Shown here: piece by piece, positions 1 to 47,138 of the stretch | How positions within the stretch are numbered: position 1 is the first letter of the stretch | Layout: every line of letters begins with the position of its first letter | Program-made: the position numbers and the translations under genes | The notes under the pieces: generated by a model | Database searches by the model: none | What the model was told of the DNA's origin: nothing | Seen by the model: only the letters and a program-made list of their open reading frames with translations | Source of the DNA: Candidatus Methanomethylophilaceae archaeon | GTDB taxonomy: Bacteria > Bacteroidota > Bacteroidia > Bacteroidales > UBA932 | Length of the DNA: 47,138 bases | Direction of reading: 5' to 3' | Assembly (NCBI GenBank): GCA_963617915.1 | Contig: CAVERO010000001.1 | Coordinates: forward strand, 1 to 47,138

Positions 1-72
1 CTGAGCCTGTCGAAGCGACCGAGCCTGTCGAAGCGACTGAGCCTGTCGAAGCGACTGAGCCTGTCGAAGCGA
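1..72 (+). repeat. 4 x 18-bp tandem REP-like repeat CYGAGCCTGTCGAAGCGA, in frame in the U32 gene
   Basis: Read directly; translates (L/P)SLSKR x4. A related motif recurs at 35020, 35139 (inverted) and 36658. Confidence 0.9.
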
Positions 73-852
73 CCGAACGGACAGGCATATTCGCTGAAAA
101 TCAGTGCAATAACTCAAGACGGACGGAGCGTCACACTTGAACGCGAAGCCGGCGACAGCGTGGCGGAGAACGCCGACAGGATGCGCGGAATGTCCGCTGC
201 CCAAATCTCAAAGGCCACGGGAATATATTCATTCACACTCCGCGCGCTCGAAGTAGAGACTCCTGACGGCTCGCTGCCGTTCCTCCCTGCCTCCGCGCTG
301 AACGCAATCAGACGTGACATCGCCGGCTCCCTCGAAGATATGCCTTGCAAGGCTGTTCCACTGCCTACAGTCCAAGCGGCCAACGCCCTCGGAATCGTCA
401 AAGTCCCTGACAACCTGAAAAACGCCAAACCTCTGTCCGAATGTCAGGAAAGTCGGCAAGACCGGAAGCCGATTCTGTCACAAGTCCATGATATTCAAGA
501 ACCGGCATCGGACGGCATCCACCTTTCGTACAAGGCGAACATCGCCAACCATATCGCCAGGGAGACCTACCTTTCACTGGGCGCATCCCAAACGGCCGAT
601 GCCTTTGAGATTTCTCACCGCACCGACGCCGAACTGATGCGGACCAAATACTGCATCCGCCACGAACTCGGTATCTGCCTGATTCATCGGCAAACAATCG
701 GAAATCAAGGCAAGGTCAACCTCACCACCAGTTCATCAGGCTCCGCCACAGCCAATCCGTCCGGGCATCTATATCTTACCAATAACGGCAAACGTTACCA
801 CCTCACATTCGACTGCACCAACTGCGAGATGATAGTCAAAGATAATCGCTGA
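1..852 (+). CDS. C-terminal part of a U32 family peptidase / RlhA-like protein (5' end outside window)
   Basis: Frame is open from base 1 through the 160..852 ORF. C-terminal LMRTKYCIRHELGIC...LTFDCTNCEM Cys pattern resembles Bacteroidales U32 proteins. Confidence 0.75.
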   Translation: MSLSKRPSLSKRLSLSKRLSLSKRPNGQAYSLKISAITQDGRSVTLEREAGDSVAENADRMRGMSAAQISKATGIYSFTLRALEVETPDGSLPFLPASALNAIRRDIAGSLEDMPCKAVPLPTVQAANALGIVKVPDNLKNAKPLSECQESRQDRKPILSQVHDIQEPASDGIHLSYKANIANHIARETYLSLGASQTADAFEISHRTDAELMRTKYCIRHELGICLIHRQTIGNQGKVNLTTSSSGSATANPSGHLYLTNNGKRYHLTFDCTNCEMIVKDNR

Positions 853-868
853 GGCAACTCCATAATAA

Positions 869-1028
869 GAAGCTGTTTTGATTTGTTTGTTTGAAGGTTT
901 GAGAGTGAAAAACTTCAGGTTCGACCGCTTCTTCCAAGGAGGATAGCGGTGCTATCTGACTGAAGAAGCGGGAAGAAGATGAAGATTTTTCACCTCAAAG
1001 AACATTTCAAACAAATCAAAACAGCTTC
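869..1028 (+). mobile_element. 160-bp palindromic MITE-like element E1 (ERIC-like core)
   Basis: TIR GAAGCTGTTTTGATTTGTTTG / CAAACAAATCAAAACAGCTTC, TAA on both sides, core GGAG-GATAGC-ggt-GCTATC-TGAC at 938-960. Confidence 0.85.
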
Positions 1029-1078
1029 TAAAATCGTGACAAAGCCGTCTTGTTTTCGCAGGATCCGTATCGCAATGA

Positions 1079-1441
1079 TCAAAGCATAAGCATCGCCGCA
1101 GGACGTATCTTCAGAAAACGACAGATATGTCCGGCCGTTTTCAGGCTCGGCTCTGATTTCCCGGACACGAAATCATTCACTCGCGTCGTGCTGATTCCGA
1201 GTTCTTTCGCAAGTTGTTTCTGGGTAATATGATTCTCTTTCAAGCCGTCAGCGATAAGATCGGCAACGCTTGGTTTGGCTATAGGAAAATGCTCCTTCTC
1301 ATAATCAATGACAATGTCAGACATCATCATCAACTCAATGGCCTTGGGGTCATCCAATGGTGTGCAGTCATCAACCAGAGGAAGCAGATCCTCTACTCTT
1401 CTCTGCGCAAATCTGTACTGGTCTTCAGTGATCACCCTCAT
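1079..1441 (-). CDS. higA: HigA-type antitoxin (XRE HTH)
   Basis: 120 aa; N-terminal ITEDQY...DYEKEHFPI and C-terminal HTH (ITQKQLAKELGISTTRVNDFVSGK); directly downstream of higB. Confidence 0.9.
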   Translation of the reverse strand: MRVITEDQYRFAQRRVEDLLPLVDDCTPLDDPKAIELMMMSDIVIDYEKEHFPIAKPSVADLIADGLKENHITQKQLAKELGISTTRVNDFVSGKSEPSLKTAGHICRFLKIRPAAMLML

Positions 1442-1453
1442 AATTATACCCTC

Positions 1454-1753
1454 CTATATTGTTGAAGCATCAATTTTGTCATAATCTTGGTGAGTGCCGA
1501 CGAAACGTATGAAAACATACCCCATTACAATCTTAACAACGACAATCAACCTATACTTGTTGCCACCGATGTTAAAAACATAATGTTGGTTCCCCACATA
1601 GTCAACCGTTCCGAAAGACAACCGCATTTCCGCAAAAGAATGCCACCGTGCCTCCTCAACTGCATGATACCAACGTTCAAGTGGCACTTTTGCGTCTTCG
1701 TGCCCGGCTTGCTCATAAAATTCCTTCAGTGTTCTATGCGAAACGATTCTCAT
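1454..1753 (-). CDS. higB: HigB-type toxin (mRNA interferase)
   Basis: MRIVSHRTL...VFNIGGNKYRLIV...IRFVGTHQDYDKID. Likely start is the ATG at 1753; the longer ORF-track extension runs into repeat element E2. Confidence 0.9.
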   Translation of the reverse strand: MRIVSHRTLKEFYEQAGHEDAKVPLERWYHAVEEARWHSFAEMRLSFGTVDYVGNQHYVFNIGGNKYRLIVVVKIVMGYVFIRFVGTHQDYDKIDASTI

Positions 1754-1757
1754 TTTA

Positions 1758-1913
1758 GAAATCTTCAAAAAATAACCTGCATCATCTTTTTCATTCTTTT
1801 CGGCCTGGATTCCTTTTCTCATCAGTCGTGTACATCCGGTACACTCCTTCTTCCAAAAGAAATCTATACTCGAAAAAAAACAAATCTGAAGCAGTTTATT
1901 CTTTTCTTGTTTC
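1758..1913 (-). mobile_element. 156-bp palindromic element E2 (ERIC-like core) in the higB leader
   Basis: Minus-strand core GAAGAAGGAG-TGTAC-cggat-GTACA-CGACTGATGA, degenerate TIRs, TAA on both sides (plus-strand TTA at 1755-57 and 1914-16). Confidence 0.75.
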
Positions 1914-1923
1914 TTAACAGATA

Positions 1924-1988
1924 CAAATATATATAATAATTCCGTAAATCAAGATTTTTCATCGCAAAAATTCTCATTTACGGAATTA
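1924..1988 (-). promoter_or_regulatory. higBA promoter (-7 TATATTTG) and 13-bp inverted repeat, a candidate operator
   Basis: TAnnTTTG at 1924-1931; TAATTCCGTAAAT (1937-49) / ATTTACGGAATTA (1976-88). Confidence 0.6.
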
Positions 1989-2019
1989 ATGAACCTACAA
2001 GGTGACCTTGACTAGCGGA

Positions 2020-3240
2020 TTAAAGGAAACTGAAGGTGATGCTGACATCGCCGAAGCGGTTTGGCTTGCCGTTGTACTTCTCGAAGTAGTAGCTTGAAAG
2101 CTTGCCGCGCCAGACAAGGTCATCGTTGCGGCGGAAAGGCAGGTCAACCTCGAAACCATAAGACTTGGACTTGATCTTGACAAGACCGCTTGCCTTCCAC
2201 GAGGTCTGTTTGCCGCCGTCATCCTCAATCATAAGGAAGACACATTCCTCAAGCTGCGGAGTCCACTCCGACACAACTATAGTGTTGAACCGCAATGTAG
2301 TACCCACATATTTACGTTTCACATTGATCATCATGTCCGTGACCGAAGGGCTGTACAGCTTGAGTTCATCCTCGGTCTGGGCCGTGAATCCGCTCAAGGC
2401 TCCGCATTTGACAAAGAACTCCGAACCGCCGGCCAACCAGGAGTCATAGTTCCTGTGGGCTTTGAACTCTTTCAATACCAAAGTCTTGGAGTCACTGTTG
2501 GATCTTGTGTCCACGGAAAACGCACGCTCAGGGTAAAGAGCCTCGACCATCTGAGGCGTCATGTATGACGAATCCTCATTCCGGTTGATGACCCAAACGG
2601 GATGCGTGCGGGCATATTCCTCATCCACAACCACTTCCTTGACAATCCAGGAACCGTTCGGGAGCTGTTCCCGAAGAAAGCCCACATTCGACCCTCTCCC
2701 TTCAGTGATTACTGAATATGATCGCGTCTCCTCCTCCGGAGCAAATGTGATCACAGGCATGGTCTTCCCGTCCCAATCCTCGGAATACGGCCAGTAAATC
2801 TGAAGGCCTGAACCTGAAAGCGCTTCGGTAAAAGACCCGGCCCTGGTCTGCGGAAGGCCGGACGAAGACAGCAGGTCACGGAGCGGCTCAGGATATTCAG
2901 CCGCAGACCTTGTCGGGAGCAGTTCATCGCCTACTCCCGAGCCCGGGCTGGAAAACAGGTTGGAGAAAGGATACTCCTCATCATAACCGTTGGAAGACGA
3001 GGCTTTCACCCCGTCATACACCTCTCGCACCTGCGAGATTGTCAGAGGCAATCCGGAAAGCATTCTGGCCACACTTTCGGCGGAAAAGTCGGAGACGGAG
3101 CCCTCCATGGCGACAGGTTCCGAGAAGGAAAGACAAGGCTGTTCCGCACGCTCACAAGCGGAGAGAAACAGAACCGTCCCGGCCACAAGCGCCGGCCCCA
3201 CCGGGACCAGCAACTTCTTCATTGTACTGAAATTCTTCAT
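2020..3240 (-). CDS. Uncharacterised lipoprotein
   Basis: Long ORF with lipobox LFLSAC after a hydrophobic leader; start at 3240 or 3222. Confidence 0.75.
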   Translation of the reverse strand: MKNFSTMKKLLVPVGPALVAGTVLFLSACERAEQPCLSFSEPVAMEGSVSDFSAESVARMLSGLPLTISQVREVYDGVKASSSNGYDEEYPFSNLFSSPGSGVGDELLPTRSAAEYPEPLRDLLSSSGLPQTRAGSFTEALSGSGLQIYWPYSEDWDGKTMPVITFAPEEETRSYSVITEGRGSNVGFLREQLPNGSWIVKEVVVDEEYARTHPVWVINRNEDSSYMTPQMVEALYPERAFSVDTRSNSDSKTLVLKEFKAHRNYDSWLAGGSEFFVKCGALSGFTAQTEDELKLYSPSVTDMMINVKRKYVGTTLRFNTIVVSEWTPQLEECVFLMIEDDGGKQTSWKASGLVKIKSKSYGFEVDLPFRRNDDLVWRGKLSSYYFEKYNGKPNRFGDVSITFSFL

Positions 3241-3282
3241 CTTAAACGAGTTTAAAGTTAATATTGCAGCACAAAGTGACAT

Positions 3283-3316
3283 AAAAATAGCCGTGGAAAC
3301 AAAAAATCCACGGCTA
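3283..3316 (-). terminator. Intrinsic terminator after prmC
   Basis: TAGCCGTGGA / TCCACGGCTA stem followed by a T-run on the minus strand. Confidence 0.6.
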
Positions 3317-3351
3317 AGTGTCAAAAACGGCCACTGGGTTCCTTCCAGAGG

Positions 3352-4254
3352 CTATTTGGAATAAAACACAAAGCGGTTTTTGTCGTAAAAATCCTTGACG
3401 ACTTCCGTTTTCGGGAAACCTGCGTCGCTGAAAACTTTCGCTGTCTCGGATGCGAGAAGCTCATTGACCTCCGTCAGACCCTTGCCCTCGGCCGAAAGAC
3501 AGGAATGGGACAAGGCCGCGATGGAACGGTAGAACACCAACGGATCCCCATCCTCAACAAACAAAGCCGTTGAAGGCTCGTAGTTCAGGACATTGACCCG
3601 CATCTGGGTTTTCTGGGACTCCATTATGTAAGGAGGATTGCTGAGGACAAGGTCGTATTCCCCGTCAGCGAATGTCGGGTGCGCATCCAGAACATCGGCG
3701 ACAATGAACTTGGGAGCCAGCGCCCCGGTCTCTTTCAGCTTAAGCGCGAAATCCTGCGAAGAGGCGATGGCCACAGCCTTCTCTGATATGTCAACTCCCG
3801 TCACTTCCGCTCCCGGAATATTCAACGCCACTGTCCAGGCGATACACCCGGAACCGGTGCAGAGATCCAGAATACGGACAGGCCTTGCGGATTTACCATA
3901 AGCCTTTCTCATCCTCAGGATTCTTGAGCCGATCTTCACAGCCTCACGGCAAAGCAGCTCAGTCTCGGGGCGCGGGATGAGCACATCACGGGAAACCTTG
4001 AACCTGAGGCCGCAGAAGTCAGCGGACCCGATGACATACTGAATCGGCTCACCGGAGGCAAGCCTGTCAAGATCAGAGTGGAGAGCCTCCTGAGACTTGT
4101 CATTCACGGCATACTCAGGCTCAACGATGTGAGTGTAACTTTTAGTGCCGATGCGGCTCTCGCAAAGCATCAGCATTATGTTCCTTGCCTCCTTGGTCGG
4201 ATAAAGCGGCTCAAGGCGGGCAACACCTTCATTAAGGAAATCTTTCAATAGCAT
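3352..4254 (-). CDS. prmC: Release factor glutamine methyltransferase HemK
   Basis: GEPIQYV, VLIPRPETE, LDLCTGSGCIA and SNPPY motifs. Confidence 0.95.
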   Translation of the reverse strand: MLLKDFLNEGVARLEPLYPTKEARNIMLMLCESRIGTKSYTHIVEPEYAVNDKSQEALHSDLDRLASGEPIQYVIGSADFCGLRFKVSRDVLIPRPETELLCREAVKIGSRILRMRKAYGKSARPVRILDLCTGSGCIAWTVALNIPGAEVTGVDISEKAVAIASSQDFALKLKETGALAPKFIVADVLDAHPTFADGEYDLVLSNPPYIMESQKTQMRVNVLNYEPSTALFVEDGDPLVFYRSIAALSHSCLSAEGKGLTEVNELLASETAKVFSDAGFPKTEVVKDFYDKNRFVFYSK

Positions 4255-4283
4255 AGGCTTGATAGTCTAAATCAGAATTGTTG

Positions 4284-5300
4284 TTATGAGTTCTCTATTA
4301 TTCCTGTCAGGAAATCCGTGATGTCCATCCCCGCCGCGCGGATCATCTTCGGCACGAGCGAAGCGCTGGTCATTCCGGGGATAGTGTTGACCTCCAGGAA
4401 ATAAAGGCCGTCTTCGGCGAGAATATAATCCATCCTGACCACACCGGAGCAACCGAGCCTCGAATATATTCTTTTGCTTACTTCCTGAATATGCCCGCTC
4501 AGGCTCCCGTCAATCGGGGCCGGGCAGATCTCCTGACTGTGGCCGTTGTACTTGGCGTCGTAGTCAAAATAGTCATTTTCAGTGACAATCTGAATCACAG
4601 GCAAAGACTTGACCCCATCCTGGGCAGCGTAGGCCGCACAGGTGAACTCACGTCCTGATATTCCTTGTTCTATAATGACAGAAGGCCCCTCGGAAAAGGC
4701 GAACCGGACAGCCTCCGGCAGATCCTCGGCCTTGCGGACCTTGGTGATTCCGAAACTTGACCCCCCGTCCGTAGGCTTCACGAAGACCGGGAATGTCAAA
4801 CTATCCGCCACCTTACGGCATACAGCGTCAATGTCCATTCCGTTGCGGACAAAGACATCCGGCGCGCACTTCACAAAATCGACCTCCCGCAGATAACTCT
4901 TGCAGGCGAACTTGTCAAAGGCGATCGCCGAGACAAACGCTCCGCAGCTGCTGAACGGAACCCCGAGCATCTCAAGATAACCCTGAAGAAGACCGTTCTC
5001 CCCCGGAGTGCCGTGCTGCATTATGTAGGCATAGTCGAACTTTATCTTTTCCCCATAGACCTTGACGGAGAAATCCGTCTTGTCAATCTCAGGCCTTGCT
5101 CCCTCCGCGAAAGGAATCCTCATGGCGTTCCTCTTCCTCATGGCCACAAGAGACCATTTGCCGAATCTGGCAAAAATCTCATAGACATCGTACTTCGTAC
5201 CGTCGATGCGGGAAGCGACAAACTCCCCGCTGCGGCAAGCGACCTCCCATTCCGATGAGTCACTTCCATAAATCACTGCAATCCTTTGGTACTTGCACAT
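4284..5300 (-). CDS. ddl: D-alanine--D-alanine ligase
   Basis: HGTPGENG, FVKPTDGGSSFG, DYDAKY and LEVNTIPGMT motifs. Confidence 0.95.
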   Translation of the reverse strand: MCKYQRIAVIYGSDSSEWEVACRSGEFVASRIDGTKYDVYEIFARFGKWSLVAMRKRNAMRIPFAEGARPEIDKTDFSVKVYGEKIKFDYAYIMQHGTPGENGLLQGYLEMLGVPFSSCGAFVSAIAFDKFACKSYLREVDFVKCAPDVFVRNGMDIDAVCRKVADSLTFPVFVKPTDGGSSFGITKVRKAEDLPEAVRFAFSEGPSVIIEQGISGREFTCAAYAAQDGVKSLPVIQIVTENDYFDYDAKYNGHSQEICPAPIDGSLSGHIQEVSKRIYSRLGCSGVVRMDYILAEDGLYFLEVNTIPGMTSASLVPKMIRAAGMDITDFLTGIIENS

Positions 5301-5330
5301 AATCAATTGTATATTCCTGATATATTCCTT

Positions 5331-7682
5331 TTACTCAAAATAGTAGTCCTCCGTCTTCTGCTGCGCGTCCGTGGCGTCGTCGTCGCCTCCGGTGCAGTTC
5401 AGGTCGAGGCTCACGCCGGCAGGGGCAATGAAGCGGTCATTCTCCGAGACGCCGAGAGTCCCGTCCTCGATGACTTTGCGCATGAATATTCCCCAAGTCG
5501 GCAGGGACATATGTGCGCCTTGGCCGTAAGTGATTGACTGGAAATGCACCTGACGGTCTTCCGCCCCGGTCCATATTCCGGCCACGAGGGTCGGGGTGTA
5601 GCCTATGAACCAACCGTCCGCATTGTCGTTGGTGGTCCCGGTCTTTCCGGCGATCTCGCCCATCAGCTTGTAGCGGTAGCGAAGCCTGCTGGCGGTCCCG
5701 CCCTGCACGACACCCTCCATCAGATTGACCATCAGGTAGGCCGTGTTCTCCCCAATCGCCTCACGTTTGCGGTTGGTGAACTCGCTGATGACGTTGCCTT
5801 GGTTGTCCTCAATCCTCGTAACGAACATAGGCTCGATGTAAACGCCTCTGGACGGGAACGTGTTGTAGGCCGCGACCATCTCCCAAAGAGACAGGTCTGC
5901 GGGACCAACACACAAAGCCGGAACCTCATCGATATGGCTCTGAATCCCCATCCTGCGCATCATGTCAGCCATCGCCTCCGGGCCGAACTGCTTCATCAGA
6001 TAGGCGGAGATGTTGTTCGAACTGTTGGTGAGGCCCCATTTCAGGGTGACCGTCTTGCCTATCCACTGCTCCTTGTCGGTACTCCTCGGAGTCCAGGTGT
6101 TGCCGTCCGGAAGGACAAAGGTCTGAGGAAGGTTCACGACCTTGTAGCAAGGGGTCATGCCCTCCTGCATCGCAAGGGTGTAGAGGAACGGTTTGATTGT
6201 CGAACCGACCTGACGCTTGCCCTGACGGACGTTGTCGTACTTGAAGTAGCGGTAGTTCGGGCCTCCGACGTATGCCTTCACGTGTCCCGTTCCCGGCTCC
6301 ATCGCCACAAAGGCCGTGCGGAGAATCGACTTGTAGTAGCGGATCGAGTCATCCGGAGTCATGGTGGTGTCGGAATAGCCTTTCCTGTTATAGGCGAAGA
6401 CGCGCATCTTCGTCGGCTGTGAGAATGTCTTCAGAATCTGAGCCTCCGTAAGTCCTTCCTTCTTAAGCGTGCGGTAACGGTCGCTCCACCGTCTGGCCTG
6501 GCGCATGACCCTGTCCCGCGTCTCTTCGTCTATGTCATTGGAGAAAGGCTTGTTGGTCTTGCTTTTCAAATCCCTGCGGAAATCCGCCTGAAGGTCGCGG
6601 ATTCTCTCGGCGACAGCCTCTTCGGCATATTTCTGCATCTTGTAGTTGATGGTCGTGTAGATCCGCAGGCCGTCCCTGTCAAGGTCATACCTGCCGCCGT
6701 CCGCCTTCCTGTTCTTCTCAAGCCAGCCGTAAAGGTCGTCCGCCGCCCAGGCAAGAGAGTCGGCCGAGTAGTCCTCCAGCACTGAATAATCGGAGCGGCG
6801 AGGCTTTCTGGCGTTCATCACGCGACGGACCATGTCCCTGAAATACGGCGCCAGACCGGCGTTGTGGTCCTGCACCTCATAGTTCAGTTCGATCGGAATA
6901 AGGCGGATGGAATCCCTCTGGGCCTTCTCAAGATAACCCGCCTTCTCCATCTGGCCGATCACGAAGTTCCTTCTGGTCAAGGCCTTGTCCGGGTTGATGG
7001 CCGGGTTGTACCTTGTCGGCTTGTTGACCATTCCGACAAGCATTGCGCTTTCCTCGACGGTGAGCTCTGACGGGAGCTTCCCGAAGAACGTCTCCGACGC
7101 CGAACGCACACCGTACGCTCCGCTGCCGAAGAATATGGAGTTGAGGTACATCGTCATGATCTCGTCCTTGGTGTAGTCCCTTTCCAGCTTCACGGCGGTG
7201 ATCCACTCCTTCAGTTTGGTCCACACCATCCTGACATGGTATATTCCCGGAATCCTGCGTCCCATCTCCGCCCTCGGGTAGAGGGTCTTGGCCAGCTGCT
7301 GGGTGATCGTGCTGCCGCCGCCCTGACTGGAGTTGTGCAGCAGGATGGTCTTGAAAAACACTCGCCCGAGACCTTTGAAATCGATTCCTGAATGCTTGTA
7401 GAAACGGACATCCTCGGTAGCCACGGCGGCATGGACAAGGTTCGGAGAAATCTCGTCGTAGGAGACGTAGGTCCTGTTCTCGATGTGGAATGTCGTCAGA
7501 ATCTCCCCGTCCTCGGCGATGACCTGTGTGGCCAGCTTGTTGTCAGGATTCTCCAGATCCTTGAACGACGGGATGTCGGCGAACATCCAGACAAGGAGTA
7601 CCATAAGGACAAGAAGCAGAACCGGAAACGTCACCACGATCCAGAACCACTTGATTATTTTCTTTCGAGTTGTGTCGGTCAT
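5331..7682 (-). CDS. mrcA: Class A penicillin-binding protein 1A
   Basis: N-terminal TM; EDVRFYKH and GGSTITQQLAK transglycosylase motifs; STIK, SSN and KTGT transpeptidase motifs. Confidence 0.93.
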   Translation of the reverse strand: MTDTTRKKIIKWFWIVVTFPVLLLVLMVLLVWMFADIPSFKDLENPDNKLATQVIAEDGEILTTFHIENRTYVSYDEISPNLVHAAVATEDVRFYKHSGIDFKGLGRVFFKTILLHNSSQGGGSTITQQLAKTLYPRAEMGRRIPGIYHVRMVWTKLKEWITAVKLERDYTKDEIMTMYLNSIFFGSGAYGVRSASETFFGKLPSELTVEESAMLVGMVNKPTRYNPAINPDKALTRRNFVIGQMEKAGYLEKAQRDSIRLIPIELNYEVQDHNAGLAPYFRDMVRRVMNARKPRRSDYSVLEDYSADSLAWAADDLYGWLEKNRKADGGRYDLDRDGLRIYTTINYKMQKYAEEAVAERIRDLQADFRRDLKSKTNKPFSNDIDEETRDRVMRQARRWSDRYRTLKKEGLTEAQILKTFSQPTKMRVFAYNRKGYSDTTMTPDDSIRYYKSILRTAFVAMEPGTGHVKAYVGGPNYRYFKYDNVRQGKRQVGSTIKPFLYTLAMQEGMTPCYKVVNLPQTFVLPDGNTWTPRSTDKEQWIGKTVTLKWGLTNSSNNISAYLMKQFGPEAMADMMRRMGIQSHIDEVPALCVGPADLSLWEMVAAYNTFPSRGVYIEPMFVTRIEDNQGNVISEFTNRKREAIGENTAYLMVNLMEGVVQGGTASRLRYRYKLMGEIAGKTGTTNDNADGWFIGYTPTLVAGIWTGAEDRQVHFQSITYGQGAHMSLPTWGIFMRKVIEDGTLGVSENDRFIAPAGVSLDLNCTGGDDDATDAQQKTEDYYFE

Positions 7683-7788
7683 AATAAAGACAAATTTATA
7701 ACAAAATTTGGAAAATTGCCCGGTTTGTGGTTTACTTTGCAGATTGAAATGGCAAACTATCTATGAAAGACCTGTAAAATAGTACAAT

Positions 7789-10101
7789 ATGGCAGACAAT
7801 CTAGTTATCGTCGAGTCTCCGGCCAAAGCCAAGACTATACAGAAATTCCTGGGCAAAGACTATGTGGTCAAATCCAGTTTCGGTCACATCAGGGACCTTC
7901 AGGACAAGAAACTGAGCGTGGACGTGGAAAGGAACTTCACTCCTGAATATGTCATACCTTCCGACAAGAAGAAGGTGGTGGCCGAACTGAAGAAAGCGGC
8001 GGGTAGCGCTTCCACAGTGTGGCTTGCGTCCGATGAGGACCGGGAGGGAGAGGCAATCTCCTGGCATCTCTTCGAGACCCTCGGACTGAACGAGGCCCAG
8101 ACAAGGAGAATAGTGTTTCACGAAATCACAAAGGATGCGATAGTGAACGCGGTGCGGAATCCGCGCTCGATTGACATGAACCTTGTCAACGCCCAGCAGG
8201 CGCGCAGGGTTCTTGACAGGCTTGTGGGCTTCGAGCTTTCCCCTGTCCTTTGGAGAAAGATCCAGCCGAAGCTCTCGGCGGGGCGCGTGCAGTCCGTGGC
8301 CCTGAGGCTTGTGGTCGAGAGGGAGAAGGAGATCATGGCGTTCGAGAACGAGGCGTTCTACAAAGTCGAGGCATTCTTCCATCCTGCCGGATTCCCGGCG
8401 TCGGTCAAGGTCAAGGCCGCGCTGGACACGAAATTCAAGACAAAGGACGAGGCGAGGGCGTTCCTTCAGGACTGCATTGGAGCGGATTTCACGGTCGCCG
8501 ATGTGGAGAAGAAAGAGGCCATGCGCTTCCCTGCCGCTCCGTTCACGACCTCGACGCTCCAGCAGGAGGCGGCAAGGAAGCTTCACTTCCCCGTCAGCGT
8601 CACGATGAGGGTGGCCCAGGGCCTTTATGAAAAAGGTCTCATCACATACATGAGGACCGACTCAACGAATCTTTCCACCCTGGCTCTCGGGACGGCGAAG
8701 AAATTCATCACCGACAATTTCGGCCCTGAATATTCCAAGACACGTCAGTTCAAGACCCACAGCAAGGGTGCGCAGGAGGCTCACGAGGCCATCCGCCCGA
8801 CATTCATCGACAACACCTCCATCGAAGGAACGGCGCAGGAGCAGAAACTCTACAACCTGATCTGGAAGAGGACCGTGGCGTCCCAGATGGCCGACGCGAA
8901 GGTTCTCAACACCACCCTCAGGGTGGCTTCCGACAGGAGAGCCGAGAGGTTCAACGCCCAGGCCACGCAGGTGCTGTTCGACGGATTCCTTAAATTGTAC
9001 ATGGAAGGGACGGACAACCAGGAGACCGAAGAAGAGGAGATCATGCTTCCGGACCTTCAGGTCGGGACCGCGATGGAGGAAAACGGGATGAGCGCAGAGT
9101 GCAAGTTCACCGCGGCTCCGCCAAGATATTCAGAGGCCACTTTGGTCAGGAAACTTGAGGAACTCGGAATCGGGCGTCCTTCCACCTACGCCCCGACCAT
9201 CGCCACCCTGACCACAGGGCGCGGCTACATCGTCAAGGGTGACAAGGAAGGCCGGAAAGTCAACGTCAATGACCTGACTCTGAAGAACGGGAACATTACC
9301 GAAATAATCAAGACCGAGACAATCGGGGCCGAAAGGGGAAAACTGCTTCCCCAGGAGATCGGAATGATAGTGACCGACTACCTTGAGAAGAATTTCACCG
9401 ACATCATGGGCTACGACTTCACGGCCAACGTCGAGAAGGAGTTCGACCAGATCGCGGACGGGAAACTTGTCTGGAACGATGTCATAGGGGCTTTCTACAC
9501 TCCTTTCCACAAGAAGGTGGACGAGGTGCTCCACGACGGCAACTACAGCCATGTGTCCAAAGAGCTCGGCACAGACCCGGAAGGCAACAAGATCACCGCG
9601 AAGTTCGGCAAGTTCGGCCCTTACATCCAGAAGGGAGAAGGCGAGAAAGCACAGTTCGCGTCCCTCGGCAAGGACCAGCTCATCGAGAACATCACCCTTG
9701 AGGAGGCTCTCGGAATGTTCCGGCTGCCGCGCACTGTCGGGGAATATAACGGTGTCGAGGTGGTCGCATTGAAAGGCCGCTTCGGTCCATACCTGAAATA
9801 CGGCGACAAGAACTTCTCGATTCCGCGCGGCAAGGATCCTCTCAAGATCACCTTGGACGAATGCGCGGCAGTGATAGACGAGGGCCTGAACAAGACCGCC
9901 GCCAATTCCGTGATGGCTGAATATCAGGACAGCGACATCCAGGTCATCAACGGCCGCTACGGCCCGTACATCAAACACGCCGGTTCAAACTACAAGATTC
10001 CGAAGGAGACAGACGCCGCCACTCTCACCGAAGCGGACTGTCTGGAAATCATTAACAATTCAAAACCGACTGAAAAAGGGCGGCGGCGTTTTAGTAAGTG
10101 A
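7789..10101 (+). CDS. topA: DNA topoisomerase I
   Basis: LVIVESPAKAKTI, DEDREGEAI, ITYMRTDS and C-terminal GRFGPY repeats. Confidence 0.98.
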   Translation: MADNLVIVESPAKAKTIQKFLGKDYVVKSSFGHIRDLQDKKLSVDVERNFTPEYVIPSDKKKVVAELKKAAGSASTVWLASDEDREGEAISWHLFETLGLNEAQTRRIVFHEITKDAIVNAVRNPRSIDMNLVNAQQARRVLDRLVGFELSPVLWRKIQPKLSAGRVQSVALRLVVEREKEIMAFENEAFYKVEAFFHPAGFPASVKVKAALDTKFKTKDEARAFLQDCIGADFTVADVEKKEAMRFPAAPFTTSTLQQEAARKLHFPVSVTMRVAQGLYEKGLITYMRTDSTNLSTLALGTAKKFITDNFGPEYSKTRQFKTHSKGAQEAHEAIRPTFIDNTSIEGTAQEQKLYNLIWKRTVASQMADAKVLNTTLRVASDRRAERFNAQATQVLFDGFLKLYMEGTDNQETEEEEIMLPDLQVGTAMEENGMSAECKFTAAPPRYSEATLVRKLEELGIGRPSTYAPTIATLTTGRGYIVKGDKEGRKVNVNDLTLKNGNITEIIKTETIGAERGKLLPQEIGMIVTDYLEKNFTDIMGYDFTANVEKEFDQIADGKLVWNDVIGAFYTPFHKKVDEVLHDGNYSHVSKELGTDPEGNKITAKFGKFGPYIQKGEGEKAQFASLGKDQLIENITLEEALGMFRLPRTVGEYNGVEVVALKGRFGPYLKYGDKNFSIPRGKDPLKITLDECAAVIDEGLNKTAANSVMAEYQDSDIQVINGRYGPYIKHAGSNYKIPKETDAATLTEADCLEIINNSKPTEKGRRRFSK

Positions 10102-10254
10102 TTCCTAAAAAATAACTTGGTGCTTTTGTTCGTCTTTTTGGCCTAAATTTATTTGTTCATCAGTCATGTGCCACCGGCACACTCCTTCTTCTCAAACAAA
10201 TTTATCCGCAAAAATCCTTCACAAAACCTTACCAACTTATTTTTTCATCATCAC
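10098..10254 (-). mobile_element. 157-bp palindromic element E3 (ERIC-like core), contains the topA stop codon
   Basis: Plus-strand TAA-GTGATTCCTAAAAAATAACTTGGT...ACCAACTTATTTTTTCATCATCAC-TAA; minus-strand core GAAGAAGGAG-TGTGCC-ggt-GGCACA-TGACTGATGA. Confidence 0.8.
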
Positions 10255-10257
10255 TAA

Positions 10258-10341
10258 GCGGTAAAAAATAAGTTGCCGCAGATTTGGCAAAGATTTTTGA
10301 GGATAGATTGCCTGAAATGAGGCAAGTTATTTTTTAACGGT
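10258..10341. repeat. Short core-less derivative abutting E3
   Basis: Imperfect TIR GCGGTAAAAAATAAGTTGCCGCA / TGAGGCAAGTTATTTTTTAACGGT; starts right after the TAA closing E3. Confidence 0.6.
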
Positions 10342-10410
10342 TATAAAAAATCTTGACATTTTAAGTTTTTTTACATATTTTAGCGGCTGTTTAGTAATAA
10401 ATCGAAAGCA

Positions 10411-10926
10411 ATGGCAACTTATCACATCGATCAGATTGACCAGAAAATTCTTTCTTTCTTGGTCAACAACGCCAGGATGCCTTTCCTGGAAATCGCTCGT
10501 GAGTGCGGTGTTTCAGGAGCCGCGATCCACCAAAGAGTAAAAAGACTTGAGACCAACGGTGTCATCACGGGATCGAGGCTGCTCGTAAAGCCTCAGGCTT
10601 TGGGGCTCAACGTGTGCGCGTTCATCAGCGTCACCCTTTCCGAAGCGAACAAATACCCTGAAGTCGTGGCGAATCTGAAGAAAATCGCCGAGATTGTGGA
10701 ATGCCATTTCGTGACAGGGAAGGCGGCCTTGCTTCTAAAGGCATATTGCTTTGACAATGATCACCTTATGGAGATTCTTATCAACACTATCCAGAACATC
10801 CCTTACATCCAGTCAACCGAGACGATGATCTCCCTTGACCAGGCTATCGAGCGTCAGGTTTGGGTCAAGGACTACAAACGGACCGCCTACCAGCCTAACA
10901 ACGGTCTCGGAAAGAAGACGAAATAA
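10411..10926 (+). CDS. Lrp/AsnC family transcriptional regulator
   Basis: IDQIDQKILSFLVNNARMPFLEIARECGVS HTH plus a RAM domain. Confidence 0.93.
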   Translation: MATYHIDQIDQKILSFLVNNARMPFLEIARECGVSGAAIHQRVKRLETNGVITGSRLLVKPQALGLNVCAFISVTLSEANKYPEVVANLKKIAEIVECHFVTGKAALLLKAYCFDNDHLMEILINTIQNIPYIQSTETMISLDQAIERQVWVKDYKRTAYQPNNGLGKKTK

Positions 10927-11626
10927 TCAACCTTGCGAGGTCCAGATCCTCCGGGGACGTCAATTTGAAGTTATACCTCTCTCCCTCACAGAAGGAGAGG
11001 GGTATTCCTTTTTTGAGCGCGACGGAGGCGTCATCCGTGAAAGCGGTGTCAAAGGGTTGTGAATATGCTTCCTTGATGTCTTTGGAAAGGAACATCTGGG
11101 GGGTCTGCGCCCCGAAAACCCGACTCCTGTCCACAGACTCTCCGACAGCGGGCACGAGGACATCCGGACCGCCCGCCCTCTTGACCTTGTCCAGCACCTT
11201 GAGCGTGTCCACCGAAGGAATCACCGGTATCAATGAACGCAGCCCCTCCGATTCCATCCTTGCGAACATCCTCCGGATCAATTCCGCGGACAACAGAGGA
11301 CGCACGCCGTCGTGAATCGCCACTATCGCCCCGTCCGGAACCTTCTCCAAGGCGTTTCTTACGGAATGGAAGCGGGTGAATCCTCCCATAACCAATGTCT
11401 GAGGACATGAAAAATCAGACGAGACACAATACTCCTTCCAGAAAGAAAGGTGGTCTTTCGGAAGGACCGTGACGACCTTGATGTCCGGGACAGCCTTGAC
11501 GAATTTCTCGATCGTCCTTCGGAGAATCGGAACTCCGCCCAGATCCAGGAACTGCTTGGGCACGGAAGCGCCCATCCGGACACCGCTTCCTGCCGCCATT
11601 ACAATCAATATTTTTTTTCTGCTCAT
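10895..11626 (-). CDS. ispD: 2-C-methyl-D-erythritol 4-phosphate cytidylyltransferase
   Basis: MAAGSGVRMG..PKQF, IHDGVRP, AQTPQ, TDD and NFKLTSPEDL motifs. Confidence 0.95.
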   Translation of the reverse strand: MSRKKILIVMAAGSGVRMGASVPKQFLDLGGVPILRRTIEKFVKAVPDIKVVTVLPKDHLSFWKEYCVSSDFSCPQTLVMGGFTRFHSVRNALEKVPDGAIVAIHDGVRPLLSAELIRRMFARMESEGLRSLIPVIPSVDTLKVLDKVKRAGGPDVLVPAVGESVDRSRVFGAQTPQMFLSKDIKEAYSQPFDTAFTDDASVALKKGIPLSFCEGERYNFKLTSPEDLDLARLIISSSFRDRC

Positions 11627-11698
11627 ATAATTTCTCACAAATATAACTTTTTTCGTATATTTACGAGTTGTATAATATTATGTATAATAATAACAGTT

Positions 11699-12721
11699 AT
11701 GGCATTTTCATTTCTGACTAAAGAGATAGCGATGGATCTCGGAACAGCCAACACCGTCATATTCAGCAATGACGAGATTGTGCTGGACGCCCCGAGCATT
11801 GTAGCTATAGACAATACCACCAAGAAGTGCATAGCGTTCGGCCAGCAGGCCAAACTGATGCACGAGCACACCAACCCCGGCATCAGGACCATCAGGCCGT
11901 TGAGGAACGGGGTAATCGCTGATTTCGAGGCTGCGGAGATGATGATCAAGAGTTTCATCAAACAGGTGAACAGCAAGAAGAAGTCCATCTTCTCTCCAAA
12001 CCTCAAGATAGTGGTCGGGATTCCGTCCGGAAGTACGCAGGTGGAGATCAGGGCTGTGCGCGACTCTTGTGAACACGCCGGCGGCCGCGACGTTTTCCTG
12101 ATCTACGAGCCGATGGCGGCGGCCCTCGGTATCGGCCTTGACGTGGAGGCCCCGAAGGGGAACATGGTCGTTGACATAGGTGGTGGTACGGCGGAGATCG
12201 CTGTCATCTCATTGGGCGGCATCGTGGTGCAGGAAAGCATCGCCACGGCGGGAGACGTGTTCAACAGCGACATCCAGTATTACATGCGCCAGCAGCATAA
12301 CATCAAGATCGGAGAGACCACCGCCGAAAAGATCAAGATCGCCGTCGGTGCCGTCATCCCGGATCTGGACGAAGAGCCTGAGCCGTACGTCGTGAACGGC
12401 CCTAACCTTATGACCGCCCACCCTGTAGAGGCCACGATCTCCTATCAGGAAATCGCCCACTGCCTCGACAAATCCATAGCGAAGCTTGAGTCTTCCATCC
12501 TTCATGTGCTTGAGCAGACTCCTCCGGAGTTATATTCGGACATCGTCGAGAACGGAATATTCCTTTCCGGCGGAGGCGCTCTGCTGCGCGGACTCGCAAA
12601 GAGGTTCACCGAGAAAGTGAACATCCAGTTCCACGTGGCCGAGGATCCGCTCCGGGCCGTTGCGAGAGGCACCTGCATCGCTCTCAAGAAGACATCCAAC
12701 TACTCATTCCTGATGAGGTAA
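11699..12721 (+). CDS. mreB: Rod shape-determining protein MreB
   Basis: DLGTANT, DIGGGT and GGGALL motifs; start at ATG 11699 (MAFSFLTKEIAMDLG). Confidence 0.97.
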   Translation: MAFSFLTKEIAMDLGTANTVIFSNDEIVLDAPSIVAIDNTTKKCIAFGQQAKLMHEHTNPGIRTIRPLRNGVIADFEAAEMMIKSFIKQVNSKKKSIFSPNLKIVVGIPSGSTQVEIRAVRDSCEHAGGRDVFLIYEPMAAALGIGLDVEAPKGNMVVDIGGGTAEIAVISLGGIVVQESIATAGDVFNSDIQYYMRQQHNIKIGETTAEKIKIAVGAVIPDLDEEPEPYVVNGPNLMTAHPVEATISYQEIAHCLDKSIAKLESSILHVLEQTPPELYSDIVENGIFLSGGGALLRGLAKRFTEKVNIQFHVAEDPLRAVARGTCIALKKTSNYSFLMR

Positions 12722-13554
12722 TGCCAAAGGAGAGATCCATAGTCCAAAGATTCTTCATAGCCGTGGTCTTCATAGTGTTGGAGGTCGCGGCTATCTTGAT
12801 GCTTTCGCACAACCGCCAGCTCCAGAGGCTTTGGATAGCAAGGATCTCGCATGGATTCATGGCCGCCACGTGGGGGACCACGCAGACCGTCTCCGACTAT
12901 TTCTCGCTCAGGAAACAGAACGACGAGCTCGCTCTGGAGAACAGCAGGCTTCAGGAAATCGTCAGAAGTTACGAGCTTGCGGCCAGAGAGGCCGACCCCG
13001 CTATGAAACCGATGATGATGGACAACGGGTTCAACTATATCCCGGCCACCATCATCAAGTCCAGCACAAACACCCAGCACAACTACCTGATCATCGACAA
13101 AGGCAGCGATGACGGAGTGACCAGAAACTCCGGAGTCGTCACTCCTGACGGCGTGATCGGCATTGTGGACGCTGTAAGCCGCCATTACTCATACGCAATC
13201 TCATTCCTCAACACAGAATTGTTCATCAGCGCAAGGCTTGGGGAATCCGGAGCCGTGGGCCCGCTCGCCTGGGACGGGGCAAGTTCCGATGGGGCCATCC
13301 TGAAGGAAATCCCTCTCCAGTTCAAGTTCGAACCGGGGGACACGGTCTATACGAGCGGGTATTCATCAATATTCCCACCGGATATTCCAATAGGGGTGGC
13401 GGGAGACTCGAAGATCATCAACGGAGCCACCAACGAAATCAAGGTGCGCCTGTTCCAAGACCATAAGGCTCTGAAATACATCACAATAGTGAGGAACACA
13501 CGGGCCGGGGAAATCGAAGCCATCGAGAAACAAGAAGAACAGTCCAGGAAATGA
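12721..13554 (+). CDS. mreC: Rod shape-determining protein MreC
   Basis: TM plus coiled coil; IDKGSDDGV and TSGYSSIFPPDIPIG motifs; synteny. Confidence 0.95.
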   Translation: MPKERSIVQRFFIAVVFIVLEVAAILMLSHNRQLQRLWIARISHGFMAATWGTTQTVSDYFSLRKQNDELALENSRLQEIVRSYELAAREADPAMKPMMMDNGFNYIPATIIKSSTNTQHNYLIIDKGSDDGVTRNSGVVTPDGVIGIVDAVSRHYSYAISFLNTELFISARLGESGAVGPLAWDGASSDGAILKEIPLQFKFEPGDTVYTSGYSSIFPPDIPIGVAGDSKIINGATNEIKVRLFQDHKALKYITIVRNTRAGEIEAIEKQEEQSRK

Positions 13555-14060
13555 GAAACAGTTTTGCGTTGACATACATCTTGTTGACAGTCGCCCAGAT
13601 GATCCTGAGCAACTATTTCCATTTCACTCCTTATGTGATGGTCACAATCCTGCCGACGATGGTTCTCTGCATCCCGACCAAGACCGACACTGCCGGAGCG
13701 ATGCTGATAGCCTTCGTCACCGGTCTCGCCGTGGATTTCTTCGCTGAAGGCGCCTTGGGCATAAACGCCCTGTCTCTGGTCCCCGTGGCGCTGCTCAGGA
13801 AGCCGGTCATCGGAATATTCTTCGGCAACGAACCATTTGAACAACAGGAGAACATCTCCATCAAGAAATATGGCTTCGTCAGAGTGTCGTTCGTCGTCAC
13901 GCTGATGACCCTGCTGTTCCTGCTGATCTACTTTGCGGCCGACTGCGCCGGCACAAGACCATTCTGGTTTGTCGCGACCTGTACCGGACTTTCGACACTC
14001 GCCAGCTACATCGCTTCAGTATGTATCCTCAATCAGCTGACCTATGAAGACAGAAGGTAG
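13551..14060 (+). CDS. mreD: Rod shape-determining protein MreD
   Basis: Hydrophobic 169-aa protein between mreC and PBP2; GLAVD motif. Confidence 0.85.
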   Translation: MRNSFALTYILLTVAQMILSNYFHFTPYVMVTILPTMVLCIPTKTDTAGAMLIAFVTGLAVDFFAEGALGINALSLVPVALLRKPVIGIFFGNEPFEQQENISIKKYGFVRVSFVVTLMTLLFLLIYFAADCAGTRPFWFVATCTGLSTLASYIASVCILNQLTYEDRR

Positions 14061-15891
14061 GGGCAGGACGCTGCTGATCGGTCTGCTTATCGTGGCGGCC
14101 ATCATTCTCGGAAGGCTGTTCTACATCCAGATCATCAACGAGAAGTACAAAAGGGACGCCTCGAACAACTCAATGGTCTATGACATCATCTACCCGACCA
14201 GAGGCATCATCTACGACCGCAACGGCAAGATCATAGTCAGCAACAAAGTCACTTACGACATCCTTGTCACTCCGAAGGAAGTACAGCCGTTCGACACGTT
14301 GATGCTGGCGGAAGCGCTGGGCGTGGAGCCAGGTTTCATCCGGAGCAAGATGGCCGAATATGCCAGGAACCGCCGACGCATCGGCTACCAGAGCGTGGTC
14401 ATGCTCAAGCAGATCAAACCGGAGACATACATGAGGTTCGCTGAGCTCCAGTATAATTTTCCGGGCTTCAGAGGCCAGGCGAGAAGCATCAGGGACTATC
14501 CTGTCAACGCTGGAGGCAACCTTCTCGGTTACGTCTCCGAGGTGGATGCGGGCTACATCGAGAAGCATCCGGGAGAGTACCGTCCCGGAGACTATGCCGG
14601 GAAGACAGGCATCGAGGCGGCGCGGGAGAAGGAACTTCGGGGAGAAAAGGGCTATCACATCTACCTGCGCAACTCCCACAACCAGATCGAGCAGCGTTAC
14701 AAGGACGGCGAGATGGACAAGGAGGCCGTCCCTGGACACGACATCCACACCACGATCGACGCTGACCTTCAGCAATACGGTCAGGAACTCATGAAGAACA
14801 AGGTCGGAAGCCTTGTGGCAATCGAGCCGGCGACCGGTGAGATTCTGACGTTGGTTTCCAGTCCGGGAGTCGATGTGAGCATGCTTGCGGACATCGGCCA
14901 GCACTATGACGAAATCATCAAGGACCCGCACAAGCCGATGTTCAACAGAGCCGTGCAGGCCCCCTACCCTCCGGGATCCGTGTTCAAGCTTGTCAACGGT
15001 CTCATAGGACTTCAGGAGGGCACGCTCACGCCAGAGATGGCCTACCCTTGCAGCCAGGGCTACCATTTCGGGAACAGGAAACTTGGCTGCCACATCCACA
15101 GGTCTCCGCTTGTGCTGGAAGAGGCGATCATGATGTCCTGCAACGGCTTCTTCTGCTACGTGCTCAAGAATATTCTTGAAAACAGGAAGTACCACGACAT
15201 CGGCGAGGCGCTGGACAAATGGAACGAATACGTCCAGAGCATGGGCTTCGGCCACAAGCTGGGCAGCGACTTCCCGGCGGAATTGGGCGGAACAATCCCG
15301 ACCTCGAAGCTGTACAACAAAATCTACGGGAAGGGCGGCTGGAAATTCACGACCATAATCTCGATTTCCATCGGTCAGGGAGAAGTGGGCGTCACCCCGC
15401 TTCAAATCGCTAATCTGGCCGCCACCGTGGCGAACAGAGGATGGTACAGGATTCCGCACATCATAAAGGAATCAGAAGGGGTGGAAATCGATCCGAAATA
15501 TCACGAAAGGCAGTACACGATGGTGGACACGACGAATTACAAGAAGGTGACGCAAGGCATGTGGAGAGCCGTCAACAGCGGGTTCGGCTCCGGAGGTACA
15601 GCATCCATCGCCGCCGTTCCCGGACTTGACATCTGCGGAAAGACAGGTACGGCGCAGAATCCGCGCGGAGCGGACAACTCGGTGTTCATCTGTTTCGCTC
15701 CGAAGGACAACCCGAAAATCGCTGTGGCCGCCTACATAGAAAACGCCGGTTTCGGAGCGACCTGGGCAGCACCGATCGCATCCCTGCTGGTTGAGAAATA
15801 TCTCAACGGAGAGATCGGCGACCAACGTCGGGGACTGGAGGACAGGGTTCTCAAAGGGGACCTGATGTCAAGGGTCAAGGCTTACAAATAA
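14044..15891 (+). CDS. mrdA: Penicillin-binding protein 2
   Basis: RGIIYDRNG, PGSVFK, SCN and GKTGTAQ motifs. Confidence 0.95.
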   Translation: MKTEGRGRTLLIGLLIVAAIILGRLFYIQIINEKYKRDASNNSMVYDIIYPTRGIIYDRNGKIIVSNKVTYDILVTPKEVQPFDTLMLAEALGVEPGFIRSKMAEYARNRRRIGYQSVVMLKQIKPETYMRFAELQYNFPGFRGQARSIRDYPVNAGGNLLGYVSEVDAGYIEKHPGEYRPGDYAGKTGIEAAREKELRGEKGYHIYLRNSHNQIEQRYKDGEMDKEAVPGHDIHTTIDADLQQYGQELMKNKVGSLVAIEPATGEILTLVSSPGVDVSMLADIGQHYDEIIKDPHKPMFNRAVQAPYPPGSVFKLVNGLIGLQEGTLTPEMAYPCSQGYHFGNRKLGCHIHRSPLVLEEAIMMSCNGFFCYVLKNILENRKYHDIGEALDKWNEYVQSMGFGHKLGSDFPAELGGTIPTSKLYNKIYGKGGWKFTTIISISIGQGEVGVTPLQIANLAATVANRGWYRIPHIIKESEGVEIDPKYHERQYTMVDTTNYKKVTQGMWRAVNSGFGSGGTASIAAVPGLDICGKTGTAQNPRGADNSVFICFAPKDNPKIAVAAYIENAGFGATWAAPIASLLVEKYLNGEIGDQRRGLEDRVLKGDLMSRVKAYK

Positions 15892-15898
15892 TTGGAGG

Positions 15899-17344
15899 AT
15901 GGTGAACTTTTCGGACAGAGGGATCAAACGGAGTGTTGACTGGGCGCTGGTGGTCACTTACCTGCTCCTCATCCTCATCGGATGGGTCAACATCTACGCC
16001 TCCATCCATTCCGAAGGGCCGGCGTCGGCTTTCGATTTCGGATTCCGCTGCGGCAAGCAGTTCGTGTGGATTCTTACGGCCTTGGGGCTCGCCGGGATGA
16101 TTCTTTTCGCGATAAACCCGCAATTCTGGGAAAGCTCGTCGCTGATTCTGTACCTGGGTGTCCTGGGGATGCTCGTGGCTGTGATATTCCTTGGAATCGA
16201 TGTCAAGGGCTCCAGATCCTGGTTCGAGTTCGGATTCATCAGGTTCCAGCCTGCCGAAGTCTCGAAAATCACCACGTCATTACTTTTGGCCACGCTATTG
16301 AGCCAAGCCAATTTCCGGATAACCCGGTTCAAGGACTTTCTTCTGACGGTTCTGATTCTCGGAATACCTATGGTCGTCATCCTGGCGGAAAAAGAAACGG
16401 GTTCGGCATTGGTGTACGTCGGATTCATATTCGTCATGTACAGAGAAGGTTTTTCTGGTTGGTGGATATTCTGCATCGGGATGGCGGTCCTGCTGTTCAT
16501 CCTCACTCTGACTGTCTCGCCCTACGTGTCCATCCTTGTGCTTGCGGGCGTGCTTCTGCTGTGCAACGGATTGGAATCCGGCAGAACCGGAGTGCCGCTC
16601 TGGATATTCACGGGAACATTCCTGCTCCTTTGCCTGTTGCCTTGGGTTTTCGGGAAATTCGGCCCGGAATCCTTCCTGTCAAAGATAAATCCTCTTTACA
16701 TTCTGATCGCGGTCTGCTTCGCTGCCGCACTGTACATGATGATCCTTGGCTATAAGTCGCGCCGCCGTTTTCTGTCAATGTCGGCTTTGGGACTGATGGC
16801 CGGGATAGCCCTCGTGTTCTCCACCGAGTTCATATTCAACAACATCCTTCAGGAGCATCAACGGAAAAGAATCGAGGTGCTGCTGGGCATGACGGAGGAC
16901 CCGACCGGGGTCGGCTACAATGTCAACCAGAGCATGATAGCCATCGGTTCAGGCGGTTTCTCCGGGAAAGGTTTTCTGGGCGGCACTCAAACCACCTTCG
17001 GTTTCGTGCCGGAACAAAGCACGGATTTCATCTTCTGCACAGTCGGAGAGGAATGGGGATTCCTCGGCTGCCTTGTCGTGATTGCCCTGTACGTGTTCCT
17101 GATTTCCAGAATAATTACCGACGCGGAGAAAAGCAGGGGGGCGTTCACACGGATTTATGGCTATTGTGTCGCCTCCTGCATATTCATGCACCTCTTCATT
17201 AACATCGGGATGACAATCGGCATTATGCCCGTGATCGGAATTCCTTTGCCTCTGCTCAGCTATGGAGGTTCGTCGCTATGGGCTTTCACCGTGTTGATTT
17301 TCATATTCATAGCCCTTTACCGGCAGGAAAAGAAGTATTATTAA
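15899..17344 (+). CDS. rodA: Rod shape-determining SEDS protein RodA
   Basis: FQPAEVSK, TDFIF and GIPLPLLSYGGSS motifs; follows mrdA. Confidence 0.95.
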   Translation: MVNFSDRGIKRSVDWALVVTYLLLILIGWVNIYASIHSEGPASAFDFGFRCGKQFVWILTALGLAGMILFAINPQFWESSSLILYLGVLGMLVAVIFLGIDVKGSRSWFEFGFIRFQPAEVSKITTSLLLATLLSQANFRITRFKDFLLTVLILGIPMVVILAEKETGSALVYVGFIFVMYREGFSGWWIFCIGMAVLLFILTLTVSPYVSILVLAGVLLLCNGLESGRTGVPLWIFTGTFLLLCLLPWVFGKFGPESFLSKINPLYILIAVCFAAALYMMILGYKSRRRFLSMSALGLMAGIALVFSTEFIFNNILQEHQRKRIEVLLGMTEDPTGVGYNVNQSMIAIGSGGFSGKGFLGGTQTTFGFVPEQSTDFIFCTVGEEWGFLGCLVVIALYVFLISRIITDAEKSRGAFTRIYGYCVASCIFMHLFINIGMTIGIMPVIGIPLPLLSYGGSSLWAFTVLIFIFIALYRQEKKYY

Positions 17345-17419
17345 CCCATACCTTATCCAGCGTTTGAAGAGCTTCCTATGCGAATAATCAATTCACGTTA
17401 CTCCTAGAACAGCTTCTAA

Positions 17420-17491
17420 GAAGCTGTTTTGATTTGTTTGAAATGTTCTTTGAGGCGAAAAAACTTCAAACAAACAACTCAAAAAAGCTTC
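17420..17491. mobile_element. 72-bp internally deleted derivative of E1
   Basis: TAA-GAAGCTGTTTTGATTTGTTTG...AAAAAAGCTTC-TAA; preceded by a leftover AACAGCTTC end. Confidence 0.85.
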
Positions 17492-17542
17492 TAAAAATAG
17501 GCACTTTCCGGAGGTTTTTCACAATCAATGAGTTTTTTTTAG

Positions 17543-17550
17543 TAACTTTG
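17543..17550 (+). promoter_or_regulatory. Bacteroidota -7 promoter element for tRNA-Leu
   Basis: TAACTTTG 9 nt before the tRNA. Confidence 0.65.
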
Positions 17551-17559
17551 CAATCTATC

Positions 17560-17644
17560 GCCTTGGTGGTGAAATGGTAGACACGAGGGACTTAAAATCC
17601 CTTGGACAGAAATGTCCGTGCGGGTTCGATTCCCGCCCGAGGCA
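17560..17644 (+). tRNA. tRNA-Leu(TAA)
   Basis: GCCTTGG/CCGAGGC acceptor stem, anticodon loop CTTAAAA, long variable arm, GGTTCGATTCC T-arm. Confidence 0.97.
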
Positions 17645-17753
17645 CAAGGACGATAACCTATTTATTCGCTGATATTCAATAAATTACACACTACCCAACT
17701 ATAATATAGGGAGTGTCAGGCAAGATTTAGAAGCTGTCTTCGACGCATCAAGG

Positions 17754-18770
17754 CTACGGAAGAGCCGGACGGAGGATGTCGGCTATGGCGGCGGTTTCGA
17801 TGAGGAAACCGTCGTGGCCGTAAGGGGTCTCAATCTGGTGATAGCGGGAGCCTGGAACCAGTTCCGAGAGGGGTTTCATGTCCTCGGGAGGGAAAAGTTC
17901 ATCGGAAGACATACAGACGAATGTGCAGTCGGTCCTTATCTTGGACAGTGCGGCGGCGACTCCCCCGCGGCCGCGACCGACGTTGTTGCTGTCAACCTCG
18001 TCACATACATAGAGATAGGAATAGGCGTCCCAGTCCTTGACAAACTTCGAGGTCTGGTGGCGGTAGTAAGAGCCTACCTTGCCGGCGAACACTGTGTCGT
18101 CGCTGTCCTCGTTCTGCTTGAAAAGACCTTCCTCGCAGCGGTAGGTCAGCAGGGCTATGGCGCGGGCGGCCTTCAGTCCCTCCATGCCGCCGTGCAGGTC
18201 ATGGTGTTCCTTGAAGGTCGGGTCGGCTTGAAGAGCCATACGGATGGCGGCGTTGAACCCTGCGAGCCACGGGGTCACGCGGGCTCCGGTGGCGATGAAG
18301 AATATCCTGCCGAACATTCCGGGGCGCATCACAGCCCACTCGAATGACATGAATCCGCCCATCGACGTACCAATCAGCACATCAATTTTCTCTATTCCAA
18401 GATGTTGCCTCAGCAGGTCGAAAGCACGGACGGTGTCCCGGACGGTCACGTGAGGGAATTCGAAATAGTAGGGTCTGCCGGTTTTGGGGTTCGTGGACGC
18501 CGGACTTGACGAGCCGCAGGCCGAGCCGAGGACATTGGCGCAGACCACGAAATATTTCTCCGTGTCAATCAGTTTGCCCGGGCCGACCAGCGCCGGCCAC
18601 CAGGTTCCCTCGGGATTCGAGTCCGCCGTGAGGGCGTGGCAGAGCCAGATGACCTTCCTGTCCCGGGAATATTCAAAAGGCGATGTGTGGTAGGCAACCT
18701 CCAGATTGTCGATGCTTCCTCCGGCCTCGAACTCAAAGGATCCCTTGTGCTTATAGATGTGCTTGATCAT
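17754..18770 (-). CDS. metX: Homoserine O-acetyltransferase (alpha/beta hydrolase fold)
   Basis: CHALT, WWPALVGPGK, GTSMGG and GHDGFLIE motifs. Confidence 0.9.
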   Translation of the reverse strand: MIKHIYKHKGSFEFEAGGSIDNLEVAYHTSPFEYSRDRKVIWLCHALTADSNPEGTWWPALVGPGKLIDTEKYFVVCANVLGSACGSSSPASTNPKTGRPYYFEFPHVTVRDTVRAFDLLRQHLGIEKIDVLIGTSMGGFMSFEWAVMRPGMFGRIFFIATGARVTPWLAGFNAAIRMALQADPTFKEHHDLHGGMEGLKAARAIALLTYRCEEGLFKQNEDSDDTVFAGKVGSYYRHQTSKFVKDWDAYSYLYVCDEVDSNNVGRGRGGVAAALSKIRTDCTFVCMSSDELFPPEDMKPLSELVPGSRYHQIETPYGHDGFLIETAAIADILRPALP

Positions 18771-21474
18771 TGTCTTTCAATGGTGTGAATGAATATCCTT
18801 TCCGGCGCAGCTCCCTGATCAGTCCGGGAAGCTTGTCGTAGAATTTGTCCGTCCTGGCCGGATCCGTGCCGAGGTGAATCAGCATTATGTGGCCGTTGAG
18901 GCCGTCGGGATCCGTCCTTTCATATTCCCAAATCCTGTGGAGTATTTCCTTGCTGCTGAAGTAGCGGCTCATTCCGGGGGTGGTGTAGTCGCCGTTGGTG
19001 AGAGTCCCGGGGGTGTAGTTGATGACTTGCAGGCCGAGCTGGCGGGCCCAGGAAGAGATGGTCGCGTTGTAATGCTCGTAAGGCGGGATGAAGTAAGGCG
19101 CATCGGTGACGCCGAACTCCCGCAGCAGCCTGTAGCTCTTGAACATGTCCTCGTTGAACTCCTGCCTTGTCACCAGCAGGGAATCCCGATTGTCCCAAGG
19201 AGCGTAGAGCAGGTGGCCGTAGGAGTGGCTTCCGACGTAATGCCCTTCGGACACAAGCCGTCTTGCAACATCGGGGTACAGCTCGAAGAACTCTCCGGTG
19301 AAGAAGAATCCGCCCTTGATGTTGTACTTCCGAAGCGTGGAGATGATCTTTTCCGCTCCGTCGTCCTTGTCGGCCGCGGTGAACACAAAGTCTATGTGCT
19401 TGACCGACGGGTCGGTCCGTATTATTCCGCCGTCCTGATAGATGTTATTGTCAGTGGGGGCGGCAATGGAGGCGGCGATGGCATTGGACACCGCGGGCCT
19501 GTCGCTTTGCGACCCTGTCCGGGCGAATGTCCCGCGGCATCCATTGCCACCGCCGCCATCGTGCGATTTACAGGTTTCGCCAGCGGGAAGCACGGGGGCA
19601 TTGGACTTGGCAGTCCATTTACCCGGACAGGGTCGCGAAGCGACAGGACTGCCAAGTCCAATGCCGCCGTGCGCCTCCAAGCAATAAACCCTTCCTTCAC
19701 GCTGATAGTAAGACAACGGGAATGTCAGCGAGGCAGTACCGTCCATGGTAGGCTCGTTGGTGGAATAGTCATGTGTGCTGTCGTGATAGACCAGGTCGCC
19801 CGGCTGGAACTCCTCGTAGTTGATGCCCCCATCTGTGCGGATTCCAAGAAGGCTGCCGAAGATAGTCGCATAGACAGGGCCGTCAACCAGACCTCCCGTG
19901 GTGTTGCCCATCTTGTAGTTGATGATGAAAGAGTGTGGCTGGGTCGGGAATGTTCCGCCCTTCGGAAGCTCCACGATCATGCTCACGCCCCAAGGGTTGC
20001 AGCCCAGAAGCCAGTCGCGCAAAGCCCCCTCCATCTCCTGATAGGTCGTGTCACCGGTCAGTTCACGGTAAAGGATGCACTGGGTCAGCATCGCCGAACT
20101 CAGGTTGTTGGAACACCATATTCCCGGAATGCCGAAGAGGAACGGATGATTCTTCCCCCGCTCATAGACCCTCTGGATTCCGGAGCGGATGTTCCTGACG
20201 AACTCCGCCGAGACCTTGCCCCCGAAGTTCCTCGCTATGCGGTAATGCCCCATGTTCATGAAAGGATACCACTGGTAGTGGCGCGCGCTGTCGGCCCCCA
20301 TCCATGGGGTCACAGGCTCGCGGCGGGCATATTCAATGGCATCTGTCCGGTACTTCGCCTCGCCCGTGCGGCGGAACATCTCGTAGGCCGCCAACTCCAT
20401 GTCATCCACCCAGTTGTCCTCCTCGTAGATGTACGGGGAGACCACCGAGGCAGTCTGGCAGACTCCCGGTTTCGCGACTCCCGCATCGTAGGCGGCCTTC
20501 GCCTTCGCTCCGATCTTCTCTGCGAACTCGGGGTAGAACGGCCTTAGGATCTCCGCCCCGAGAGCGAAGTCGGAGGCGAACTTCCCGGCCGTGCTGGCGA
20601 CTCCCGTGGTCTTGTTCCTGTCCCCGCGTTTTCCTCTCCGCTGAGGCTCGCCGGAGCAGAACCAGACCGGGCGGTACTCCCCTTTCCCCCAACCGTAGTC
20701 TGCCTGATCATCGTTCGGAACACGCATTCCGACGTGGTCGCGGTCATCCGCGATCTGGTTGTACATCTCCCCCGGCTCAGGATTCATCTTGTCCAGCCAC
20801 TTGAGACCCCAATAAATCTCATCGACGATGTCCGGAATCCCGTTCCTGCCGGGAGTGCCGTCAGCCAAGCAATTGTCGGAGAAGGCCTCCGGATTGCTCT
20901 GATAGGCGAACATCATCTGGTAAATCGCATTGGCAGAGGTGGTCGTGTACTGAAGGCAGTCCGAGGCGTCGTGCCATCCGCCCGTCACGTCAAGGAACGT
21001 GCTGTCCTTCCGGGGATCCGGATGCCCGACGATGATCCCATCCTTGCGGTGGCAGATGTCCTTGAAGAAAGGATTCCAGCCGCAGCGCTGCTGACGCATG
21101 TAGTTCAGCACGAAATCCGCCGTGCCGTCATAGACCTTCGGATTAATCGGGAATATCTCCGAGCGGACCCCCGACACCGGTTCTTTAATATAATAGGCTC
21201 CTTCGGCCCGCAATGCGCTGAAATCCAGACGGAAGGTCGTCTTCATCCGTCCGAGCGGCCCGGTAGGCCTTACAACCTCCGATTTCCAGACCACCTCGCC
21301 GGTAAAGGCGTCAACCAATTCAAAGCCGGTGACTTGAACGGCCTCGTCGCTCATGAAGACGGCCACCTTTGTGGCCTGGGGCAGGTAGCCTATCTGATTG
21401 ATTCTGATCCAGGATCCGGCGAACGCCTGAACGGCTGCAAGAACAAGGACGGTTATTGTGGCTAATCTTTTCAT
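18751..21474 (-). CDS. Secreted GH9 glycoside hydrolase fused to a C-terminal polysaccharide deacetylase (CE4/NodB) domain
   Basis: Signal peptide; IRINQIGY, DVTGGWHDASD and YSTNEPT (GH9); FFFTGEF, GSHSYGH, PPYE and LIHLG (NodB). Confidence 0.9.
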   Translation of the reverse strand: MKRLATITVLVLAAVQAFAGSWIRINQIGYLPQATKVAVFMSDEAVQVTGFELVDAFTGEVVWKSEVVRPTGPLGRMKTTFRLDFSALRAEGAYYIKEPVSGVRSEIFPINPKVYDGTADFVLNYMRQQRCGWNPFFKDICHRKDGIIVGHPDPRKDSTFLDVTGGWHDASDCLQYTTTSANAIYQMMFAYQSNPEAFSDNCLADGTPGRNGIPDIVDEIYWGLKWLDKMNPEPGEMYNQIADDRDHVGMRVPNDDQADYGWGKGEYRPVWFCSGEPQRRGKRGDRNKTTGVASTAGKFASDFALGAEILRPFYPEFAEKIGAKAKAAYDAGVAKPGVCQTASVVSPYIYEEDNWVDDMELAAYEMFRRTGEAKYRTDAIEYARREPVTPWMGADSARHYQWYPFMNMGHYRIARNFGGKVSAEFVRNIRSGIQRVYERGKNHPFLFGIPGIWCSNNLSSAMLTQCILYRELTGDTTYQEMEGALRDWLLGCNPWGVSMIVELPKGGTFPTQPHSFIINYKMGNTTGGLVDGPVYATIFGSLLGIRTDGGINYEEFQPGDLVYHDSTHDYSTNEPTMDGTASLTFPLSYYQREGRVYCLEAHGGIGLGSPVASRPCPGKWTAKSNAPVLPAGETCKSHDGGGGNGCRGTFARTGSQSDRPAVSNAIAASIAAPTDNNIYQDGGIIRTDPSVKHIDFVFTAADKDDGAEKIISTLRKYNIKGGFFFTGEFFELYPDVARRLVSEGHYVGSHSYGHLLYAPWDNRDSLLVTRQEFNEDMFKSYRLLREFGVTDAPYFIPPYEHYNATISSWARQLGLQVINYTPGTLTNGDYTTPGMSRYFSSKEILHRIWEYERTDPDGLNGHIMLIHLGTDPARTDKFYDKLPGLIRELRRKGYSFTPLKDNDQAHL
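19471..19672. repeat. Two inverted ~85-bp palindromic units inserted in frame in the GH9-CE4 linker
   Basis: Hairpins at 19471-19557 and 19590-19672; the two loops are near reverse complements of each other. Confidence 0.85.
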
Positions 21475-21513
21475 CTTTCCTAAAGAAGTGGCAAACTTAT
21501 TTTCACTTACTCA

Positions 21514-21585
21514 GAAGCTGTTTTGATTTGTTTGAAATGTTCTTTGAGGTGAAAAATCTTCAAACAAACAATTCAAAACAGCTTC
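21514..21585. mobile_element. 72-bp internally deleted derivative of E1 in the GH9 leader
   Basis: TCA-GAAGCTGTTTTGATTTGTTTG...CAAAACAGCTTC-TCA. Confidence 0.9.
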
Positions 21586-21638
21586 TCAAAAACAGCGGCA
21601 AAATCCGCGGCAGCCATTTTTGCCGCCGACAAAGCCCA

Positions 21639-21687
21639 CAAATTTAGGAAAAATAGCCGTCCGAAACTCAGAAAATGCTTACTTTTG
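21639..21687. promoter_or_regulatory. Divergent -7 promoter elements (GH9 operon / ispF operon)
   Basis: TAAATTTG on minus strand at 21639-46; TACTTTTG on plus strand at 21680-87. Confidence 0.55.
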
Positions 21688-21692
21688 TCTAA

Positions 21693-21855
21693 GAAGCTGT
21701 TTTGGAATGATTCCCGAATCTTATTATGCGGATTATCCGAGACAGTTTCGGCTTCGGAAGAGGGAGCGTAGCAGTAGCTACGTGACCGATGACGAAGATG
21801 AAAATGGCCGGAAAGGCCGTGTAAGAAAAGAGAGGAATCATTCCAAAACAGCTTC
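21693..21855 (+). mobile_element. 163-bp palindromic element E4 (ERIC-like core) in the ispF leader
   Basis: TAA-GAAGCTGTTTTGGAATGATTCC...GGAATCATTCCAAAACAGCTTC-TAA; core GAAGAGGGAG-CGTAGC-agta-GCTACG-TGACCGATGA. Confidence 0.88.
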
Positions 21856-21860
21856 TAAAG

Positions 21861-22349
21861 ATGAAAGGAACAGACATAAGGACAGGCAACGGCTACGATG
21901 TCCACGCCCTCAAGGAGGGGCTGGAGATGTGGCTCTGCGGAATCAAGATCGAAAGCGAAGCCGGCTTCGTGGCCCACTCGGACGGCGATGTGGCCATCCA
22001 CGCCCTTTGCGACGCACTTCTTGGGGCAGCCGCTCTGGGGGACATCGGACTGCATTTTCCCGACAATGACGACAGATGGAAAGGCGTTGACAGCAAACTG
22101 CTTCTGAAGGAAGTGATGGCGATGGTCAGGGCCAAGGGCTATGAGCTCGGCAACGCCGACATCACAATAGCCTTGCAGACCCCGAAACTGAGGCCGTACA
22201 TCGAGGCGATGCGTTCAAAACTCGCCGAAGTGACCGGGACAGACCCGGACAGCATCTCCGTCAAGGCCACAACCACCGAACGCCTCGGATTCGTCGGAAG
22301 GAAGGAAGGTTGCGAAGTCTGGGCGAACGTCTTGATAGTCAAAGAATAA
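21861..22349 (+). CDS. ispF: 2-C-methyl-D-erythritol 2,4-cyclodiphosphate synthase
   Basis: GYDVH, HSDGDV, GDIGLHFP and VKATTTERLGF motifs. Confidence 0.97.
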   Translation: MKGTDIRTGNGYDVHALKEGLEMWLCGIKIESEAGFVAHSDGDVAIHALCDALLGAAALGDIGLHFPDNDDRWKGVDSKLLLKEVMAMVRAKGYELGNADITIALQTPKLRPYIEAMRSKLAEVTGTDPDSISVKATTTERLGFVGRKEGCEVWANVLIVKE

Positions 22350-22363
22350 ACATCATCACACAA

Positions 22364-23785
22364 ATGAAGAGAACCATCACCATCATCTGCGCCGCCCTGT
22401 GCTGCCTCGGTCTGGAAGCCCAGATCAATTTCCCTCCGGCGGAACACTACGCGATTGAGCAAAGCGACATCGACAGGGCGGAAAAGCTTCTGGACACACC
22501 CTTGAAAAAGCCGCTCAAGTACCCGAATCCAAGCAAGGGTGCGCAGTGGTTCCCGGACGCGGGCCTCGGGCTTTTCATGCACTGGGGCATCCACAGCGTG
22601 ATCGGAGCGCAGCCGTCGTGGGCGATGATCGACCACTACCGCTACAACGGCGGCCACAAGCCAAAGGAGCTCTACTACGGACAGGCTCTCAAATTCAACC
22701 CTGAATTCAACGCCGACAAGTACCTTCAGGCGGCAAAGGAAGCCGGCTTCAACTACGCCGTCCTGACGACCCGCCACCACGACGGCTTCTGCCTCTGGCC
22801 GTCCAAGTACGGAATAGGCACAAAGCAGTTCCTGGGAGGACGCGACCTTGTCAAGGAATATGTCGAAGCCTGCCACAGGGCCGGCCTCCGGGTGGGATTC
22901 TACTACTCCCCGCGCGACTGGCTGTACCCTGGCACCTACGACGACAGGTTCTTCGACGAGAAGACCAGAGGTCAGATAGAGGAAATCAAGGATCCTGCCG
23001 TCAGGGAGAAGGAATACGCCAGGATGCTCGGCTACGTGATGGCCCAGATCGAGGAACTGCTGACCCGCTACGGAAAAATCGACATCCTCTGGCTGGACGG
23101 AATGTGGATGATGGGCGTGACCGACCACCACAACGACCAGGTCTATGCCTGGATCCGCTCGCTGCAGCCGGACATAGTCATCAACGACAGATGGTCGAAC
23201 ATCGTGAATCCTGACAATCCCGACGGCACAAGCGTCCGCGTCGGAGACTTCACCACACCTTTCGAGTGCCGGAAACCGACATATTCCCCGTCAGAATGGT
23301 GGGAGCACTGCCACATCTGGACCTGCGGCGGAGGCGGCTGGGGCTACGACAGAACCGGCACCTTCCGCCCGATGAGCTGGTTTTTCGATGAATATGTCGC
23401 CTCGCGCTCGCTGGGAGGCAACTTCCTGCCGAACGCCAGTCCGGACGGCAACGGTAGCATGCATCCGAACTTCTACCGGCAAATCGACTCGCTGAAAGTC
23501 TGGATGTCCCACAGCGCCGAATCCCTGAACGGAGCCGGCCCGACACCGGGGACGCGCCTGAGCAACGTCCCTCTCACCACCCGGGGAAAGAAAATCTGGT
23601 ACGCCCACGTCCTGCCGTCCTTCAAAGGGCAGGTCAGCGTCCTCACCGACAGGAAGCCGAAGTCAGTCATCCTCCTGCGCACCGGCGACCCGGTGAACTA
23701 TGAATATGCCTGCGGAGCCGTGATCTTCAAGCTCCCCGACTCCGCCCGCACAAAAACCGACGATGTCGTCAAAATAAGTTTATAA
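22364..23785 (+). CDS. GH29 alpha-L-fucosidase-family protein (signal peptide)
   Basis: GLFMHWG, TTRHHDGFCLWPS, LWLDG and INDRW motifs. Confidence 0.9.
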   Translation: MKRTITIICAALCCLGLEAQINFPPAEHYAIEQSDIDRAEKLLDTPLKKPLKYPNPSKGAQWFPDAGLGLFMHWGIHSVIGAQPSWAMIDHYRYNGGHKPKELYYGQALKFNPEFNADKYLQAAKEAGFNYAVLTTRHHDGFCLWPSKYGIGTKQFLGGRDLVKEYVEACHRAGLRVGFYYSPRDWLYPGTYDDRFFDEKTRGQIEEIKDPAVREKEYARMLGYVMAQIEELLTRYGKIDILWLDGMWMMGVTDHHNDQVYAWIRSLQPDIVINDRWSNIVNPDNPDGTSVRVGDFTTPFECRKPTYSPSEWWEHCHIWTCGGGGWGYDRTGTFRPMSWFFDEYVASRSLGGNFLPNASPDGNGSMHPNFYRQIDSLKVWMSHSAESLNGAGPTPGTRLSNVPLTTRGKKIWYAHVLPSFKGQVSVLTDRKPKSVILLRTGDPVNYEYACGAVIFKLPDSARTKTDDVVKISL

Positions 23786-23787
23786 AC

Positions 23788-25236
23788 ATGAGTCCTCTCT
23801 CTGTCATTGTCACTGTCTTGGCGTACTTTGCCGTGATGTTCGCCGTATCATGGATTTCTTCCCGGAACGCCGACAACGCGGGATTCTTCAACGGAGGGCG
23901 CAAGGCTCCGTGGTGGATTGTGGCGGTCGCGATGATCGGGGCCCCGATGTCGGGCGTCACCTACGTCTCCGTGCCCGGAATGGTCGGCGTGGGAGGCACG
24001 GCGATGGGCTACATGCAGATGGTGCTGGGCTTTTTCGTGGGCTACCTCATCATAGCCTTCGTCCTCACGCCGGTATTCTTCAAGATGAACATGGTGTCGA
24101 TTTATCAGTACCTTGATGACCGGCTCGGGGTCTCCTCGCACAAGACCGGAGCGTGGTTCTTCTTCATCTCCAAGATTTTAGGGGCGGCCGTGAGACTGTT
24201 CCTCGTCTGCGTGACCCTCCAGCTGATGATCTTCGAGCCGCTCCACCTGCCGTTCATCCTGAACGTGATCATCTCCGTGGCCATCGTACTGCTGTACACA
24301 TTCAGGGGCGGAGTGAAGTCCGTGATCTGGACGGACACGCTTAAGACAGTCTGCATGATCGTGTCCATCGTGCTGGCGATCGTGTTCATCGCCAAGGACC
24401 TGGGGCTGAACTTCTCCGGCGTGGTGCAGACGGTGCGTGAGAGCGAATATTCAAAGATTCTTTTCTTCGATGACGTGAATCATCCCGAATATTTCTGGAA
24501 GCAGTTTCTGGCCGGCGTGTTCACCGTGATCGCGATGACGGGTCTGGACCAGGACATGATGCAGCGCACGCTGAGCAGCCGCAACGCCAAGGATTCACAG
24601 AAGAACCTCATCACCAGCGGCTTGCTGCAGATCCCGGTGATATTCCTGTTCCTCTGCCTGGGAGTTCTATTGTACATATTCGCCGGCCAGAAGGGAATAT
24701 CCGAGGTCGGCGACACCCTGTTCCCCGCGGTTGCGACGGGCGGCTATCTGCCTGCCATCGTGGGAGTTCTGTTCGTGATCGGGCTTGTGTCATGCGCATT
24801 CGCTGCGGGAGGTTCGGCGCTGACCGCGCTGACCACGTCGTTCACCGTGGACATCATCGGCACCAAGGGTAAGAGCGAGGAGCAGGTGACTTCCGTCAGG
24901 AAAAAGGTGCATCTGCTGATGGCTTTCCTGATGGGAGCCGTGATCTTCGTCTTCTATCTGCTGAACACAAAGTCGGCCATCGACGCCGTCTATAAACTGG
25001 CGAGCTACACCTACGGGCCGATTCTGGGAATGTTCGCTTTCGGGATATTCACGAAAAGACAGGTGCGCGACAGATGGGTCCCGCTTGTCGCGGTTGTCGC
25101 GCCTGTCCTGTGCCTCATCCTCCAGAGCAACTCCGAGCGTTGGTTCGGCGGCTACAAGTTCAGCTATGAGCTGCTTCTTTTCAACGCCCTCTTCACCTTC
25201 CTCGGGCTGCTGCTCGTCAGCGGAAAGAAGCGGTGA
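23788..25236 (+). CDS. Sodium:solute symporter (SSS family)
   Basis: Multi-TM protein; GGVKSVIWTD and GLDQDMMQR motifs. Confidence 0.92.
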   Translation: MSPLSVIVTVLAYFAVMFAVSWISSRNADNAGFFNGGRKAPWWIVAVAMIGAPMSGVTYVSVPGMVGVGGTAMGYMQMVLGFFVGYLIIAFVLTPVFFKMNMVSIYQYLDDRLGVSSHKTGAWFFFISKILGAAVRLFLVCVTLQLMIFEPLHLPFILNVIISVAIVLLYTFRGGVKSVIWTDTLKTVCMIVSIVLAIVFIAKDLGLNFSGVVQTVRESEYSKILFFDDVNHPEYFWKQFLAGVFTVIAMTGLDQDMMQRTLSSRNAKDSQKNLITSGLLQIPVIFLFLCLGVLLYIFAGQKGISEVGDTLFPAVATGGYLPAIVGVLFVIGLVSCAFAAGGSALTALTTSFTVDIIGTKGKSEEQVTSVRKKVHLLMAFLMGAVIFVFYLLNTKSAIDAVYKLASYTYGPILGMFAFGIFTKRQVRDRWVPLVAVVAPVLCLILQSNSERWFGGYKFSYELLLFNALFTFLGLLLVSGKKR

Positions 25237-25256
25237 CAGCCTTGGGCGGGCAAGCG

Positions 25257-26942
25257 CTATGCGTCAGGAATGCGGCAGGTGTTGAAAATCGGAAGGGACT
25301 CAAGGACGAACGGGTTGGCCGCAGGGGTGTAGGCGGAGGAAGTCGTGGTGACGAAATCGAGGTAGATTTCGGTCCCGACATCGCTGGCTTCCACAGTATA
25401 GACATACTTGTAGCTCTGGCCATCGATCTGGTCTGTACCGTAAACGTCAGGGTCTGTCTCCTTGGTGATGACATCCAGACGGTTTGTCTGTGCCGCGTCC
25501 ATTCCCTTGGCCGTGATGAGAACCTTGAACGGGCAGTACTGCGCGGGGATGGTCAGAGGGATGTGGAACTTCAGCCTGACTGTCTGGCGTTCCGGACTGC
25601 CGGACGCCGAACCCACGGCGGACGCGGAGGCCGGGGTGAAATCAGCCTCACGGATTGAACAGACCTTGATTCTGCGCTGGAGACCGGACTGCGTCCTCAC
25701 CACGAGCGTGCCCTGACGGAGGTTTTCCGAACCCATAGACCTGATGGCCAAAGTGACGGTTCCTACTCCATCGGCTGCATAGTGGTGCCTGAAGACATCC
25801 TGCGCGACATTGTTACCCTCGGCCCAAAGGACGGAAGGAGTTGCCCCGGCGGCGCCGCCTACGGTGTAGGAATATCCCACATCCAAAGGGAATGGGGAAT
25901 CGGTTCCTTTTATGAACACGAACGTCTTGTCCACGGAAAGTCTCTCGTTACCGCTTTCAATGGTGTTCACCTCGTCGGAAACGGTAGCCCAGACGTTGTT
26001 CGAGGCTATCCCGGCCTTGGCCTCGTCGAAAGAGGCATAAGGATAGTTCAGTTTAGAGCCGAGAGTGAATGTGTAGCGGTGGTTTCTCAGCAGCGGCAGG
26101 TCCCGGCCTTCCGAATCCTGAAGAAGGAGCTTGTAGAACTTGCCGGAGGCCTTGACGATGACTCCTGCCGGAGCGGCAAGATTGACGGAGGTCTCGTAGG
26201 CGTACTGTGCCGGGGCCAGGTCGGAAGCCGTCTGGTCGGTCAGGGTCACTGTCGGCGGCAGGGTAAGGTAGTCCCTTGCGGAAGTGAGCCAGTCGAAGCT
26301 GCCGGAAGTACTGTTGTACGGCGCGACCGTGCCTGTGCCGCCTACGGAGAACAGCGCGATTCCCTCGACGGAGAAATCCGGGACGGAACTGTTGACCACA
26401 ATCTTGGCCATGTTCCGGACGAGCCTCACCGGTCCGGAGGCGAAGGCGTCGGCTATGCTCTGCGTGCCTGTGGCCGCCACTCTGCCCCAATAGACCATCC
26501 TGTCGGCCGTCCCGAGAAGGGTTGCCATCACCTCTGCCTCGGTCTTGCCGGCCGCCGCGCCGGTGTCGAACGAGGAGATGTCCTGGTTGCCGAGCAGATG
26601 AATGACCTTCGACGCTGCCTTGACATAGGCTCTGAAACGACCGGCCAGGTTCGGGTCAGCCTCCGTAGGGGAGGACACGTTCGGGGAATGCTCGTCGGCG
26701 GCCTTGACCTCGATGAGCTTTCCGTTCGAATCGAAGCAGAACAGGACGAGCGACTCCACACCCTTGTCCGCGACAGCCCTTGCCGGAACCGCCCGCATGT
26801 CCGGGGTGGTGACTGAAAAGTCTAAGACAATGCCGTCCTTTTCCGGGAGCGGATCCGGGACAAGATCCCTGACCTGACAGGACGCAAGGACGAGACCGAG
26901 CGTCAGAATCTTATGGATGTTTCTGAATATCATGTTGTTCAT
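25257..26942 (-). CDS. Type V pilus accessory/minor pilin lipoprotein
   Basis: Lipobox LASC; LVLFCFDSNG, IHLLGN, LVRNMAKI and LLRNHRY fimbrillin motifs. Confidence 0.8.
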   Translation of the reverse strand: MNNMIFRNIHKILTLGLVLASCQVRDLVPDPLPEKDGIVLDFSVTTPDMRAVPARAVADKGVESLVLFCFDSNGKLIEVKAADEHSPNVSSPTEADPNLAGRFRAYVKAASKVIHLLGNQDISSFDTGAAAGKTEAEVMATLLGTADRMVYWGRVAATGTQSIADAFASGPVRLVRNMAKIVVNSSVPDFSVEGIALFSVGGTGTVAPYNSTSGSFDWLTSARDYLTLPPTVTLTDQTASDLAPAQYAYETSVNLAAPAGVIVKASGKFYKLLLQDSEGRDLPLLRNHRYTFTLGSKLNYPYASFDEAKAGIASNNVWATVSDEVNTIESGNERLSVDKTFVFIKGTDSPFPLDVGYSYTVGGAAGATPSVLWAEGNNVAQDVFRHHYAADGVGTVTLAIRSMGSENLRQGTLVVRTQSGLQRRIKVCSIREADFTPASASAVGSASGSPERQTVRLKFHIPLTIPAQYCPFKVLITAKGMDAAQTNRLDVITKETDPDVYGTDQIDGQSYKYVYTVEASDVGTEIYLDFVTTTSSAYTPAANPFVLESLPIFNTCRIPDA

Positions 26943-27060
26943 AGACTTTACCGTTACTTTGTTGATGTTTGTCCTTTTCCACTTGGGAAATATGATTATA
27001 TGTTTGCCTGCTTTCTGGTGGCCGCCGCATCAGCGGAAGCGTCCGGGCCGGCGTGACGCT

Positions 27061-29184
27061 TCAGTAGGCATCCCGGATGCAGCGGAGAAAAGTGTCGTTT
27101 GAACCCGAATTAATCCTTACCGCACCGCTTGCCGACCAATATTGCTCTCCGGCAAGAACCTCCGACATCGCATCCGGGGAAGCCGTCTGGTAGTTCTTGA
27201 TTATCAGCAGCTCGGCCTCGGTCGGAAGCCTCCAGTCATCATAGACTTTGCCGTCCCAGGTCTTCTCCACGTACTTGGAGCAATGGTAAGCGGCTTGTCT
27301 CGCATTACTTGCAATACTTCTATTGACAACACCGAGCTGAGAGGCCAGCATAAACGAAGGTGAAACCATTTTTTTGGTGTATTCATCGCCCAACGTCTGC
27401 CCGCTCGCGTCCTTGCCTGGAATTCCGAGAATGTAAGTGGCGGATGTCGAAGTTATCTGAATATGATACATTCTAGGATTTTGGTTACTGAGATCTCTTT
27501 CAGTCCTACGGGTATAAGACAAACTTAAACCCTGTGAATAAGAATACTGTCTTAAATCGTAGTTCCCATTACTGTCGGCATTCCGGTCATAACAAACATA
27601 CGAGGTAAAATAACCGCCAGTTCCATTTCTCGGAGTCCAATTGTCACCCGAACGGTCCACCGTCGTCGGTAAACTCAAGTTTCTTCCGCTTACGCCGGCG
27701 CTCCCTGGATTCTCCCAGGTGATAAGTCCTTGGCCTGTGGTGGAGACAAAGTCATCCCTGTACGAGTACCAGCCCACCTCGAAGGTGATCCAGTCAAGAG
27801 GGTACTGGGTGATGTTGACGGTACGGGTCATTCCGTCGGCGTTGCGGACTTCCAGGGTGATGTGGCGGACAAGGTTGTTGGTCGGGACAGGGCTGGCGAC
27901 AGCAATCCGTCCGGAAGAGCCGGAAGCGGTGGCGGAGACCTGCCCGGTGACAATGATTTCCTTACCGAACTTGTTGATGTACCAGGCTTTCGTCACGGTC
28001 ACGGTCACATCGGACGAGGAGTTGAAGACAACCGAATTGTCAGACGCGACATTGCGCATCTCCACTCTCTCTTTGCTGACCTGAAGGAACTTGACGTCCG
28101 GACCGGAGATGGAAATCCCGACATCGTCCCACTCCTCGACCGTGTAGGTTCCGTCCAGCCTCATGCGGTCAACCTCGCAGAAGACCCTGTAAATCTTGTT
28201 CCGCTCAAGAGGCGGAAGCCATAACGTCTTCTCGTACGGATTGCCTTCCACTTCGTAGAGGACCTTGAAGCTGGTGCCGCGGGGAACACCCGCAGCATCT
28301 TCGACTCCCGTTCCCACGTCCGGAGTGTCAGTGCCGTAAGGATTCTCCACAGGGTAGTCACCCGGTCCCGCGGAGACATATTCATTGACATTCCGGCTGC
28401 CAAGGCTTGCGGTGTTGACCGTGACTGGCAGCGTTCCTGCATAGAACGGGATTCCGGAGGTCTCCCAGAACCCACCGGAGGCCAGTGAAGCCTTCAGTTC
28501 CGGCGAGGTTTTAGGGAAGATCCAGCCGCGGGTGGCCTTCGTGCCGGCGGCATATTCAATCGACTTGACTGTGACGCCGCTGTTGTTGCCGGGACTCCGG
28601 GAGAAGAGGAACTCCACTCTTGCGACCGACCTCTCAAGGGTCACGTCTATCTTTTGGGTCGCCTTCTGATGGTTCACGTGACCCGGGGCTGTGTTCGGGA
28701 CGGTCGTGTCCAGATCGATGTCAGCCGTCAGCATCCCCGACATCGGAATGCGGTCATCGATGCCGCTGAACCTCAAGCCTTTGAGATAGGCCTCGGAAGG
28801 CGCAGTCACGAAAGAGGCGGGATTCCCCGAGGCATCCGAAAGCCCGGCCGCGGAATTGTCGTTGGCTATGATGAGGAAGGTGGTTCTCTGCGGCGAGGCC
28901 GACACCTGCCTGATGTCCATCATCAGAGTGGCCTTGCCCGAGACGAAGTCCGGACTGTCCGTGCTGTACTCGCCCACAAGCGCGCCGCCGGAGTACGCAT
29001 AGACCCTGAGCGAAGCCACAGCCTCATCCTGTATGTCAGCCCTCGTGCCGACGCTCATCAGCACCGGAACAGAACCTTCCGCGACCTCATCCTGTGGGAA
29101 GCGGTCTTTGATACATCCCGGAAACAGATTCAGGAATGTCCCCGCAGCCAATGCGGCAATGAATATTCTTACGTTGGTCTTCAT
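27061..29184 (-). CDS. Type V pilus tip adhesin with C-terminal C-type-lectin-like (DUF1566-like) domain
   Basis: Lipobox, TRA site, LERSVARV and LERNKIY; C-terminal WRLPTEAEL...YWSA...LRCIRD. Confidence 0.8.
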   Translation of the reverse strand: MKTNVRIFIAALAAGTFLNLFPGCIKDRFPQDEVAEGSVPVLMSVGTRADIQDEAVASLRVYAYSGGALVGEYSTDSPDFVSGKATLMMDIRQVSASPQRTTFLIIANDNSAAGLSDASGNPASFVTAPSEAYLKGLRFSGIDDRIPMSGMLTADIDLDTTVPNTAPGHVNHQKATQKIDVTLERSVARVEFLFSRSPGNNSGVTVKSIEYAAGTKATRGWIFPKTSPELKASLASGGFWETSGIPFYAGTLPVTVNTASLGSRNVNEYVSAGPGDYPVENPYGTDTPDVGTGVEDAAGVPRGTSFKVLYEVEGNPYEKTLWLPPLERNKIYRVFCEVDRMRLDGTYTVEEWDDVGISISGPDVKFLQVSKERVEMRNVASDNSVVFNSSSDVTVTVTKAWYINKFGKEIIVTGQVSATASGSSGRIAVASPVPTNNLVRHITLEVRNADGMTRTVNITQYPLDWITFEVGWYSYRDDFVSTTGQGLITWENPGSAGVSGRNLSLPTTVDRSGDNWTPRNGTGGYFTSYVCYDRNADSNGNYDLRQYSYSQGLSLSYTRRTERDLSNQNPRMYHIQITSTSATYILGIPGKDASGQTLGDEYTKKMVSPSFMLASQLGVVNRSIASNARQAAYHCSKYVEKTWDGKVYDDWRLPTEAELLIIKNYQTASPDAMSEVLAGEQYWSASGAVRINSGSNDTFLRCIRDAY

Positions 29185-29204
29185 AACTTTTGATAAGGAA
29201 GCTT

Positions 29205-30077
29205 TTAAAATTCAGGGTTGACGTACCGGGCGTACCATTCAGGCACCACTATCTCGATTCCGGCGGAGGAGAAGATGATCCTGATCGGGATCAGGCACTC
29301 TTGTCTGGAGACGTCGATCTCCGGATGAGCCTTGAGGAACTCTCCCACATTGACTCTGGCGACCTCGACTCCGGCGGAGGTCGTCAGTACGACCCAGACA
29401 TCATCGAAGCTCTTGTTTCTCATTATGTTGAACCTCGATGATTTCATCCCGGAACCTGCGGTCAACAGTGGGCTGTAGGAGACGGGCGACCCCTGCGGAG
29501 CGCCGCTGAAGTCTGTGTAAGGAGACAGTCCGGAGACGGTAAGAGCCTTCAGCGCTCCGAGAATCTCTCCGTCGGCAAGCACCTCCACGACAACCTTGTA
29601 GTGGGAGCTCCTGAACGAGATGACTTCGGAAGCGTCGTAATCCGTCACCGTGAACTTTCTGGAGGCGAAGTAGAGGGAATCCGCCCCCGTCACCGTCCCG
29701 GAGCCGAACTGGGCCTCCGGGCCGAAGAGGGTCTTGGCGAAATCCCCCGCCACCACCTTGTCTATCCTTGTGGAATGGGTGTTCCCGACGCAGACGATGG
29801 TGTAGTCGCCGGGGTCAAGCGTCGGCAGGACGGTCCTGGCCCCGTCAACATCGCTCTGCGGCAGGACACCCGAGTACACAAGGTTACCTTTGGAGTCGAA
29901 GACAAAGATCTCAACCATGCGGACCTTGTCCTTGAATATTTCCGTCTCACCGTCTCCCTTATAGCTGAGGATCAACTCATTCGTGGAACGGCATGCGCTC
30001 AGATCCTCCTTTATGCAGGCGGTCGCCGCCGTCAGGAGGACGGACGCTGTGACAAGCAGAAAGTGTAGTGGTTTCAT
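29205..30077 (-). CDS. FimB/Mfa2 family anchor pilin
   Basis: TACIKEDLSAC, IFVFDSKG and GDYTIVCVGN motifs. Confidence 0.85.
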   Translation of the reverse strand: MKPLHFLLVTASVLLTAATACIKEDLSACRSTNELILSYKGDGETEIFKDKVRMVEIFVFDSKGNLVYSGVLPQSDVDGARTVLPTLDPGDYTIVCVGNTHSTRIDKVVAGDFAKTLFGPEAQFGSGTVTGADSLYFASRKFTVTDYDASEVISFRSSHYKVVVEVLADGEILGALKALTVSGLSPYTDFSGAPQGSPVSYSPLLTAGSGMKSSRFNIMRNKSFDDVWVVLTTSAGVEVARVNVGEFLKAHPEIDVSRQECLIPIRIIFSSAGIEIVVPEWYARYVNPEF

Positions 30078-30115
30078 ATCCGTGTCTTCAATTGTTTTGT
30101 CTTACAGGTAAAGGA

Positions 30116-30142
30116 TGGCCGGGATTACACACCCGCCCGGCC
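30116..30142 (-). terminator. GC hairpin after the major pilin (attenuator or stability element)
   Basis: GGCCGGG...CCCGGCC stem between pilin and anchor genes; no clear U-tract. Confidence 0.4.
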
Positions 30143-30166
30143 GACGGGAGATATCGGCTTGACGCG

Positions 30167-31195
30167 CTAGAATGCAGGCTCCACAGGGACAACCTTCCAG
30201 GCTGCGACTGTGACGGTCACGTCTATGCACTTCAGAGGCTGGTTGAAATCGGTGTCATTGAATTTGAACGCAAGCTTGTAGATCTTGCCCGCCTCGAAAG
30301 CGGTGATGGCTGTGCCGTCCTGAAGTTTCAGGCCGCTGGTCGCCAGATAAGCCGGAGCGTTGTCATTCGCGCTGGTGACAACAAGCTGCGGAACCATCGC
30401 AGGGAATGTGTGATAGACGAGTGTCTTGGTGTTGACAGGTCCCGCCGCCTTAGGGGTAAGCGTCACCCCCACAGGATCCACACGCCAACCGGTCAGGCTG
30501 CTGATCCAGGAAAAGACAGTGCCTTCCTCGATGGTCTGGTTCACCGGAACGCTCGGGGTCGGCGTCACAAGCTTGGATTTCGAGTAATAGTTGTTGAGAG
30601 CGATCTTGCCGAGGACAACCTCCTGATACACCGGAGGATCGCTGAACTTGCACTCGAACCCGCTCACCTCAAGGCGGGCGACGCGCGGAACGAGGTTCAC
30701 TGTCGCCTTGTAGAGAGGAGTGTGCTCGTCAAGTTCAGTGGTGAGGGTCAGTCCGCTCTCTCCGTAGAGGAGAAGAGACTCGGCGTCCTGCTGGTTCTCA
30801 ATCATTATGTCTCGCTCAAGAGCCGCGAGATTGGTGGCTGAAACTATGCCGCCGTTACCGACCACCACAACCTTGTTGACCGCGGCTGGGAGGAAGTGGA
30901 ATCTTACAGGACCGGAAGGAATGGTCGCCGCCCCGAAGTACTGATCGGCATTGGTGCCGTCCGCATTCTTTCCCAAGAAAAAGTTTGTTCCGTCAGTGAA
31001 CAGAATGTGGCACTCTTTGAGTGTGATCGTGGTTCCGTCGGCGATGGCTGTTCCGGTCGAGCGGGTGAGAATGTTGGTGAGGTTGACCTCGACGGACTTC
31101 ATCGGTCCGTCATCAACTTTGACTTCCTCTTTGTTGCAGGCGAGGAGGGCAATGGCCGCAAGGGCGGCTCCAGTTAATAGTCCAAGGTGTTTCAT
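30167..31195 (-). CDS. Major type V pilin (FimA/Mfa1-like)
   Basis: Lipobox LLAC, TRS site, VVVVGN, LVPRVARLEV, C-terminal donor strand IDVTVTVAAWKVVPVEPAF. Confidence 0.85.
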   Translation of the reverse strand: MKHLGLLTGAALAAIALLACNKEEVKVDDGPMKSVEVNLTNILTRSTGTAIADGTTITLKECHILFTDGTNFFLGKNADGTNADQYFGAATIPSGPVRFHFLPAAVNKVVVVGNGGIVSATNLAALERDIMIENQQDAESLLLYGESGLTLTTELDEHTPLYKATVNLVPRVARLEVSGFECKFSDPPVYQEVVLGKIALNNYYSKSKLVTPTPSVPVNQTIEEGTVFSWISSLTGWRVDPVGVTLTPKAAGPVNTKTLVYHTFPAMVPQLVVTSANDNAPAYLATSGLKLQDGTAITAFEAGKIYKLAFKFNDTDFNQPLKCIDVTVTVAAWKVVPVEPAF

Positions 31196-31255
31196 AGTGG
31201 AAATGATTTAATTGGTAAATAAGTGATTTGTATGTTGTTGACGAGATATTCACAA

Positions 31256-32728
31256 TCATTGCAGAAAGAGGGTCTCCTTTCTCACCCGAAGCTGTTCGAG
31301 CGCTGCCTCGGCCTCGGGGACACCGGCGGACAGAGCCCTTGAGAAATATTCCTCCGCTCCGGAAAAGTCCTCGATCAAGGCAAGGAAGAGTCCGTTGGCG
31401 TAGAGCGCCTCCCCTCCGTCACCGGCCTTCCGGAGGTAATCCTGGGCCTTGTCGTAGTCTCCGGCCTGAATCTTCGCCATTGCAGCGTTCAGATTGGCTA
31501 CCGGGTCGTCAGGGTAGGTCTTCACCGCCTCAAGGAATATTCTGTTGAACTCCTCCTCCCCCGGTCTGTACTTGGTTGACAGAAGATAGAACTCCTCAAG
31601 ACTGAGGTTACGCGGGCGGCTTCTGAAGACCTCCTCCAGCTCATCGGCGGTGGCGTAGGAGCGGATGGTGTAGTCTATGCGGTAGTCGGTGCGCCGCAGG
31701 AACGGGTAGCAGTCCGAAAGCAGGGTGGCATATTCATCCTTGTAAGAGCTTTTTATCCTCCATTCCTTGGCGTCGGGATCCTTGAACGTGCTGTCGTCGT
31801 CGATGACCGCAAGGATCTCCGTCCTGTGAGGCAGGTCCGACGCAGCGACATATTTTCTCAACCCTTCCCAGTTTTCCGGGACGAACGAGACGGTGAACAG
31901 ACCTTTGTCGAGGCGGTAGAGGTTGCGGACATAGTTCCGGATGGCCTCCGTCCTGCCCTTGGCCAGTCTCTCGTTGAGGGAGTAAGGGCCTTCAGGAGAT
32001 GCGAATCCCTTGAGGGTGATGCCGTTGATGGTGATGTCCGGATCCGTGCGCACAGAATCAACTCCCGCACGGATCTTCGCAAGCTCGGCGGCGTTGGAGT
32101 GGTAGGACTCCACGACCGCGGTCTTTCCCTGGGCGAAATCGACGAACGCCTGACCGGAAATCGATCGGTCCTTCCTGACCTCCGCCTCAGGACGGGCATA
32201 GACGAACTCGGGCACGAATGAGAATGTAGGCATGCTGAAGCCTCCCAGGCCACGGACCACGCTGCTTCCCTCGTCGCAGCTGCGGCATCCGAAAAGGTCG
32301 GAACGGATCTGAAGCTCGGCCCCGTCCATCCAATCCTCCCAAGGAACACTTGCGGAATAATTCACCGTAGGCGGAGCCTTCCGCGCCGGATATGTCATGC
32401 TCTCGTTGTCGGAGAGGGTCCGGCGGCCGTTGCGGAGGTATTGGATGAAGCTTCCCCGGCTGTACAGTCCGACGGCTGGAAGATCGAGCGACTTGTCGCC
32501 GCTGACCAGCACAGGGGTGAGCAGACAGGCCTTCTCGTTTTTAAGTTTCAGCCTCGACAGGTCGAGGTCAAGGGTGACATCCATCCTGTCTTTGGCGACA
32601 CGCTCAACCTTCACGTTCTCCACTGCCGCACCTCCCGTCAAACCACGGTTTTCCTGTGCGCCGGCGCCGAGAGCCAGAACCAGAGGAATGGCGCCAGACA
32701 AAAGTAATTTAGACATTTGAATATTCAT
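31256..32728 (-). CDS. DUF3868 / OmpA-like / TPR pilus-associated protein
   Basis: LTPVL, GFASPEG..LNERLAKGR, ENWEGL and YPFLRR motifs; C-terminal TPR. Confidence 0.85.
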   Translation of the reverse strand: MNIQMSKLLLSGAIPLVLALGAGAQENRGLTGGAAVENVKVERVAKDRMDVTLDLDLSRLKLKNEKACLLTPVLVSGDKSLDLPAVGLYSRGSFIQYLRNGRRTLSDNESMTYPARKAPPTVNYSASVPWEDWMDGAELQIRSDLFGCRSCDEGSSVVRGLGGFSMPTFSFVPEFVYARPEAEVRKDRSISGQAFVDFAQGKTAVVESYHSNAAELAKIRAGVDSVRTDPDITINGITLKGFASPEGPYSLNERLAKGRTEAIRNYVRNLYRLDKGLFTVSFVPENWEGLRKYVAASDLPHRTEILAVIDDDSTFKDPDAKEWRIKSSYKDEYATLLSDCYPFLRRTDYRIDYTIRSYATADELEEVFRSRPRNLSLEEFYLLSTKYRPGEEEFNRIFLEAVKTYPDDPVANLNAAMAKIQAGDYDKAQDYLRKAGDGGEALYANGLFLALIEDFSGAEEYFSRALSAGVPEAEAALEQLRVRKETLFLQ

Positions 32729-32746
32729 AAAGCCGCTCCTCCTTGA

Positions 32747-33343
32747 TTAAAACAGATAGACAATGTTTATCGCAGCCTTCGTCGGGCCGAAATAGTGGTG
32801 GACGCCGTCGTCGATCTTGCGCCCGCATTCCTCGCAAGGGAACCTGTCGTACCAGGAGAAGACGTAGCCGGCTCCTATCTCAAGTTCCAGATTCCAGTGA
32901 CGGCCGAGCGCGAAGGCGTAGCCATAGGCCAGTCCGGCCCCGAGGGCATAACCCTCGTAACGGTAGTCCTTCAGTTTGCGGAAATCCGTACCCGGAAGCC
33001 TGAAAGAGCCCAGGTCGAGGCCGCCGACATTATATTCCATTCCCATTGCATTGACGCCGAGGAAATGTCCGGCGAAGCGGTTGCAGAACCACCATCTGGC
33101 TTCGGGCTGCACCATCCATTGCTTCCATCTCTTGAGGGAGTTTGTGGCCGACCAGCCGTTGTAGCCGCCGGAAATGTCGAGCGTCCATCTTTTGGCCAGA
33201 GGAAATTCAATTCCGGCGTTGACCGTCGCCGTGGCGTCGTGCAACAAGTTCGTCTTTACGGCAAAGTCCTGCCCGGACATCGAGCCTACACCGGCGAATA
33301 GAGCCAGGATAAAGGCTATAGGTTTCAGAAGTTGTTTAGACAT
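32747..33343 (-). CDS. DUF3575 outer-membrane beta-barrel
   Basis: AVKTNLL, QPEARWW and YFGPTKAAINIVYLF motifs; start at 33343 (alternative 33382). Confidence 0.9.
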   Translation of the reverse strand: MSKQLLKPIAFILALFAGVGSMSGQDFAVKTNLLHDATATVNAGIEFPLAKRWTLDISGGYNGWSATNSLKRWKQWMVQPEARWWFCNRFAGHFLGVNAMGMEYNVGGLDLGSFRLPGTDFRKLKDYRYEGYALGAGLAYGYAFALGRHWNLELEIGAGYVFSWYDRFPCEECGRKIDDGVHHYFGPTKAAINIVYLF

Positions 33344-33693
33344 AAGCTCACACAATATAGCCATAGCAGGGAAGGAAGGCATGAGCCTTGGTTTCCTGTA
33401 TAGTTAAATGAATCTGTCACCACAAAGGGGACAACAAGGGAAGTTACTGAACCGGGACTCTGTTTGGTTCAAGTCTGCTGTTTTAGATTCTTCGTCCCGT
33501 ATCTTGACCGGTGCGACTAAACCCGGTAAGCCGACGCAAGAGGATAGTGCTACAAGTTCACTTCGTTTATAGAAGGTTTGTATTATTCAAGCCTCTGACG
33601 GGAACTGCCGATCTCCCGTCACTTTTTAATGTTTTACTGCCTTTCTGGAGCAAATTTATACATAAAGGTCGTATTATTCTGTGTCATTCGGCG

Positions 33694-33725
33694 GCAAGAT
33701 ATGTATTATTTTTATTAATCGCAAA
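33694..33725 (-). promoter_or_regulatory. Putative promoter of the pilus operon
   Basis: TTTG-20 nt-TATCTTGC, close to the Bacteroidota -33/-7 consensus. Confidence 0.5.
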
Positions 33726-33773
33726 TCTTTTTTCTGACTTTTTGCGTCTTTTATTCAGAACCAGTTCTTTTCC

Positions 33774-33783
33774 GGGGGGGGGG
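33774..33783. repeat. G10 homopolymer tract
   Basis: Read directly in an AT-rich intergenic region. Confidence 0.9.
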
Positions 33784-33955
33784 TATTTAGTTGATACTCA
33801 ATATATTATATTATAGGATACCATACGTGTGATTTTTTATTCCAAAGGTCAGAAAAGGGAGGAGGCGAAAAAAGAAGAAAAAACTGAAAAAATTTTGCCA
33901 ATTCAGGATAAAGTTCTAATTTTGCAGTCCAGTTGCAAAGAACGCGACACATCAT

Positions 33956-34029
33956 TGAGATATGGTGTAATGGTAGCACTACAGATTCTGGCTCTGTCAG
34001 TGAGGGTTCGAATCCTTCTATCTCAACCA
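33956..34029 (+). tRNA. tRNA-Gln(CTG)
   Basis: TGAGATA/TATCTCA acceptor stem, ACAGA-TTCTGGC-TCTGT anticodon arm, encoded CCA; TAATTTTG promoter element at 33917. Confidence 0.96.
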
Positions 34030-34076
34030 AATCCGGCTCCGGCCGGTTTGTTTTTATGGCTCTTGCCAACAGGAAT

Positions 34077-34150
34077 GGCGGGGTAGCTCAGCTGGTTAGA
34101 GCGTCGGATTCATAATCCGGAGGTCGTGGGATCATGCCCCACTCCCGCTA
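34077..34150 (+). tRNA. tRNA-Met(CAT), probably elongator, with non-canonical T loop
   Basis: TAGCTCAGCTGGTTAGAGC D-arm, anticodon loop TTCATAA, T-arm GTGGG-ATCATGC-CCCAC. Confidence 0.9.
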
Positions 34151-34176
34151 CAAACAAAGAAACTAATTAGACGATA

Positions 34177-34869
34177 ATGGCGAACGCATTTCACTATTCC
34201 ATCGGAAGAAAGTTCATTCAGGCTGTCAGCGGAGCATTTCTCATAATCTTCCTGCTGCTTCATGTGACGATTAATCTGTTCTCCGTCATTGACTCTTTCA
34301 CAGGCAACTACAACGGACTTGACGGTCTCTTCGAGAAAGGGTGCGAGTTCATGGCTCTCCCTATCGTGACCATCATGGTTCCGGTTCTTGCCCTCGGTTT
34401 CATCATCCACATCCTCTACGGATGCTGCCTTACATGGAAGAACATCAAGGCCCGCGGCGGTTACAAGCGCTATGAGGCCTCAAGCGTCGCCGCGGCGGAT
34501 TCCTGGTCGGCGAAGAATATGTTCGTGCTTGGAATCGTTGTTCTGGGCTTCCTCGCTTTCCATCTCACCCACTTCTGGGCGAAGATGCAGCTTGCGATGT
34601 TCATCGGCGCGGAGGAAGGCAATCCTTACGAGCTTCTCAACCTCACCTTCGGACGATGGTGGGTGCTGGTTCTGTACCTCGTCTGGTTCGTGGCTATCTG
34701 GTTCCACCTCTGCCACGGTTTCTGGAGCATGTTCCAGACAGTCGGCTGGAACAACCAGACCTGGTTCAAGAGACTGAAAGTGATCGGCATCGTGGTCGCC
34801 ACGCTGATCTGCCTTGGCTTCGCCGCTGTTGGTGTCAACGCATTCCTTCAGGCAAACGCATTGATATAG
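34177..34869 (+). CDS. sdhC: Succinate dehydrogenase/fumarate reductase cytochrome b subunit
   Basis: SIGRKFIQAVSG.FL, heme-ligand His residues, FHLCHGFWSMFQTVG. Confidence 0.9.
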   Translation: MANAFHYSIGRKFIQAVSGAFLIIFLLLHVTINLFSVIDSFTGNYNGLDGLFEKGCEFMALPIVTIMVPVLALGFIIHILYGCCLTWKNIKARGGYKRYEASSVAAADSWSAKNMFVLGIVVLGFLAFHLTHFWAKMQLAMFIGAEEGNPYELLNLTFGRWWVLVLYLVWFVAIWFHLCHGFWSMFQTVGWNNQTWFKRLKVIGIVVATLICLGFAAVGVNAFLQANALI

Positions 34870-34891
34870 TCAGGGACTTAAAAGAAAATTC

Positions 34892-34921
34892 AAGGGCGAC
34901 CGTTTCCGGCCGCCCTTTTTT
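34892..34921 (+). terminator. Intrinsic terminator after sdhC
   Basis: AAGGGCGACCG-tttc-CGGCCGCCCTT followed by a T-run. Confidence 0.8.
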
Positions 34922-34936
34922 GTTATACTCCACCCT

Positions 34937-35158
34937 GTCGCTGAGCCATAGACTCCGGTCACTGAACTATAGGTTCCGGTCACTGAGCTAAAGGTTCCGG
35001 TCACTGAGCTAAAGGTTCCGGTCACTGAGCTTGTCGAAGTGACACTTACGGTCACTGAACTATAGGTTCTGGTCACTGAGCCCGCCGAAGTGACCCTATA
35101 ATAACAGACAATAAACAAGCGCTTCGGCGCTTCGGCGCTTTCGACAAGCTCAGCGACC
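34937..35158. repeat. REP-like cluster: ~21-bp GGTCACTGARCT.. tandem units plus an inverted REP copy
   Basis: Units at 34957, 34978, 34999, 35020, 35050 and 35071; inverted TTTCGACAAGCTCAGCGACC at 35139-35158. Confidence 0.9.
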
Positions 35159-35248
35159 GACGCGACCAAAGCGACAGGAACGACAGGAACGACAAAAAAA
35201 CAGAATATATTAACAAGCTATAGTAAACATCCAAAAACGAACAACAAA

Positions 35249-36613
35249 ATGAAACAGAAAAAGTTCTTGCTCCCAGAGAGCGAAATCCCGACAGCATGGT
35301 TCAACATGCAGGCCGTCATGCCCAACAAGCCGATGCCTATCCTCAACCCCGCCACTCACGAGGCTCTGAAATCCGAAGATCTCTACCCTATCTTCTGCAA
35401 GGCCTGCGCCGACCAGGAACTCAACACCACGGACGAGTGGATTCCTATCCCGGAACCGGTCCGCGAGCAGTACGCCGGCTACAGATGCACTCCACTGGTG
35501 AGGGCCTTCGACCTTGAGGCCGCCCTTGGCACCCCAGCACACATCTACTTCAAGAACGAAAGCGTCTCGCCCGCCGGATCACACAAGCTGAACTCCGCCC
35601 TCGCCCAGGCCTACTACGCCAAGGAACAGGGCATCACGAACATCACGACCGAGACCGGGGCAGGCCAGTGGGGCGGAGCACTCTCCTACGCCGCAAAGAA
35701 GTTCGGCATCGACTGCGCTGTCTATATGGTGAAGGTCAGCTATCAGCAGAAGCCTTACAGAAGGTCGATCATGCAGACTTTCGGGGCAGCCATAACCCCT
35801 TCCCCTTCAATGTCCACAAGGGCGGGCAAGGACATCATCACGGCCAACCCCAACGACCAGGGATCCCTGGGATGCGCAATCTCCGAAGCGATCGAGCTGG
35901 CGGTCAGCACCCCGAACTGCAAATATACCCTCGGCTCGGTCCTGAACCACGTATGCCTTCACCAGACCGTCATCGGGCTGGAAGCCGAGAAGCAGATGGA
36001 GCTGGCCGGGGAATATCCCGACATCGTGGTGGCCTGCTTCGGAGGCGGCTCCAACTTCAGCGGAATCGCCTACCCGTTCATGAGGCACAATATTCAGGAA
36101 GGCAGAAAGACCCGGTTCGTCGCTGCCGAACCTTGTTCCTGCCCGAAGCTCACGAGAGGGAAGTTTGAATATGACTTCGGGGATGAGGCCGGCATGACTC
36201 CGCTTCTTCCGATGTACACCCTCGGCCACGATTTCAAGCCGGCCACAATCCACGCCGGTGGCCTCCGCTACCACGGAGCCGGAGTGATCATGTCCCAGCT
36301 TATGAAGGACGGCTACATGGAAGCTGTTGACATCGAGCAGCTTGACGCATTCAAAGCCGGAGTGCTCTTCGCACAGACCGAGGGCATCATCCCCGCGCCG
36401 GAATCCTGCCATGCGATTGCGGCGACCATCGGCGAGGCTCTCAAGTGCAAGGAGAACGGCGAGGAGAAGACCATCCTCTTCAACCTTTCCGGCCACGGTT
36501 TCGTGGACATGAGCGCCTACGACCAGTACTTCTCCGGCGAGATGCAGAACTTCCACGTCTCCGACGCCGACCTCGCCAAGTACATCAAGTCCGCCGACGC
36601 GCTGAACAAGTAA
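35249..36613 (+). CDS. trpB2: TrpB2-type (TrpB-like) PLP enzyme
   Basis: GSHKLN, TETGAGQWG, GGGSNF and IHAGGLRYHG motifs; long N-terminus; no adjacent trpA. Confidence 0.92.
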   Translation: MKQKKFLLPESEIPTAWFNMQAVMPNKPMPILNPATHEALKSEDLYPIFCKACADQELNTTDEWIPIPEPVREQYAGYRCTPLVRAFDLEAALGTPAHIYFKNESVSPAGSHKLNSALAQAYYAKEQGITNITTETGAGQWGGALSYAAKKFGIDCAVYMVKVSYQQKPYRRSIMQTFGAAITPSPSMSTRAGKDIITANPNDQGSLGCAISEAIELAVSTPNCKYTLGSVLNHVCLHQTVIGLEAEKQMELAGEYPDIVVACFGGGSNFSGIAYPFMRHNIQEGRKTRFVAAEPCSCPKLTRGKFEYDFGDEAGMTPLLPMYTLGHDFKPATIHAGGLRYHGAGVIMSQLMKDGYMEAVDIEQLDAFKAGVLFAQTEGIIPAPESCHAIAATIGEALKCKENGEEKTILFNLSGHGFVDMSAYDQYFSGEMQNFHVSDADLAKYIKSADALNK

Positions 36614-36628
36614 TCGCCCGACCCACCA

Positions 36629-36677
36629 CATGGCCGCCGAGCAAAGCAGCATGGCCGCCGAGCCTGTCGAAGCGACC
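36629..36677 (+). repeat. CATGGCCGCCGAGC duplication ending in a REP copy CCGAGCCTGTCGAAGCGACC
   Basis: Read directly; matches the unit at 19-36. Confidence 0.75.
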
Positions 36678-36701
36678 GGGCGCTGTCCGGAAAGCCGTGG
36701 T

Positions 36702-36799
36702 GGGTAACATCCTGATATTCAAGCAAAAGAGCAATGTCCTTTGGTGGGAAGCGCCGTAAGGCTTTTGCTCTTTTTGCTCATTATCAACATTTTACGCCC
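36702..36799. repeat. ~98-bp imperfect palindrome with IHF-like motifs
   Basis: GGGTAACATCCTGATATTCAAGCAAAAGAGCAA versus TTGCTCTTTTTGCTCATTATCAACATTTTACGCCC. Confidence 0.6.
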
Positions 36800-36837
36800 C
36801 ACGCTCTCAAAATGCTCTTCTTGATAATTCACTTGTT

Positions 36838-36882
36838 TGTTATAACATATTTTGTTATTCGGGGTTTTTGTTATAACTTTAC
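36838..36882 (+). promoter_or_regulatory. vapBC promoter with two GTTATAAC palindromes (candidate operators)
   Basis: TGTTATAACA at 36838-47 and GTTATAAC at 36870-77, immediately upstream of the ATG. Confidence 0.65.
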
Positions 36883-36885
36883 GGC

Positions 36886-37179
36886 ATGACAGCGAACACG
36901 ACAATATTGAGAATCGGCAACAGCAGCGGGGTCATAATTCCCGCCGCGATAATGAAGTCCCTGTCGCTTTCGGTGCGTGACAAGATCAGCATCGCCGAAG
37001 AAAACGGGAAGATTATCTTGCGGAAGATCGCTGACCCTGAGGAAGTCACTCCGTTCACGGCATTCGATGCCCTCTGCGCTGAAAAAGGGTATGTGGACGA
37101 TGTGTCAGTAGAGGCTTCGCTGGACTATGCGGCAAATATTCGGTCGGGCAGGAACAACAAGGACATTCCGCAATGGTAG
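36886..37179 (+). CDS. vapB: AbrB/MazE-fold antitoxin (VapB)
   Basis: ILRIGNSSGVIIP motif; overlaps the PIN toxin start. Confidence 0.85.
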   Translation: MTANTTILRIGNSSGVIIPAAIMKSLSLSVRDKISIAEENGKIILRKIADPEEVTPFTAFDALCAEKGYVDDVSVEASLDYAANIRSGRNNKDIPQW

Positions 37180-37601
37180 GGCAAACCAAATACCTGTTGG
37201 ACACGGACATCCTCATCACGATGATTCGTGACAGGACAGGGGAATCGGGACTCAGGCAAAAGGCTCTCGATGTCGGTCTTCAAAACTGCTATGTGAGTTC
37301 GGTTTCTCTGGCGGAATTGTCCTCGGGGGCTTACCGGATGGCTTCGGAAAGAGGACTGTTCGAGCTTGAGTTCATCAAGGAAATCCTGAACATCCTTCCG
37401 TTCGGTCTCAACGCCTCCGACGCCGAATGCTTCGGTCGTAACAAGGCGCTTCTGTACGGTGCCGGCAAGCCCATAGACGACATGGATCTTCTGATCGGTT
37501 CATCCGCCCTCGCCGGAGACTTCGTGATGGTCACTCACAACACACGACTTTTTTCCCACATCCCCCATCTGAAAATCGAGGACTGGCTTGAAAACCCATG
37601 A
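37173..37601 (+). CDS. vapC: PIN-domain toxin VapC
   Basis: YLLDTDILI, SLAEL, MDLLIG and VTHNTRLFSHIPHLKIEDW motifs. Confidence 0.92.
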   Translation: MVGQTKYLLDTDILITMIRDRTGESGLRQKALDVGLQNCYVSSVSLAELSSGAYRMASERGLFELEFIKEILNILPFGLNASDAECFGRNKALLYGAGKPIDDMDLLIGSSALAGDFVMVTHNTRLFSHIPHLKIEDWLENP

Positions 37602-37649
37602 AAGAATTGTGGTTGACCTTGAGGCCCGTGGCGAGAAACACCTTGAGTC

Positions 37650-39473
37650 TCAGATCGGCAGGGTCTTCGCACGGAGCCAGACGGCGACTTCGGGGGTGAG
37701 ACGCGGGGAGAGGGTGCGGAAAACGCGCTCGTTGTAGGCGTTCAGCCAGTCGATTTCGGAGCGGTCGAGGAGTTCTTTGACTATTATGGAGGTGTCGAAG
37801 TGGCAGAGGGTCAACGGCTCGAAACGCAGCCAGCGGGCGAAATCGTTCTCCCCGGCATCAACGCAAAGGACAAGGTTCTCGTGACGGACGCCGAACCTGC
37901 CCTCCCGGTAGATTCCCGGCTCGTCGCTCGTGATCATGCCCGGAAGGATGGCCTGACGGTTGAAGTTCTGACGGATGTCCTGCGGACCTTCGTGAACATT
38001 GAGGTAGAATCCTACACCGTGGCCGGTCCCGTGACCGAAATTGCGCATCGCGTTCCACAGCGGCTCACGCGCAAGGGCGTCCAGCTGACAGCCGGCCGTT
38101 CCCTTTGGGAATACCGCCTTGGAAAGGGCTATGTGACCTTTCAGCACCAAGGTGTAGTCCTCTTTCTCAAGTTGAGTGCACGGCCCGAGAGGAACTGTTC
38201 TGGTGATGTCCGTGGTCCCGAACAGGTACTGCCCTCCGGAATCACACAGGTAAAGCCCCTCGGCGGACAATTCAGCCGAATCCTCCTTTGGAGTGACATA
38301 GTGAGGCAGGGCGGCGTTTGCGCCGTAGGCCGAAATAGTCTCGAAACTCTCACCTCGGAATCCTTCGATTTCAGAGCGGAACTCATGCAACTTGGACGAG
38401 GCTTCATATTCATTGACCGCATCGCCGGCCTCGACCGAGGTTTGCAGCCAGTGGAGGAAACGCTCCATCGCGACTCCGTCCTCAAGGTGGGCTTCCTTCA
38501 TTCCGGCCAACTCCACATCGTTTTTTACCGCCTTGCGCAGCCCCACCGGAGACGTTCCGGTGATGACGTAACGCGCGTCAAGGATGCTGAATAAACTGTA
38601 GTTCAAGGTCGCCGGATCCGCGAACAAGGCCTTGATGTAGTTGCCGTCCACCAGATTTGTAAGGGCGGCGGCCACGTCGGAATATTCCTGAATGCTCACC
38701 CCGTCCGCCGTCAGCTCGCGGAAGCTGTCCTCCGTCTCGCCGTCTTCGTCGGGAAGGGGCCCCTTGCGCACGAACCACAGCACATTGTCTTGGGTGACAA
38801 GCAAATAGGACATCACCACCGGATTGTAGGCGACATCCTGCCCCCTTACGTTAAGCAGCCACGCTATCTCGTCCAGCGCGGTCAGCAGGACAGCGTCGCA
38901 ACCGTGCCCGGCCATCCACTTCCGCAGCCATCTGACCTTCTGCTCCCTCGACCAGCCTACCTGCTCGGTTCCGAGGGTGATGACGGGGGTCTGCGGAATC
39001 TCCGGTCTGTCTGTCCACATGACGTCCAGAAAGTCCGGCGCGTCGGCAAAACGAACCTTTCCGCCGGCGGCATCCTGAATGTCCTTCACGGCGGATGAGG
39101 TCATGCAAAGCCCGTCAACCGCGACGCAAATCTCATCAGAATCCGCGAAATGACCGGCAAGCCATTCGGGAATAAGCACCTGCCCCTGAACTCTGGTCTT
39201 GTGCAGCTCCACTCCAGCCTCCGGAAGCTGCCGGGAAGCCTGGATGAAATAGCGGGTGTCGGTCCAAAGCCCCGCATGATCCGGCGTGATGACAAGGTCC
39301 CCCTCGCCGGTGTAGCCGGAAAGCCACGCCACCTGATGCCAGCGCGCGGCGGAATATTCACTGTTATGAGGGTCATTGCCCGTCACGATGACGGCGTCCC
39401 ACCCTTTCGAGCGCATCATCGCCCGGACCGACTCGATTCTTTCTTTGAATATGCCCATGGAACGTTCCTCCAT
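37650..39473 (-). CDS. Xaa-Pro aminopeptidase (M24, aminopeptidase P family)
   Basis: DPHNSEY, DSGGQY..GTTDITRT, HGTGHGVG and DEPGIY motifs. TATCTTTG at 39488-95 supports the 39473 start. Confidence 0.93.
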   Translation of the reverse strand: MEERSMGIFKERIESVRAMMRSKGWDAVIVTGNDPHNSEYSAARWHQVAWLSGYTGEGDLVITPDHAGLWTDTRYFIQASRQLPEAGVELHKTRVQGQVLIPEWLAGHFADSDEICVAVDGLCMTSSAVKDIQDAAGGKVRFADAPDFLDVMWTDRPEIPQTPVITLGTEQVGWSREQKVRWLRKWMAGHGCDAVLLTALDEIAWLLNVRGQDVAYNPVVMSYLLVTQDNVLWFVRKGPLPDEDGETEDSFRELTADGVSIQEYSDVAAALTNLVDGNYIKALFADPATLNYSLFSILDARYVITGTSPVGLRKAVKNDVELAGMKEAHLEDGVAMERFLHWLQTSVEAGDAVNEYEASSKLHEFRSEIEGFRGESFETISAYGANAALPHYVTPKEDSAELSAEGLYLCDSGGQYLFGTTDITRTVPLGPCTQLEKEDYTLVLKGHIALSKAVFPKGTAGCQLDALAREPLWNAMRNFGHGTGHGVGFYLNVHEGPQDIRQNFNRQAILPGMITSDEPGIYREGRFGVRHENLVLCVDAGENDFARWLRFEPLTLCHFDTSIIVKELLDRSEIDWLNAYNERVFRTLSPRLTPEVAVWLRAKTLPI

Positions 39474-39733
39474 TTTTTCAACTTTCACAAAGATAATGAA
39501 AACCGGAATATTCCCATATTCATAATAACGAGCAGGCGGAAACAAGCTTATCAACAGTCTCAAAAGTGTCAGTTTTGATTAAAAAACAGGAAATTTATAT
39601 CGATTTATACGCCTTTGTGTTGATTTTTGAAAAAAAATCAATATCTTGTGTCGCTAAAGATTCAGATGTAGAGTACAGACTGACGAATCTTTGGGAAACC
39701 GCATAATTAATACAACCATTAAAATCATACTGT

Positions 39734-42700
39734 ATGAACAAAAAAATCGCAGCAATCCTTGCTTTGCTTTTTCTAAGCGCAGTTGTCGCCTTTTCTCAAA
39801 ACATACAGGTGAAAGGAACTGTCACCGACGCCAACGGTGAACCCGTACCATTCGCCTCTATTCAGTTGAAGGGCACAAAGACAGGCACCGCCACGGACGA
39901 GAACGGCCGCTACACCTTCTCGGCCCCGTCAAATGGAACATTGATCTTCAGTTCCATCGGCTACCATTCCTCCGAGGTGCGCATCAACGGGAAACTCATC
40001 GTTGACTGCGTCCTCAACACAGACAGCGACTACCTTGACGACGTGATCGTCGTAGCCTACGGTGTCGCCAAAAAGGAGTCCATCGTGGGCGCTGTCTCAC
40101 AGGTCAACTCAAAAGACATCGAGAAACGCTCGACCTCCAGCGTGTCCGCCGTTCTTGAAGGTTCGGCTCCGGGCATCCGCGTGAACAACTCCTACGGAGA
40201 GCCGGGCTCTGACGCCTCCATCCGCATCAGAGGATTCGGATCCATCAACGGAACGAACGCACCTCTCTACGTGATGGACGGCGTGATCTACGGAGGCAAC
40301 ATCTCCGACCTTAACCCTCAGGACATCGAGAGCATCTCCGTCCTCAAGGACGCCTCATCGGCCGCCCTCTACGGAAACCGCGCCTCCAACGGTGTCATCC
40401 TCATCACATCAAAGAAAGGAAAGGACGGGAAAGTCTCACTGAGCGCCAACATCAACCAGGGTATCTACCAAAGAGGTATCCGTGAATATGATTCCATGAA
40501 CGCCGACGAGTGGATGGAGACCATGTGGACAACCTACCGCAACGGAATGATGAGCGACCCGGCTCTCAACAAGACCCTTGAGGACGCCACCGCACTTGCA
40601 CGGAAAGATTTCATCCCCGTTATAGCAAAGTACAACATTTACAACAAAAGCGACGAGGAACTGTTTGACGCAAACGGAAAACTCACCGGCACCGTCAAGC
40701 CGCTGATCGCAGAAGACCTCGACTGGTTCAAGCCGATTGAGAGGCTTGGCCACAGGCAGGAGTACAACGTGAGCGCCAATGCTGCGACCGAGAAGTCAAG
40801 CTTCTACATGTCAGCCGCTTACCTTGACGAGAAAGGCTACGTGAAGTCTTCCGACTTCTCCCGCTTCAACGGACGCGCCAACGTGAGCGCCTCCCCTCGC
40901 AAATGGATCAAGATCGGCATGAATCTGGCCGGTTCGTATCAGGAGAGCAACTACACCGACACGGACGGAAACTCGGCTTACATCAATCCGTTCTACTACT
41001 CCCGCAACATGGCTCCTATCTACCCTGTCCATCAGCACGACCTCAGCTCGGAGAAGGGTGACTACATCCTCGACGGTTCAGGAAACAAATTGTATGACGG
41101 AGGAAAAGACCGCGGACAGAATGTGGCCAGGCACATCGCATGGGAGCTTGAGGACAATCTGGCGAAGTCTTACCGCACGACCCTCAACGGACAGCTCTAC
41201 GCTGATTTCAAGTTCCTGAATGACTTCACATTCTCCATCAAGGGGGACATGAGCCTGCGCAACAACGAGGCGCAGACCTACAACAACGCGGTGATCGGCG
41301 ACGGAGCCGGGAACAACGGACGCGCGTCCCGCACCATCTACCGCTACAGGAACTACACTTTCCAGCAGCAGCTGACCTGGCAGCATGCCTTCGGAGAGCA
41401 CAACGTTGATTTCCTCCTCGGTCACGAGAATTACTACTACCACTACAACTATCTGTACAACTACAAGACAAACGAGACATTCCCGGGACAGACGACGCTG
41501 AACAACTTCTCGGAAATGACTTCATTGATGGACTACTACGCGGACGTGCGCAGCGAGTCTTACCTTGCCCGCGCCCGCTACAACTTCGCCAACAAATACT
41601 TCGGCGAGGCATCCTTCCGCCGTGACGGATCGTCAAGGTTCCATCCGGACCACCGCTGGGGTAACTTCTGGTCTTTGGGTGGCAGCTGGGTTCTCTCGAA
41701 CGAAGAGTTCATCAAGGCAATTCCTGAAATCAACTCTTTGAAATTCAGAGCATCCTACGGAGAGGTCGGAAACGACCAAGGTGTCGGCTACTACGCCTAC
41801 ATGGCTCTTTACTACCTGACTCAGAACGGAGGACAGGGAGCCGCCTACAAGTCCCAGAATGACGCCACCAACATCAAGTGGGAGACAGCGGCTTCTTGGA
41901 GCGCGGCTCTTGAAGGCAGGCTGTTCGACAGATGGAACATCTCACTGGAGTACTACGACAAGCGGACACGCGACCTGCTGTTCAGCGTTTACCAGCCTCT
42001 TTCAGCCGGAGCGACATCGACAAGCTCCGCGGTTTCCACAATAACCCAGAACCTCGGTTCGGTTTCCAACAGAGGTGTGGAGTTCGCCACCGATTTCGAT
42101 GTGATACGCTCGAAGGATTTCAAGTGGAACCTGAGTATGAACGCCACCATAGAAAGGAACAAGATCATCACGCTTCCTGAACAGAACCGCGAGTCAGGCA
42201 TCCTTTCAGGAAACTACAAATACGCAGAGGGACACAGCATGTACGAATTCTTCACGTACCAGTATGAAGGCGTGGACATGATGACCGGACGCTGCCTCTA
42301 CCAGATTGACGACGAGGCCTACTATGTGGGAGAAGCCGCGGAAGGCGAGACCAGGAAGGTGCTTCCTGAAGCTTACCACGTCAACATCAACGGAAAGGAT
42401 TACACCACCTACACCACCTACGCCAAGAGAGACTGGAGCGGCTGCGCCCTCCCTAAGATCTATGGAAGTTTCGGGACTTCGTTCAGCTACAAGAACTTCT
42501 CCCTTTCCGCACTCTTCACATACTCTCTGGGCGGAAAGATGTACGACAGTTCCTACGCCTCCCTGATGTCCGCCAGCACGAACGTGCATCAGCTCCACAG
42601 GGACCTGCTGAACTCTTGGACAGCGGCTCCTTCCGGAATGACGGAGACCTCTGCCGACCGCATCAATCCTGACGCCCTCCCGGGTCTCAACTCTTACTAC

Positions 42701-42967
42701 AACCAGTACAACTCATCGATGTCAACCCGTTGGCTTCACAGTTCCAACTATCTGGTGTTCAAGAACCTCACCCTGTCCTACAATATTCCTTCAAGAATCA
42801 CCCGCATGGTTGACATCGCAGGGGCTTCCGTGAACTTCAGCGCCGAGAACCTCTTCACCCTGACAGCCCTCAGGGGAATGAACCCTCAGCAGAACTTCAC
42901 GGGCAGCAGCAGCAATGTGTTCACCACCGCCCGCGTCTTCTCGTTGGGACTCAACATCAGACTGTAA
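39734..42967 (+). CDS. susC: SusC/RagA TonB-dependent transporter
   Basis: CarboxypepD-like N-terminus, VVAYG, IRIRGFGS and LKDASSAALYGNRASNGVILITSKKG motifs. Confidence 0.97.
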   Translation: MNKKIAAILALLFLSAVVAFSQNIQVKGTVTDANGEPVPFASIQLKGTKTGTATDENGRYTFSAPSNGTLIFSSIGYHSSEVRINGKLIVDCVLNTDSDYLDDVIVVAYGVAKKESIVGAVSQVNSKDIEKRSTSSVSAVLEGSAPGIRVNNSYGEPGSDASIRIRGFGSINGTNAPLYVMDGVIYGGNISDLNPQDIESISVLKDASSAALYGNRASNGVILITSKKGKDGKVSLSANINQGIYQRGIREYDSMNADEWMETMWTTYRNGMMSDPALNKTLEDATALARKDFIPVIAKYNIYNKSDEELFDANGKLTGTVKPLIAEDLDWFKPIERLGHRQEYNVSANAATEKSSFYMSAAYLDEKGYVKSSDFSRFNGRANVSASPRKWIKIGMNLAGSYQESNYTDTDGNSAYINPFYYSRNMAPIYPVHQHDLSSEKGDYILDGSGNKLYDGGKDRGQNVARHIAWELEDNLAKSYRTTLNGQLYADFKFLNDFTFSIKGDMSLRNNEAQTYNNAVIGDGAGNNGRASRTIYRYRNYTFQQQLTWQHAFGEHNVDFLLGHENYYYHYNYLYNYKTNETFPGQTTLNNFSEMTSLMDYYADVRSESYLARARYNFANKYFGEASFRRDGSSRFHPDHRWGNFWSLGGSWVLSNEEFIKAIPEINSLKFRASYGEVGNDQGVGYYAYMALYYLTQNGGQGAAYKSQNDATNIKWETAASWSAALEGRLFDRWNISLEYYDKRTRDLLFSVYQPLSAGATSTSSAVSTITQNLGSVSNRGVEFATDFDVIRSKDFKWNLSMNATIERNKIITLPEQNRESGILSGNYKYAEGHSMYEFFTYQYEGVDMMTGRCLYQIDDEAYYVGEAAEGETRKVLPEAYHVNINGKDYTTYTTYAKRDWSGCALPKIYGSFGTSFSYKNFSLSALFTYSLGGKMYDSSYASLMSASTNVHQLHRDLLNSWTAAPSGMTETSADRINPDALPGLNSYYNQYNSSMSTRWLHSSNYLVFKNLTLSYNIPSRITRMVDIAGASVNFSAENLFTLTALRGMNPQQNFTGSSSNVFTTARVFSLGLNIRL

Positions 42968-42988
42968 AAGATTTAAAACAAGGACAAA

Positions 42989-44539
42989 ATGAAAAAGATA
43001 CTTAAAATATCCATCGCCGCCCTGTCAGGCGCAATGTTTCTTGTTTCCTGCTCAAAGGACTACATGAACACCGCTCCGACAAGTTCCACCGCGACAGCCA
43101 CCATCTTCGAGAGCACCGAGAACGCCGCCCTCGCAATCAACGGCATCTGCAAACTCATGACAAGGCAGTATCTGGGCAGCCAAGGTTTAAATGGGGAAGG
43201 CACAATCAAACTCTACACCGGTGAATATCCGGGGGACAACTTACCTGTAAACCTTCCGGGCTGGGCGAGTGTGATCAACGCCACATATCATGACAGCAAG
43301 ACCAGCACCTACAACTACTTCAACTGGTACTACTACTACATGCTGATCGGCAACGCCAACGCCGTCATCGCATACATCGACAGTGCGACCGGGGAAGACA
43401 CCGAGAAACAGTTCATCAAAGCCCAGGCGCTGTCCTTCAGAGCCTACAGCTACATGATGCTGCTTCAGGTCTATAGCGTGCGGTGGAGCGATTCCAACAA
43501 CGGCTCCGCTGACGGAGTCGTGCTCCGTCTCGACACTTCCACCGACGAAATGCCGCTCAGCACGATGGCCGAGTGCTACAAGCAGATCTACGACGACCTT
43601 GACGAGGCTATCAGCCTGTACACATCTTCGGGATTGGCGCCGGACTCCGACGACAACTTCTCTCCGAACATCGACATGGCCTATGCCACCTACGCCCGCG
43701 CCGCTCTGAACAGGCAGGACTATTCCACTGCTCTGGACAAGGCGGCAAAGGCACGCGCCAACCATCCGCTGATGACCAACGCCGAGTACAAGAAAGGATT
43801 CAACACTCCTAACAAGGAATGGATCTGGAGCTGCTACGGTTCAGCCGACGAGACGCTTTACTACTACAGTTATTTTGCGTATATCGGCTACAATGCCTCT
43901 GCGAGCGCTGTCAAAAACTATCCTAAATGCATCAGCAAGGATATCTACGACAAAATTCCGGAAACAGACCTGCGCCGCGGATTGTTCCTCGACCCTAAGG
44001 ATTATTCCTACACAAAGTCCACAGGTATGGCCGATGCCAAGAAAGATGGCAAGGAACTGGACGCTTACGCAAGATCCCTTTACCCGGCTATTAATGCAGG
44101 GGGCAAGGTTTATGCTTACATGAACTTCAAGTTCTCCAATACCGTTCAGCCCGGTGTCGGACATCTGAACAATTTCCGCTCCGCCGAGATGTATCTGATC
44201 GAGGCCGAGGCAAACTATTTCCTCAAGAACGAAAAAGCCGCACAGGCCTCTTTGAACGCACTGACAAGAGACAGCGGACGTGACAAGGAATATAATTGCA
44301 CGGCCACAGGCACAGCTCTTCTTGACGAGATAAAGCTTTACCGCAGGATAGAACTCTTCGGAGAAGGCTTCAACTGGTTCGACCTCAAACGTTGGGGAGA
44401 CTCTTTGAACAGAACTTCCACAGAGAAGGATGGCAACTACATCGCAGCCCTGGCTGTTTCATACAGTCCACAGGACAGGAACAACTGGACATGGGTGATT
44501 CCGTCAAGAGAGACGGACTACAACAAGCTCATCAAATAA
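42989..44539 (+). CDS. susD: SusD/RagB lipoprotein
   Basis: Lipobox LVSC; RSAEMYLIEAEA and RRIELFGEGFNWFDLKRW motifs. Confidence 0.96.
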   Translation: MKKILKISIAALSGAMFLVSCSKDYMNTAPTSSTATATIFESTENAALAINGICKLMTRQYLGSQGLNGEGTIKLYTGEYPGDNLPVNLPGWASVINATYHDSKTSTYNYFNWYYYYMLIGNANAVIAYIDSATGEDTEKQFIKAQALSFRAYSYMMLLQVYSVRWSDSNNGSADGVVLRLDTSTDEMPLSTMAECYKQIYDDLDEAISLYTSSGLAPDSDDNFSPNIDMAYATYARAALNRQDYSTALDKAAKARANHPLMTNAEYKKGFNTPNKEWIWSCYGSADETLYYYSYFAYIGYNASASAVKNYPKCISKDIYDKIPETDLRRGLFLDPKDYSYTKSTGMADAKKDGKELDAYARSLYPAINAGGKVYAYMNFKFSNTVQPGVGHLNNFRSAEMYLIEAEANYFLKNEKAAQASLNALTRDSGRDKEYNCTATGTALLDEIKLYRRIELFGEGFNWFDLKRWGDSLNRTSTEKDGNYIAALAVSYSPQDRNNWTWVIPSRETDYNKLIK

Positions 44540-44561
44540 TAACAACCACCCATAAGCAAAG

Positions 44562-44598
44562 AAAAACCGGGATCCTTTTCAGGAATCCCGGTTTTTTT
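44562..44598 (+). terminator. Intrinsic terminator after susD (possibly bidirectional)
   Basis: AAAAACCGGGAT...ATCCCGGTTTTTTT. Confidence 0.85.
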
Positions 44599-44667
44599 GT
44601 TAAAGTTGTACTTTAGCAAAAGCCTTCGGCCAATCCAAAACAACAATTGTCTTCGGGAATGCTCCAT

Positions 44668-44748
44668 CCCAAACAGATAATCATTTGAACAATCGGCGCT
44701 TGAATATCCTCACGGCCAGAAGCAGCATCTTCTCGGCGGGCAGGAACG
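44668..44748. repeat. 81-bp direct repeat, copy 1
   Basis: Matches 46929-47009 with one mismatch. Confidence 0.95.
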
Positions 44749-44760
44749 CGGAGAGACTTC

Positions 44761-44820
44761 TCAGTCCTTCAGACAGGCGAGCGGGATTATTTTCACCCCG
44801 TCCGGGCGGGTGTATGCCAT
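44761..44820 (-). pseudogene. 3' remnant of a DUF4143-type AAA ATPase gene
   Basis: Translates MAYTRPDGVKIIPLACLKD*, resembling that family's C-terminus; upstream part absent. Confidence 0.6.
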
Positions 44821-44894
44821 CCTGCTGGATACTGTTACCGGCTACCGGAGTCAGTACCAACAGGGTTCGTTCTTGATTCAGGTGTTTTGATGGA

Positions 44895-45968
44895 TTATTG
44901 CTCCGTCAGCTTTTCAACTTCCAGAAGATAGAAGAATGCTTCGAGGCTGATTTTCTTGATGCGATTCAACTTGTTGAGCGACAGGTTCTGGATCATGCTT
45001 CCGGCAAGTTCTTCATTTTGCTCCGTTGAATAATGCTTGACCTGATTATTTCCGGTCTGGATCATCTTTACCAGATAGGCAACCTTGGCAGCATCACGGA
45101 TGGCGATATCGGCATTGTAATTCTCCGGGATGATGAACGAGTTGACGCTGCGGGCACCTTTTGCATAATAGCCATATTCCGTTTGATTCAGAACTCCACG
45201 AAGGCAGATATTCATGGCGCAATTGAATGTGTCTTCAAGAACATGGGCTTCTGAAAGCTGGTCCAGTTTGCGGTATCCTAATTCGATGGGGACTATCTGG
45301 CTGTAGGTCTTTCTGACTTCCGAGAGGTCATCCACTCTGTCAAGGATGGAACTTACGTCATAGAGTTGCTTCATGATTTCCATGAAGAATTCGTCTTCGC
45401 CTTTGAAGAATGGAATACCGGTGGTGTGCGGTGCGAATGCGGTCAATTTGTCACCCAGCATATCCTTCAGACTGGGGCACTGAACCATAACAGGCTCACC
45501 GTTCGGCACCAGGAGCGGGCTCTTGATAGGAACCGGCACCACCTCGCTGTAGTGAATATCTTCATACAGTACATCCAGAAGAATCTTGTCCGTAGGACGT
45601 CCGGAAGGGTAAGTGACTGCATAATGATATTCGGCGTGAGACTTCGGAACGCCGGTTCTGGATATCCGCTCAATCTCATTAACATCAAGAAAGCCATATT
45701 CCGGGCCATATTTTCCCAGATATGCTTTGATATCCAGTCCGGGAGGACATACGATATCCACGTCTATGGACAGTCGTCTGGAAGTATCCAGATGCAGCAT
45801 AAGAGCCGTGCCACCTTTAAAGATGAAGGGACAGCCAGACCGGACGAGAGATTCCAGCAGCGAAAGGGCGCGTATGGCCTTTTCAACAAGAGAAGTATCA
45901 GCTATATTCGGTATTTGACTACTGGCTTGTTCAATCCTTTCCAGGCTACGACTTCGCGGGTCAATCAT
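44895..45968 (-). CDS. AbiEii-type nucleotidyltransferase toxin (type IV TA)
   Basis: FKGGTAL...RRLSIDVD, GDKLTAF and KQLYDV motifs. Confidence 0.92.
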   Translation of the reverse strand: MIDPRSRSLERIEQASSQIPNIADTSLVEKAIRALSLLESLVRSGCPFIFKGGTALMLHLDTSRRLSIDVDIVCPPGLDIKAYLGKYGPEYGFLDVNEIERISRTGVPKSHAEYHYAVTYPSGRPTDKILLDVLYEDIHYSEVVPVPIKSPLLVPNGEPVMVQCPSLKDMLGDKLTAFAPHTTGIPFFKGEDEFFMEIMKQLYDVSSILDRVDDLSEVRKTYSQIVPIELGYRKLDQLSEAHVLEDTFNCAMNICLRGVLNQTEYGYYAKGARSVNSFIIPENYNADIAIRDAAKVAYLVKMIQTGNNQVKHYSTEQNEELAGSMIQNLSLNKLNRIKKISLEAFFYLLEVEKLTEQ

Positions 45969-46698
45969 GGTCAGGAGGTGTTATGCGGTCAAGGAGATGC
46001 TGTATCTTGTCTTCGCCGTAGCGGCGTCTTGCATAGCGGAGAAGACGACTGCGGGATATGTCAAAATCATTGAATGCCTCTTGGTAAATGCGCGGGAGCT
46101 CACTGCCCTGGAGGAACTCAAATTCGGGGTTCAGGACGATGTCCACCAACATTTTCTCTGCTGTTGGCACTGGCATTCCTTCAAATGTATCAATGGGTGC
46201 TTCCGTAGTAAGTGTATGGAGGACGATGCAATCTCTCGTGCTTCCAAACTTAATGAATTCTTCCTTGGTTGGGTTCGGCAGGACCATCATGCTGGGGTAT
46301 CGTTCGCGAATGGCGTCTGGGAAGGATTGCTCCAAAATGCGCTCTACGTCAACTATGACCATTTTGATATTGGGGACATGGAGCATGAAGGGAATGACAC
46401 TGGCCGCATCCCAAATGCAGAAATCCGCGAGCGGATAACTGGTTTTCAGATACTCGGCCATTCCCTTCGTCTCTGGCTTCAAAGAAAGCTGTAGTTTAGG
46501 CTTCGTGCCCTCTCCCAGTTGATATTCACCCCAGCCGGTTTTGATGAGGCGGCCGGAGGCAACCAGACGATCCAGCTGTGTTTGTAATCCCAGAGTGACG
46601 GTAATGCCAATACCGTCCAACCAGGAAGCAAGCTCCTTCTTTCGGAAGGGGCCTCGCTGCAGGGCTGCATAGTAGATGATATGGTCTGTAATAGTCAT
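45961..46698 (-). CDS. AbiEi-like antitoxin (wHTH plus C-terminal domain)
   Basis: LVASGRLIKTGWGEY, PTAEKMLVD and LLRYARRR motifs; overlaps the toxin start; likely ATG at 46698. Confidence 0.85.
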   Translation of the reverse strand: MTITDHIIYYAALQRGPFRKKELASWLDGIGITVTLGLQTQLDRLVASGRLIKTGWGEYQLGEGTKPKLQLSLKPETKGMAEYLKTSYPLADFCIWDAASVIPFMLHVPNIKMVIVDVERILEQSFPDAIRERYPSMMVLPNPTKEEFIKFGSTRDCIVLHTLTTEAPIDTFEGMPVPTAEKMLVDIVLNPEFEFLQGSELPRIYQEAFNDFDISRSRLLRYARRRYGEDKIQHLLDRITPPDHD

Positions 46699-46717
46699 TC
46701 TCTTAAAATGAGCAACA

Positions 46718-46767
46718 CAAAAGTAACACATTTTTGGCAATAAACACTATTTTCCTGCCAAAATTGT
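46718..46767 (-). promoter_or_regulatory. AbiE promoter (-7 TACTTTTG) with inverted-repeat operator candidate
   Basis: Plus-strand ACATTTTTGGCA...TGCCAAAATTGT inverted repeat next to the -7 element. Confidence 0.6.
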
Positions 46768-46928
46768 ATAACTTATTTCGTACCCCAAATAGAAGTTCTT
46801 ACATACTCATCGCATCTTCGTTATTCCGCATGAAGGTTGACAGCGGCTGTCTTTTCGTGAATGGGCTTGGCCCATAAGCCGCGCGCACCCTCCGCGTCAT
46901 CGTTGAAAGGGGGAATATTATGTTCTTC

Positions 46929-47009
46929 CCCAAACAGAAAATCATTTGAACAATCGGCGCTTGAATATCCTCACGGCCAGAAGCAGCATCTTCTCGGCGG
47001 GCAGGAACG
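46929..47009. repeat. 81-bp direct repeat, copy 2
   Basis: Matches 44668-44748. Confidence 0.95.
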
Positions 47010-47085
47010 ATGATGCAAGTTATTTTCACTCGATTTGGCGCATTATGGATTACTCAAGTTTCGCATGCGCGAAACACCTTACTTC

Positions 47086-47138
47086 CCGTCACGGCAGTGA
47101 CGGAGCAAGTCCCTCCCCCGAGGGGAGGGATTTAGGGA
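47086..47138. repeat. REP-like hairpins at the window end
   Basis: CCGTCAC-ggca-GTGACGG and TCCCTCCCC-cga-GGGGAGGGA-TTTAGGGA. Confidence 0.6.

Follow-up and report, generated by a model that had tools for sequence, protein, structure and literature searches.

Introduction

The terminal repeats read by DDE transposases are taken to be double stranded, and recognition of a subterminal hairpin is the mark of HUH enzymes. To our knowledge, the way in which ERIC elements move has not been tested since 1990. ERIC elements (also IRU or RU-1) are described as 127 bp long with TA ends (PMC2229807) and have been filed as MITEEc1 under IS630 (PMC11602168); elements of the IS1031 group favor TNA as target and generate a repeat of 3 bp (PMC12016507, PMC1676026); and MITEPye1 of Paracoccus yeei is a 159-bp rod-folding MITE with IS1182-type ends and 4-bp repeats (PMC11578231).

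We followed up a sequence-only reading of a window of 47,138 nucleotides (the whole stretch of DNA analyzed), which had proposed that four elements of about 160 bp, E1 to E4, belong to a mobile, ERIC-like family with a conserved center. The spacing of the GGAG motif, the folding of the core strand, a hairpin-ended group of IS5-family elements in Muribaculaceae, and the probable IS-type origin of the termini are newly found here; the literature searched, chiefly non-subscription (including PMC10969869, PMC3184786, and PMC3281130), yielded no description of the core, the spacing, or hairpin-ended IS5 elements.

Results

The four elements and their surroundings in the window

Re-reading the sequence placed the four full-length elements where they had been reported, with the strands, lengths, and termini given: E1 at 869..1028 (+ strand, 160 bp), E2 at 1758..1913 (- strand, 156 bp), E3 at 10098..10254 (- strand, 157 bp), and E4 at 21693..21855 (+ strand, 163 bp). 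The core, GGAG-stem-loop-TGAC, occupies 938..960 (+) in E1, 1825..1847 (-) in E2, 10163..10185 (-) in E3, and 21763..21786 (+) in E4, that is, 69, 66, 69, and 70 nt, respectively, from the element's 5' end. All four center stems differ and all pair perfectly, and each element folds as a single rod (fold z of -7.9 for E3 and -3.65 for E2, with 0 of 200 dinucleotide shuffles as good). Pairwise identity among the four is merely 49 to 66% in gapped alignments, while length and fold stay constant. Covariance-model scores were 24 bits for E1, 76 for E2, 82 for E3, and 80 for E4; the inner module is all that E1 retains of the core.

The claim that each element is flanked by a repeated TAA held for E1 (866-868 and 1029-1031), E2, and E4 on their own strands; the repeat of E3 is TTA on its own strand (TAA on the + strand). 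E3 was inserted at a TAA within the end of another member, an older core-less one with a GTAAGCGG-type end, which it now splits (10094..10344, +) and whose empty site is a single TAA. Two core-less E1-type deletion derivatives of 72 bp lie at 17420..17491 (+, TAA duplicated) and 21514..21585 (+, TCA duplicated); these and the nesting of E3 had escaped the sequence-only reading. A lone E1-type right-end remnant sits at 17407-17419, directly before the first of these, with a tRNA gene nearby at 17560.

E2 is immediately upstream of the region where higB starts, E4 terminates 5 bases before the start codon of ispF (YgbB family), and the stop codon of a topoisomerase I open reading frame (ORF) now comes from the terminus of E3 (window 10094-10101). 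A HigBA toxin-antitoxin pair is located between E1 and E2 (window 869-1913), the two elements facing in inverted orientation; E1 and E2, each with its own duplication, could act together as a composite. REP-like tandem palindromic repeats of 18 and 21 bp are present at window 1-72 and 34934-35096, and the genome that carries them yielded no Y1 transposase.

Structure, covariation, and breadth of the core

Searching the genome collection with a pattern blind to the stem returned at least 121 loci. Among the matches listed, 110 of 122 had a perfect stem of at least 5 bp, with 30 different stem starts, and the record titles included Prevotella, Muribaculaceae, Barnesiella, Rikenellaceae, and Lewinella as well as Eremiobacterota, Vicinamibacteria (acidobacterial), Verrucomicrobiales, Nannocystineae, and Lachnospiraceae. 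The family is thus not confined to Bacteroidota, as had been supposed, since the core is present in several phyla, e.g., Eremiobacterota, Acidobacteria, and Verrucomicrobiales.

For the core alignment, 128 candidates were reduced by dropping 20 with stems shorter than 3 bp and by thinning at 80% identity to 73, of which 70 were used. The center is conserved and covaries as predicted: over 16 pairs, 91% of cells were paired in these 70 nonredundant copies, and 311 two-sided changes were observed versus 87 in shuffles (0 of 500 shuffles as high), while slid controls paired in 26 to 49% of cells. The stem filter favors the inner pairs; the six outer pairs (69 to 89% paired) and an R:Y pair were unfiltered, and the latter was G-C in 52 cases, A-T in 48, and G-T in 10, and never A.C (n = 110). 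Judging from the alignment, we read the core as a probable stack of short stems that include tandem G.A oppositions. In most core hairpins, C-G closes a loop of just two bases (alignment columns 67-72); a two-base loop closed in this way is stable in DNA, not in RNA.

At gathering score, Rfam recovered only 3 tRNAs from the window and left the elements unmatched, and the core was likewise unmatched by Rfam in the nine non-ERIC loci tested. The motif CTGATGA raised the question of a hammerhead ribozyme, which is a three-way junction with GAAA and NUH; this candidate was rejected, as the alignment shows a two-way stack and Rfam gave no match.

Copies, mobility, and decay

The genome of the window (2.82 Mb in 264 contigs, 84.7% complete) contains 102 occurrences of GGAG, a perfect stem of at least 5 bp, and YGAC, versus 1, 3, 2, 4, and 4 for five altered control patterns. 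By our reading of the list, 93 of the 102 are cores of family copies, well beyond the four elements, and 9 are chance-like. BLAST of this genome with five representatives gave 254 merged loci covering 25,486 bp, 130 of them at contig ends; with half of its loci so placed, the family, at about 25 kb of matched sequence, also shapes gene neighborhoods and assembly.

That the family is mobile was borne out by target duplications, by nested insertions with empty sites, and by patchy presence. Duplications were counted on copies located by their ends alone, an earlier way of calling ends having rewarded identical flanks; counted in this way, 20 of 21 full E1 copies had identical 3-bp flanks (TAA or TTA in 18, GAA in 1, and TGA in 1), and genome-wide the target is TWA, sometimes TNA. 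On contigs C51 and C100, E1 copies are nested within E3-type copies, and in such nested insertions the uninterrupted host has one TAA and the filled site two. The pattern matched 100 times in this genome, 27 times in genome G039, and 0 to 7 times in each of the other 149 of 151 genomes of the same family, of which G062 and G050 hold genuine copies; a stricter pattern matched in 3 of 301 genomes of the order, one being a stemless chance match. Family copies were also found on Bacteroidales prophage contigs, and a search of a plasmid collection gave no match for E4 or for an Eremiobacterota copy. As in MITEs generally, the elements are short and noncoding, with terminal inverted repeats, target duplication, and many copies.

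The 72-bp core-less forms stem from deletion between short repeats, in either arm and in several subtypes. End mismatches were found in 6 of 16 core-less copies versus 0 of 21 full copies (p 0.003), and identical flanks in 9 of 16 versus 20 of 21 (p 0.012). This fits core-less copies being dead remnants; they could also be older simply because the deletion had to follow insertion. In three longer copies (L143, L146, and L186), a copy of the left end forms a new right end beyond the old one, which hints that ends are replaced, through template switching or nested capture.

Origin of the termini

Metagenomes scanned for the E1/E4 end together with TWA gave at least 119 loci, including whole ISs of 870 to 919 bp with IS5-family transposases (NF033580). 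The sequence-only reading had called the termini variable, and those it listed are present; they do not seem to be free, however, but rather to be IS-type terminal repeats, the end of E1 being identical at 16 of 16 bases to that of an IS1031-type IS (L566). E4 agrees with IS1031-type ends at 14 of 16 bases, and the ends of E2 and E3 match none of the ISs found (8 to 10 of 16 at best). The ends of E1 and E4 are closer to those of plain core-less ISs than to those of the core-bearing IS group described below, and the 3-bp TNA-type duplication of the IS1031 group is also present in this family.

Other members share ends with other lineages: a distant IS5-type IS and a hairpin element of one genome agree at 19 of 20 bases, and acidobacterial hairpin elements agree with a DUF772-DDE (IS1182-like) IS at up to 20 of 22. 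The duplication made by the acidobacterial elements is TA within CTAG, and the same holds for 21 of 21 examined copies of the IS1182 of genome G152, where this target is common to the IS1182-type ISs and adjacent hairpin elements. The core is absent from the end-matching IS1031-type, distant IS5-type, and IS1182-like ISs. Strong model matches occurred in 4 of 48 short-element loci with E1/E4-type ends, among the matches listed; because the core is missing from most short elements that have these ends, it is not required by IS1031-type transposases in general.

In G152, two IS1182-type ISs are in burst (L387-L416 and L356-L384; 94 DUF772 matches) and often adjoin hairpin elements; the 462-aa protein of G152 was labeled IS1182-type from PF05598 and PF01609 matches. 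Eight loci (L449, L486, L497, L533, L555, L558, L559, and L565) combine E1/E4 ends and a TWA target with unrelated, often REP-like palindromes, and in three of them (L555, L558, and L565) the hairpin is a different one, near which a G.A motif lies. Viral contigs held only short elements and plain ISs.

Fixed spacing and strand asymmetry

Of 52 clean-ended elements (one of them, L201, from an unpublished genome), 47 have GGAG at 67 to 71 nt from the 5' end, Eremiobacterota and acidobacterial copies included; ends were searched for over 35 to 130 nt, and this spacing was therefore not imposed. The opposite arm takes up inserted branches and so ranges from 42 to 115 nt. With RNA and DNA parameters, 81 of 81 elements gave a lower fold for the core strand than for its complement, and G-T pairs are confined to one strand.

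Full-length IS5-family elements with the hairpin

Longer copies enclosing an ORF, which the sequence-only reading had recommended looking for, do exist: in L170, an IS1031-type gene lies between two inverted core hairpins, and a second copy of this 1.26-kb IS occupies another TAA-duplicated site in the same genome. Among 301 Muribaculaceae genomes searched, relatives were found in 35; of the loci returned, the core lay beside the gene at 14, and no ordinary IS of about 896 bp had it. In nine core-bearing ISs with 18 ends, the offset of GGAG (once GAAG) is 69 in 14 ends and 68 in 1, the other 3 being one degenerate end and two ends without GGAG, and the inner module is the sole constant part of the core. 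Several of these ISs are pseudogenes. Only the Muribaculaceae sample yielded core-bearing ISs; IS1031-type matches in the phylum of genome G151 (5 of 171 genomes) and in the class of G152 (8 of 171 genomes) were without the core, as were the IS1182 loci.

The transposases of this group match NF033580, PF13340, and PF01609 and are deeply diverged yet coherent (43 to 68% identity). A tree, from which two long rows were omitted, split 12 core-group rows from 29 others with an SH-aLRT of 99, three of the 12 (L601, L615, and L616) being cut by contig ends and placed by kinship; a slower tree rendered the core group as an open basal grade. A signature before the catalytic Glu, V[KE]SN[FY]G, is present in 10 of 12 core-group rows (the other two end earlier) and in 0 of 31 others, and it occurs in 7 of the best 150 representatives. 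A structure model of a core-group transposase (pLDDT 72), in which the signature falls in or beside a low-confidence stretch, yielded only generic DDE matches, none of them reaching E 0.001.

For L605, the DNA fold is predicted to consist of a looped gene, two hairpins, and a stem of about 32 bp at the termini, which in the model would be the shape of a short rod whose 3' arm bears a branch; with one hairpin per IS end, each IS strand may be able to fold into the short-rod shape, the gene looped as a branch. One gene-less element of 327 bp with E1-type ends, L465, has two cores. A GGTAA-type motif follows each hairpin about 133 nt from the ends and can pair across the gene (L595, L598, L605, L606, L614, and L628); it may be a relic inner IS end.

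In a rival explanation, the elements are ordinary IS5-type MITEs whose center has no part in transposition and is inherited cargo or acts at the RNA level in host transcripts, on their stability or processing, as ERIC reportedly does in Yersinia. In its favor, ends and targets are of the IS5-clan kind, many core-less MITEs have these same ends, G-T pairs on one strand are what an RNA fold would give, and rod folding is typical of bacterial MITEs (PMC2229807). However, the elements show no preferred direction relative to flanking genes (8 sense and 8 antisense at co-directional sites, from crude ORF calls), insertions are tolerated in one arm only, and a fixed distance to the cut end is hard to explain in this way, as is the inverted placement at both IS ends, which argues against a transcript function because an mRNA would contain only one of the two hairpins. 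We consider this explanation unlikely, and the structured-RNA role that the sequence-only reading had offered as an option likewise seems unlikely, having gained no support from gene orientation, which is even, or from Rfam, which gave no match.

Search for the mobilizing enzyme

No IS1031-type transposase gene was found in the genome of the window (84.7% complete, with 130 of 254 repeat loci at contig ends), in G039 (97% complete), or in G152, a long-read acidobacterial genome with many young copies, which has only IS1182-type ISs without the core. A co-occurring transposase had been suggested as a clue; an IS1031-type match was present in just 5 of 33 core-bearing genomes, mostly as fragments. 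Several candidates were rejected: the five PF01609 matches of the window's own genome (IS4-like, two IS1634-like, IS1380-like, and a broken IS5 fragment, names that are partly our reading) and its IS1182 3' fragment have ends that do not match, and a weak DDE match in G039 is unrelated. PF13359, PF13340, PF13586, and PF13358 were not found in the window's genome.

In view of these results, a host factor is a serious rival: a shared host or other factor, not the transposase, would read the hairpin and aid any IS5/IS1182-clan transposase in trans, and the core-bearing ISs would have captured two half-elements. The same 69-nt spacing occurs with the ends of three transposase lineages whose own ISs are without the core, and the gene-less, two-core L465 is in keeping with such a factor. 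Nevertheless, no gene family recurs beside about 110 core loci among the matches listed, and the core-bearing transposases are coherent and diverged with a signature of their own, which points to coevolution with the enzyme; we judge a host factor rather unlikely.

An HUH enzyme (RAYT/TnpA) handling the core as a REP-like hairpin on single-stranded DNA would suit the strand-specific fold, and enzymes of the IS200/IS605 and RAYT kinds recognize subterminal hairpins of 20 to 25 nt (PMC6006769). But PF01797 was not found in the window's genome or G039 and is present in only 18 of 34 core-bearing genomes, no core was found near 10 Y1 loci, and the presence of target duplications, of terminal repeats, and of a DDE gene lying between cores is evidence for DDE chemistry, making this explanation highly improbable.

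Kinship with ERIC

A GGAG-CTTAC-type motif fetched 26 loci, three of which were measured and are 127 bp long with TA ends; we take these loci to be ERIC from their match to the description in PMC2229807. One ERIC-type locus sequence was found in 5426 of 5426 E. coli genomes, at a median of 12 places. The covariance model matches ERIC only centrally, 24 of 25 matches covering positions 41-65 of 104. The GGAG-stem-TGAC module is central in the rod of the ERIC loci, a finding that is partly circular as the loci were fetched by motif; an unselected motif, AGGCG, immediately precedes 19 of 22 non-Bacteroidales cores and, in 22 of 26 ERIC-type loci, is located 23 to 24 nt upstream. The label ERIC-like thus holds for kinship with the ERIC center, but the elements are not ERICs, which differ in length, target, and spacing; ERIC could plausibly be a distant relative, and it is not the family to which E1 to E4 belong. 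Three Rfam sRNA families, V_AS5, CssrA, and Ysr49, overlap ERIC-type copies (L283, L285, and L289), and the V_AS5 consensus has a different central stem, so these Rfam families may be ERIC derived.

Discussion

E1 to E4 are more than ordinary MITEs and form what looks like a new form of IS5-clan element, one whose strand-specific hairpin keeps a constant distance from an end. We think it somewhat more probable than otherwise (about 0.55) that they are non-autonomous partners of IS5-clan DDE transposases and need this subterminal hairpin in cis. They would be moved in trans by transposases of the IS1031 type, which duplicate TNA or TWA, and would carry a second cis signal: the hairpin, with its tandem G.A mismatches, that one strand alone forms about 69 nt from its own 5' end. 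By binding this folded hairpin, a protein would be held at a fixed distance from the end and may help the transposase to engage that end and may relax the need for an exact terminal sequence, making ends from several IS lineages usable. The hairpin would then have a role in transposition and be needed for amplification, and copies that lose the core by microhomology deletion would stay put and decay. Recognition of a folded strand by a protein left unnamed had been the proposal of the sequence-only reading; the folded strand is still the likeliest role of the center, and candidates can now be named, IS5-family DDE transposases, one group of which is hairpin ended.

A further reading goes beyond this partnership, and we offer it tentatively, as possible. 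In it, the element would be engaged as a folded single strand or cruciform in an undescribed class of DDE transposition, with the G.A-mismatch hairpin as the recognition site and a 69-nt ruler fixing the end; the cross-phylum short rods would be parasites that swap IS5 and IS1182 ends; and ERIC would be the enterobacterial branch, which would make its mobilizer an IS5/IS1182-clan enzyme and not IS630. Such a system, if real, would combine HUH-like recognition with DDE chemistry.

That the hairpin keeps its distance across phyla and at both IS ends suggests that these elements move in an undescribed way guided by structure and are linked to ERIC; this ties cross-phylum short rods to ERIC and comes with named candidate enzymes. 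The hairpin-ended DDE group is a cloneable pair, transposase plus mini-element, with which structure-guided DDE transposition can be tested directly.

Among known systems, the IS1031 group shares with this family G-starting terminal repeats and the 3-bp duplication of TWA or TNA, and with the core-bearing ISs a DUF4096 plus DDE_Tnp_1 transposase of about 250 to 275 aa; its ordinary members, however, measure about 860 to 920 bp, with no subterminal hairpin and terminal repeats of 22 to 25 nt, whereas the core-bearing group measures 1.08 to 1.26 kb when intact, has terminal repeats of mostly 34 to 38 nt, and has a private protein signature. MITEPye1 is like the family in length, rod fold, and IS1182-type ends and differs in its 4-bp repeats; no core was seen by eye in the one supplement sequence inspected (PMC11578231). 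Sequences of the present family may already be contained, unannotated, in the bulk MITE files of PMC11602168. IS200/IS605 and RAYT-REP systems resemble the core-bearing ISs in that each end has a small, strand-specific subterminal hairpin, the two being inverted around the gene; unlike them, the core-bearing ISs use DDE and not HUH chemistry, have terminal inverted repeats and target duplication, and hold the hairpin about 69 nt from the end. ERIC shares the rod fold, the inner RG-GAG-stem-TGA-CY module, and short deletion forms with this family, and TA duplication with its non-Bacteroidales members; it is 127 bp long versus 155 to 206 bp for the family (156 to 163 bp for E1 to E4), its core lies 52 nt from the end versus about 69 nt, and it has TA ends, in contrast to the 3-bp TWA target in the genome of the window.
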